A DNA stretch of 39,189 nucleotides from an uncultured Sphingomonas sp. (lineage in GTDB: Bacteria > Pseudomonadota > Alphaproteobacteria > Sphingomonadales > Sphingomonadaceae), in the NCBI GenBank assembly GCA_965727025.1, contig CBFRWL010000001.1:1-39189 (forward strand), given 5' to 3'. This document shows positions 1 through 39,189 of the stretch, piece after piece (positions within the stretch are counted from its first letter, which is position 1; each line of letters begins with the position of its first letter). The position numbers and the translations under genes were made by a program. The notes under the pieces are model-generated. The model ran no database searches, was not told where the DNA came from, and saw only the letters and a program-made list of their open reading frames with translations.

Positions 1-755
1 TTCTCAGCCGTATCCTCGGTCGTCTGGCTGATGTAGATCGCTCGGCTCTCCAGCTCGATGGCCGCTTCGAGGCTGCCGGCCGACTGGTTCAGCCAGAGCG
101 ACTGCTTGGTAAGCGCGATGCCGATCGGGCTGTTGGTCGCGATCGAGTCCGCGAGCGCCAGCGCCTCGGCCTGTAGTTCCTCATCCTCCACCACGCGCAG
201 GGCAAGGCCGATGCTGGCTGCCTCCTCGGCGAGAACCGGGCGGCCGGTCAGCAGCATCTCGGCGGCGCGTTGGGTGCCGACCGCGCGCGGCAGCAGGTAG
301 GAGAAGCCCATTTCGTGCCCGGTGCCCGCATTGTGGAAAGCGTTCACGAATTTCGCCGACTTCGCGACGAGACAAATGTCGGATGCAAGCGCCAGCAGAT
401 AGCCTAGCCCTGCGGCCGCCCCGTTCACCGCCGCGATCACAGGCTGCGGCAGGGAACGCATCGCGACGGGAAGCTGGCTCAGCTTGGCCATGATCGCCCG
501 GGTCTTCTGCGCACTACCAAGGTCGCCACGCACCCACGGCGCCTCGCTGGGCGAGCGGATATCGTGCCCGGCCGAGAAGGCGCGGCCCGCGCCCGTCAGG
601 ATCACCACCTGCGCCTCGGGATCGAATCGGATCTCCTCCAGCGCCTCCAGCAGCTCGGCATACATCGCGAAACTGAAGCTGTTCAGAGCGCCCGGCCGAT
701 TGAGCGTGATCCGCCGCACACCGGCCGCCGGCCGATCCAGCTCGATATCTGCCAT
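1..755 (-). CDS. enoyl-CoA hydratase/isomerase (crotonase family); C-terminal end runs off the left edge of the window
   Basis: Absent from the ORF track because no stop lies in the window. My reverse-strand translation from ATG 755-753 gives MADIELDRPAAGVRRITLNRPGALNSFSFAMYAELLEALEEIRFDPEAQVVILTGAGRAFSAGHDIR...PVIAAVNGAAAGLGYLLALASDI...TGRPVLAEEAASIGLA..., a typical crotonase pattern. The frame stays open to position 3. GGAGGA lies about 10 nt upstream. Confidence 0.8.
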   Translation of the reverse strand, partial: MADIELDRPAAGVRRITLNRPGALNSFSFAMYAELLEALEEIRFDPEAQVVILTGAGRAFSAGHDIRSPSEAPWVRGDLGSAQKTRAIMAKLSQLPVAMRSLPQPVIAAVNGAAAGLGYLLALASDICLVAKSAKFVNAFHNAGTGHEMGFSYLLPRAVGTQRAAEMLLTGRPVLAEEAASIGLALRVVEDEELQAEALALADSIATNSPIGIALTKQSLWLNQSAGSLEAAIELESRAIYISQTTEDTAE

Positions 756-1099
756 GATACTCGTATCCTCCCCTTCGTTAGTAACAGCTGGAGCAAAGCC
801 TGCAGGGCGGCAGCGTGATTGCGGACCGTCCTATGGTGTCAGGACCGACAGACATCCGCAACGGCGGCTGGTCGAGGTCCATCGCCGCGAGCACGACAGC
901 AGCCTCGCAATAGATTTCCAGGCCAGCTCCTGCCGCCGCCGGAGAGTTGGATGATCGCAGCTTCGGTCGCTACCCGGCCGATGCCGCCCGACACGCCTCA
1001 TGACGAACCCGTTTGCCATATGCCTCTTCCCCGCTCATTCGGTCATGAAAAGGCTCTGAAGACCGTGGCTTGGCAAGCGGACCTTTGCGCCACGGCAAT

Positions 1100-1141
1100 C
1101 CATCGCGATCGCGATCATTACCAGCGATCCCCTCGCGATGG
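1100..1141. repeat. 9-bp inverted repeat CCATCGCGA / TCGCGATGG with a 24-nt spacer, ~57 nt upstream of the ferredoxin start; candidate operator
   Basis: Arms at 1100-1108 and 1133-1141 are exact reverse complements. The repeat lies in the 442-bp divergent intergenic region. Function is unproven. Confidence 0.2.
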
Positions 1142-1197
1142 CCGTCGGAGGATGGCATCGAGCGATCACGCCACAAGCAATTATCAGGACAGGGAAT

Positions 1198-1518
1198 ATG
1201 GTGAAAGTCACTTTCGTCGAGCCGGATGGCTCAGAGCGCACGCTGGACGGGGATCAGGGTTTCTCTGTGATGGAGCTCGCGGTGCGCAACGGTGTGGCTG
1301 GCATCGCGGCCGATTGCGGCGGCGCCTGCGCGTGCGCCACCTGCCATGTCTATGTTGATCCCGCCTGGTTGGCTACGGTAGGCGCGCCCGGCGACATGGA
1401 AAGGGACATGCTGGAGTTCGCCAGCGAGCCGCGTGAGAATAGCCGTCTCTCATGCCAAATCCGGCTTACTGCCGCGCTCGACGGGCTCAAGGTTACGGTG
1501 TCGGATAGCCAGCACTGA
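1198..1518 (+). CDS. [2Fe-2S] ferredoxin, adrenodoxin/putidaredoxin type (P450 redox partner class)
   Basis: ORF 1138..1518 trimmed to the ATG at 1198 (MVKVTFVEPDGSERTLDG...). Cys ligand pattern DCGGACACATCH (C-x5-C-x2-C) plus the distal SRLSCQI, as in putidaredoxin. AGGACAGGGAA lies just upstream. Confidence 0.9.
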   Translation: MVKVTFVEPDGSERTLDGDQGFSVMELAVRNGVAGIAADCGGACACATCHVYVDPAWLATVGAPGDMERDMLEFASEPRENSRLSCQIRLTAALDGLKVTVSDSQH

Positions 1519-1556
1519 GCCCGGTTCAGCCAGCGGGATGCACCGAGAAGCCGTAA

Positions 1557-1574
1557 GGGCGGCTCGGGCCGCCC
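1557..1574. terminator. GC hairpin between convergent ferredoxin and GMC genes; possible bidirectional terminator
   Basis: GGGCGGC-tcgg-GCCGCCC gives a 7-bp stem and 4-nt loop between the stops at 1518 (+) and 1580 (-). There is no U-tract, so the call is weak. Confidence 0.3.
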
Positions 1575-1579
1575 ACCCA

Positions 1580-3229
1580 TCAATCCCGCGCGTCCGTCCG
1601 GATCATATCCGCGCCTTTTTCGGCGATCATGATGGTGGCGCCGTTGGTATTGCCCGAGACGACCCTCGGCATCACCGAGGCATCCACGACGCGCAGACCT
1701 TCCACTCCCTTCACGCGCAGCCGTTCGTCGACGACCGGGCCGATGGCGCAGGTGCTGGACTGGTGATAGCCGGTCGATCCGGCTGCGCGCGCGAAGGCCA
1801 GCAGCTCGTCGTCGCTTTCCACGTTCGCTCCCGGCGTCAGCTCTTGATCGATGAAGGGCGCCAGAGCCGGCTGCTCCATGACCCTCCGCGACCAGCGAAG
1901 CGCCGCGACCGTGCCGCGCTGGTCGGCAAGCTCGGCGATGAAATTGGGAATGATAGCAGGCTGGACGCGCGGATCGGCCGAGCGGATATGGATGGAGCCC
2001 ATCGAATGCGGCCGCATCACGTAACCGCCGATGGTGATCCCCGGTTCAGATTCCATCGTCATCCGCCCGGTTTTTACCAGCGCTTCGAAATCGACCGTGG
2101 CGGGACTGGCGAAGAATTGTAGATCGGGCATGTCCACCTCGGGACCTGAGCGCAGGTAAGCCGTCAGGTGCGAGCCGCCGAGCGCAAGCAGGCCGGTGCG
2201 CGTGAAGGTGTAACGGATCATCTGGCCGAGCAATGGCAGTCCTCGCGACAGCGCGTTCATGCTGAGCATCCCGGGCTTCAGCCTACTGCGCACCATGCTT
2301 GCATAATGGTCCTGCAGATTTTCGCCGACGCCCATATTCTCGGCGATCGTAGGGATGCCATGCGCGCGCAGCAGCTCGGGCTGGCCGACACCCGACAATT
2401 CGAGCAATTGCGGAGAATTGATCGCACCACCCGACAGGATCACCTCGCGTCGGGCACGCGCGATGTGGCGCTCCCCGCCACGCTCGAACTCAACCCCCAC
2501 CGCCTTCTTGCCCTCGAACAGGATCCGGGTAGCGAGCGAGCGCTTCTCCACTTTCAGGTTGGCGCGCTTCATCGCCGGATGCAGGTAGGCAACCGCCGTC
2601 GAGCGCCGAAGCCCACGCTTCTGGGTCAGGCGGATCATGCTGACGCCCTCGAAGGTGTTGCCATTGAGGTCCGCCGCATCGGGCGCGCCGGCCTCAAGGA
2701 AAGCCTTGCGAATATTCTCCGACATGGAATGTTTGACGGGCGTATCGCAGATGTCCAGTGGCCCGCCGAGCCCCGCGAAGGTGGCGTTCCGGCCCGCTTG
2801 GTTCTCCGCCCTGCGGAAGAAGGGCTCAACGTCGGCCCAAGACCAGCCAGCGGCCCCCAGCTGCCGCCAGCCATCATAATCCTGGGGCAGGCCACGCACA
2901 TAGATCATGCCGTTGATCGAGGAGGAACCACCCAGCACCTTGCCGCGCGGGAAGGCGAAGGTGCGCCCGTCGGTGGAGGGATTGGGCTCCGTCGTGTAGT
3001 TCCAGTTGATCTTCGGATCCTCGAGCATGCTCGTGAAGCCCGCCGGGATGTGGATGTTCAGGTTGCTGCGGAACTGGCCCAGCTCCTTGAACGGGCGATC
3101 GTCGCCGCCGGCTTCCAGCAGGATCACCTGTGTCTTTCCGTCCTCGGTCAGCCGGTTGGCCAGCACGCAGCCGGCGGAGCCCGCCCCGACGATGATGTAG
3201 TCCGCTTCCCCAGCGCTCGTCTGCACCAT
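1580..3229 (-). CDS. GMC-family FAD oxidoreductase (choline/alcohol dehydrogenase-like)
   Basis: 549-aa ORF. N-terminal [36 protein letters not shown] fold, [15 protein letters not shown], and C-terminal [11 protein letters not shown]...VVDASVMP...GNTNA-like GMC signatures. Confidence 0.9.
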
Positions 3230-3286
3230 GTGCCTCTTCCGTTTCCGCTCCTGATCTCGCTGTCAGGTAGCACGTCCATCGTCCTT

Positions 3287-3318
3287 CGCATCCGTCTTGG
3301 GCACTGTTCGCGGATGCG
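3287..3318. repeat. 8-bp inverted repeat CGCATCCG / CGGATGCG with a 16-nt spacer in the divergent GMC/amidohydrolase promoter region; candidate operator
   Basis: Arms at 3287-3294 and 3311-3318 are exact reverse complements, inside the 150-bp divergent intergenic region. Confidence 0.2.
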
Positions 3319-3379
3319 ATGCCTCAAGGCTGTTCGGAATCGGCTGAGGGGCATAGATATCAGGGCGAGGAGACGGACG

Positions 3380-5131
3380 ATGGCCGACTATGACATTGTG
3401 ATTAGAGGCGGTACGGTGGTGGACGGCACCGGTGGCGAGCCGTTCGTGGCGGACGTGGCCGTGAAGGACGGTCGCATCGCCGAGGTGGGCAAGGTGACCG
3501 GCAAGGGCGCCGAGGAGATCGATGCTGATGGCCGGATTGTGACGCCCGGCTTCGTCGACGTGCACACCCATTACGACGGCCAGATCACTTGGGAGCATCG
3601 GCTCGCGCCCTCGTCCGACCATGGCGTGACGACGGTGGTGATGGGCAATTGCGGCGTCGGCTTCGCACCGATCCGCAAGACCGACCATCAGATCGCGGTG
3701 AAACTGATGGAGGGCGTGGAGGACATCCCCGAGGTGGTGATGACCGCCGGTGTGCCGTGGAACTGGGAGACCTTCCCCGAATATCTCGACGCCATCGAGC
3801 AGCGCGAGAGCGACATCGATTTCTGTGCGCAGCTGCCGCACTCGCCGGTGCGCGTGTGGGTGATGGGTGAGCGCGGTGTGAACTTGGAGCCGCCGACCGA
3901 GCACGACCTTGCCGAGATGCGCCGCATCACCAAGGAAGCGATCGAGGCCGGCGCGCTTGGCGTCTCGACCTCGCGCAGCTTCGCGCACAAGTTCAAGGAC
4001 GGCCGCCCGGCGCCCTCCGTCCAGACCGAGGATCAGGAGGTGTTGGCGCTCGCCGCCGGCCTGAAGGACGCCCATGCCGGCGTTTTCCAGATGGTGCCGA
4101 GTTACGACGTGTCTCCGCGTGAGCGCTTCGATCTGCTGCGCGCCATCGCCAAGGAATCGGGCCGCCCGGTCTCCTTCACATTCATGCAGGCCCCGCACGA
4201 GCCGTCCAGCGCGTGGCAGGACACGCTGCGTGACCTCAACAAGGCCAAGGAGGACGGCCTGGAGATTCGCGGCCAAGTGATCCCGCGCCCGACCGGTGCG
4301 ATGCTGGGCCTCGAGCTTTCGCTCCATCCTTTCGCGCTCAATCCGAGCTTCCGCGAGATCGAAAACCTTCCGCTGGAACAGAAGGTCGCCCGGATGAAGG
4401 ATCCCGCCTTCCGCGAGAAAATGCTCGCGGAGGAGCCGCAGGATCCGTTCGACTTCTTCCTCTATGTGCTGTCCGATCTGGATCAGATGTACGTGCTCGG
4501 CGATCCCCCGAACTACAATCCATCGCAGTCGGAAAGCATCTGCGAGCTCGCCAAGGCCAAGGGCGTCTCGACCAAGGAGATGCTCTACGACGTGCTGCTC
4601 CAGCGCGACGGACACGAGGTGCTCTACCGGCCGCTCGGCAACGCAGAGGGCGAGAAGTTCGAGAGTTCGCGGTTCCTGCTCGGCCATGACCGCACCGTGG
4701 TGGCGCTGGGCGACGGCGGCGCGCATTATTCGATGATCTGCGATGCGGCCTATACCACCTATCTGCTGACCTACTGGGTCAAGAACCAGACGCCCGACAA
4801 GGCGGTGGCACTGCCGGCGGCGATTAAGATGCTGTCGCGCGATCCGGCTGAACTCGCCGGCCTGCGCGACCGCGGTCTGATCAAGCCGGGCTACAAGGCT
4901 GATCTCAACGTGATCGATATGGGCCGCCTGCACCTCTACGCGCCGCACGCTACGTACGATCTGCCCGCAGGCGGCCGCCGCCTGTCGCAAAAAGCGGATG
5001 GATACGAGGCGACCATCGTTTCGGGCGTGGTGACCTATCGTGAAGGCGTCTCCACCGGCGCGCTGCCGGGTCGCCTGCAGCGCTTCGCCCGCCCGGACCC
5101 GGCGCCGGCGAAGGAACTCGAAGCTGCCTGA
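3380..5131 (+). CDS. metal-dependent amidohydrolase, N-acyl-D-amino-acid deacylase (D-aminoacylase) family
   Basis: Track ORF 2168..5131 is an artificial upstream extension running antisense to the GMC gene. The real start is the ATG at 3380 (MADYDIVIRGGTVVDGTGGEPFVADVAVKDGRIAEVG), preceded by GAGGAGA. Motifs: GFVDVHTHYDGQ (HxH metal site) and VVMGNCGVGFAP. Product is 583 aa. Confidence 0.85.
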   Translation: MADYDIVIRGGTVVDGTGGEPFVADVAVKDGRIAEVGKVTGKGAEEIDADGRIVTPGFVDVHTHYDGQITWEHRLAPSSDHGVTTVVMGNCGVGFAPIRKTDHQIAVKLMEGVEDIPEVVMTAGVPWNWETFPEYLDAIEQRESDIDFCAQLPHSPVRVWVMGERGVNLEPPTEHDLAEMRRITKEAIEAGALGVSTSRSFAHKFKDGRPAPSVQTEDQEVLALAAGLKDAHAGVFQMVPSYDVSPRERFDLLRAIAKESGRPVSFTFMQAPHEPSSAWQDTLRDLNKAKEDGLEIRGQVIPRPTGAMLGLELSLHPFALNPSFREIENLPLEQKVARMKDPAFREKMLAEEPQDPFDFFLYVLSDLDQMYVLGDPPNYNPSQSESICELAKAKGVSTKEMLYDVLLQRDGHEVLYRPLGNAEGEKFESSRFLLGHDRTVVALGDGGAHYSMICDAAYTTYLLTYWVKNQTPDKAVALPAAIKMLSRDPAELAGLRDRGLIKPGYKADLNVIDMGRLHLYAPHATYDLPAGGRRLSQKADGYEATIVSGVVTYREGVSTGALPGRLQRFARPDPAPAKELEAA

Positions 5132-5206
5132 TATGGCTGCGGCCGTCGCGCGGTCCTGCGCGGCGGCCATGCTATTTCCCCGACTGCCATGCACGGAGCC
5201 TCATCG

Positions 5207-5992
5207 ATGGACATGTTCTCGCTTGCCGGGCGCACCGCGCTCGTCACCGGTGCTTCGCGCGGGCTGGGCCGCGCGATCGCGTTGGCCATGGCGGAGGCCG
5301 GCGCCCGCGTCGTGCTCGCCGCGCGCGATGAGGCGAAGCTCAACGAGGTCGCGGCGCTGATCGGCGACAAGGGCGGCGAGGCCGAGATCGTCACCTTCGA
5401 GCTGGGCGACCTGCCTGCCGTCGAGCGCGTGATCCCCGGCCTCACCGACCGCGGCCTCGCCATCGACATCCTCGTCAACAACGGCGCGATCGGCGGCTGG
5501 GGCGCGCTCCACGGATCGACGCTCGCCAAGTGGGAGCAGATGTTCGACGTCAACGTGTCGTCCATGTACATCCTCTGCCGAGACGCCTCAGTCGGCATGG
5601 TCGAGCGCGGTTGGGGCCGGATCATCAATTTCGGGTCTTACGTCTCCAAGACCGGTCGTCCCAACCTTTCCGCCTACGTCGCCAGCAAGACGGCGGTGCT
5701 GGGCCTCACCAAGGCGATCGCCGCCGATCTCGCACCGAGCGGCGTCACCGTGAACGCGATCGCACCCGGTTTCTTCGACACAGACATGGCGGCGCCGACC
5801 GTTGGCCATCCACAGCGCGCCAAGATCTTCAGGGATGCGATCGCGATGGGCCGCTTCGGCGATCCGGCGGAGATCACCGGGCCGGCGATCTTCCTCGCCT
5901 CAGAGGCCGCGCGCTACGTCACCGGACAGATGTTGCACGTCGACGGCGGCGTGAACGGCATGCTGTCGCTGCCCGTCGTCGTCGAAGAGTAA
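5207..5992 (+). CDS. short-chain dehydrogenase/reductase (classical SDR)
   Basis: TALVTGASRGLGRAIA Rossmann motif, LVNNGA, SAYVASKTAVLGLTK (YxxxK). I prefer the ATG at 5207 (GGAG 9 nt upstream) over the track start at 5189. Confidence 0.85.
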   Translation: MDMFSLAGRTALVTGASRGLGRAIALAMAEAGARVVLAARDEAKLNEVAALIGDKGGEAEIVTFELGDLPAVERVIPGLTDRGLAIDILVNNGAIGGWGALHGSTLAKWEQMFDVNVSSMYILCRDASVGMVERGWGRIINFGSYVSKTGRPNLSAYVASKTAVLGLTKAIAADLAPSGVTVNAIAPGFFDTDMAAPTVGHPQRAKIFRDAIAMGRFGDPAEITGPAIFLASEAARYVTGQMLHVDGGVNGMLSLPVVVEE

Positions 5993-6097
5993 CCCGATCG
6001 CGCACGCGATGATGATCCCGGGGCCGTCGCGCGGGCGCGTTTCCCGTCCTATCGTCCCGCCAACACCGGCGCCGAGCGTCCGATACAGGAGCCTGAA

Positions 6098-7582
6098 ATG
6101 ACCCTCGATCTCGCTGGTCTCATGCACAGCGAAGAACTTTATGTCGGCGGCGACTGGGTGCGCCCATTGGAGGGCGGCGCGATCGAGATCGTCTCGCCGG
6201 CGACAGAGGTGCTGATCGGCAGCGTCGCCGAAGCATCCGAGGCGGACGTGGATCGCGCGGTGGCACTTGCTCGTCATGCCTTCGATCACGGCCCGTGGCC
6301 GCGGATGACGGCCAAGGAGCGCGCCGACAGGATGCTCGCCGTCGCCGCCAAGGTTCGCGAGCGCGCCGGCGATTTCGCCAAGGCCTGGACGCTGCAGGTC
6401 GGCATGCCCTTCGCACAGTCCCAATGGGCCTCGGGCATATATCCGGGCTATATCGAGTTCTTCGCGAATCTCGCGGTCCAGCACGGCTTCGAGGAACCGC
6501 GCCGCGCCGCTGGCGGCGAAGTGTGCATGGTCGTGCGGGAGCCAGTGGGCGTCACCGTCGCAGTGGTGCCGTGGAACGCGCCGATGCCGACCCTGCTGCT
6601 CAAGGTCGCGCCAGCGCTGGTCGCGGGTTGCACCGTGATCGCCAAGCCCTCGCCCGAGACGCCGCTGGAGGCGTTGCTGCTCGCCGAGTGCATCCACGAG
6701 GTCGGCCTGCCCGAGGGCGTGTTCACCGTGCTACCGGCCGGCCGCGAGGTTTCCGACTATCTTGTCCGCAAGCCCGAGGTCGACAAGGTGAGCTTCACCG
6801 GCTCGACCGCTGTCGGCCTGCACATCGGATCGATCTGCGGCGCTCGTTCAGCGCGCTGCACCACCGAGCTCGGCGGCAAATCCGCCGCGATCGTGCTCGA
6901 CGACGCCAGGATCGAGAGCGTCGTCGCCGGCATCATGCCCAATCTGGTCGGCCTGTGCGGCCAGCAGTGCGCCGCGTTCAGCCGCATCCTCGTCCCCCGT
7001 TCGCGCAAGGACGAGATCGCCGGCGCCATCGCTGCGGCGATGCAGCATGTCGTGGTCGGCGATCCGTTCGAGGAAGCCACCACGATGGGCCCGCTCGTCG
7101 CCAAGCACCAGCTCGATCGTGTGCTCGGCCTGCTCGACAAGGGCAAGAGCGAGGGCGCCAAGGTCGTCACCGGCGGTAGCCGTCCGGCGCATCTCGACAG
7201 GGGCTGGTTCATCCAGCCCACCCTGTTCGTCGACGCCGACAACGGCATGACCATCGCCCGTGAGGAAATTTTCGGACCAGTCGGCACCATTATCGCCTAT
7301 GATGACGTCGAGGAAGCGATCAACATCGCTAATGACAGCGATTACGGCCTGTCGGGCGGAGTATTTACCGAGGATACCGATCGTGCCTATGCGGTAGGTC
7401 GGCGCGTTCGCACCGGTAATTTCGGCCATAACGGGCGCTGGATCGATTTCACCATGCCCTATGGCGGCTTCAAGCAGTCGGGCATTGGCCGGGAGGGTGG
7501 TCTCGAAGGCCTCTATGGCTTTACCGAGATCAAGACCATCTTCCTTTCCAAGGCGCCCACCGGCTTCTCCGAGCCCGCCTGA
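6098..7582 (+). CDS. NAD(P)-dependent aldehyde dehydrogenase
   Basis: 494 aa. Catalytic-region motifs ELGGKSAAIV and GLCGQQCAAFSRILV, plus EEIFGPV. AGGAG RBS. The stop overlaps the next start (TGATG at 7580-7584). Confidence 0.9.
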   Translation: MTLDLAGLMHSEELYVGGDWVRPLEGGAIEIVSPATEVLIGSVAEASEADVDRAVALARHAFDHGPWPRMTAKERADRMLAVAAKVRERAGDFAKAWTLQVGMPFAQSQWASGIYPGYIEFFANLAVQHGFEEPRRAAGGEVCMVVREPVGVTVAVVPWNAPMPTLLLKVAPALVAGCTVIAKPSPETPLEALLLAECIHEVGLPEGVFTVLPAGREVSDYLVRKPEVDKVSFTGSTAVGLHIGSICGARSARCTTELGGKSAAIVLDDARIESVVAGIMPNLVGLCGQQCAAFSRILVPRSRKDEIAGAIAAAMQHVVVGDPFEEATTMGPLVAKHQLDRVLGLLDKGKSEGAKVVTGGSRPAHLDRGWFIQPTLFVDADNGMTIAREEIFGPVGTIIAYDDVEEAINIANDSDYGLSGGVFTEDTDRAYAVGRRVRTGNFGHNGRWIDFTMPYGGFKQSGIGREGGLEGLYGFTEIKTIFLSKAPTGFSEPA

Positions 7583-8457
7583 TGGCCGCTGACTTCACCG
7601 GCCGCGTCGCGATCGTCACGGGCGCCGCTGCCGGGCTCGGCCGGGCCTATGCGATGTGGCTGGCACGGCATGGGTGCGCCGTCGTCGTCAACAACCGGCC
7701 GCGCGACGGGGCATCGCGCGCGCAGCCGGTGGTCGGCGAGATCATCGCGGTCGGCGGCAAGGCGATTGCGCATGATGGCGCGGTTGAGACCGAGGAGGCC
7801 GGCCGCGCGATGGTGACCACCGCGATCGAGCATTTCGGACGCATCGACATCCTCATCTGCAACGCGGGCGTGCAATGGTTCGAGGATTTCAACGGGATGG
7901 ACCTCGCCGCCAACCGCGCGATCATCGATGTCAGCCTGTGGGGCACGCTCTACCCGCTCCACGCAGCCTGGCCGCACATGGTGAAGCAGGGCTATGGCCG
8001 TGTGGTGCTCACCGGTTCGGGCGCAGGCCTGTGGGGGCAGGTCAAGTCGGTTCCCTATTCGGCGGTCAAGGCGGCGATGATCGGCATCGCGCGAGGCATC
8101 GCGCTGGACGTGCCGGAAGGCGCCGATATCCGCGCCAACGTGATCGCGCCGGTCGCCTATACCTCAATGTCGAACAGCGTGCTCGGCGAGGAATGGGCTG
8201 ACTTCCTCTCCCCCGATCACGTCGCCCGCATCGTCGGCTGGCTGGCCAGCGAGGACTGCCGGGAAAGCGGCATGATCTATCATGGCGGCGCCGGGCGGGT
8301 GCGCCGCACCCGCCTCATCGAGAGCGAAACGGTGGAGCTGGGCGACGATGTCGGCGCCGCGCTCGCCACCATCCCCGACGGGCACGAGCCCGCAAGCTCG
8401 TTCGCGGCCGGCGCCGAGCTGATCCCGGAATTCACCACAGGATCGCCCCCGCGCTGA
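7582..8457 (+). CDS. SDR resembling the dehydrogenase domain of multifunctional enzyme type 2 / Hsd4A-like (3R)-hydroxyacyl-CoA dehydrogenases
   Basis: GRVAIVTGAAAGLGRAYAMWLARHGCAVVVNN, ILICNAG, PYSAVKAAMIG (YxxxK). Translationally coupled to the ALDH gene. Confidence 0.8.
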   Translation: MAADFTGRVAIVTGAAAGLGRAYAMWLARHGCAVVVNNRPRDGASRAQPVVGEIIAVGGKAIAHDGAVETEEAGRAMVTTAIEHFGRIDILICNAGVQWFEDFNGMDLAANRAIIDVSLWGTLYPLHAAWPHMVKQGYGRVVLTGSGAGLWGQVKSVPYSAVKAAMIGIARGIALDVPEGADIRANVIAPVAYTSMSNSVLGEEWADFLSPDHVARIVGWLASEDCRESGMIYHGGAGRVRRTRLIESETVELGDDVGAALATIPDGHEPASSFAAGAELIPEFTTGSPPR

Positions 8458-8487
8458 CGGCGGCGACGCAGGAGGAGATTTGACGCA

Positions 8488-9447
8488 ATGAGCAATCCCA
8501 TCCGCTTCGACGGCCAGGTCGCGATCGTCACGGGGGCCGGCGGCGCCATGGGCCGCGCCTACGCCATGGAACTCGCACGGCGCGGGGCTGCCGTGCTGGT
8601 CAACGATTATGGCGGCGACGTCCATGGGGGACAGAACGGCTCTGCCGGCCCCGCCGAGGCGGTTGCGGCCGAGATCAAGGGAGCCGGTGGGCAGGCAGTA
8701 GCCGACGGTCATGCAGTCGGCACCGGTGACGCCGCCCGGGCGATCGTTGCCGCCACAATCGACGCGTTCGGCCGGCTCGACATTCTCGTCAACAATTGCG
8801 GCACGGCGCTGCCCGGCCCCTTCACCGATTTCGACGACGAAACGATCGAGCAGCATTATCGCGTCAACGTGATCGGCGGCCATCACCTGATGCGCGCCGC
8901 GTGGCCGATCATGAGCGCGCAACGCTACGGCCGCGTGCTCAACATCTCATCCAACGGGGTGTTGGGCGTTGGCGGCAACGCGCCCTACGCGGCCGCCAAG
9001 GCGGCGATGCTGGGCCTCTCGTTTGACACGGCGATCGAGGGCCGTTCGCGCAACATTCTGGTCAATGCCGTGATGCCGACGGCCTATTCACGCATGGTCG
9101 AGCAGATACCGGACCGCGCGACGGTCGGCTGGTTCCAGCGCAACCTGCCGGCTGAGAAGGTGGCGGCAGCGATGGCCTTCTTCCTCAGTCGAGAGAGCGA
9201 TGTGACGGGCCGTGTCTTCTACACAGGTGGCGGCCGTCTAGGCACCACCCAGCTCGCCGAGAATGACGGCATCTTCGTGCGCGAGATCGACGCAGAGACG
9301 GTGCGGGAGCGGCTGGCCGAAGTGCTTGGGACCAGCCACCTGACGGTCACGCCCGACCAGGCGACGGCGGGCAAGCGCTACATGGACGCGCTGCCTTGGG
9401 ACGGGGAGACCACGCCCAACTTCCAGCCGGATTTCGACGACGCCTGA
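8488..9447 (+). CDS. SDR of the same MFE-2/Hsd4A-like subtype; tandem paralogue of 7582..8457
   Basis: GQVAIVTGAGGAMGRAYAMELARRGAAVLVNDYGGD, ILVNNCG, PYAAAKAAMLG. AGGAGGAGA RBS. Confidence 0.85.
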   Translation: MSNPIRFDGQVAIVTGAGGAMGRAYAMELARRGAAVLVNDYGGDVHGGQNGSAGPAEAVAAEIKGAGGQAVADGHAVGTGDAARAIVAATIDAFGRLDILVNNCGTALPGPFTDFDDETIEQHYRVNVIGGHHLMRAAWPIMSAQRYGRVLNISSNGVLGVGGNAPYAAAKAAMLGLSFDTAIEGRSRNILVNAVMPTAYSRMVEQIPDRATVGWFQRNLPAEKVAAAMAFFLSRESDVTGRVFYTGGGRLGTTQLAENDGIFVREIDAETVRERLAEVLGTSHLTVTPDQATAGKRYMDALPWDGETTPNFQPDFDDA

Positions 9448-9463
9448 ACCGCGCCTTCGGCCT

Positions 9464-9600
9464 ATGGAGCAGATCAGCGTCGTCATCCTTCGTCTTCAAC
9501 GGCGTCGACGAGCTTGACCTCGCCAGGCCGCTCGACGTCTTCTCGCATGCGGCGGACGACGCGCCTGCCCTCGACGTCCTCACCGTCCCGGCGGCCATGG
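9464..9600 (+). pseudogene. frameshifted, truncated N-terminal relic of a DJ-1/PfpI (class-I glutamine amidotransferase-like) gene
   Basis: The ATG at 9464 reads MEQISVVI. After a +1 shift near 9488 the frame reads FVFNGVDELDLARPLDVFSHAADDAPALDVLTVPAA. This matches my recollection of the hhhhhF-G-h-x-LD-h-x-GP-h-x-VF start of DJ-1/PfpI and GlxA-type proteins. The remainder of the domain is missing because the P450 3' end begins at 9630. Confidence 0.3.
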
Positions 9601-9629
9601 CACCGCCGCCGGCTTGGGACGCCGCCCCG

Positions 9630-10868
9630 TTACACGGGCCAGGCCAGTTGCAACTCCAGAACCCCGTTGACCATTCCCGTCGCCAGCACCGGGGTGGTGC
9701 CCGGCGCGATTTCGAACTCGGGGATACGGGTCAGCCATTCTTCCAGGAAGATGCGCAGCTCGCGCCGCGCCAGCACCGCGCCGGGGCAGGTGTGCGGGCC
9801 GTTGCCGAAGGTCGCGTGACGGATCGGGAAGGGCCGCGAGAAATCGACGGTGGTGGGATCCTTAATCTTGCGCTCGTCCATGCCGACCAGCAGGTTGGGC
9901 GGCAGGATCATGTCGCCTGCCTTAAAAGGCACACCCTTATAGTCGAGGTCACGCGCGATATAGCGCGCGGTGTTGGCGATGCCGTGGCGGCGCAGCAGTT
10001 CCTCCAGCGCGTTGCGCATGAAGGGCTCGTCGTTAAGGCGGGACGCCAGTTCCCGCCGGTGATCCGGGTTCATCGCCAGGAAGCGGGCGACAAAACCCAG
10101 CATGCCGGCCACCGTGTCGAGACCGCCGAAAAGCACCAGGGTCGCGAAGCTGATCGCATTGTCCAGCGGCATCTCGTGCCCGTCGACCGGCGCGCTGACC
10201 AGCTTGCTGATCAGGTCCTGGCCGGGGTTTTCGCGCCGGGCGATCACCGTCTGGGCGAGATATTCGCCGACCTTGCGATGCGCAGCGCCGCGTATCTCGG
10301 CCGTGCGACCACGCACCGAATCTTCGGCGATCGGCAGCAGATAGGCGCGATCCTCGCGCGGCAGATCGACCATGTCGAGGAAAACGACGATCGGCAACAC
10401 CTTGGCGAAATCAGCGATGAATTCGCAGCCACCCTTGTCGCGCAGGCCCTCGATCAGAGAGACGGTGACGTCGCGCACCTTGCTCTCCAGCGTGTTGACC
10501 ACCTTAGGCAGCAGCGCCTGCATCAGTGGCCGTCGATAGGCGCCATGCTCCGGCGGATCGAGCTCCAGCGGAATCTGGCGCGGGGTGCCCTCGGGCATGC
10601 GCGGCAACACGATCTTGCGATGCGAAAAATACTCATGATCACGCTGCATCGCCTCAATGTCCTCGGCGCGCGTCGCGACCCAGTGACCGCCGTTGCGCGG
10701 CGTCCAGAAGATATCCGGCGCTGCCTGCTGCACCGCCCGGTAGGCGAGCTGGATGTCGTCATTGGAGCCCGGAACGTCGTACATATCGAAATCATAGACC
10801 AGCGCATCCGGCACATGATCCGGCTTCGGCGCCAGCGGGCTTATGTTGGCCGCGTCCATTTCCATCAT
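9630..10868 (-). CDS. cytochrome P450, CYP101 (P450cam)-like
   Basis: LAPKPDHVPDALVYDFDMY N-terminus (compare P450cam LAPLPPHVPEHLVFDFDMY), I-helix FGGLDTV acid-alcohol pair, heme loop FGNGPHTCPGAVLARRE. The start is ambiguous among ATGs at 10868, 10865 and 10859. GAGGAG spacing favours 10859. Confidence 0.9.
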   Translation of the reverse strand: MMEMDAANISPLAPKPDHVPDALVYDFDMYDVPGSNDDIQLAYRAVQQAAPDIFWTPRNGGHWVATRAEDIEAMQRDHEYFSHRKIVLPRMPEGTPRQIPLELDPPEHGAYRRPLMQALLPKVVNTLESKVRDVTVSLIEGLRDKGGCEFIADFAKVLPIVVFLDMVDLPREDRAYLLPIAEDSVRGRTAEIRGAAHRKVGEYLAQTVIARRENPGQDLISKLVSAPVDGHEMPLDNAISFATLVLFGGLDTVAGMLGFVARFLAMNPDHRRELASRLNDEPFMRNALEELLRRHGIANTARYIARDLDYKGVPFKAGDMILPPNLLVGMDERKIKDPTTVDFSRPFPIRHATFGNGPHTCPGAVLARRELRIFLEEWLTRIPEFEIAPGTTPVLATGMVNGVLELQLAWPV

Positions 10869-10872
10869 CTCC

Positions 10873-12093
10873 TCAGGCCGGCCACTTCAGCGGCAGTGCC
10901 AGAATGCCATTGACCATGCCCGTCGCCATCACGGTCGGTCGGCCAGCGTCGATCGCAAAGTCCGGGATGCGCGGCAGCCACTCTTCCAGGAAGATGCGGA
11001 GCTCGCGGCGTGCCAGCACCGCGCCCGGGCAGGTGTGCACGCCGTTGCCGAAGATGGCGTGCGGTACCGGGAAGGGGCGCTCGAAATCCACCTTGAGCGG
11101 ATCAGCCACGCGACGTTCGTCCAACCCGAACAGCATGTTGGGCGGCAGGATCATGTCCCCTTCCCTGAAGACGACCCCTCTATAGACGAAGTCTTGCGCG
11201 ATGTAGCGCGCGGTGTTGGATATCCCGTGGCGGCGCAGCAGCTCTTCCAGCGCCGTCTTCATGAACCCCTCGTCGTCGAGCCGCTCGCGGATCTGGCGGC
11301 GATGCTCGGGGTTCATCGCCAAGAAACGCGTGACGAAGCCGAGCATGCCGGCCACCGTATCCAGCCCACCGAACAGCACCAGCGTCGAGAAGCTGACAGC
11401 GTCCTCCAGCCCCATCTTCGCGCCGTCGACTGGCGCGTTGATGAGCTGGCTGAGCAGATCGCTGCCGGGCTTTTCCCGCCGCGCAATCACCGTGTCGCGT
11501 AGATAAGCGTTGATTTTGCGATGAGCCGAGCCACGCTGCTCCACCGTCCGGCCGCGCACCGAATCTTCGACGATCGGCAGCAGATAGTGCCGGTCCTCGC
11601 GCGGCAGATCGACCATGTCGAGGAAAACGACGATCGGCAGGATCTGGGCGAACTCCCCGATGAAGTCGCACTCACCGCGATCGACCAGCCCATCGATCAG
11701 CGAGCGTGTGACCTCGCGTACCTTACTTTCCAGCGGAGCGATCGCCTTGGGTAGCAACGCCTGCATGAGCGGGCGTCGGAATGGCGCATGCTCGGGCGGA
11801 TCTAGCTCCAGCGGGATTTGTCGATAACCGTCGGGCATGCGCGGCAGCGTGATCTTACGGTTCGAGAAGCGCGCATAATCGCGCTGCATCACCTCGATGT
11901 CCTCGGCGCGGGTGGCAACCCAGTGGCCGCTGTTGCGCGGGGTCCAGAAGATGTCGGGCGCCGCCTGCTGCACTGCGCGATAGGCGAGCTGGATATCCTC
12001 GTCGGAGCCCGGAAGATTGTAGAAATCGAAATCATAGACCAGCGCGTCCGGCACGTGATCCGGCTTCGGCGCCAGCGCGGTCGTCTCGCTCAT
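10873..12093 (-). CDS. cytochrome P450, CYP101 (P450cam)-like; tandem paralogue of 9630..10868
   Basis: Track ORF 10873..12129 trimmed to the ATG at 12093 (MSETTALAPKPDHVPDALVYDFDFY). GGAGAGGGAG lies immediately upstream and the start is 10 nt after the upstream SDR stop. Motifs FGGLDTV and FGNGVHTCPGAVLARRE. Confidence 0.9.
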   Translation of the reverse strand: MSETTALAPKPDHVPDALVYDFDFYNLPGSDEDIQLAYRAVQQAAPDIFWTPRNSGHWVATRAEDIEVMQRDYARFSNRKITLPRMPDGYRQIPLELDPPEHAPFRRPLMQALLPKAIAPLESKVREVTRSLIDGLVDRGECDFIGEFAQILPIVVFLDMVDLPREDRHYLLPIVEDSVRGRTVEQRGSAHRKINAYLRDTVIARREKPGSDLLSQLINAPVDGAKMGLEDAVSFSTLVLFGGLDTVAGMLGFVTRFLAMNPEHRRQIRERLDDEGFMKTALEELLRRHGISNTARYIAQDFVYRGVVFREGDMILPPNMLFGLDERRVADPLKVDFERPFPVPHAIFGNGVHTCPGAVLARRELRIFLEEWLPRIPDFAIDAGRPTVMATGMVNGILALPLKWPA

Positions 12094-12103
12094 CTCCCTC
12101 TCC

Positions 12104-12874
12104 TCAGAGCGCGGTATAGCCGCCGCCATCGACGAACAGTGTCTGCCCCGTGATATAGCCGCACAGCGACGAGCACAGCGCCACGATCACGCCGCCGATG
12201 TCGCTGCGTCCGTTACCCATGCGGCGCATCGGCACGCTCGCCTCGATCATCTCGCGCACGCCTGGGTTCGCCTCGAAATAGACGAGCGTCGCGTCGGACA
12301 TCGAGGCCGGGGCCAAAGCGTTGACGGTGATGCCGTGGCGCCCCCATTCCCGCGCCAGCGACTTGCTGAGGCCACGGATCGCGCCCTTTTGCGCTGCATA
12401 GACCGGGTTGGCACCGCTGCCCTTGATACCGCGCAGCGAGGTGAAAAACACCATCCGCCCCTCCCCGCTCGCCTTCAGGTGCGGGAAGGCGGCACGGGCG
12501 AGATAGAAGGCGCCGTCGAGCGAGACCGCGCCATGCTCGCGCATTAGATCGACCGATTGCTCCTCGACTGTCTGACTCATCGCCGAGCCGCCATGGACGG
12601 CGTTTTGAATGAGGATGTCGAGACGCCCGAAGCGCTCGACCGTCGCCGTCACTGCCGTCTCGACCGCCGCCTTGTCGGACACGTCGAGCGCGAGTGCGAG
12701 CGCCGCGCCGCCCTCCGCCGTGATCGCGTCGGCGGTCTTCTGCGCGGCCTCGATCCGGCGCGCCGTCACCACCACGGAGGCACCCGCCGCCGCCAGTGCG
12801 AGCGAACTTCCCCGGCCGATGCCGGTGCCGCCGGCGCCCGTCACGAACGCCACCTTTCCTTTCAGCAGGCTCAT
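12104..12874 (-). CDS. short-chain dehydrogenase/reductase (classical, apparently catalytically complete)
   Basis: GKVAFVTGAGGTGIGRGSSLA, NAVHGG, PVYAAQKGAIRGLSK (YxxxK), FVDGG. Its ATG overlaps the stop of the upstream SDR-like gene (ATGA at 12871-12874). Confidence 0.9.
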   Translation of the reverse strand: MSLLKGKVAFVTGAGGTGIGRGSSLALAAAGASVVVTARRIEAAQKTADAITAEGGAALALALDVSDKAAVETAVTATVERFGRLDILIQNAVHGGSAMSQTVEEQSVDLMREHGAVSLDGAFYLARAAFPHLKASGEGRMVFFTSLRGIKGSGANPVYAAQKGAIRGLSKSLAREWGRHGITVNALAPASMSDATLVYFEANPGVREMIEASVPMRRMGNGRSDIGGVIVALCSSLCGYITGQTLFVDGGGYTAL

Positions 12875-13512
12875 GGCAGCATCAGCTCCCCACCATCCAG
12901 CACCAGCGATTGTCCGATGATCCCCTTCGCCCGGGGATCGGCCAGCAGGGAGAGCAGCGCCATAAGCTGGCCGACGTCGGCCGCGCTCCCGGTCGCCAGG
13001 GGATCGGGATCCTGCGACTTCGGCAGTTCAGCGCCTTGCAACTCGGGCGCGAACAGCAGGGTGTCGATCGCGATCCAGGTAAAGCGGAAGCCGCGCTTGC
13101 CCATCTGGCGCGCAGCGGATTTCATTAGCGCCCGCTGGCCCTCCGCCACGGCCGCGAGCAACGACAACCCGTCGCTGCCCGACAGCGCCATGCTTGGCCC
13201 CGCGAACACGACCGGCGGCGGATCGACCTGGTAGCGCGCGCTCAACGCGTGCAATGTCGAGAGCATCAGTTCGAGCGGCCGATCGACCCCCTCGCACCAC
13301 TGCGTGTCGCTGAGCGCTTCAAACGGCTGCGGGCGCAAAGCCTCGTCCGGGCAGCCGACGAACAGGATCAGGTTCACGCCGCGGCGCGTGGCCTCTGCCA
13401 CCGCCTCGCCGGGATCATCGCGTCCGATGTCGATCAGTGGCGCGTCGAGCCCCTTGGCGAGCCGCGCCGCAGGCGCGCCGATGCCGAGCACCAGCATGTT
13501 CGTCCTTTCCAT
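12871..13512 (-). CDS. degenerate SDR-fold protein lacking the cofactor and catalytic motifs; putative non-catalytic partner subunit
   Basis: 213 aa, colinear with the SDR fold: MLVLGIGAPAA in place of TGxxxGxG, ILFVGCPD in place of NNAG, AAVAEGQRALMKSAARQMGKRGFRFTWIAID in place of YxxxK...IrvNaIaPG, and a C-terminal GQSLVLDGG. The start may be Met6. Confidence 0.7.
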   Translation of the reverse strand: MERTNMLVLGIGAPAARLAKGLDAPLIDIGRDDPGEAVAEATRRGVNLILFVGCPDEALRPQPFEALSDTQWCEGVDRPLELMLSTLHALSARYQVDPPPVVFAGPSMALSGSDGLSLLAAVAEGQRALMKSAARQMGKRGFRFTWIAIDTLLFAPELQGAELPKSQDPDPLATGSAADVGQLMALLSLLADPRAKGIIGQSLVLDGGELMLP

Positions 13513-13564
13513 GACGCAATCCTAGCCTAGCCAGTCCGGAGCGGGAGCCCCATCCTCGATCCAT

Positions 13565-13606
13565 CGCAATCGCGCTGAATCCGCGTTCTCATGCGCGCGA
13601 TTTGCG
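13565..13606. repeat. imperfect inverted repeat CGCAATCGCG / CGCGATTTGCG with a 21-nt spacer in the divergent promoter region upstream of the CoA ligase; candidate operator
   Basis: Arms at 13565-13574 and 13596-13606. They are reverse complements except for one extra T. AT-rich TAGAGAAT and an AGGAAA RBS follow before the ATG at 13648. Confidence 0.2.
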
Positions 13607-14650
13607 CCGCACGCTCGCGCCGCCCTAGAGAATAGGAAAATCACATCATGGCTCAGGATCCAGGCATGCCCACCATTCCCCGCTTGCTCGCCGAAGCCGC
13701 CGCGCGCTGGAAGGGCAAGCCGGCGCTCGTCGCGCATGACGGAACCACCAGTTTCGCGGAGCTCGACGCGCACGCGACCGAAGTGGCCCGCGCCTTCCTC
13801 GCCGCCGGGTTGCAAAAGGGCGAGCGGGTGGCGCTGTGGGCACCAAATATGTGGGAATGGGTCGCGGTCGCAGTCGGCGCGCAGCGGATCGGCGGCGTGC
13901 TGGTGCCGCTCAATACCCGCCTGCGCGGTGGCGAAGTGGCCGATGTGGTGCGCCGCGCCGACGCGCGTTTCCTCATTTCGGTCGGCGATTTCCTCGGCCG
14001 CTATTATCCTGACATGCTCCGCGATCAGGTGATGCCAAACCTGCGCAGGACGATTGTGCTGCGCGGTGCGAAGAATGGCCACGAAAGCTATGAAAGCTTC
14101 CTGCGGCTGGCGACGCAGGCCGATGAAGCCGTCTTCGCTGAGCGTGTCGCCGACGTCAGCGAATATGACATCGCCGACATCATGTTCACCTCCGGCACGA
14201 CGGGCGCGCCCAAGGGGGCCATGTTCGATCATCGCCGCTCGATCGGTGGCGGCCGCGCCTGGCAATATATCGCTCGGCTCAATGCGGAGGACCGTTATTG
14301 CTGCTTCGGACCCTTTTCGCACAATGCCTCCTACAAGGCGGGCTGGGTCGCGGGGCTGCTGACCGGCGCCTCGATCTACTGGCCGGAAGCCTATGACGGC
14401 GCCTCGATCCTGTCCTTGATCGCCGATAACAAGATCACTGTGATGCCCGCCCCGCCGACCGTCTGGTTGGAAGCGCATGCCCATCCCAACCGGAAGGACT
14501 GGGATACGTCCAGCCTGCGCTACATCAGTACCGGCTCCACCACCGTGCCGATCGAGTTGATGCGCCGGCTGAAGGCGGACATGAACATCCCCGTCGTCTC
14601 GACCGGCTATGGCATGACCGAATGCTGCGGCTCCGCCACCCACACGCGGG

Positions 14651-14688
14651 ACGGCGACGATGTCGAACGGCTATTCTATACGGTCGGG
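14651..14688 (+). repeat. direct repeat copy 1 (38 nt; 41 nt if the preceding GGG is included)
   Basis: ACGGCGACGATGTCGAACGGCTATTCTATACGGTCGGG. Identical to 14790-14827 except A14673 versus G14812. Confidence 0.95.
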
Positions 14689-14789
14689 GGGGGGGGGGCG
14701 GGGGCCCCGGGGCGCGGGGGGGGGCGGGGCGGGCCGGCGGGGGCGGGGGGGGGGGGCCGGGGGGGGGGGGGGGCGCCCCCGGCGGGGGG
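14689..14789 (+). other. G/C-only filler tract, strongly G-skewed on the + strand
   Basis: There is no A or T from 14686 to 14789 (104 nt; I count 82 G and 22 C). G runs of 13, 9, 12 and 15 occur. This composition is unlike anything else in the window. Confidence 0.95.
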
Positions 14790-14827
14790 ACGGCGACGAT
14801 GTCGAACGGCTGTTCTATACGGTCGGG
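14790..14827 (+). repeat. direct repeat copy 2
   Basis: ACGGCGACGATGTCGAACGGCTGTTCTATACGGTCGGG, 139 nt downstream of copy 1. Confidence 0.95.
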
Positions 14828-15348
14828 TGCCCGCTGCCGGGCACCGAGATCAAGGTGGTCGGCCAGGACGGCCATGAGATGCCGGTGGGCGAGGCCGGCG
14901 AGGTGCTGATCCGCGACGACAAGCTGCTGATCGAATATCTCGACAATCCCGAGGCGACACGCTCGACGATCGATGCCGACGGCTGGCTGCACAGCGGCGA
15001 TATCGGTGCGATGACATCCGACGGATATCTGCGCATCACCGATCGCCTCAAGGATATGTATATCGTCGGCGGCTTCAACGTATATCCGGCCGAAATTGAG
15101 CGGCAGATGAGCGAGCTACCCGGCCTGCATTACTGCTCGATCGTCGGCATTCCGGACCAGCGGCTGGGCGAAGTGGGGCACGCCTTTATCGTGCGCGCCG
15201 CCGGCTCGACGCTGACGGAGGAAGAGGTGATCGCCTGGAGCAAGCAGAACCTCGCCAACTACAAGGTGCCGCGCGGCGTCACCTTCGTCGACGAGCTGCC
15301 GATGAATTCGTCAGGCAAGGTGCTCAAGTTCAAGCTCAAGGAACTGGT

Positions 15349-16113
15349 CTGACCCGCACCGCGCTCGTCACGGGGGCGGCGTCCGGCATCGGCGCGGCCA
15401 TCGCCGCGCGACTGCGTGCGAGCGGCCGGCGGGTCATAGGGGCGGATCTGGCCGGTGTCGAGATATCGGCGGATCTCGCCACTGAAGCGGGACGTGCTAG
15501 GCTGCGCGACGAAACGCAGCGTCTGGCCGGGAGACATATCGACGAGCTCTATGCCTGCGCCGGCGTGCTCGATCGTGGGCAAGACACGCTCTCGGTCAAC
15601 TATTTCGGCGCGGTCACGACCCTGGTCTCACTGCATCCCCTTCTACAGGGCGGGGAAGCGCCGCGTGCCGTCGCGATCGGTTCGGTCGCCGCCTACAACC
15701 CGCCCGACGAGCCGTTGATCGCCCTTCTGCTGGCGGGCGACGAAGCCGCCGCCCGCGCCGCTGCCGCGGAGAAGGACGGCCTGACCCTCTATTCCGCCAC
15801 CAAGATCGCGCTCTCGCGCTGGTGCCGTGCGACGGCAATCACGCCGGAATGGGCCGGTGCGGGCATCCTGCTCAACATCGTCGGGCCCGGACTGGTCGAG
15901 ACTGGCCTCAACCGCGAGACGTTTACCGATCCAGATCGACGCCGACGCGTCGCCAAGATGATGCCCTGCCCGCTCGGCCGCCATGCCCAGCCGGACGAGA
16001 TTGCGACGCTGGCGGCATATCTTGGTTCGCCGGAGAACAGCTTCGTCGTCGGTCAGGTGATCTATTGCGACGGCGGACAGGAAGCCTTCCAGCGCGGCGC
16101 GGAACGTCTGTAG
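15349..16113 (+). CDS. SDR resembling 3alpha-hydroxysteroid dehydrogenase/carbonyl reductase (Comamonas testosteroni HsdA type); apparent CTG start
   Basis: The track shows only 15565..16113, but the frame is open upstream. It encodes (L)TRTALVTGAASGIGAAIAARLRASGRRVIGADLAGVEISADLATEAGR...LSVNYFGAV...YSATKIAL...GPGLVETG. This is colinear with my recollection of HsdA (VISGCATGIGAAT...VIADLSTAEGR...VSVNYFGAT...YAGSKNAL). There is no in-frame ATG, GTG or TTG before 15565. CTG at 15349 has AAGGA 6 nt upstream and overlaps the ligase stop (CTGA). Confidence 0.65.
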   Translation: MTRTALVTGAASGIGAAIAARLRASGRRVIGADLAGVEISADLATEAGRARLRDETQRLAGRHIDELYACAGVLDRGQDTLSVNYFGAVTTLVSLHPLLQGGEAPRAVAIGSVAAYNPPDEPLIALLLAGDEAAARAAAAEKDGLTLYSATKIALSRWCRATAITPEWAGAGILLNIVGPGLVETGLNRETFTDPDRRRRVAKMMPCPLGRHAQPDEIATLAAYLGSPENSFVVGQVIYCDGGQEAFQRGAERL

Positions 16114-16207
16114 GCGTATCGCCCATGCGAAGTTCGCCGCGCATGTTGCATGCATATTCGCAAAAGTGCGGCCATGATGTAATAGGTTTTCTGGATAGGA
16201 GATCGAT

Positions 16208-17164
16208 ATGTTTCAGAAGCGCTTGCTGACACCTCATCTCGGAGCCGAGATCATCGGCGTCGACCTGACGCAGGAGGTGGATGAGGCAACCAAGGAGGAT
16301 ATTCTCACGGCCTGGATCGAACATGGCGTCCTCCTCTTCCGCGGCACGCCTGGCTCGGACGAGAATCACATGCGGCTCAGCCGGATTTTCGGCGAGATGG
16401 AGGCCGCCGCGACCAAGATCATGAACAGTGAAGACAATCCCTTCCTCATGAACCTACGCCACGATCCGCATAATGAGGATATCCGTATCAATCAGCACTA
16501 TAATGTCGATGGCCAGGACCGTGCCGGCTATATCGGCTGGCATTGGGACCAAGCCTTCATGCCGACCATCGTGCGTGGCGCCGTGCTGCGCATGATCGAG
16601 CCAGCGAGCGAGGCGGGTGAGACCGGCTTCGTCGACGCGATCGGCGCATATGACCGTTTGCCGCAGGCCCTGCGCGAGCGGATCGAGGGGCTGGAGGTGA
16701 CCTACCGATTCTGCGGCAAGATGGACGATAACACATATGGCATCGGCAAACTCGTCCCGCTGCCGCGCAAAACCAAAGCGGGCGAGTCCGCCAAAACCGG
16801 CTTCGACTTTCCGCCGGTGGTGCATCCGATGGTGATCACCCAGCAGGAAACCGGCCGCAAGGTGCTCAAGCTGTGCCCGATGCATTTCCCCAAAGTGCTG
16901 GACATGGAGGCGGAGGAGAGCGACGCGCTGCTCACCGAGCTGACCGGCTATCTGCTCGACCCGACCTATGCCTATTTCCACAAATGGCAGAAAGACGACA
17001 TGATCGTTTGGGATAATTGGCGGGTTTGCCACATGGCTACCGGCGTGCCTCTGGATACACCGCGCTACGCGCGCCGCACGACGATCATGGGAGATTACAA
17101 GGTCGGTCGCTACCTCGACCCGACACTGGATCGCAACCGTGAAGTCGCGCGCATCGTCGATTGA
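16208..17164 (+). CDS. Fe(II)/2-oxoglutarate dioxygenase, TauD/TfdA family
   Basis: 318 aa. WHWDQAF (HxD), IVWDNWRVCHMATG (distal His), RRTTI. GGATAGGAG RBS. Confidence 0.85.
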   Translation: MFQKRLLTPHLGAEIIGVDLTQEVDEATKEDILTAWIEHGVLLFRGTPGSDENHMRLSRIFGEMEAAATKIMNSEDNPFLMNLRHDPHNEDIRINQHYNVDGQDRAGYIGWHWDQAFMPTIVRGAVLRMIEPASEAGETGFVDAIGAYDRLPQALRERIEGLEVTYRFCGKMDDNTYGIGKLVPLPRKTKAGESAKTGFDFPPVVHPMVITQQETGRKVLKLCPMHFPKVLDMEAEESDALLTELTGYLLDPTYAYFHKWQKDDMIVWDNWRVCHMATGVPLDTPRYARRTTIMGDYKVGRYLDPTLDRNREVARIVD

Positions 17165-17184
17165 TCGGGAAAGGCGCGGCCGGC

Positions 17185-17670
17185 TCAGGCGGGCTTCGCC
17201 GCTTCCGCGACATAGCGGTCGATCGCCCCATTGAGCCTGTTCACCAACGCCCGATCGGAAAGCTCCACAAAATAGCCGAGTTGGGCGACGGTATCGAGAT
17301 GGATCACCGCCGGGCCGCCATTCGCGAGCGTCGCGCCAAAGCTCTCGAAGCAGACCGGCGCTCCGTCCGGGCGCTGGCTCAGATCGTCGGTCGCATAGCC
17401 CAGGTGGAAGATGCCCTCGCCACGTGTCTCGAGCCACTCGCGGGCATTGCCTTCGCCGATACCGGGCTCGACCAACTCCAGATAGACGTCGCCCCACTTT
17501 GCGAAGGCGTTGCGGTTGGCGATCCGGCCTTCCCAGCCGCGATAGCGGGCATGGTAATCGGTCCGGATCTGCATGAACGGGCCGAGGCCGAGCAGCCGGC
17601 GATACTGCTCCATGCCCCGCTCCAGATCACGCACCACGACGCCGATCTGATAGAAATCGCCCGCGAACAT
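17185..17670 (-). CDS. VOC (glyoxalase/bleomycin-resistance/extradiol dioxygenase) superfamily protein, single-module size
   Basis: Track ORF 17185..17715 trimmed to the ATG at 17670 (MFAGDFYQIGVVVRDLERGMEQY...GIFHLGY...). That start is 7 nt after the upstream stop at 17678. Confidence 0.75.
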   Translation of the reverse strand: MFAGDFYQIGVVVRDLERGMEQYRRLLGLGPFMQIRTDYHARYRGWEGRIANRNAFAKWGDVYLELVEPGIGEGNAREWLETRGEGIFHLGYATDDLSQRPDGAPVCFESFGATLANGGPAVIHLDTVAQLGYFVELSDRALVNRLNGAIDRYVAEAAKPA

Positions 17671-17677
17671 TGCGCCC

Positions 17678-18661
17678 TCAATGCTGCGGGCGCAGGTTGA
17701 TGACGCGATCCCCATCGGTCAGGACGATGATCTCATCGCCGGGATGATAGCGGCTGGGGATAGCCGAAAGCGGCATCTGATCGCCCATATTGCCGCGCAC
17801 GAAGCTTTTCTCGTCGAAGCGGAGCGTGTGCTGCCCGCCCTTGGCATCGGTGAGCGTCACTTCGCTATCGCTGGCCGCCACGATCGAGCCAACGAACGGC
17901 GTGTTGCCGTCGGATGGCATGATCCGCGTGTCCATCGAGAAGCGGAAGCGATCCTTGGAGATGTTGGATAAGCCACTATGGGGCGTGTCGAGGTCCATCA
18001 GCAGCACGTCGCCAGGGCGATAGGTGGTGCGGCGCCAATGCCCCTCCGGCACGTCCTCGGCGCGGATCGGCATGATCTTCATATCCACGCGCTTGTGGAG
18101 GCTCGGCTTGCGATGCACGCCTTCAACCACAGCGAGACCACCCACATCCTCGTCGATCACGTCGAGCGGCACCCAACAGATCAGGAAGGGCAGGCCTTCA
18201 TTGTAGAAGCCATCGGCATGGATCATGTCGAAGCGCGGTTTTGATCTGTCGGTAACGGGCGGGTTGTTGCGGTGGATGGTGAACGGCACCCAGAAAGGGT
18301 CGCAGCCGAACAGATCAGCGAAGAACGCGTTGATGGTCGGGGCTTCGTGCAGCATCTTGTGCAGCTTGCGGTCGTTCAGCTTGGTCTGATTGGAGTTGAC
18401 CGGCACATGCGCATAGTCCGCGCCGTTGTAGCGTGGCTCCGGCGCGCCCGGATCGATCAGGCCCATCTCGGTCAGATAGTCGATGTGGACCTGGCGAATC
18501 CTGGCGATCACCTCCTTGTCGAGCACGTCGCGGAAGAACCAGTAGCCGTCGCGCTCCCACGCCGCCTTCAGCGCTTCGCGATCACCGAGCAGGTGGTTGG
18601 AGACGTTGAACTCACCCATGGCGGGCGTGATCTGCGAGGCGTGCATGTTCATAAGTGTCAA
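17678..18661 (-). CDS. phytanoyl-CoA dioxygenase (PhyH)-like Fe(II)/2-oxoglutarate oxygenase with a C-terminal extension
   Basis: 327 aa. MIHADGFY (HxD) and DTPHSG (distal His) fit a PhyH-like facial triad. The track start at 18661 is TTG with GGAG 4 nt upstream. ATGs at 18652 and 18646 are alternatives. Confidence 0.65.
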   Translation of the reverse strand: MTLMNMHASQITPAMGEFNVSNHLLGDREALKAAWERDGYWFFRDVLDKEVIARIRQVHIDYLTEMGLIDPGAPEPRYNGADYAHVPVNSNQTKLNDRKLHKMLHEAPTINAFFADLFGCDPFWVPFTIHRNNPPVTDRSKPRFDMIHADGFYNEGLPFLICWVPLDVIDEDVGGLAVVEGVHRKPSLHKRVDMKIMPIRAEDVPEGHWRRTTYRPGDVLLMDLDTPHSGLSNISKDRFRFSMDTRIMPSDGNTPFVGSIVAASDSEVTLTDAKGGQHTLRFDEKSFVRGNMGDQMPLSAIPSRYHPGDEIIVLTDGDRVINLRPQH

Positions 18662-18781
18662 TCCGCTCCTGCGCCAAGGATGATTCCGTCATCCGCTGTA
18701 ATCCGATCATGCCACGCGTCGGATGGGCGCTACATGGCATGGATTGACATTCAGAGGGGGTGATTTCGACACTGCTGCCGT

Positions 18782-19906
18782 TCAGGCCAGCACATGCCCC
18801 CCGAAGCGCTCGGTATGGGTGTAAAGATCGCCATATTGCTTCTCGAGCGCCATCAGACGGCGGAAGTGGTGGCTGATCGCATATTCGTCGGTGAGCCCGT
18901 AGCCGCCATGCACCTGGATGCCATTGCGCGAGACGAGCTGCCCCGCCTCACCGATCACGATCCGCGCAGCGGACAGAGCGGCGGTTCGTTCCTCGGGGGA
19001 GCGGCGGCTGTTGGCGATGGCGTGATAGAGCATCGAGCGCGCCTGGTGCGCGGCGATGAACATGTCGGCCATGATATGCTGGATCGCCTGGAACGATCCG
19101 ATCGCGACGCCGAACTGCTTGCGCTCCTTCACATAGTCGCCGCAGATCTTGAGGCAGGCCTCCATCGATCCCACCGCCTGCGCCATCTGGGCGATGTCGG
19201 CGCGCGCGATCGCCTCCTCGAGCAGTGTCTTGCCTGCATTGCCGCCGGCGAGCATCGCCGAGGCCGGCAGAGCGACGTCGGTGAAGTCGATGTCCGCCGC
19301 GCGGGTGCCGTCGATCAGCGGATAGGCGCGCGCGCAAACGCCCGCCGCATCGGCATCGACGAGGTACAGGCCGGTACCCTCCTCACCCTCGATCCGGGCC
19401 GAGACGATCAGCTTCGAAGCGCTGCCCGCATCGAGCACCATCATCTTGGCGCCGCTCAGCGTGAAACCATCGCCGCTGCGCGTCGCGAGCGTCGCGGCGG
19501 CATGGGACAGCGGCTCGGCGCTGGGCTCCTGATGGGCGAGCGCGATGCACAGCGTGCCCGAGATGATCTCGCCGAGCAGCGCCCGGCCCTGCTCCCGATC
19601 GGCCGCGCCGTCGAGGATATGCGCGGCGAGCACGGCGGTACTGGCATAGGGTTCGATCGCGAGCGCGCGGCCGAGCGCGATGTTGAGGAGCGCGATGTCC
19701 TCCAGCGTACCGCCGAGGCCGCCCGCTTCTTCCGGCACCGGCAGCGCCAGCCAGCCGAGCTCGGCGAACTGTGCCCAGCGCGCCTCCTCGAAGCCCAGCT
19801 CGGCATGGCGCTGCTCGCGCCAATATTCGATGTGCGCAGAAGGCGAGAGCAACCGCTCGGCGCTTTCGAGCAGCATGGCCTGGATGTCGGACTTGGCAAA
19901 ATCCAT
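18782..19906 (-). CDS. acyl-CoA dehydrogenase family protein, beta-type partner of a heteromeric pair (FadE27/ChsE5-like)
   Basis: 374 aa; MDFAKSDIQAMLLESAERLL...ELGWLALPVPEEAGGLGG...VHGGYGLTDEY. It starts 19 nt after the upstream ACAD stop, with GAGGTGAG upstream. Confidence 0.8.
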   Translation of the reverse strand: MDFAKSDIQAMLLESAERLLSPSAHIEYWREQRHAELGFEEARWAQFAELGWLALPVPEEAGGLGGTLEDIALLNIALGRALAIEPYASTAVLAAHILDGAADREQGRALLGEIISGTLCIALAHQEPSAEPLSHAAATLATRSGDGFTLSGAKMMVLDAGSASKLIVSARIEGEEGTGLYLVDADAAGVCARAYPLIDGTRAADIDFTDVALPASAMLAGGNAGKTLLEEAIARADIAQMAQAVGSMEACLKICGDYVKERKQFGVAIGSFQAIQHIMADMFIAAHQARSMLYHAIANSRRSPEERTAALSAARIVIGEAGQLVSRNGIQVHGGYGLTDEYAISHHFRRLMALEKQYGDLYTHTERFGGHVLA

Positions 19907-19925
19907 GGAGTCAGCTCACCTCGAA

Positions 19926-21125
19926 TCAGATGCCGAAGGCCAGCTTGGCCAGGATGTTCTTCTGAATCTGCTTGCTGCCGCCGTAAATCGTCGCAGCGCG
20001 GTTGATCAGAGCGATGGTGGTACGACCGGCGACATAATCGGGCCATTGGGAGCTGGCGACGGGCTCGTCCCAGCCAGGCTCGTAATAGCGCAGCGACTTG
20101 GCGCCGAGCGCATCGACCTGCAGCATGGTGATCTCCTGTTGCAGCTCGGAGCCGCGGACCTTGAGCACCGAGGCCGCGGCAGCTTCGGGGAATTCCGTCT
20201 CCTCATGGGCCAGTACGCGTAGCACCGACCATTCGAGCGCCAGCAGATCGGCCTCGGCGCGCGCGAAGCGGGCGCGGAAGGCGGGATCGTCGGCGATCCG
20301 CCGGCCGCCCCGCATCTCACCCTTCGCGATCTCCTTGGCGCGATCGAGCTCGCGCTTGCTCCAGTAGATGAAGCTGGAGGTGGTGCGCTCATGTTCCAGC
20401 AGGAACTTGGCATAGGTCCAGCCCATGCCGGGCTCGCCGACCAGCTGGTCGGCCGGTACCTCGACATTGTCGAGGAACACTTCGCACAGATGCGCCTCGC
20501 CGTTGATCTGCGGGATCTGGCGCACGGTGATGCCAGGCGTGTCCATCTTGATGATTAGGAAGCTGATACCGCGCTGCGGCTTCACGGTCTTGTCGGTGCG
20601 GACCAAGAAGAAACCCCAATCGGCATGCGCCGCACCGCTGGTCCAAATCTTCTGCCCGTTGACGACGTACTTGCCACCGACCAGCTCGGCCGCGGTGCGC
20701 AACGAGGCGAGATCTGAGCCCGAGCCCGGTTCAGAGAAGCCCTGCGCCCACATCGTCGCGCCCTCGCGGATCATCGGCAGGAATCTGTCCTTCAAGTATT
20801 GCGATCCGAAGGTGTAGATCACTGGCCCCAGCATGTGGGTACCGCCCCAGTCGAACTCCGGCGCATCGGCCGCATAGAGCTCCTCGTTGAACACGAAGAG
20901 CTGCTGCGGCGTCCAGTCGCAGCCGCCATATTCCACCGGCCAGTGCGGCACCGCGCGACCATGTTCGTTGAGGATGCCCATCCACTTGAGCAGATCGGGC
21001 ACATAGGCGTTGTTCGCCGCCTTGGTACGCTGCCGCGCCTGGATGTCAGCGGGCAGGATATCGGCGATGAACTGGCGGATTTCCTTGCGGAAGGCGTCCA
21101 GCGCTGGGTCGTAGCTCAGGTCCAT
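19926..21125 (-). CDS. acyl-CoA dehydrogenase, alpha-type subunit (FadE26/ChsE4-like)
   Basis: 399 aa; MDLSYDPALDAFRKEIRQFI...WPVEYGG...WAQGFSEPGSGSDLASLRTAAELVGGKYVVNGQKIWTSGAAHADW... Confidence 0.88.
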   Translation of the reverse strand: MDLSYDPALDAFRKEIRQFIADILPADIQARQRTKAANNAYVPDLLKWMGILNEHGRAVPHWPVEYGGCDWTPQQLFVFNEELYAADAPEFDWGGTHMLGPVIYTFGSQYLKDRFLPMIREGATMWAQGFSEPGSGSDLASLRTAAELVGGKYVVNGQKIWTSGAAHADWGFFLVRTDKTVKPQRGISFLIIKMDTPGITVRQIPQINGEAHLCEVFLDNVEVPADQLVGEPGMGWTYAKFLLEHERTTSSFIYWSKRELDRAKEIAKGEMRGGRRIADDPAFRARFARAEADLLALEWSVLRVLAHEETEFPEAAAASVLKVRGSELQQEITMLQVDALGAKSLRYYEPGWDEPVASSQWPDYVAGRTTIALINRAATIYGGSKQIQKNILAKLAFGI

Positions 21126-21223
21126 GGTCGGCGATTAGCACGTGCCGGCCATGATGTGCAGCGATCGAGCGCGCGCGGCAGCGGCTATCGCAATACCGAT
21201 ACCTAGGCGCGTTCCGTTCCTTC

Positions 21224-22546
21224 TCAACGGTCCGCCTGGATATATCGCCAGAGCGTGTCGTGGAAGTTGCTGACCGCCTTCTCCTGCACTGGATTGGTGC
21301 GCGCACCCTTGAAGCCGCGCGATTTCATGCCGGCCTGCACCTCGCTCATATTCTGGAAGTCCTGGCTGAGGATCAGCCCCCAATCGACATCGCGCCAGTC
21401 TTCGGCTGACTCGACCTCCACCCTGGGTACCTGCCCTTCAGCGAAACGCTCCAGCACATAGACCTCGAAAATGCAGCGATCGGGATCGTCGCCGTGCGGC
21501 CGCGCGCGATAGCCGAGCAGATTGGTCGGCTGCGGCAGGAACACCATGTTGGGGAAAATGTGCCAATCAATGCCGACCGCCATCACCTGTTCCGGCGTCA
21601 CGTCCGGGCTGCCGATGCCCTTCTTCTCAAGCTCCTCGCGATGGAAGCGCATAAACGCACCATAAACCTCCGAAATGGGAGTGTCCTCGGGCAGTTCGGA
21701 AAGTCGGCGGCCAGCCTCCATCAGCTCCTCGGTGGTGGTGGCGCGCAGCGTTTCCCAAACCTCGCGGTTGAATTCGTAAAGGCCCTTGCGCAGATCACCC
21801 GCAGGGCCGCCGAGACGCGGACTGGAGAGGCCGAACAGCGCGTCCGCGGGGGCACCGAACATGCCGTGCTTGCCGTACGCCTTGCTGTAGGTCATGTCGT
21901 TGAAGTTGGGCAGCAGCTGCCGATGCGTCGTCTGGACGTGATAGCCCTCGTTGAAGGCCTCCAGCGCGACCTTCCAGTTGCAATCCATCTTCACGCGCTT
22001 GCGCCACTTGTAGCGCATCTTCTCGAACTCGAAGGGATCGAGCACGGCCTTGGCGGGCTCAAGATATTCCTCAAGGCTCTCGGCCTCCGGGTCCATGTTG
22101 ATGAACACCCAGCCACCCCAGGTGCCGACTCTCACCGAAGCGAGCGTGATCTCCTCGTCGGGCAGGCGATCGCCCCAGTCCTGCCGGTCGACTATCTCCA
22201 CGGGCCGGCCGTCGAGATCCCATTGCCAGCCGTGAAACTTGCAATGGAACTTGCCCATCCGTCCACAGCCCGACGTCAGCCTGCGACCGCGATGGGGGCA
22301 GACATTGTGGTAGGCGGCGATGGTGCCGTCCTGCTTGCGCACCACGGTAATCGATTCGTCGCAGATCTCGTAGGATACATAGTCGCCGGCGTTGGAGATC
22401 TCCTCTTCACGGCAGGCCCATTGCCAGACGTAAGGCCAGAGCTTCTTCTTCTCGGCTTGCGCAAAATCGCGCGAGATATAAGCGTCGGCGGGGACGAAAT
22501 CCTCGCGCACGGGCGATATGACTGGCGCCTTGCTCGGATAGTTCAT
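21224..22546 (-). CDS. Rieske [2Fe-2S] non-haem-iron oxygenase, alpha (catalytic) subunit
   Basis: 440 aa. Rieske motif CPHRGRRLTSGCGRMGKFHCKFHGW (CxH-x17-CxxH). Mononuclear iron motif EAFNEGYHVQTTH. No beta subunit or reductase gene is nearby. Confidence 0.9.
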   Translation of the reverse strand: MNYPSKAPVISPVREDFVPADAYISRDFAQAEKKKLWPYVWQWACREEEISNAGDYVSYEICDESITVVRKQDGTIAAYHNVCPHRGRRLTSGCGRMGKFHCKFHGWQWDLDGRPVEIVDRQDWGDRLPDEEITLASVRVGTWGGWVFINMDPEAESLEEYLEPAKAVLDPFEFEKMRYKWRKRVKMDCNWKVALEAFNEGYHVQTTHRQLLPNFNDMTYSKAYGKHGMFGAPADALFGLSSPRLGGPAGDLRKGLYEFNREVWETLRATTTEELMEAGRRLSELPEDTPISEVYGAFMRFHREELEKKGIGSPDVTPEQVMAVGIDWHIFPNMVFLPQPTNLLGYRARPHGDDPDRCIFEVYVLERFAEGQVPRVEVESAEDWRDVDWGLILSQDFQNMSEVQAGMKSRGFKGARTNPVQEKAVSNFHDTLWRYIQADR

Positions 22547-22772
22547 GCTTTCATTTCCTCTCGCGTGCCGATCTCAGCGGGGACGGCCTCAGTTCCAAGT
22601 GGATATCGTCTGGAGTGATGACATAGACGGCCTCTCGGTGGGAAGCAGATCATCGACGTCCGCGAGATCGCACCAGCCGAAAATTGCGCCCAAGGAGCGC
22701 GTTAAACGGCCGGTCTTTATTGGGGCCGGGGCCGCTCCTGTCGATTCTTTGGCGAAGATCCGAGCCATGGCT

Positions 22773-24428
22773 TCAGTCCTCGTTCGCGCCTGCCGCGTGG
22801 TGAGCGGCGATCCAGGCGAAGATGAAGGTTGCGCCGATGCTGGCGCCCGCCGCTGGATAACAGCGGCCAAACACCGACGCCGTGGAGTTGCCCGTCGCGT
22901 ATAGGCCGGGAATTACCGATCCGTCTGCGCGCAGCACGCGGGCATGCTCGTCGGTCATGATGCCCCCCGAGGTGCCGACATCGCCCGGCACCATCTCCAT
23001 TACGTAGAAGGGCGGCTTGTCGATCGCGCCGAGATTGGGATTGGGCTTCACCGTCGGATCGCCGAAACAATTATCGTAGCCGCGTCCGCCGCGATTGAAG
23101 TCTAGGTCCTTGCCGGTCTTCGCATAGCCATTGAATTTCTTGATCTCGTCCTTCAAGCCGACGGGATCGATGCCCGCGATATGTGCCAGCTCCTCGATCG
23201 TGTTGGCCTTTTTGACGATGCCCTTGTCGAACCATTCCTGCGGGGTGTTGCCCGGAGGATAATAGCCCCAGGCGTAGCGCTTGCGGTGGCGGCTATCGAG
23301 GATGACGAAGGCCGGCACGTCATTCTGGTATAGCCGTTGGCCGTTCTCCATATAGGAGCCGCTCTCGTTCATGATACGCCGGCCGTGACGGTTGACGACA
23401 ATGCAATGCGGCTTGGAGATATCCGTGTTGTGCATGTTGTAGGGACCGCCTTGGGGCTGCGCCGTACCGGGCACCCACCAGGCCTGGTCCATCAGCGCCA
23501 GCTCGGCACCGTGCTTCTCGGCGATCTGGATCATCTCGCCGGTGTCGCCGGGATTGGCGTTGGTCCATTCGGTCGAGCTCGGCTGCGGACCATATTGCTT
23601 GCGCATCTCGGCATTACGCGAGAAGCCGCCGGCGTTGATCAGCACGCCGTCGCGCGCGCCGATGCGGATGCGCTTGCCCTTGTGTTCGGCGATCACACCG
23701 GTGACGCGGTTGCCTTCCTCGATCAACTCTACCACGCCGGTCTCAGTGCGGATGTCGACCCCGGCCTTGTCCGCGAGCATCAGCATGCGCCCTTGCAGAG
23801 CGCCGCCGAAGCTCAGCATCGGCTTACCGCGCTTCTTGACTTGCCGCATCCGCCATAAGAGCTTCAGGCCTTCCCACATTCCCCTGGGTGTGCGGGTGGC
23901 GAGGCCGATCGTAGCCGTGCTGGTGGCCGGCAGGGGCATCACCATCGGGCCCAGGCGCAATTTGTCGAACAGCGGCCCCATGTCGCGTGCGTCAAGCATC
24001 GGCGCGGCGAGCGACCGGCTGCGCGTCGATCCTCCATCACGATCGTCATAATAATCCGCCCAGAAGTCGGGGCGGACGAACTTCATGCCCTGGCTTTCGA
24101 GGAACTCGACCAGCTTCGGGCCTGATCGCAGATAGGCGTCCTTGCGCGCCGGCGACGCGGAAGGACCGGCATCCATGCCGACCGTCGCGTCCATGTAGCG
24201 GCGCCCGCGCTCGATACTGTCGGGAATGCCTTCGCGTATCATCAGCGGATTGGCAGGTATCCACAGAACGCCACCAGACATCGCGGTCGATCCGCCGATC
24301 TTGTCGGTCTTCTCGAGGATGACGGGATCCTTGCCGATCGACTTCAAATAGAGGCCGGCCGCCATGGAGCCGCCGCCCGATCCCGCGACGACGAAATCGT
24401 GGATTTCGTCGAATTCCTCTCCGGCCAT
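22773..24428 (-). CDS. FAD-dependent oxidoreductase of the 3-ketosteroid dehydrogenase (KstD)/fumarate reductase flavoprotein family
   Basis: 551 aa. DFVVAGSGGGSMAAGLYLKSIGKDPVILEKTDKIGGSTAMSGGVLWIP matches my recollection of the KstD N-terminus (VLVVGSGGGALTGAY...VLEKTDRFGGTSAYSGASIWLP). C-terminal GLYATGN. Confidence 0.85.
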   Translation of the reverse strand: MAGEEFDEIHDFVVAGSGGGSMAAGLYLKSIGKDPVILEKTDKIGGSTAMSGGVLWIPANPLMIREGIPDSIERGRRYMDATVGMDAGPSASPARKDAYLRSGPKLVEFLESQGMKFVRPDFWADYYDDRDGGSTRSRSLAAPMLDARDMGPLFDKLRLGPMVMPLPATSTATIGLATRTPRGMWEGLKLLWRMRQVKKRGKPMLSFGGALQGRMLMLADKAGVDIRTETGVVELIEEGNRVTGVIAEHKGKRIRIGARDGVLINAGGFSRNAEMRKQYGPQPSSTEWTNANPGDTGEMIQIAEKHGAELALMDQAWWVPGTAQPQGGPYNMHNTDISKPHCIVVNRHGRRIMNESGSYMENGQRLYQNDVPAFVILDSRHRKRYAWGYYPPGNTPQEWFDKGIVKKANTIEELAHIAGIDPVGLKDEIKKFNGYAKTGKDLDFNRGGRGYDNCFGDPTVKPNPNLGAIDKPPFYVMEMVPGDVGTSGGIMTDEHARVLRADGSVIPGLYATGNSTASVFGRCYPAAGASIGATFIFAWIAAHHAAGANED

Positions 24429-24431
24429 ACG

Positions 24432-25757
24432 TCAGTTCTTCTCGTTGATATAGTGGTGCAGGGTCTCGTGGAAGTTGCTGATCGCGCGTTCCTTGACCGG
24501 ATTGGTGCGCGCCGCGGTGAAGCTGCGGACCCGCATGCCGCGCTGCACCTCCTCCATGTTCTGGAAGTCCTGTTCCAGGATCAGGCCCCAGTCCACGTCG
24601 CGCCAGCTGTCTGCGACCTCGACCTCGGCCCTCGGCGGCTCGACCCCGTCGGGGAAGCGTTCCAGCGCATAGACCTCAAAGATGCAGCGGTTGGGATCGT
24701 CGCCATCCGGCCGCGCGCGATAGCCGAGCAGGTTGGTCGGCTGGTGCAGGAACACCATATTGGGGAAGATGTGCCAGTCGGTGCCGGCCGCCATCTGCTG
24801 CTCGGGCGTGACGGATGGCCAACTGATGCCGCGCTTGGCGGTCTCCTCGCGATGGAAGGTCGCGAAGGCCGTATAGACCTCCATCATCGACGCGTCCTCG
24901 GGCAGCTCGGTCAGGCGGTCGCCCGCGGCCAGCATCTCCCGCGTGGTGGTCGCCCTCAACGTGTCCCAGATGTTCCGGTTGAAGTCGCGAAGGCCTTTGC
25001 GCAGGTCACCCTTCTGTTCGCCAATGCGTGGCGCCGGCAGGCCGAACAACGCCGTCGGCGCGAAGCCGAACATGCCGTGCTTGCCGTACGCCTTCGAATA
25101 GGTGACGTCGTCATGGTAGGCCAGCAACTGGCGATGCGTCGTCTGGACGTGATAGCCTTCGTCGAACGCCTCAAGGCCCGTCTTCCAGTTGCAGGGCAGC
25201 TTTATCTGCTTGCGCCACACGTAGCGCATCTTCTCGAACTCGAAGCCGTCGAGCATTGACTTGGCGGGTTCAAGGAACTCCTCGAGGCTCTCGCTGTCCG
25301 GGTCCATGTTGATGAACACCCAGCCGCCCCAGCGGCCGACCTTCACGGGCGTGAGCGAGACTTCGCGGTCCTGCAGCCCGTTCGCCCAGTCATCGCGGTC
25401 GACGATCTCGACAGGTGTCCCATGCAGATCGAACTGCCAGCCGTGAAACTTGCAATGGAACTTGCCCTGCCGGCCGTAACCTTCGGTCAGCCGGCGGCCG
25501 CGATGCGGGCAGGCATTGAAATAGGCTCCGATCGAGCCGTCCTGCCGGCGTATGACGCTGATCGAATCGTCGAGTATGTCATAGGTGTAGAAGTCACCGG
25601 GATTGGGGATCTCCTCTTCCCGGCAGACCCATTGCCATACCTTGGGCCAGAGCTTCTCGCGCTCCAGCTCCAGCCAGTCGCGCGAGATATAGACGTCGAC
25701 CGGCACATAGTCCGGCCGGACCTCCTGCGGGCCCGAGCGGTGGACCTTGGCCGCCAT
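24432..25757 (-). CDS. Rieske [2Fe-2S] non-haem-iron oxygenase alpha subunit; paralogue of 21224..22546
   Basis: Track ORF 24432..26333 trimmed to the ATG at 25757 (MAAKVHRSGPQEVRPDYVPVDVYISRDW), with AAGGAGAG upstream. Motifs CPHRGRRLTEGYGRQGKFHCKFHGW and EAFDEGYHVQTTH. The stop is 3 nt from the KstD-like start. Confidence 0.9.
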   Translation of the reverse strand: MAAKVHRSGPQEVRPDYVPVDVYISRDWLELEREKLWPKVWQWVCREEEIPNPGDFYTYDILDDSISVIRRQDGSIGAYFNACPHRGRRLTEGYGRQGKFHCKFHGWQFDLHGTPVEIVDRDDWANGLQDREVSLTPVKVGRWGGWVFINMDPDSESLEEFLEPAKSMLDGFEFEKMRYVWRKQIKLPCNWKTGLEAFDEGYHVQTTHRQLLAYHDDVTYSKAYGKHGMFGFAPTALFGLPAPRIGEQKGDLRKGLRDFNRNIWDTLRATTTREMLAAGDRLTELPEDASMMEVYTAFATFHREETAKRGISWPSVTPEQQMAAGTDWHIFPNMVFLHQPTNLLGYRARPDGDDPNRCIFEVYALERFPDGVEPPRAEVEVADSWRDVDWGLILEQDFQNMEEVQRGMRVRSFTAARTNPVKERAISNFHETLHHYINEKN

Positions 25758-25780
25758 CTTCTCTCTCCTTTCTTCGCCGA

Positions 25781-26944
25781 TCAGGCGATCGCCGGCTTGG
25801 GCGGCGTCTGCGGGAAGCGCTGGTCGAAAACCCCCTCGGCGATGCGGTTCAGCAGCACTTCGATGGCGCCGCCGGCGATCATCCATCCGCGCGTGCGGCG
25901 TAGACAATATTCGACCAGGCCGTCCTCGCTGTAGCCCGATCCGCCCATGATCTGCATCGCCTCGTTCGCGCATTCGAAGCCGGCGCGGTTGCAGGCGATC
26001 TTGGCGATCGCGGTCTCTTCCGGAGACGGCAGGCCGGCATCCGCGTTGGTCGCAGCGCGGTAGAGCAGCAGCTGCGCGGCATCGAGCTTCAGCTTCATCT
26101 CGGCGAACTTCCACTGGAGCCCCTGGAACTCCATCAGATAGCGGCCGAACTGCTTGCGCGTCTTGGCATGCTCCACCGCCGCATCGAAGGCGAAGCGGCC
26201 GAGCGCCAGGCTGCGCGCGGTGTTGCCGATACGCTCGACGTTGAAGCCGGCCATCTGCTTCTTGAAGCCACCCGGCCCGAGCAGCACCTTCTCCTTCGGC
26301 ACATAGACATTGTCGAAGAAGAGCGGGTTCCATTCTTCTCCCGACAGGAAGCGGACCGGCTTGCCGAAGGTGAAGCCCTCCTGCCCGCGCTCGATCAGCA
26401 CCGATCCGATGTTGCCGGTCCCCGGCCCGTAGCGGACATAGACCAGGAAGCAGGTGGCGTGCAGGCCGTGAGTGGTGAATATCTTCTGGCCGGTCACACG
26501 GAAGCCGTCGCCGTCTGGCGTCGCCGTGGTGGTGAGCTCGGTCACCGCCGATCCGGCGTTCGGCTCGGTCATCGCCACTGCGATCAGGCCCTCGCCGGTG
26601 AGCAGCGGCTTCAGATACTGGTCCTGCTGCTCGGGCGAGGCGAACTGGGCGAAGGTGCGGATCGCGCCGAAATTGCCGGCCTGGATCACGTCGGCCGAGC
26701 GCGGATCGACCTTGGCGATCTGCTCGATGGCGATCACCGCGTCCATCAGCTTGCCGCCCATGCCGCCCTTTTCCTCAGGCACGGTGATGCCAAGCAGGCC
26801 GTTCTCGGCCATCAGCTTGGCGATGTCCCACGGATAATCGTCGGCATGAGCGCGCTCCAGCGCACCAGCAGCGAGGTTGCGCTGAGCGAAGCCCGCCACT
26901 GAATCACGGAACATTACCTGCTCTTCGTCCAGATCAAACTGCAT
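25781..26944 (-). CDS. acyl-CoA dehydrogenase (stand-alone, homomeric type)
   Basis: Track ORF 25781..27436 trimmed to the ATG at 26944 (MQFDLDEEQVMFRDSVAGFAQ...), with GGAGCAACG upstream. TEPNAGS, QKIFTT, GGSGYSEDGLVEY. Product is 387 aa. Confidence 0.9.
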   Translation of the reverse strand: MQFDLDEEQVMFRDSVAGFAQRNLAAGALERAHADDYPWDIAKLMAENGLLGITVPEEKGGMGGKLMDAVIAIEQIAKVDPRSADVIQAGNFGAIRTFAQFASPEQQDQYLKPLLTGEGLIAVAMTEPNAGSAVTELTTTATPDGDGFRVTGQKIFTTHGLHATCFLVYVRYGPGTGNIGSVLIERGQEGFTFGKPVRFLSGEEWNPLFFDNVYVPKEKVLLGPGGFKKQMAGFNVERIGNTARSLALGRFAFDAAVEHAKTRKQFGRYLMEFQGLQWKFAEMKLKLDAAQLLLYRAATNADAGLPSPEETAIAKIACNRAGFECANEAMQIMGGSGYSEDGLVEYCLRRTRGWMIAGGAIEVLLNRIAEGVFDQRFPQTPPKPAIA

Positions 26945-27134
26945 CGTTGCTCCGATCAATAAGTCATTTACGCGTCCTAGCGCAGCTTGGCGACGGATCG
27001 GAACGGCTGGAAGCCGTCTGGGTCCAACAATACGGATAGGCGATGAGTCATGCCGTTCCTTGACAGGCGTGAACCCTAAAACGAACGAGAGACCAGCAAC
27101 ATCCGCAGATTGTAGCCCACGCGAGAGAGACCAA

Positions 27135-29246
27135 ATGGAGCAGATCAACGAAAAGATTTCGATCCGTCGGGATGGCGACGTGGCGATCGTCGTGTCTGAC
27201 AATCCGCCGGTCAACGCCTTGGGACAGGTGGTCCGCGCCGGTCTGGTCGAGGCCTTCGCCCGCCTGGAGGCGGACGACAGCGTCAAGGCGATCGTGGTCG
27301 CCTGCGCCGGCAAGACCTTCTTCGCCGGCGCCGACATCACGGAGTTCGGCCGTCCCCGCCAGCCCCCCACGCTGCAGGACGCAATCGACCGGATCGAGCG
27401 CTGCCCCAAGCCAACCGTTGCCGCCATCCACGGCACGGCGCTCGGCGGCGGCTTCGAGGTGGCGCTGGGCTGTGCCTATCGCGTGATGGTGAAGGGTGCG
27501 GCGGTCGGCCTGCCCGAGATCAAGCTCGGGCTGTTCGCTGGCGGCGGCGGCACCAAGCGCCTCCCCCGCGTGATCGGACCGGAGGAGGCGCTGAAGCTCT
27601 GCCTGTCCGGCGAGCGCGTATCCGCAGAGAAAGCATTGGCGCTGGGCGCGGTGGACGACGTTGGCGAGGGCGACCCGATCGCGCTCGGCGTCGAGTTCGC
27701 ACGTTCCGTCATCGGCAAGCCGTTCACCCCGACCCGCGAGCGCGAGGACAAGATAGCCGCGACCCGCGCCGATCCCACCGCCTTCGACGAGCTGGCGAAG
27801 AAGCTCACCGCGCGCGCGACGGCGCAGGAGGCGCCGGCCGCCAACGTCCAGTCGGTGCGCGAGAGCTTCACCCTCCCCTTCGAGGAGGGCATGGCCAAGG
27901 ATGCCGAGGAGAATCGCAAGCTGATGGGCGGCAGCCAGAGCCGCGCGCTGCGCTACCTCTTCTTTGCCGAGCGCGAGGCCGCGCGCATTCCCAGCCTGCC
28001 GCCCGAAGCCAAGCCGCGCGAGGTGAAGAAGGCCGCGATCATCGGCGCCGGCACGATGGGCGGCGGCATCGCCATGTGCTTCGCCGGCGCCGGCATCCCG
28101 GTCGTGCTGATCGACGCGACGCAGGACGCGCTTGATAAGGGGCTGGAGCGGGTGCGCGCCAACTATGCCACATCCGTCAAGCGCGGATCGACCACGCAGG
28201 ACGCTGTCGACAAGCGGCTGGCGTTGATCTCCGGTTCGATCGATCGCGCCGCGGTCGCCGACGTCGACATCGTGGTCGAGGCGGTGTTCGAGAGCATGGA
28301 CCTCAAGAAGGAAATCTTCTCAGATCTGGAGAAAAAGGCCCGTTCCGGCACTATCCTTGCATCCAACACCTCGGCGCTCGATGTGGACGAGATCGCCTCG
28401 GTGCTGGAGCGGCCGGAGGATTTCGTCGGCATGCATTTCTTCTCGCCTGCCAACGTAATGAAGCTGCTCGAGGTGGTGCAGGCCGCCAAGACCGGGCCGG
28501 TGGCGATCCTCACCGCGATGGCTGTGGGCAAGACAATTGGCAAGGTGCCGGTCTGGTCGGGCAATTGCGACGGTTTCATCGGCAATCGCATGGTCGCCAA
28601 ACGCTCCGCCCAGGCCGAGCGCCTGCTCCAGCGGGGCGCCTTCCCGCCGCAGGTCGACGACGCGCTGACCTCGCTCGGCTTCCCGATGGGGCCGCTCACC
28701 ACCAACGACATGTCAGGTCTCGACATCGGCTATTCGATCCGCAAGCGGCGCGGCACGCCCTTCCCGATCGCCGACGCCATTGTCGAGAGCGGGCGGCTAG
28801 GCCAGAAGACCGGCGCCGGCTATTATCTCTACAAGCCGGGTGACCGTACTCCCTACCCCAATTCCGAGACCGACGAGCTGATCATCGAGACCTCCAAGAA
28901 GCTCGGCATCGAGCGAAAGGACATGAGCCGCGAGGAGATGATCGAGCGGCTGCTTTTCCCGCTGATCAACGAAGGCGCGCGTATTCTGGAGGAGGGCATC
29001 GCGCTGCGGGCCTCCGACGTCGATCTGGTCTGGATCAACGGCTATGGTTGGCCGCGCCATCTCGGCGGCCCGATGTTCTATGCCGACGAAGTCGGCCTCG
29101 CCCATATCGTCAAGCGATTGGAGGATTTCGCGTCCGACACGGATGATCCCTCGCTCAAGCCCGCCGCGCTGCTGCGGGAGCTGGCCGAAAGCGGCACGAG
29201 CTTTTCCGAATGGCAGCAATCCCGCACCGTCAAGGCGGCCGCCTGA
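27135..29246 (+). CDS. fused enoyl-CoA hydratase / 3-hydroxyacyl-CoA dehydrogenase (FadB/FadJ-like)
   Basis: Trimmed to the ATG at 27135 (MEQINEKISIRRDGDVAIVV). The N-terminal crotonase part has ACAGKTFFAGADITEFG. The central Rossmann part has KKAAIIGAGTMGGGIAMCFAGAGIPVVLID. Product is 703 aa. Confidence 0.9.
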   Translation: MEQINEKISIRRDGDVAIVVSDNPPVNALGQVVRAGLVEAFARLEADDSVKAIVVACAGKTFFAGADITEFGRPRQPPTLQDAIDRIERCPKPTVAAIHGTALGGGFEVALGCAYRVMVKGAAVGLPEIKLGLFAGGGGTKRLPRVIGPEEALKLCLSGERVSAEKALALGAVDDVGEGDPIALGVEFARSVIGKPFTPTREREDKIAATRADPTAFDELAKKLTARATAQEAPAANVQSVRESFTLPFEEGMAKDAEENRKLMGGSQSRALRYLFFAEREAARIPSLPPEAKPREVKKAAIIGAGTMGGGIAMCFAGAGIPVVLIDATQDALDKGLERVRANYATSVKRGSTTQDAVDKRLALISGSIDRAAVADVDIVVEAVFESMDLKKEIFSDLEKKARSGTILASNTSALDVDEIASVLERPEDFVGMHFFSPANVMKLLEVVQAAKTGPVAILTAMAVGKTIGKVPVWSGNCDGFIGNRMVAKRSAQAERLLQRGAFPPQVDDALTSLGFPMGPLTTNDMSGLDIGYSIRKRRGTPFPIADAIVESGRLGQKTGAGYYLYKPGDRTPYPNSETDELIIETSKKLGIERKDMSREEMIERLLFPLINEGARILEEGIALRASDVDLVWINGYGWPRHLGGPMFYADEVGLAHIVKRLEDFASDTDDPSLKPAALLRELAESGTSFSEWQQSRTVKAAA

Positions 29247-29270
29247 ACCCTCTTGCCCTGGAGCCAAGAC

Positions 29271-30107
29271 ATGAGCACGACTAACGAGTTCCTGCGCGAC
29301 ATCGACTATAGCGAGTTCGATTTCTTCAAGGTCGAGATCGCCGAGGATGGCGTCGCCACCGTCACCATGAACGACCCCGACAAGCTGAACGCCATCGGGC
29401 CACAGAACCATTGGCAGCTCGAGGATATCTGGCTGAAGCTCGGCCGTGACGAGCGGATCAAGGTGATCGTGCTCACCGGCGCGGGCAAGGCTTTCTCGGC
29501 CGGCGGCAACATCAAGCTGATGGCCGAGCGCGCGCAGACCGAATATGGCCTGAAATACGCGCTGCGAGTGCCGATCAACACGCTGCGCCTGTGGGACCAG
29601 ATCCTGATGACACCACAGCCGATCATCGCGGCGGTGAACGGCGACGCGATCGGCCTCGGCACCTCGCTCTTCGCCTTCTGCGACATGAGCATCGTCGCCG
29701 AGGACGCAAAGCTGGGAGATACGCACATCCGCGTCGGCCTCGTCACCGGCGACGGCGGAGCGGTGATGTGGCCGCTGCTGGTCGGCCCGCAGAAGGCCAA
29801 GGAATATCTGATGCGCGGCAAGCTCCTGAACGGCAGGAAAGCCGAGGAGATCGGGCTCGTCAACTACGCCTTCCCCAAGGAGCAGGTGCTCGAAGAGGCC
29901 CTGAAGATAGCGCGGGAGATCGCCGGACAGCCGATGTGGGCGGTGCGCTGGTCCAAGGCGGCGGTGAACAAGTGCATCCGCGACCAGGTGAACCTCACCG
30001 GCGAACTGTCGATCGCCTATGAGGCGATGACGATGATGACGCAGGACTACAAGGCGGCGACCACCGCCTTCGCCAACAAGGAAAAACCGGTCTTCAAGGG
30101 CTTTTGA
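29271..30107 (+). CDS. enoyl-CoA hydratase/isomerase (crotonase family)
   Basis: VIVLTGAGKAFSAGGNIKLM and AAVNGDAIGLGTSL. I prefer the ATG at 29271 (GGAG 8 nt upstream) over 29253. Confidence 0.85.
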   Translation: MSTTNEFLRDIDYSEFDFFKVEIAEDGVATVTMNDPDKLNAIGPQNHWQLEDIWLKLGRDERIKVIVLTGAGKAFSAGGNIKLMAERAQTEYGLKYALRVPINTLRLWDQILMTPQPIIAAVNGDAIGLGTSLFAFCDMSIVAEDAKLGDTHIRVGLVTGDGGAVMWPLLVGPQKAKEYLMRGKLLNGRKAEEIGLVNYAFPKEQVLEEALKIAREIAGQPMWAVRWSKAAVNKCIRDQVNLTGELSIAYEAMTMMTQDYKAATTAFANKEKPVFKGF

Positions 30108-30111
30108 GCCG

Positions 30112-31065
30112 ATGACCCGCTATCGCGCGCCTGCCGAGATCACCCGCGTCGCGGTGGTCGGCGCCGGGTTGATCGGGGCAGGCTGGGTCGCGGCCTTCCT
30201 CGCCGCTGGCCGCGATGTAGCGGTGCACGACATGGCGCCCGACGCCGAGACCAAGGTCCGCGATCATGTCGCGCGGGTCTGGCCCTCGCTCGAGGAGCGC
30301 GGGCTAGCGCTCGGCGCCTCGCCGGACAGGCTGAGCGTCCACGCGACGCTGGAAGAGGCGCTCGACGGAGCGCAGTTCGTGCAGGAGAACACGCCCGAGC
30401 GCGAAGGCGTAAAGCGCGAGCTGTTCAGCCGGCTGGGCGCGGCTTTGCCGCCCGACGTGCTGATCGCCAGCAGCACCTCCAACATGCCGGTGACCTTGCT
30501 GCAGGAGACTTGCCGGCATCCGGCGCGCTGCGTGCTCGGCCATCCGTTCAATCCGGTACATCTGATCCCACTGGTCGAAGTAGGAGGCGGCGAGAAGACC
30601 GATCGTGCGGCGGTGGACGCGGCGATCGCCTTTTATGCCGCGGTCGGCAAGCATCCGGTGCGGCTGGAGCGCGAGATCCTGGGCCATATCGGCAATCGGT
30701 TGACGGCGGCCATGTTCCGCGAAGCGGTGAGCCTCGTTGCCAACGGCGTCGCGACCGTCAAGGACGTGGACGACGCGCTTCGTTTCGGTCCAGCGCTCAA
30801 ATGGGCGATCCAAGGTCAGTTCACTACCTTCCACACATCGGGCGGCGCGGGCGGGCTCGGCGGCTTCCTCAAGCATTTCGGGCCGGGCATCGCCGGCCGC
30901 TGGGCGACGATGACGACGCCCGACCTTGCCGACGAGGCCCTGCAGGCCAAGCTTGCCGAGCAGGTCGCCGAGGCGCATCATGGCCGTTCCGTAGCCGAGG
31001 TTACCATGCGCCAGGACGCCTTGCTTGCCGAGCTGATCCGGCTGCTCGAGACGTCCCAGGACTGA
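30112..31065 (+). CDS. 3-hydroxyacyl-CoA dehydrogenase family protein (NAD-binding; L-carnitine dehydrogenase-like subgroup)
   Basis: RVAVVGAGLIGAGWVAAFLAAGRDVAVHD, ENTPEREGVKRELF, GHPFNPVHLIPLVEV. Confidence 0.85.
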   Translation: MTRYRAPAEITRVAVVGAGLIGAGWVAAFLAAGRDVAVHDMAPDAETKVRDHVARVWPSLEERGLALGASPDRLSVHATLEEALDGAQFVQENTPEREGVKRELFSRLGAALPPDVLIASSTSNMPVTLLQETCRHPARCVLGHPFNPVHLIPLVEVGGGEKTDRAAVDAAIAFYAAVGKHPVRLEREILGHIGNRLTAAMFREAVSLVANGVATVKDVDDALRFGPALKWAIQGQFTTFHTSGGAGGLGGFLKHFGPGIAGRWATMTTPDLADEALQAKLAEQVAEAHHGRSVAEVTMRQDALLAELIRLLETSQD

Positions 31066-31071
31066 GCACCG

Positions 31072-31590
31072 GTGACGAACCGGCCTGTCGAGGAGCTGGA
31101 GGCCGGCCGCCGTTTCTACGAGGCGCTGATCCCCGGGCTGGACGCCAGCCATTTCGGGCCGCTGTGGCACCTGATGACGCTGGGCCACCTGATCTACGCC
31201 GATCTCGACCGGCTGGCGGCGGGGCAAGGCCTCAGCATGGCAGACGTGCTTCTGCTCGGCACGCTTCGGATCGATCGGGAGCGACCCTATCGCGCCGTCG
31301 ATCTCGCCCGCTCGCTGTTTGTGACGCCGGCCGTGCTGACCGCGCGCATCCGCAAGCTTAGCGATCGCGGCCTGCTCACCCGCGAACCAAATACGAGCGA
31401 CCGTCGCACCGCCGACGTCCGTATGACCCGGGAAGGCAGCCGGCTCGTCGAGGCGGCAATTGCCAAGATCGCGCAGAACTCGAATTTCGTCCGGGCCTTC
31501 CGTCGCCTGAAGCCCGAGGATCGCGAAGCCTTGGCCCGCAGCCTCGGCGCGTTCCATGGCGAGCTGGATCGCATGCTGCCCGGCGCCTGA
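31072..31590 (+). CDS. MarR-family transcriptional regulator (GTG start)
   Basis: 172 aa. Winged-helix core AVDLARSLFVTPAVLTARIRKLSDRGLLTREPNTSDRRTADVRMTREG. It starts 6 nt after the upstream stop. Confidence 0.85.
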   Translation: MTNRPVEELEAGRRFYEALIPGLDASHFGPLWHLMTLGHLIYADLDRLAAGQGLSMADVLLLGTLRIDRERPYRAVDLARSLFVTPAVLTARIRKLSDRGLLTREPNTSDRRTADVRMTREGSRLVEAAIAKIAQNSNFVRAFRRLKPEDREALARSLGAFHGELDRMLPGA

Positions 31591-31607
31591 TTTCGGCCGC
31601 TGCGATC

Positions 31608-31621
31608 CTTTGGCCCCAAAG
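31608..31621. repeat. palindrome CTTTGG-CC-CCAAAG between the MarR gene and the downstream P450; candidate operator
   Basis: Two 6-bp arms are exact reverse complements, 18 nt after the MarR stop and 70 nt before the P450 ATG. Confidence 0.2.
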
Positions 31622-31690
31622 CAACTGTCGGTTCATCACCGTGCTCCGCCGGGATATGATCGCCGCCGGAAAAGTGATCAGGAGAGAGTG

Positions 31691-32986
31691 ATGAGCGACC
31701 GCGATTCCGGTATCGGCGGCCACGAGGCGGAGCCCCGCCGTCTGAAGACCCGCGCCGATCATCAGTTTGATCCGACAGATCCGGAGACGGTCCACGATCC
31801 CGGGCCGGCCTATTCGGAGCTGGCGGCCAAATGCCCCTTCTATCATTATGAGGGCAAGGACTATCAGTTCTACGTCACCAGCGACTATAAGGAGATTCGG
31901 GAGAAGATCCTCTCGGACAATCCGGTCTGGTCGTTCAAGTGGGGCGACGGGCCCCGGGATTGGCAAGAATTCAGCAATTTCGGTATCCTGACCGACCCGC
32001 CCTTCCACTTCGAATATATGACCGCGCTGCGCAAGGGCATGGCGCTCGCCCAGATCAAGGCCTATCGGCCGAGGATCGAGCAGATTGCCGACGAGCTACT
32101 GGACTCGATGGTGCGGGCTGAGGTGAAGCAAGGCAATTTCCACGATTTTTTCGCGCTGCCGCTGCCCGCGCGAGTGATCTGCATGCTGCTCGGCTCGGAC
32201 GAAAGCATGTACCCCGAATATAAGAGGTGGGGCGACGCGCTGATCGCTTCGCTGACAATGGACACTTCTGACGGAGCTGAAAACGCGCAATTCGAGGGAC
32301 TTCGGCCCTATTTCTTGGATCTGATCGAAAGGCATAAGCAGATCCTGCGTGATCATGGGATTGCCGAGCCGAGCTTCGAGAACTGGGGCCGGGAACTGCC
32401 CGCCGACTACATCTCGCTCGGGCTGGTCAGCAAGGTGGAGGGCCGGCGGCTGAATGACGAGGAACTCTTCCAGATTTGCACCACGATGATCACGGCTGGC
32501 CAGGAAACGACTGTCAGCCTGATCACAAACGCCGTCTGGCGCTTGCTGGAGGTGCCGGAACGTTGGGAGCGCCTGAAGGCAGAACCACATCTGGTGGAGA
32601 ATGTGATTGAGGAAAGCCTGCGCTACGATCCGCCGATCAGCGCGCATTTCCGCACGAGCGTCTGCCCGGTCACGATGCACGGCGAGGCGTTGCCCGAGCG
32701 CACCAAGCTGATGTTCTCGATGCACGGCGCAAACCGCGATCCGAAGATTTTCGACGATCCCGACACCTTCATCATGGATCGCCCCCTCAACGTCTCGAAG
32801 CGCCATATTAGTTTCGGCTACGGCGTGCATTTCTGCCTGGGGGCGCCGCTTGCCCGCATCGAGGCGATCATCGCGCTCACCAAGCTGGTGGAACGGCTGC
32901 CCGACCTGCGCCTGAACGGCGAGCGCAAGCGAATCGACAGCTGGATGTATAACGGCCTGAAGGAGCTGCCGGTCGCCTGGGGCTGA
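31691..32986 (+). CDS. cytochrome P450 (family not assigned; not CYP101-like)
   Basis: Trimmed to the ATG at 31691 (MSDRDSGIGG...) with a GGAGAGAG RBS. I-helix MITAGQETT, ESLRYDPP (ExxR), heme loop FGYGVHFCLGAPLA. Product is 431 aa. Confidence 0.9.
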   Translation: MSDRDSGIGGHEAEPRRLKTRADHQFDPTDPETVHDPGPAYSELAAKCPFYHYEGKDYQFYVTSDYKEIREKILSDNPVWSFKWGDGPRDWQEFSNFGILTDPPFHFEYMTALRKGMALAQIKAYRPRIEQIADELLDSMVRAEVKQGNFHDFFALPLPARVICMLLGSDESMYPEYKRWGDALIASLTMDTSDGAENAQFEGLRPYFLDLIERHKQILRDHGIAEPSFENWGRELPADYISLGLVSKVEGRRLNDEELFQICTTMITAGQETTVSLITNAVWRLLEVPERWERLKAEPHLVENVIEESLRYDPPISAHFRTSVCPVTMHGEALPERTKLMFSMHGANRDPKIFDDPDTFIMDRPLNVSKRHISFGYGVHFCLGAPLARIEAIIALTKLVERLPDLRLNGERKRIDSWMYNGLKELPVAWG

Positions 32987-33102
32987 GCATCGCGCAGACG
33001 AAGGTCATGGCGAACAGCCCGATCGAGGCCGTCGAGCCGACATGGCCTCAATCCGCGCTGCCTTGAACCCCGGTGACGAGGACGGGTCCGGCTGCCATCG
33101 GC

Positions 33103-34233
33103 TCAGGCCGCCGCGACGAGGCCGCCCGCGTCCGCCAGCGCATCGACGTGATGATCGGCATCGCCGAACAGCGCATCGATTGCGGTCAGCCGCTTGAAGG
33201 CGTGACCGACCTTATATTCGGCGGTGATGCCGATCGCGCCGTGCATCTGCACCGCCTGCTGGCCGATGAAGCGGCCCGCGCGACCGATCTGCACCTTGGC
33301 GGCGGCAATGTTGCGGCGGCGCTCTTCAGGCTCTGCGGTCAACGAGAGCGCGGCGAGCGTCGCCATCGACCGCGACAGCTCCAGCTGGATCAGCATGTCC
33401 ACGGCGCGGTGCTGGAGCGCCTGGAAACTGCCGATCGAGACGCCAAACTGCTGGCGCGTCTTAAGATAGTCGGTGGTAAGGTCGAGCGTGTCGGCCATCG
33501 CCCCCACCGCCTCGGCGGCGAGCGCGGCATTGGCCGCCTCGAACAGAGCCGGCAGGATCGTCGCCCCCGCCCCCTCGGCCCCGAGCAGCGCGTCCACGTC
33601 GACCGTCACGCCATCGAAGGTGATGCTCGCCACCGGCACACCGTCATAGCCGCGCTGGCTCACACGCCGCACGCCGGACGCGTCTCCGGGAACGAGGAAC
33701 AGCGAGGTTCCGGCATCGGCGCGCGCGCTCACCACCAATTCGTCGGCCGAGGCGCCATGCAGCACCGCCACCTTGGCGCCGTCGATCCGCCAGCCGTCGC
33801 CGTCCCGGGTCGCCGTGGTGCGTGCCTCCAGCGTGTGGCGCAGCGCGCCCGGCTCGCTGTGCGCCAGCGCCATGATCCGCTCGCCGGTGACGATCGCCGG
33901 GATGCGCGCTTCCTTTTGCGCGGCCGATCCTGCGAGGCGCAACGCCCCGCCGGCGAGGATCACGGTCGACAGATAGGGCTCGACGACGAGGCCGCGCCCC
34001 AGCGCCTCCATTACCAGCATCGTCTCTACGCCGCCGGCGCCGAAGCCGCCATCCTCCTCCGAAAAGGGCATACCGAGCAGGCCGAGCTCGGCCATCTCGC
34101 CCCACACTGCGCGGCTCCAGCCCTCCGGCTCCTTCATGATCTTCAGCCGCTCCTCGAAGCCGTAGCGATCGGCGACGAAGCGGGTGACGCTGTCGGAGAG
34201 CAGGCGCTGCTCGTCGGTCAGGTCGAAATCCAT
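33103..34233 (-). CDS. acyl-CoA dehydrogenase family protein, beta-type partner (second pair)
   Basis: Track ORF 33103..34356 trimmed to the ATG at 34233 (MDFDLTDEQRLLSDSVTRFV...ELGLLGMPFSEEDGGFG...MHGAIGITAEY). That start is 7 nt after the upstream ACAD stop. Confidence 0.8.
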   Translation of the reverse strand: MDFDLTDEQRLLSDSVTRFVADRYGFEERLKIMKEPEGWSRAVWGEMAELGLLGMPFSEEDGGFGAGGVETMLVMEALGRGLVVEPYLSTVILAGGALRLAGSAAQKEARIPAIVTGERIMALAHSEPGALRHTLEARTTATRDGDGWRIDGAKVAVLHGASADELVVSARADAGTSLFLVPGDASGVRRVSQRGYDGVPVASITFDGVTVDVDALLGAEGAGATILPALFEAANAALAAEAVGAMADTLDLTTDYLKTRQQFGVSIGSFQALQHRAVDMLIQLELSRSMATLAALSLTAEPEERRRNIAAAKVQIGRAGRFIGQQAVQMHGAIGITAEYKVGHAFKRLTAIDALFGDADHHVDALADAGGLVAAA

Positions 34234-34240
34234 ATGATCC

Positions 34241-35428
34241 TCAGAGCCCCAGCACGCCCTTGGCGATGATGTTCTTCTGGATCTCGTTCGAGCCCCCGAA
34301 GATCGAAACCTTGCGCATCGTGAAGTAGAAGGGCGCGGCGGCCTCGATCCAGCCATGCTCGCCCGCTTCGTCGGCCCCGTTATGCTCCGGCATGGCGAGC
34401 CCCGCCGGACCGGCCAGCTCGACAGTCAACTCGGTCATGCGCTGCTGCAGCTCGGTGCCCTTGATCTTGAGGATCGAGGCCGCCGCATTGGCACCGCCGC
34501 CCTGCGCGTCCGCCGCGACGACGCGTAGCTGGGTCAGCTCCAGCGCACGCAGCTCCACCTCCACCTCGGCGAGCTTGCGGCGCAGGCGCCGCCGCTCGCC
34601 GTCGCTCAGCATGCCCTTGGCGGACATGTCCTCCTCCAGGTGGCGCAGCTGCGACAGCCGCTCCTTCGAAAGGCCGATCCGCGCGATGCCGGAACGCTCG
34701 TGGCCGAGCAGGTGCTTGGCGTAGTCCCAGCCCTTGCCTTCCTCGCCGATGCGGTTCTCGACCGGCACGCGGACATCGTCGAAGAACACTTCGTTCGCAT
34801 CGTGCTCCCCGTCGATCGTTTCGATCGGTCGGACGGTGAGGCCCGGCGTCTTCATATCAAGCAGCAGGAAGGTGATGCCCTGCTGCTTCTTGCCGCTGTT
34901 ATCGGTGCGGAACAGGCCGAACATCCAATCGGCATGCTGGGCCTGGGTGGTCCAGATCTTCTGGCCGTTGAGGACATAGTGGTCGCCGTCACGCACCGCC
35001 GTGGTCTTGAGGCTGGCGAGATCGGAGCCTGCACCGGGTTCGGAGAAGCCTTGGCACCACCAGTCGTCGATATTCGCGATGCGCGGCAGGAAGCGCGCTT
35101 TTTGCTCCTCGGTGCCGAACTTGCAGATCACCGGGCCGATCATGTTGACGTTGAAGGGCGATCCTTCAGGCGCATGGGCCAGCGCCATCTCTTCCTGGAA
35201 GATATAGCGTTGCGAAGGCGTCCAGCTCTGGCCGCCATAGGCGACCGGCCAGTTGGGTGTCGCCCACCCCTTGGCATTCAGTATCCGCTGCCAGCGGACG
35301 ATGTCATCCTTGCCGAGATGGCGGCGCTCGATCATCTTCCGGCGCAGATCGGCCGGGAGGGAGGTAGCGAGGAAATCACGGACTTCCTGGCGGAAGGCCT
35401 TTTCCTCGGGGTTGAAGGACAGGTCCAT
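34241..35428 (-). CDS. acyl-CoA dehydrogenase, alpha-type subunit (second FadE26/ChsE4-like copy)
   Basis: 395 aa; MDLSFNPEEKAFRQEVRDFL...WPVAYGG...WCQGFSEPGAGSDLASLKTTAVRDGDHYVLNGQKIWTTQAQHADW. Confidence 0.88.
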   Translation of the reverse strand: MDLSFNPEEKAFRQEVRDFLATSLPADLRRKMIERRHLGKDDIVRWQRILNAKGWATPNWPVAYGGQSWTPSQRYIFQEEMALAHAPEGSPFNVNMIGPVICKFGTEEQKARFLPRIANIDDWWCQGFSEPGAGSDLASLKTTAVRDGDHYVLNGQKIWTTQAQHADWMFGLFRTDNSGKKQQGITFLLLDMKTPGLTVRPIETIDGEHDANEVFFDDVRVPVENRIGEEGKGWDYAKHLLGHERSGIARIGLSKERLSQLRHLEEDMSAKGMLSDGERRRLRRKLAEVEVELRALELTQLRVVAADAQGGGANAAASILKIKGTELQQRMTELTVELAGPAGLAMPEHNGADEAGEHGWIEAAAPFYFTMRKVSIFGGSNEIQKNIIAKGVLGL

Positions 35429-35515
35429 GGAGCCTCGCGAGTGCGTGTCGTCCTGCTCTTCCGTGCGCTGGACCGAAGGTCAATCGACAACCCCATCTAC
35501 CGCATTTCCGATACA

Positions 35516-36457
35516 TCATCGCTGCAAATCGAGCAGGATGCGCCCGCGTCCAGCCTCCGCCGCCGCCAGCGCGTCGTCCAGTCGGGAGAGCGGCACGGTC
35601 TCCGCGACGGGCAGCGGGTGCGCCATCAGCAGCTCGGCCAGTTCGCCATAGAGGCGGCGCAGATCCGCGACCGAATCGCCGGCCTCGGCAGGGCGCAGGC
35701 TGAAGCCGCCGACGGTCAGCCCTCGGCCGGTGAGAAGCGTCGAGGGAATGCGGCATGCTTGTGCAGAGAGATGGCCGAATACGGTCACTCGCCCGTCCTC
35801 CGCAAGGCAGGCGGCGAGCCGACCCGTCGCTTCGCCCGCGACGCAATCGAGCGCGAGGCGGATCGGCCCTCCTCCGGCCGCGAGGTGAACGCGCCCGGCA
35901 AGGCCGGGGCCATCGGGAAGCAACGGCGCCGGCGCGTCGGCATGGCGGGAGACCGTCAGCACCTTGACGCCCCGCGACTCCGCGATCCGCTCGACGAGCA
36001 TCGCCACCGCCGAGCGGCCGCCATTCTGGATCACGACATCGCCAGCTTGCAGGGGCGTTGTGCCAAGCAAACGCCACGCCGTTGCCGGATTGATCCGTAG
36101 CATCGCGGCCTGTTCCAACGGCAGTGCAGCAGGCACGCGCAATACCGCATCAGCCGGCACCCGGCGCAGGCTAGCCCAGTTGCCGCGCGCGAGCGGGATC
36201 ACTTGGTCGCCCACTCTGAAATCTTCAACACCCGCACCGATCGCGATCACCTCGCCCACGCCTTCGGCCCCGACCACCACCACCTCATTCGGCTGGAAGC
36301 TGTAGCGTCCGGCGATTATCAGCCGGTCGGCCGGGTTGATCGGCGCCAAGCGCATTGCGACCAGCAGTTCGCCCGGCCCGGGAGAACCGGGATGCTCGGC
36401 GTCGATCAGGCGGACACCCTCCCCAGGCGCCAGCACTGCTTGGCAGCAAGTCTCCAT
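35516..36457 (-). CDS. medium-chain dehydrogenase/reductase of the 2-enoyl thioester reductase (MECR/Etr1) type
   Basis: Track ORF 35516..37054 trimmed to the ATG at 36457 (METCCQAVLAPGEG...). INPADRLIIAGRYSFQPNEVVVVGAEGVGEVIAIGAGVEDFRVGDQVIPLARGNW...LRINPATAWRLL is colinear with my recollection of MECR (INPSDINMIQGNYG...VGGNEGVAQVVAVG...GDWVIP...LGVNPCTAYRML). The RBS is weak, so the start is uncertain. Confidence 0.75.
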   Translation of the reverse strand: METCCQAVLAPGEGVRLIDAEHPGSPGPGELLVAMRLAPINPADRLIIAGRYSFQPNEVVVVGAEGVGEVIAIGAGVEDFRVGDQVIPLARGNWASLRRVPADAVLRVPAALPLEQAAMLRINPATAWRLLGTTPLQAGDVVIQNGGRSAVAMLVERIAESRGVKVLTVSRHADAPAPLLPDGPGLAGRVHLAAGGGPIRLALDCVAGEATGRLAACLAEDGRVTVFGHLSAQACRIPSTLLTGRGLTVGGFSLRPAEAGDSVADLRRLYGELAELLMAHPLPVAETVPLSRLDDALAAAEAGRGRILLDLQR

Positions 36458-36532
36458 CGTCGATCCGATATCCTGCGCCGGGGGTGGGGCCAAGCCTCGC
36501 GATCGGGCAGAACGCCATAAAAGGAGAGGCTC

Positions 36533-37303
36533 ATGGATCTTGGGATCAAGGACAAGGTAGCGGTCGTCGCCGGCGGCACGCGCGGTTGCGGACTCGGCAT
36601 CGCACAGGCGCTGGCCGCGGAGGGTGCGCGCGTGCTCGTCAGCGGTCGCGATCAGGCAAATGCCGACGAGGCGGTCGCCGCGATCGAGGCAGCGGGCGGC
36701 AAGGCCGCCGGTGTCGCCGCCGACATGGCGACCGATGACGGCGCCGAGCGCATCGTTCGGGCGGCGCGAGATGCCTTCGGGGCGCCTTCGATTTTGGTGG
36801 TGAACCCACGCCCCGCCTCGCTCTCGCGCGGGTTCGAGCAGGTGACCGATGCCGATTTCGAGGATGCCAACCAGACTTGGGTGATGAGCCTCGTCCGTCT
36901 CGCGCGGCGCGTGCTGCCGGATATGCAGGCAGCCGGCTGGGGGCGCATCCTCTACATGGGTTCGATCGGCATGAAGGTGCTGCACCTCGACGATCCGATG
37001 TACGCGCAGAACGTCCGCGTCGCGGCCGCCGGCGTGGTGAAGACGCTGTCCCACGAATATGGGCGATACGGCATCACCGCCAACACCATCGCCACCGGTC
37101 CGTTCATGACCGGGCTGACCAAGGATTACATCGAGGGTGGCGGGCTCGCCGAGACCACGATGCTGTCGATGACGGCGAGCGGCCGCTGGGGCACGCCGGC
37201 GGAGATGGGCGCGGTCGCGGCGTTCCTCTGCTCGGCTCCGGCGAGCTTCGTGACGGGAGAGACGATCCGGGTCGATTCAGGCTATACGCACAGCCTGTTC
37301 TGA
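36533..37303 (+). CDS. SDR with an atypical active-site segment
   Basis: KVAVVAGGTRGCGLGIAQALA, MGSIG. The expected YxxxK reads MYAQNVRVAAAGVVK, with no Lys at +4 and Arg at +5. AAAAGGAGAG RBS. Confidence 0.8.
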   Translation: MDLGIKDKVAVVAGGTRGCGLGIAQALAAEGARVLVSGRDQANADEAVAAIEAAGGKAAGVAADMATDDGAERIVRAARDAFGAPSILVVNPRPASLSRGFEQVTDADFEDANQTWVMSLVRLARRVLPDMQAAGWGRILYMGSIGMKVLHLDDPMYAQNVRVAAAGVVKTLSHEYGRYGITANTIATGPFMTGLTKDYIEGGGLAETTMLSMTASGRWGTPAEMGAVAAFLCSAPASFVTGETIRVDSGYTHSLF

Positions 37304-37330
37304 GCGGCTGCGGCGCCCCTGCCCGCTCAG
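37300..37330. terminator. hairpin spanning both stop codons of the convergent SDR genes; possible bidirectional terminator
   Basis: CTGAGCGG (37300-37307) and CCGCTCAG (37323-37330) are exact reverse complements with a 15-nt GC-rich loop. No U-tract. Confidence 0.3.
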
Positions 37331-38229
37331 GGCAGAAAGCGCTTGCGGATGTCGCCGACGAGATTGTCGAGGGTGTGCGGGTCCTCGAGCGCTTCCAGCG
37401 TCCAGCCGCCAGGCTTGAACGCCATACGGATCAGCTCCGGATCGGCGTGGCGCGCGATCTCGTCGCCCGCGACATAGAAATCCTGGCTGGTCACGTGCGC
37501 GGTGGACGGCAGGCAGAGCAGGGTCGCCAGCGCCGCAACATGTTCGGGCAGCGCCGTGATGCGCGGCTGGCCGAGGTGGCGGTTACCCATCAGGGGAATG
37601 TCGAACTCGGCCGCAATGTCTATCGTCTCTTGGATCTCGGGGGTGAAGGTGCCGGTGATGTGGCTGATCGGGCGGATCAAGTTGCAGCGCACGCCGTAGC
37701 GCCCGAGATCACGGGCAACGGCGCGGGTCAGGCCGAGCGCGCCTTCCTTGGCGGCCGAGTAATTTGCCATGCTGTTGTGGCCGAGGCCGGAAGTCGAGCC
37801 GGTGTTGACGATCACGCCGCCGTCACCCTGCGCAATGAAATGCGGCGCAGCAAAGCGGATCGTTGCCGCATAGGCCTTGAGGCTGATGTTGACAACGGCG
37901 TCCCAAGTCTCCTCGTCCATCCTGTCGATACGCGCGGGGCGGACGATGCCGGCATTGTTGATGAGAATGTCGATGCGGCCGAACGCATCGATCGCGGTCT
38001 TGACGATCGCCTCGCCGCCCGCCCAGCTCGACGCGCTGTGGCTGTCCGCCACCGCATCGCCGCCGGCGTCGCGTATCTCCTTCACCACATCCTCGGCGCC
38101 GCCCACATCGTTGACGACGATCTTCGCGCCTTCGCGCATCAGCGACAGCGCCTCGGCACGGCCGATGTTGCGGCCGGCGCCGGTCACGATCGCCACCTTG
38201 CCGGCCAGTCGACTACCCTGCTGCGTCAT
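37327..38229 (-). CDS. SDR, MFE-2/Hsd4A-like subtype with a C-terminal extension
   Basis: GKVAIVTGAGRNIGRAEALSLMREGAKIVVNDVGG, ILINNAG, ANYSAAKEGALG. I prefer the ATG at 38229 (GGAGA 6 nt upstream). ATGs at 38241 and 38310 are alternatives, but the 38310 extension runs through a strong hairpin. Confidence 0.85.
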   Translation of the reverse strand: MTQQGSRLAGKVAIVTGAGRNIGRAEALSLMREGAKIVVNDVGGAEDVVKEIRDAGGDAVADSHSASSWAGGEAIVKTAIDAFGRIDILINNAGIVRPARIDRMDEETWDAVVNISLKAYAATIRFAAPHFIAQGDGGVIVNTGSTSGLGHNSMANYSAAKEGALGLTRAVARDLGRYGVRCNLIRPISHITGTFTPEIQETIDIAAEFDIPLMGNRHLGQPRITALPEHVAALATLLCLPSTAHVTSQDFYVAGDEIARHADPELIRMAFKPGGWTLEALEDPHTLDNLVGDIRKRFLP

Positions 38230-38267
38230 TCTCGTCTCCATGGAATTGCCCGGCATGCCTGAATGCC

Positions 38268-38300
38268 AAGGGGCGCCGGCATCAAGTCCGGCGCCCCCTT
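38268..38300 (-). terminator. strong GC hairpin downstream of the IclR gene; candidate intrinsic terminator
   Basis: AAGGGGCGCCGG-catcaagt-CCGGCGCCCCCTT forms a 10-12-bp stem with one bulged C. It begins 28 nt past the IclR stop on the minus strand. Only a short TT follows. Confidence 0.45.
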
Positions 38301-38327
38301 GATCGGACATGCGATCAACGCATTTCG

Positions 38328-39161
38328 TCAGGCGTAGGCGATGCCTTCGTGATCGCGCGTGATCGAAAACGCGCCACGCGGCAGCATATGATCGTCGTTG
38401 CTGGCGCGATGGAACGGTGCAAGGGGCTGTCCAATATGCGCCTCGTCGATCATCGCGCGGATTTCGTCCACATGATCGACGATCGCGGTGCTCTTGCCGA
38501 TGACGCTTAGCACGATGCGCTGGCCACCCGGTCGTGGTGGCAGCATGACGGCCAGGGTCGCGAGCCCCTCGGCCACGGCAATGTCCCAGCCTTTGGCGCG
38601 CAATAGGCGCAGGCTATCGATTTCCTCGTTCACCGAAACGCGACGCTCGGGATCCGCCTCGTCCGCGTTGAGGCGGCGGAGCGCGGAGCGGATATGCAAG
38701 TCCTGATAGGTCGACAGCAGGAGCCGGCCGGCGACGTCGTGCAGCAACGGCGCGGTGTCCCCAACGTGCAGATGCGGCGCCTCGGGGGCGGCGCCAGGCA
38801 CGACATGGATATGTTGGAGGCGATAATGAGCAGCGACCGAAAGCATCACAGTCTGGCCGAATTGTTGGGCGATGTTGTCGACCATCGGCAGCAACGCGCC
38901 GTCACGAAACAGGTCCGGCTCCACCCAGGCGCCGATCAGCGCCACGCGGGCGGTCGGCCGATAGTTCCGGGTATAGCGGTTGTAGTGGAGATAGCCGAGC
39001 GCCACGAGACAGCGGAGCAGTTCGGAAGTGCTCGACTGCGGATAGCCGAGCGAGCGGGCGATATCCATCACGGTCGCCGTCGTATGTTCCTGATCGAAGA
39101 ATTCCAGCACTTCGAGCACCCGCCGTGCGGACTTGATCATCTTGGTGTCGATAGCACCCAT
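38328..39161 (-). CDS. IclR-family transcriptional regulator
   Basis: 277 aa. N-terminal wHTH SARRVLEVLEFFDQEHTTATVMDIARSLGYPQSSTSELLRCLVALGYL followed by an effector-binding domain. GGAGAG RBS. Confidence 0.9.
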   Translation of the reverse strand: MGAIDTKMIKSARRVLEVLEFFDQEHTTATVMDIARSLGYPQSSTSELLRCLVALGYLHYNRYTRNYRPTARVALIGAWVEPDLFRDGALLPMVDNIAQQFGQTVMLSVAAHYRLQHIHVVPGAAPEAPHLHVGDTAPLLHDVAGRLLLSTYQDLHIRSALRRLNADEADPERRVSVNEEIDSLRLLRAKGWDIAVAEGLATLAVMLPPRPGGQRIVLSVIGKSTAIVDHVDEIRAMIDEAHIGQPLAPFHRASNDDHMLPRGAFSITRDHEGIAYA

Positions 39162-39189
39162 CAGCGTCTCTCCAGCTTGGCTCGCTCCA

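What the first reader, a model, noticed from the sequence alone, without database searches (positions are those of the whole stretch)
1..39189. Oxygenase-heavy steroid/bile-salt-type catabolic supercluster with no visible thiolase, aldolase or reductase partners
One window holds many enzyme families established in bacterial steroid and bile-salt degradation. These are a KstD-family flavoprotein, a 3alpha-HSD-like SDR, two FadE26/27 (ChsE4/5)-type ACAD pairs plus a third ACAD, MFE-2/Hsd4A-type SDRs, a CoA ligase, crotonases, a FadB-like enzyme and P450s. It also carries an unusually large oxygenase set: two Rieske alpha subunits, three P450s, a TauD-type and a PhyH-type 2OG oxygenase, a VOC protein and a GMC oxidase. 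Several things I would expect for canonical side-chain shortening or oxygenase function are absent. There is no thiolase, no Ltp2-type aldolase, no MaoC-type hydratase pair, no ferredoxin reductase or Rieske reductase, and no TonB receptor or transporter. From memory, a distinct, incompletely characterised side-chain degradation route has been proposed for bile-salt-degrading Sphingomonadaceae, involving a heteromeric ACAD, a Rieske monooxygenase and an amidase-type enzyme. This window has that flavour. It could represent such a route, or a related route for a cyclic terpenoid acid.
Basis: inference. Interest (0 to 1): 0.65.

Follow-up and report, generated by a model that had tools for sequence, protein, structure and literature searches.

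The report
Soil bacterium's ring-compound degradation island
This 39-kb contig from an uncultured soil and root-zone bacterium is the middle of a gene island of at least 55 kb that probably breaks down a steroid-like or terpenoid ring compound as CoA esters; most of its "missing" partner enzymes sit just outside the contig or in close relatives, so it is an interesting but not exotic uncharacterised catabolic cluster.

Summary
The gene inventory is largely right. There are 34 genes: a KstD-family flavoprotein, two Rieske alpha subunits, three P450s, TauD- and PhyH-type oxygenases, five ACADs (two heteromeric-type pairs), crotonases, a FadB-like enzyme, MFE-2-type SDRs and a CoA ligase. No thiolase, aldolase, MaoC hydratase, reductase or transporter lies inside the window.

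The window is a whole contig that ends inside a crotonase gene. In one near-identical contig an intact thiolase follows at once; other strains carry a 1.16-kb deletion of it. Relatives also carry a Rieske reductase and TonB receptors. A 2Fe-2S ferredoxin is present in the window.

The CoA-ligase "frameshift" is a poly-G assembly artefact.

The Rieske proteins are CntA/GbcA-like and alpha-only, not KshA-like. Two of the P450s are CYP101-like. The core (ACAD–Rieske–KstD-like, FadB, PimCD-like ACADs) is conserved in Sphingobium, Rhizorhabdus, Sphingomonas and Nitrospirillum. More distant versions occur in plant-associated Paraburkholderia and Azospirillum.

Best reading: CoA-dependent catabolism of an alicyclic isoprenoid, steroid or terpenoid acid, with the substrate unresolved. 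Orthology to the Chol11 bile-salt side-chain cluster could not be tested. Interest is moderate.

The parts
1..755 (-). Crotonase ECHa (267 aa in relatives). Its 3' end, about 49 nt, is cut by the contig end.
   Evidence: Pfam ECH_1, 169 bits. Full gene seen in L058, L059 and L060.
1198..1518 (+). 2Fe-2S ferredoxin, 106 aa, vertebrate/ISC (putidaredoxin/Arx) class. Likely redox partner of the P450s and/or the Rieske oxygenases.
   Evidence: Pfam Fer2. NCBIfam fdx_isc, 47 bits. The exact protein occurs on 56 contigs.
1580..3229 (-). GMC oxidoreductase, choline-dehydrogenase-like. Probably an alcohol dehydrogenase.
   Evidence: Pfam GMC_oxred_N and GMC_oxred_C. NCBIfam PRK02106, 548 bits against a cutoff of 605.
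3380..5131 (+). Metal-dependent amidohydrolase, D-aminoacylase-like, 583 aa.
   Evidence: Pfam Amidohydro_3, 157 bits. PDB D-aminoacylase 1m7j, 110 bits. Gene call from L054 and L058.
5207..5992 (+). SDR1, classical short-chain dehydrogenase.
   Evidence: Pfam adh_short_C2, 193 bits. Generic in NCBIfam.
6098..7582 (+). Aldehyde dehydrogenase.
   Evidence: Pfam Aldedh, 491 bits.
7582..9447 (+). SDR2 (7582-8457) and SDR3 (8488-9447), PRK07791-type SDRs related to SDR7.
   Evidence: They are 36-39% identical to each other and to SDR7.
9630..12093 (-). P450a (9630-10859) and P450b (10873-12093), 74% identical paralogues. P450a is CYP101-family-like by PDB search; P450b is inferred from paralogy.
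   Evidence: For P450a: PDB P450cam 308 bits, CYP101D1/D2/J2 about 300 bits. Paralogy.
12104..13512 (-). SDR4 (12104-12874) and a conserved 213-aa divergent SDR-like protein with no significant family hit (12871-13512).
   Evidence: Conserved in L006, L007 and L056.
13648..15352 (+). Acyl-CoA ligase, 521 aa once repaired. It is interrupted in this contig by a 139-bp poly-G assembly artefact (14688-14826).
   Evidence: Contigs from three DNA runs skip 14647 to 14787. FadD3 family 590 bits against a cutoff of 657; CasG 266 against 750.
15349..16113 (+). SDR5. It is 254 aa in the 85% relative. There is no ATG, GTG or TTG before 15565 here, although the Rossmann motif is intact.
16208..17164 (+). 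TauD/TfdA-family Fe(II)/2OG oxygenase.
   Evidence: Pfam TauD, 170 bits. NCBIfam TauD 122 bits against a cutoff of 313; PtlD-like 102 bits.
17185..18652 (-). VOC/Glyoxalase_4 protein (17185-17670) and PhyH-family 2OG oxygenase (17678-18652).
   Evidence: PhyH's best NCBIfam hit is PtlH-like, 80 bits.
18782..22546 (-). Operon Rieske1 (21224-22546), then ACAD1L (19926-21125), then ACAD1S (18782-19906). This is an alpha-only Rieske monooxygenase plus a heteromeric-type ACAD pair.
   Evidence: ACAD1L's best PDB hit is ChsE4-ChsE5, 4x28, 139 bits. PimC and PimD score 366 and 278 bits. The same trio occurs in Steroidobacteraceae MAGs L027 and L030.
22773..26944 (-). Conserved triad: ACAD3 (25781-26944), then Rieske2 (24432-25757), then the KstD-like flavoprotein (22773-24428). 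Rieske2 and the KstD-like gene are 3 bp apart.
   Evidence: NCBIfam KstD model NF009478, 823 bits against a cutoff of 789. PDB AcmB 332 bits and KstD1 273 bits, with Y119, Y318, Y487 and G491 conserved. Triad synteny.
27135..31065 (+). FadB-like hydratase/dehydrogenase (27135-29246), crotonase ECHb (29271-30107) and a 3-hydroxyacyl-CoA dehydrogenase (30112-31065).
   Evidence: ECHb is 87-95% identical to Sphingobium orthologues.
31072..32986 (+). MarR regulator (31072-31590) and P450c (31691-32986), which is CYP107/PikC-like.
33103..36457 (-). PimCD-like ACAD pair, ACAD2L (34241-35428) and ACAD2S (33103-34233), plus an MDR-type dehydrogenase/reductase (35516-36457).
   Evidence: PimC 543 bits against 624 and PimD 437 bits against 653. 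MDR. ACAD2L is 80-85% identical in sphingomonads.
36533..38229 (.). SDR6 (36533-37303, + strand) and SDR7 (37327-38229, - strand). SDR7 is MFE-2-type.
   Evidence: SDR7's best PDB hit is 2et6, (3R)-hydroxyacyl-CoA dehydrogenase, 223 bits, followed by HSD17B4.
38328..39161 (-). IclR-family regulator.
   Evidence: Pfam HTH_IclR. It sits at the end of the conserved core in Nitrospirillum and Sphingobium.

Best explanation
The window is a complete metagenomic contig from an uncultured soil and rhizosphere alphaproteobacterium whose closest named relatives are Sphingomonadaceae. It forms the centre of a catabolic island of at least 55 kb, built from three modules that occur separately in other genomes.

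The island most likely degrades a hydrophobic alicyclic isoprenoid that has a ring ketone and a carboxylic side chain, either original or made by oxidation. The substrate would be a steroid-like or terpenoid acid, handled as CoA thioesters.

Inferred flow:
1. CYP101-like P450s, fed by the 2Fe-2S ferredoxin, and the 2OG oxygenases hydroxylate the skeleton. The GMC dehydrogenase and the aldehyde dehydrogenase carry a hydroxymethyl group to a carboxylate. The amidohydrolase may remove an amide-linked conjugate.
2. The FadD3-like ligase makes the CoA ester.
3. Two heteromeric-type ACAD pairs, ACAD3, the crotonases, the FadB-like enzyme, the MFE-2-type SDRs, the 3-hydroxyacyl-CoA dehydrogenase and the thiolase found just outside the contig run beta-oxidation-type shortening.
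4. The KstD-like flavoprotein desaturates next to a ring ketone. Its translationally coupled alpha-only Rieske monooxygenase hydroxylates the ring. This pairing is analogous to KstD with KshA, but the Rieske lineage is different.

Shown: gene families, synteny, catalytic residues, flanking genes and the assembly artefact. Inferred: the order of steps and the substrate class. The substrate itself is unknown.
For: - Family assignments for all 34 genes.
- The KstD-like enzyme passes NF009478 (823 bits against a cutoff of 789) and keeps Y119, Y318, Y487 and G491 of KstD1.
- ACAD1L's best PDB hit is ChsE4-ChsE5. SDR7's best PDB hit is MFE-2.
- P450a is CYP101-like, and the ferredoxin is of the class I P450 partner type.
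- Both Rieske proteins have intact Rieske and Fe motifs.
- The ACAD3-Rieske-KstD-like triad, with gaps of 30 bp or less, occurs in 12 of 15 genome loci whose Rieske is at least 53% identical. It also occurs in Nitrospirillum and Paraburkholderia sprentiae. It occurs in none of 26 loci with more distant Rieske proteins.
- The flanks extend the island. On the left are a thiolase (intact or deleted depending on strain), an OYE, a SnoaL_4 protein, SDRs, a crotonase, a second PhyH and a CmcJ/NvfI oxygenase. On the right are an IclR regulator, an Amidohydro_2 protein, a P450, a TetR regulator and a CMD protein.
- Related clusters add a ferredoxin reductase or FNR-type reductase, ETF, TonB receptors, MFS or MMPL transporters and thiolases.
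- The sequence recurs in soil, rhizosphere and plant metagenomes. Sparse fragments appear in rhizosphere metatranscriptomes.
Against: - No substrate, expression or mutant data exist for this cluster or its close relatives, and I found no paper describing it.
- Every family involved is promiscuous.
- The PimCD-like ACADs and the FadB-like enzyme also fit plain dicarboxylate or fatty-acid beta-oxidation.
- The three modules occur apart in other genomes, so the island may serve several substrates rather than one pathway.
- No reductase or transporter was seen within about 55 kb in this organism.
- The metatranscriptome signal is weak and could include DNA.
Confidence: 0.55

Rival explanations
1. 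It is specifically a bile-salt or steroid degradation cluster that uses the sphingomonad side-chain route known from Chol11 cluster 2 and C. tardaugens bsd I. In that route a Rieske monooxygenase, a heteromeric ACAD, an amidohydrolase and a CoA ligase replace aldolase or thiolase chemistry.
For: - Same architecture: a Rieske1-ACAD-ACAD operon, an amidohydrolase and a ligase, compared with PMC12882949 and 10.1101/2021.05.19.444901.
- The KstD model is passed.
- MFE-2-type SDRs are present.
- The left flank has an OYE, a SnoaL_4 protein, SDRs and a crotonase, resembling the Sor1, Hsh, SteA and SteB families.
- A TauD-like gene might handle released taurine.
- The reductase is also missing in Chol11 (10.1101/2021.06.24.449856).
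Against: - Nov2c228 is described as a KshA homologue, but the window's Rieske proteins hit no KshA structure at E<=1e-5 and carry PF00848.
- The ligase scores only 266 of 750 on the steroid-24-oyl-CoA synthetase model.
- A thiolase lies next door in some strains.
- No 9,10-seco genes appear in about 55 kb.
- The core occurs in Sphingobium, and a more distant version in Azospirillum. Neither genus is listed among predicted 9,10-seco steroid degraders (PMC4810484).
- Two of the P450s are CYP101-like, not CYP125- or CYP142-like.
- Orthology could not be tested because no Chol11 or C. tardaugens sequences were reachable.
Confidence: 0.2
2. It is a pim-type beta-oxidation system for medium-chain (di)carboxylic or branched fatty acids and alkyl chains. 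A P450, a GMC alcohol dehydrogenase, an aldehyde dehydrogenase and a ligase would form an alkane or alkyl terminal-oxidation front end. The KstD-like and Rieske genes would be unrelated passengers.
For: - ACAD2L and ACAD2S score 543 and 437 bits on the PimC and PimD models.
- The FadB-like enzyme resembles PimF.
- The GMC, aldehyde dehydrogenase and ligase trio resembles AlkJ, AlkH and AlkK.
- A thiolase is adjacent.
Against: - The PimC and PimD scores are below the curated cutoffs.
- The KstD-like and Rieske genes are translationally coupled and embedded between ACAD3 and the ACAD1 pair, conserved over many genomes.
- Eight SDRs, at least four 2OG-type oxygenases once the flank is counted, and CYP101-like rather than CYP153-like P450s argue for a cyclic, multiply oxidised substrate.
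Confidence: 0.12
3. It is a quaternary-amine (carnitine, betaine or choline) catabolic cluster.
For: - The best named Rieske hits are GbcA and CntA.
- The GMC enzyme is choline-dehydrogenase-like, 548 bits.
- The 3-hydroxyacyl-CoA dehydrogenase is L-carnitine-dehydrogenase-like, 298 bits.
- The aldehyde dehydrogenase is BADH-like, 394 bits.
Against: - All these scores are far below the curated cutoffs: GbcA 124 against 670, BADH 394 against 669, carnitine dehydrogenase 298 against 414.
- The Rieske matches cover only the N-terminal Rieske domain.
- Five ACADs, a KstD-like enzyme, three P450s and eight SDRs have no role in such pathways.
Confidence: 0.03

Closest known systems
Sphingobium sp. 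Chol11 cluster 2 and Caenibius tardaugens bsd I (bile-salt side-chain degradation; Feller et al. 2021; PMC12882949)
   Same: Both have a monooxygenase gene directly followed by two ACAD subunit genes, together with an amidohydrolase or amidase and an acyl-CoA ligase. Neither has a MaoC/aldolase set in the cluster core or a dedicated Rieske reductase.
   Different: The Rieske proteins here are PF00848, CntA/GbcA-like, with no detectable KshA similarity. The ligase is not CasG- or SclA-like by HMM. A thiolase is adjacent in some strains. This island is much larger and adds CYP101-like P450s, 2OG oxygenases and a KstD-like/Rieske pair. Orthology is untested.
KstD + KshAB ring-B opening system of steroid degraders (Rhodococcus, Mycobacterium, Pseudomonas)
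   Same: A KstD-family flavoprotein with all four catalytic residues is encoded next to a Rieske non-haem iron monooxygenase. By analogy, it would desaturate beside a ring ketone and the oxygenase would add a hydroxyl.
   Different: The Rieske partner belongs to a different lineage: Ring_hydroxyl_A C-domain and a Glu at the bridging position. No KshB was found. The pair sits in an operon with an ACAD, which suggests CoA-ester substrates. The hosts include genera not predicted to degrade steroids.
ChsE4-ChsE5 (FadE26-FadE27) and PimCD heteromeric acyl-CoA dehydrogenases
   Same: Two adjacent paralogous ACAD genes, large and small, occur twice in the window. ChsE4-ChsE5 is ACAD1L's best PDB hit, and PimC/PimD are the best NCBIfam models for both pairs.
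   Different: Identity to either family is only moderate, and the PimC/PimD scores are below the curated cutoffs. Subunit asymmetry, meaning loss of the catalytic base or of FAD binding in one subunit, was not checked.
CYP101-family P450 systems of Novosphingobium and Pseudomonas (P450cam, CYP101B1/C1/D1/D2 with Arx or putidaredoxin)
   Same: P450a scores about 300 bits to P450cam and CYP101D. P450b is its 74%-identical paralogue. A putidaredoxin-class 2Fe-2S ferredoxin is encoded 8 kb away.
   Different: No ferredoxin reductase lies in the island. The substrates are unknown. The P450s are embedded in a CoA-dependent degradation cluster rather than a camphor-type operon.
Uncharacterised clusters on Paraburkholderia sprentiae WSM5005 pl1 and Azospirillum sp. 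B510 pAB510b
   Same: They share a Rieske protein (48-52% identical) with a KstD-like enzyme (47-52%), an ACAD pair (55% and 41%), a ligase, crotonases, SDRs, an NTF2 protein, an OYE, a P450, a GMC enzyme and a 2Fe-2S ferredoxin. Both hosts are plant-associated.
   Different: Those clusters also carry TPP-dependent E1/E2 components, ETF, a ferredoxin reductase and DUF1302/DUF1329/MMPL uptake genes, all absent here. Their function is unknown too.

Membership tests
Chol11 cluster 2 / C. tardaugens bsd I type bile-salt side-chain cluster | Heteromeric ACAD (Scd4AB) genes adjacent to a Rieske monooxygenase gene | tested here: inconclusive
   The architecture is present: Rieske1-ACAD1L-ACAD1S at 18782-22546. 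Orthology to Nov2c221, Nov2c222 and Nov2c228 could not be tested because no sequences were reachable.
Chol11 cluster 2 / C. tardaugens bsd I type bile-salt side-chain cluster | The Rieske monooxygenase is a KshA homologue (27-32% identity to KshA; Feller et al.) | tested here: not met
   No KshA structure appears among PDB hits at E<=1e-5. The hits are phthalate dioxygenase and CntA, over the N-terminal domain only. The Pfam C-domain is Ring_hydroxyl_A.
Chol11 cluster 2 / C. tardaugens bsd I type bile-salt side-chain cluster | [quoted passage not shown] | tested here: not met
   The full-length ligase scores 266 bits against a cutoff of 750 on NF052580. Its best hit is the FadD3 family, 590 bits against 657.
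Chol11 cluster 2 / C. tardaugens bsd I type bile-salt side-chain cluster | Conserved amidase or amidohydrolase in the cluster | tested here: inconclusive
   A D-aminoacylase-like Amidohydro_3 protein is present. The family of Nov2c229 and EGO55_16305 is not stated precisely in the papers read.
Chol11 cluster 2 / C. tardaugens bsd I type bile-salt side-chain cluster | No thiolase or aldolase available for side-chain cleavage | tested here: not met
   An intact 411-aa thiolase lies between the OYE gene and ECHa in L060, which is 99% identical to the window. The 86% relative has a 398-aa thiolase there. Other strains carry a 1,156-bp deletion.
Chol11 cluster 2 / C. tardaugens bsd I type bile-salt side-chain cluster | Induced by side-chain-bearing bile salts, in a host with the 9,10-seco pathway and Hsh2 | not testable with these tools
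3-ketosteroid Δ1-dehydrogenase (KstD) family | FAD_binding_2 fold and a score above the curated KstD model cutoff | tested here: met
   PF00890, 232 bits. NF009478, 823 bits against a cutoff of 789. PDB AcmB 7p18, 332 bits, and KstD1 4c3x, 273 bits.
3-ketosteroid Δ1-dehydrogenase (KstD) family | Catalytic Tyr119, Tyr318, Tyr487 and Gly491 (KstD1 numbering, recalled from Rohman et al. 2013) | tested here: met
   All four are conserved in the alignment to 4c3x, allowing for the 20-residue tag offset.
3-ketosteroid Δ1-dehydrogenase (KstD) family | Activity on 3-ketosteroids | not testable with these tools
   An enzyme assay is needed. Related family members act on non-steroid cyclohexanones, for example the ChcC1 and ChcC2 models, which scored 260-281 bits.
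KshA-type steroid 9α-hydroxylase | Rieske [2Fe-2S] centre and mononuclear Fe ligands | tested here: met
   CPH...CKFH at residues 83-105, and E196x3E200x2H203x4H208.
KshA-type steroid 9α-hydroxylase | KshA-like catalytic domain and a KshB reductase partner | tested here: not met
   No KshA hit was found. No reductase lies in the window or its flanks.
CntA/GbcA-type alpha-only Rieske monooxygenases | No beta subunit, and Glu at the bridging position (recalled for CntA) | tested here: met
   There is no beta-subunit gene. E200 sits at the bridging position. CntA and GbcA are among the best named hits.
CntA/GbcA-type alpha-only Rieske monooxygenases | Score above the equivalog cutoff (true GbcA or CntA function) | tested here: not met
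   GbcA scores 124 and 110 bits against a cutoff of 670, over the N-terminal half only.
Heteromeric α2β2 ACADs (ChsE4-ChsE5 / PimCD) | Adjacent large and small paralogous ACAD genes whose best hits are known heteromeric ACADs | tested here: met
   4x28_A is ACAD1L's best PDB hit. PimC and PimD are the best NCBIfam models for both pairs. Within pair 1, ACAD1L and ACAD1S are 23% identical.
Heteromeric α2β2 ACADs (ChsE4-ChsE5 / PimCD) | PimC/PimD equivalog cutoffs, and one subunit lacking the catalytic base or FAD site | tested here: not met
   Scores of 543 against 624 and 437 against 653 (pair 2), and 366 and 278 (pair 1), are all below the cutoffs. Subunit asymmetry was not examined.

The most novel reading that the evidence does not exclude
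The translationally coupled ACAD-Rieske-KstD-like triad is conserved from sphingomonads and Nitrospirillum. The Rieske-KstD-like pair also recurs in a root-nodule Paraburkholderia. The triad may be a previously unrecognised ring-opening device. In it a KstD-type desaturase works with a CntA-like, alpha-only Rieske monooxygenase, probably on CoA-bound alicyclic ketones. It would be a functional analogue of KstD/KshA that evolved from a different oxygenase lineage. It might be used by plant-associated bacteria to consume a plant terpenoid, phytosteroid or hormone-like compound.
Probability: 0.25. Interest if true: 0.7.

Novelty: new variant of a known kind. Interest (0 to 1): 0.4.

Why it matters
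If the triad and its island turn out to degrade a plant terpenoid, phytosteroid or hormone-like compound, they would define a widespread rhizosphere catabolic trait. They would also define a second, independently evolved partner for KstD-type enzymes. If instead the island is a bile-salt or steroid cluster, it would give a thiolase-polymorphic natural population in which to test whether the sphingomonad side-chain route really bypasses thiolysis.

In either case the main practical result is cautionary. The striking "absences" came from a contig break at a strain-variable thiolase gene, and the one apparent pseudogene is a poly-G assembly artefact.

Tried and rejected
1. Near-identity search of the whole window against PLSDB plasmids gave only short fragments.
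2. Exact look-ups of the GMC and SDR1 proteins with my own start codons failed. Using the gene-caller lengths, the 106-aa ferredoxin worked.
3. A tomatine or tomatidine link through Sphingobium TomTYG strains was not supported. The TomTYG65 hit is only an amidohydrolase in another context. The TomTYG73 cluster is 30-44% related. The mBio paper names no matching genes.
4. The Novosphingobium PP1Y megaplasmid region shows no synteny.
6. I looked for a remnant of the extra TauD gene, present in the 85% relative, in the 226-bp gap at 22547-22772. None was found.
7. Literature searches for the Rieske/KstD/ACAD combination, for abscisic acid and for CYP101 clusters found no description.
8. The betaine or carnitine reading was rejected on cutoffs.
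9. Structure prediction and fold search were not run. Sequence evidence already separated the Rieske proteins from KshA.

Full report
**Gene map.** The DNA is about 65% G+C, so I called genes by third-position G+C. I refined starts with gene calls from near-identical public contigs. Thirty-four genes tile the window with no gap above about 370 bp, and there are no tRNA genes.

- A KstD-family flavoprotein, 22773-24428.
- Two Rieske alpha subunits, 70% identical to each other.
- Three P450s.
- TauD- and PhyH-type 2OG oxygenases.
- A small VOC protein and a GMC oxidoreductase.
- Two adjacent large/small ACAD pairs plus a fifth ACAD.
- A FadB-like fusion enzyme and two crotonases.
- A CoA ligase and eight SDRs.

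- A 106-aa 2Fe-2S ferredoxin.
- A D-aminoacylase-like amidohydrolase.
- An aldehyde dehydrogenase.
- An MDR dehydrogenase.
- A stand-alone 3-hydroxyacyl-CoA dehydrogenase.
- MarR and IclR regulators.

No thiolase, MaoC, SCP2/DUF35, reductase or transporter domain occurs in the window.

**Artefact.** The CoA ligase appears split over two reading frames. Comparison with a 98-99% identical contig (L006) and an 85% relative (L007) shows that the window carries 139 extra bases. These are about 100 bp of poly-G-rich junk plus a 41-bp direct repeat at 14647-14687 and 14787-14827. Contigs from three independent DNA runs skip exactly 14647 to 14787. In every run tested, the stretch attracts thousands-fold poly-G depth. 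The gene is intact in nature, 521 aa, so this is an assembly artefact and not a pseudogene.

**Contig ends and flanks.** Exact look-ups list 39,189 bp as the longest contig carrying the window's IclR and KstD-like proteins. The window is therefore a whole contig. Its left end cuts crotonase ECHa 49 nt before the stop codon.

Five contigs that are 98.5-99.4% identical to the window continue leftward: L058, from NCBI MAG GCA_966418375.1, and L059, L061, L062 and L063. They continue with:
- an OYE flavoprotein;
- a SnoaL_4 protein;
- SDRs and a crotonase;
- a second PhyH-type oxygenase;
- a CmcJ/NvfI-family oxygenase.

L060, which is 98.98% identical, has an intact 411-aa thiolase between the OYE gene and ECHa. 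This thiolase passes NF004853, 652 bits against a cutoff of 551. The other five contigs carry a 1,156-bp deletion that leaves only the thiolase C-terminal remnant...ETMCVGGDQGAAAIFERV*. An 86%-identical relative (L056, L057) has a VOC gene and a 398-aa thiolase at the same place. The assembly probably broke here because of this strain polymorphism.

To the right, L001 adds a second IclR regulator, an Amidohydro_2 protein, a fourth P450, a TetR regulator and a CMD protein. The island therefore spans at least 55 kb.

It is partly met: the thiolase is there in some strains, though it is transcribed separately from its neighbours.

**Origin.** No close match exists in plasmids. The best named relatives are:
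- a Sphingomicrobium MAG, GMC 82% identical;
- Sphingobium, Rhizorhabdus, Sphingomonas, Nitrospirillum and Phenylobacterium, with Rieske proteins 64-72% identical.

The sequence recurs in soil, rhizosphere and plant metagenomes. Three rhizosphere metatranscriptomes give sparse, low-depth fragments over many of the genes. This is weak evidence of expression.

**Modular structure.** A tblastn of the window's proteins against 44 genome loci shows three modules.

*Module A, the conserved core.*
- Gene order: [IclR]-MDR-ACAD2L-ACAD2S-(PhyH-like)-HCDH-ECHb-FadB, divergent from ACAD3-Rieske2-KstD-like.
- Hosts: Sphingobium jiangsuense, S. faniae, S. chlorophenolicum, S. fuliginis, Sphingobium sp. R-21, Rhizorhabdus histidinilytica, Sphingomonas zeicaulis and Sphingomonas sp. 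Y57. It also occurs in Nitrospirillum, at lower identity there (for example ECHb 68%, FadB 63%, KstD-like 69%).
- Identity to the sphingomonad orthologues: ECHb 87-95%, ACAD3 83-89%, ACAD2L 80-85%, KstD-like 76-80%.
- The KstD-like gene starts within 30 bp of the Rieske stop in 12 of 15 loci whose Rieske is at least 53% identical. The same holds in Nitrospirillum and in Paraburkholderia sprentiae. It holds in none of 26 loci with more distant Rieske proteins.

*Module B.* This is P450a/b-Rieske1-ACAD1L-ACAD1S with the GMC enzyme and the ligase. It recurs at 45-52% identity in Steroidobacteraceae MAGs. There an FNR-type reductase sits directly upstream of the Rieske gene.

*Module C.* This is ferredoxin-amidohydrolase and Rieske-TauD-VOC-PhyH. 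It recurs in a Sphingobium MAG (L020).

More distant versions of the whole ensemble lie on plasmids of two plant-associated bacteria, Paraburkholderia sprentiae WSM5005 and Azospirillum sp. B510. Those versions add ETF, a ferredoxin reductase, TPP-dependent E1/E2 components and DUF1302/DUF1329/MMPL uptake genes.

Relatives also carry TonB receptors, MFS or EamA transporters and thiolases next to the core. The "missing partners" are therefore a feature of this contig and lineage, not of the pathway type.

**Individual enzymes.**
- *KstD-like.* It passes NCBIfam's KstD model (823 bits against a cutoff of 789). Its best PDB hits are AcmB and KstD1. It conserves Tyr119, Tyr318, Tyr487 and Gly491 of KstD1 (residue roles recalled from Rohman et al. 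2013). It should desaturate next to a ring ketone. Related models for 4-oxocyclohexanecarboxylate dehydrogenases also score 260-281 bits, so a steroid is not required.
- *Rieske proteins.* Both have intact Rieske and iron motifs, with Glu at the bridging position. Their catalytic domain is Ring_hydroxyl_A. Their best named hits are GbcA, CntA and phthalate dioxygenase, over the N-terminal domain only. No KshA structure is hit at E<=1e-5.
- *P450s.* P450a is CYP101-like, with about 300 bits to P450cam and CYP101D/J. P450b is its 74%-identical paralogue. The ferredoxin is of the matching class. P450c is generic.
- *ACADs.* ACAD1L's best PDB hit is ChsE4-ChsE5. Both pairs score best on PimC and PimD, below the cutoffs.
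- *SDR7.* It is MFE-2-type.
- *Ligase.* It is FadD3-family-like, 590 bits against a cutoff of 657. It scores only 266 of 750 on the steroid-24-oyl-CoA synthetase model.
- *TauD, PhyH and the flank PhyH.* All three match pentalenolactone tailoring oxygenases best, and weakly.

**Comparison with the literature.** Feller et al. describe Chol11 cluster 2 as holding the SclA ligase, the Scd4AB ACAD, the Rieske protein Nov2c228 and amidases. It has no thiolase, aldolase or dedicated reductase. In C. tardaugens bsd I the order is TetR, amidohydrolase, monooxygenase-Scd4B-Scd4A, SclA, MaoC and an alpha/beta hydrolase.

The window's Rieske1-ACAD1L-ACAD1S operon, together with an amidohydrolase and a ligase, has the same architecture. 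Three points count against equating the two:
- Nov2c228 is described as a KshA homologue, which these Rieske proteins are not.
- The ligase is not of the steroid-24-oyl type.
- A thiolase is adjacent in some strains.

I could not reach any Chol11 or C. tardaugens sequence, so orthology is untested. Bergstrand et al. do not list Sphingobium or Azospirillum among predicted 9,10-seco steroid degraders. This suggests the core is not tied to the canonical steroid nucleus pathway. I found no paper describing this triad or island.

**Conclusion.**
- Best explanation (confidence 0.55): a modular, CoA-dependent catabolic island for an alicyclic isoprenoid with a ring ketone, either a steroid or a terpenoid acid.
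- Inferred sequence of steps: oxidation of a methyl or hydroxyl group to a carboxylate; CoA activation; beta-oxidation-type shortening that includes thiolysis; and ring attack by the KstD-like/Rieske pair.
- The specific bile-salt reading stays possible (0.2). Pim-type fatty or dicarboxylic acid oxidation (0.12) and quaternary-amine catabolism (0.03) are less likely.
- The most novel element is the conserved ACAD-Rieske-KstD-like triad, which uses a non-KshA Rieske lineage.

Noticed in passing
window 14647-14827: A 139-bp insert, made of poly-G-rich junk plus a 41-bp direct repeat, splits the CoA ligase gene. It is absent from near-identical contigs and from contigs of three DNA runs. It is an assembly artefact, probably derived from poly-G reads.
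   Followed up: yes
just left of window position 1; L060 4151-5386 versus L058 8550-8755: There is a strain polymorphism. An intact 411-aa thiolase gene is present in one 99%-identical contig. Five others carry a 1,156-bp deletion that leaves only the C-terminal remnant. The window's contig ends next to this variable site.
   Followed up: yes
window 15349-15565: SDR5 has no ATG, GTG or TTG upstream of 15565, although the conserved N-terminal TGAASGIG Rossmann motif is encoded in frame. The 85% relative starts with ATG. The gene may use a non-canonical start or translational coupling to the ligase gene.
   Followed up: partly
window 22547-22772 versus L007 9102-10004: The 85% relative (and L008) has an extra 300-aa TauD-family gene between the KstD-like gene and Rieske1. 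The window has a 226-bp unrelated spacer there, with no remnant of that gene.
   Followed up: yes
window 29271-30107 (ECHb): Crotonase ECHb is 87-95% identical to Sphingobium and Rhizorhabdus orthologues, while neighbouring genes are 60-85% identical. The conservation is unusually strong and could hint at recent exchange.
   Followed up: no
window 21224-22546 and 24432-25757 (residue 200 of each Rieske protein): Both Rieske proteins have Glu instead of the usual Asp at the position bridging the Rieske cluster and the catalytic iron (E196x3E200x2H203x4H208). As I recall, the same is true of carnitine monooxygenase CntA.
   Followed up: partly
L064 18049-21177; L065 16603-18888; L066 13374-15158; L070 7700-9728: Homologues of the window's Rieske gene in Paraburkholderia sprentiae, Azospirillum B510 and Sphingobium RAC03 sit directly next to thiamine-diphosphate-dependent enzymes (E1 alpha/beta with E2, or a ThDP-binding protein). 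In Sphingobium TomTYG73 the ThDP enzymes lie about 5 kb from the Rieske homologue. This hints at hydroxylation followed by ThDP-dependent C-C cleavage. No such gene lies in the window.
   Followed up: no
L010 15722-16936; L069 15911-17119 and 21238-21677: Sphingomonad versions of the core are flanked by an ecdysteroid-kinase-like (EcKL/APH) kinase and a sulfotransferase. This suggests the substrate or its products may be conjugated.
   Followed up: no
window 12871-13512: A conserved 213-aa protein has no significant family hit, only a weak match to the C-terminal part of SDRs. It always sits between the ligase gene and SDR4. A 34% homologue is annotated as an SDR in Azospirillum B510.
   Followed up: partly
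L001 13275-14753: In one metagenome contig the 3-hydroxyacyl-CoA dehydrogenase and MarR genes are called as a single 492-aa fusion product. This is probably a stop-codon or frameshift variant, or an assembly error.
   Followed up: no

Follow-up and report, generated by a model that had tools for sequence, protein, structure and literature searches.

RESULTS

An interrupted ligase gene in a catabolic cluster

The window analyzed here is the whole of the 39,189-nt, metagenome-derived contig CBFRWL010000001.1 (assembly GCA_965727025.1) from an uncultured Sphingomonas sp., and the features of its interrupted acyl-CoA ligase locus are listed in Table 1. In the neighborhood of the ligase are genes for a 3-ketosteroid delta-1-dehydrogenase (KstD), two Rieske oxygenases, P450s, acyl-CoA dehydrogenases, enoyl-CoA hydratases, and several short-chain dehydrogenases/reductases (SDRs), with KstD scoring 823 bits, over its cut-off of 789. 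The 3' part of the ligase reads in a frame offset by +1 from that of the 5' part, solely through 139 extra nucleotides. In the deposited record for the contig, the ligase is present only as a 157-aa C-terminal fragment (P0130, MPVGEAG..., starting at 14879).

An earlier note, made from the sequence of the window, had claimed that deleting 139 nt restores a 1566-nt (521-aa) ligase ORF and that this is the only acyl-CoA ligase in the window. Both claims were reproduced. Removing either repeat copy together with the filler gave the identical 1566-nt ORF, and since 139 equals 3 x 46 + 1, the tract shifts the frame. A tblastn search of the window with the restored protein returned no paralogue, and its Pfam and gene tables hold no other AMP-binding ligase.

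Table 1. Features of the ligase locus, in window coordinates
Feature	Position	Strand	Remarks
FadD3-like acyl-CoA ligase, 5' part (codons 1-347)	13648..14688	+	tblastn places residues 1-346 at 13648-14685, 100%; ends with repeat copy 1
Repeat copy 1	14648..14688	+	41 nt; minority allele A at 14673; probable tip of the left contig
Filler	14689..14786	+	98 nt without A or T; probable poly-G-like junk from assembly or gap filling
Repeat copy 2	14787..14827	+	41 nt; majority allele G at 14812; probable start of the right contig
Ligase 3' part, remainder	14828..15352	+	whole 3' part runs from 14787; TGA at 15350-15352; tblastn places residues 335-521 at 14789-15349, 100%
Downstream SDR	15349..16113	+	frame opens at a CTG overlapping the ligase stop (cTGA); outside the probable artifact

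The best NCBIfam match of the restored protein is the FadD3 family acyl-CoA ligase model (NF005801), at 589.4 bits and with a wide lead over other families; the curated cut-off lies higher, at 657 bits, and the protein thus falls short of membership in the equivalog. AMP-binding and AMP-binding_C domains (PF00501 and PF13193) were found on P0001, which is 99% identical, so that the domain architecture and the steroid-catabolism neighborhood by which the FadD3 family is recognized are both present. A homologue at 89% identity, from a Sphingomicrobium MAG, is annotated as "FadD3 family acyl-CoA ligase," and homologues at ~66% are annotated as "HIP---CoA ligase." Compared with the conspecific genes described below, the restored gene differs at 7 to 15 synonymous and 2 to 4 nonsynonymous codons and contains no further lesion. 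By this codon comparison, the restored ligase gene is free of signs of decay.

The genes around the ligase gave several observations of their own. The Rossmann motif of the downstream SDR, TGAASGIG, lies 6 codons past CTG 15349, and no in-frame ATG, GTG, or TTG occurs before GTG 15565; the SDR is therefore called as a 182-aa protein on all conspecific contigs, without its cofactor-binding N terminus. Because the NCBIfam alignment begins at residue 3, that N terminus is real coding sequence, and the arrangement suggests that the SDR may be initiated at CTG or coupled to the ligase through termination-reinitiation. In the two sister species (89% and 83% protein identity), this SDR does not follow the ligase. 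Two tandem P450 paralogues at 9630-12129 on the minus strand share 76 to 84% nucleotide identity, and two Rieske oxygenase paralogues, also on the minus strand (21224-22546 and ~24432-25760), share 73 to 76%, with the KstD gene between them; both pairs are recent duplications inside the catabolic cluster. A 213-aa ORF at 12871-13512 on the minus strand, divergent from the ligase, is kept in all relatives, including the sister species. This ORF matched no family in Pfam or NCBIfam at the thresholds applied, and its counterpart in L087 had a weak match to adh_short_C2 only.

A G/C-only tract between two copies of a 41-nt repeat

From 14686 to 14789, the window runs for 104 nt without an A or a T (82 G and 22 C), or for 105 nt when C14685 is counted, and the next longest such run in the 39-kb window is 18 nt. 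The G runs of the tract, of 13, 9, 12, and 15 nt, are the only homopolymers of at least 7 nt in the whole 39 kb. A recount of bases and G runs agreed in full with the figures in the earlier note. At 65% GC, chance alone would give ~4e-16 A/T-free runs of 105 nt or longer in 39 kb, and the imbalance of G over C within the tract has a P value of ~3e-9. No G/C-only run in 1.37 Mb of related loci is longer than 40 nt, the maximum seen there.

The tract is bracketed by a direct repeat whose copies are spaced 139 nt apart and differ only at A14673 / G14812. Here the earlier note was right about the two copies, their spacing, and the single mismatch, but its repeat length of 38 nt was too short: a GGG at 14648-14650 and 14787-14789 matches as well, for a total of 41 nt. 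Translation bore out its further statements that the copies encode the same peptide, DGDDVERLFYTVG, in different frames and that the mismatch is a synonymous change from CTA to CTG, both Leu. Counted strictly between the 41-mers, the filler is 98 nt long, and with the boundary Gs counted it reaches up to 104 nt, a range that brackets 100. It consists of 76 G and 22 C (78% G), with the plus strand G-rich from end to end. The window contains 0 Ns; called bases occupy the position where a gap would lie.

Orthologous loci in other assemblies

Members of the ligase protein cluster were retrieved by exact look-up, yielding 12 independent conspecific contigs that span the site (L069 to L079 and L083). 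Their sources are JGI samples 3300001979, 3300025933, and 3300001990 plus eight ENA assemblies, and both SPAdes (NODE_) and MEGAHIT (k141) contigs are among them. They are 98.5 to 99.2% identical to the window on both flanks. Every one of them has a single 41-mer, lacks the G tract, and encodes an intact ligase of 521 aa, or 515 aa as called. The 5' part of the window's ligase is collinear with their intact 521-aa genes up to 14688, and all 12 alignments end at 14688 and restart at 14787, using the subject's one 41-mer twice.

More distant relatives have the same structure. Sister species L086 (89% protein identity) and L087 (83%) align across the restored junction free of gaps, as does the more distant Rhizorhabdus locus L014. 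The earlier note had proposed an alignment of orthologous ligase loci as a check on its interpretation; in that alignment, the 12 conspecific and 2 sister-species loci are uninterrupted at the site. The 90%-identity protein cluster of the restored ligase has 53 members, the full-length ones being 515 to 521 aa, and a scan of GTDB representative genomes with the restored ligase gave a top match of 70% identity, so the species of the window is absent from the representatives scanned.

Searches for the interrupted structure itself were negative. The left junction was found in no JGI metagenome contig except for one unrelated chance match in L082, an AT-rich contig with no BLAST similarity to the window. 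Neither the left nor the right junction occurs in the related loci compared, the right junction having been searched in those loci only, and the window, the compared loci, and the JGI metagenome scan held no second copy of the insert. Exact look-up of the broken products (230 aa from 14660, 409 aa from 13648, and 403 aa from 13666) returned no record, and the N-terminal product with its poly-Gly tail is found on no other contig by the same method. As these broken products have no exact match, no second contig carrying the tract appears to be on record. The restored protein, in its 521- and 515-aa forms, likewise had no exact match in a collection of 15 billion proteins, and the exact strain of the window therefore appears to be unassembled elsewhere. 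Exact look-up of a neighboring TauD-like protein led to 3 further contigs at ~99% identity, with none at 100%, and the window strain carries private alleles on both flanks of the tract (for example, at 13612, 14105, 14121, and 15178).

Two of the conspecific contigs showed additional features. By extrapolation of the alignment offsets, L071 (ENA ERZ27321126, NODE_126_length_39067; SPAdes) spans from ~14 nt before the start of the window to ~1 nt past its end and is thus an independent assembly with nearly the same ends as the window contig, minus the 139 nt. Both contigs probably end at the same repeat or strain-variable boundaries. In L079 (JGI 3300001990), an older contig, small indels near window position 15390, in the SDR N-terminal region, set this contig apart from the window and from every other contig; they probably represent a separate assembly error in another record.

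The mismatch between the copies is a population polymorphism

The site at which the two copies differ segregates among the 12 conspecific contigs: L071, L072, L078, and L083 have A, and the other 8 have G. No other position varies within the 41-mer or in the 40 nt on each flank. This is what would be expected from the earlier note's proposal that the two contig ends came from slightly different alleles, as A14673 / G14812 is a synonymous SNP of the same population; ends derived from two co-occurring strains would account directly for the mismatch.

Over the ligase, the haplotypes most similar to that of the window are L077 and L074, and both have G. It is suggestive at best, with only 12 haplotypes to compare, that the A of copy 1 may be foreign to its flanks. 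A haplotype switch at the junction was also considered and set aside: no clear switch is visible, and private alleles lie on either side.

Breaks near this position recur in other assemblies. Two 1.7-kb contigs from different samples, L080 (JGI 3300005564) and L081 (JGI 3300005457), both begin at 14879, directly past the strain SNPs at 14875 and 14878. Judged by these contig ends, this ligase region is evidently a recurrent assembly break point in this strain-mixed population.

DISCUSSION

A probable assembly artifact built from two strain alleles

The comparison with independent assemblies points strongly to the interpretation that the earlier note had favored. Very probably, the tract is an artifact of assembly or gap filling, in which the overlapping ends of two contigs carrying different strain alleles were left unmerged with poly-G-like junk between them. 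The same genomic segment lies on both sides of the filler, and removing one copy together with the filler returns the structure of the references. The one difference between the copies corresponds to two alleles present together in the sampled population, and 12 of 12 independent contigs from that population that span the site are without the tract, with the repeat in one copy and the gene intact. Because all relatives show this state, the real genome is expected to have one 41-mer and an intact 521-aa FadD3-like ligase.

A series of ordinary assembly steps could produce what is seen. The assembly graph would have broken within the ligase gene at the A/G strain polymorphism now represented by positions 14673 and 14812, with the left piece ending on the minority A allele and the right piece starting 41 nt upstream of that end with the majority G allele. 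If the overlap of 35 to 41 nt was then missed, the pieces would have been ordered with a small positive gap rather than merged, and the gap of ~100 nt may have been filled from the left, only on the plus strand, with poly-G-like sequence of low information. Such extension in one direction fits the G-richness of the plus strand from end to end of the filler. Most likely, this filler would derive from read tails that had lost their signal on a two-colour Illumina instrument, on which the absence of signal is called as G and weak one-channel noise could be called as C; alternatively, an N placeholder may have been filled or converted. Plain conversion of a 100-N gap to G as the sole cause is ruled out by the 22 Cs in the filler. 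A scaffolding or gap-filling step is assumed, as a lone dark-cycle read does not explain how poly-G rejoins real sequence. Both the order of these events and the source of the filler are what we infer from the finished contig.

A second kind of artifact deserves mention, namely a chimera at the library or read level, formed, for example, from a single chimeric or tailed fragment or a low-complexity basecalling error in a long read and taken in by the assembler. Such a chimera would also place G/C junk between two stretches of real sequence, the second restarting slightly upstream, and if its halves came from different strains the SNP would be accounted for. We consider this highly unlikely, as a path built from one molecule would have to beat a well-covered intact path, and most short-read assemblers remove low-coverage paths. 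The structure is also too long for a single short read, since 41 + 98 + 41 nt makes 180 nt, plus anchors, against a read length of 150 nt. Comparison alone does not separate this chimera from unmerged contig ends, and the tract would in either case be an artifact.

It is extremely unlikely that the tract is a real, strain-private insertion, made up of a 41-nt tandem duplication and ~98 nt of untemplated G-rich filler, that recently knocked out the ligase. The window haplotype has private alleles and is unsampled elsewhere, leaving the state of the site in this strain without an independent record, and a duplication with filler is a conceivable repair scar, such as might follow aberrant repair of a break. 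Against this, neither the 12 conspecific contigs nor the two sister species have the insertion, the gene is free of decay, and the stretch is the sole homopolymer-rich one in 39 kb, with no equal in 1.37 Mb of related DNA. The repeat itself is a further difficulty: a fresh duplication should be identical, and the lone difference between the copies coincides with the population A/G SNP, where a later random mutation would hit this site and this base in ~1 of 123 cases. Nor are we aware of a bacterial process by which ~100 nt of G/C-only sequence would be added. Were the tract real, it would be an insertion of a kind without precedent, a G-quadruplex-dense scar left by some repair or tailing activity in one rhizosphere sphingomonad strain, and a steroid-type catabolic cluster would lose its CoA-activation step; nothing that we found supports this.

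A phase-variable contingency tract, slipping reversibly to switch the ligase on and off, would resemble the known homopolymeric contingency loci in its long, frame-shifting G runs within coding sequence (here 9 to 15 nt), but it can be given almost no credence, because the relatives, including the 12 conspecific contigs, have neither a long nor a short nor an in-frame G tract at this site, because the tract is an irregular mixture of G and C rather than a homopolymer or a short-unit repeat, and because the 41-nt duplication that flanks it is not a product of slippage.

Consequences for pathway reconstruction

With unmerged strain alleles as the preferred explanation, the main import of the tract concerns data quality: an intact and conserved ligase would have been made to look like a frameshifted pseudogene. 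Because only the 157-aa C-terminal fragment is on record for the contig, a pathway reconstruction of this genome bin would wrongly report that the CoA-activation step has been lost. The combination seen here, a G/C-only run flanked by near-identical direct repeat copies that differ at a strain SNP, is also a simple signature for which metagenome assemblies could be screened automatically.

Comparison with known systems

By family match, homologue names, and catabolic neighbors, the restored protein resembles FadD3, the HIP-CoA ligase of bacterial steroid ring C/D degradation. It differs in scoring under the equivalog cut-off, and it is best described as FadD3-like by sequence.

An insert between direct copies of its target recalls a mobile element with a target-site duplication. 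This candidate was rejected: the insert is G/C-only, with no ORF and no terminal inverted repeats, and the duplication, at 41 nt, is imperfect (1 mismatch).

The filler itself is closest to the poly-G tails of two-colour Illumina instruments (NextSeq/NovaSeq), with which it shares the dominance of G, the absence of A and T, an irregular composition, and restriction to one strand. G-dominated sequence is the signature of persistent signal loss in two-colour chemistry (PMC13218037). The window tract has the corresponding properties, being G-dominated and of low complexity on the read strand, with no genuine template to be seen, in that the filler has no homologue in the relatives. It differs from a read tail in lying mid-contig between real sequences, where assembly or gap filling must have incorporated it, and in its 22 Cs, which need a residual one-channel signal or another source. 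In the literature on poly-G inside assembled contigs, the read-level artifact has been described (PMC13218037), and we found no paper on this assembly signature.

The arrangement as a whole is closest to that of unmerged contig ends at a scaffold gap, by convention a placeholder of ~100 nt, in strain-mixed metagenome assemblies. The window differs from the usual placeholder in having called bases in place of Ns, presumably introduced by a gap-filler, a polisher, or an encoding step. The likeness lies in flanks that overlap by 35 to 41 nt and differ at one strain SNP, a filler of 98 to 104 nt, and breaks next to nearby SNPs in other assemblies, where L080 and L081 start at 14879.
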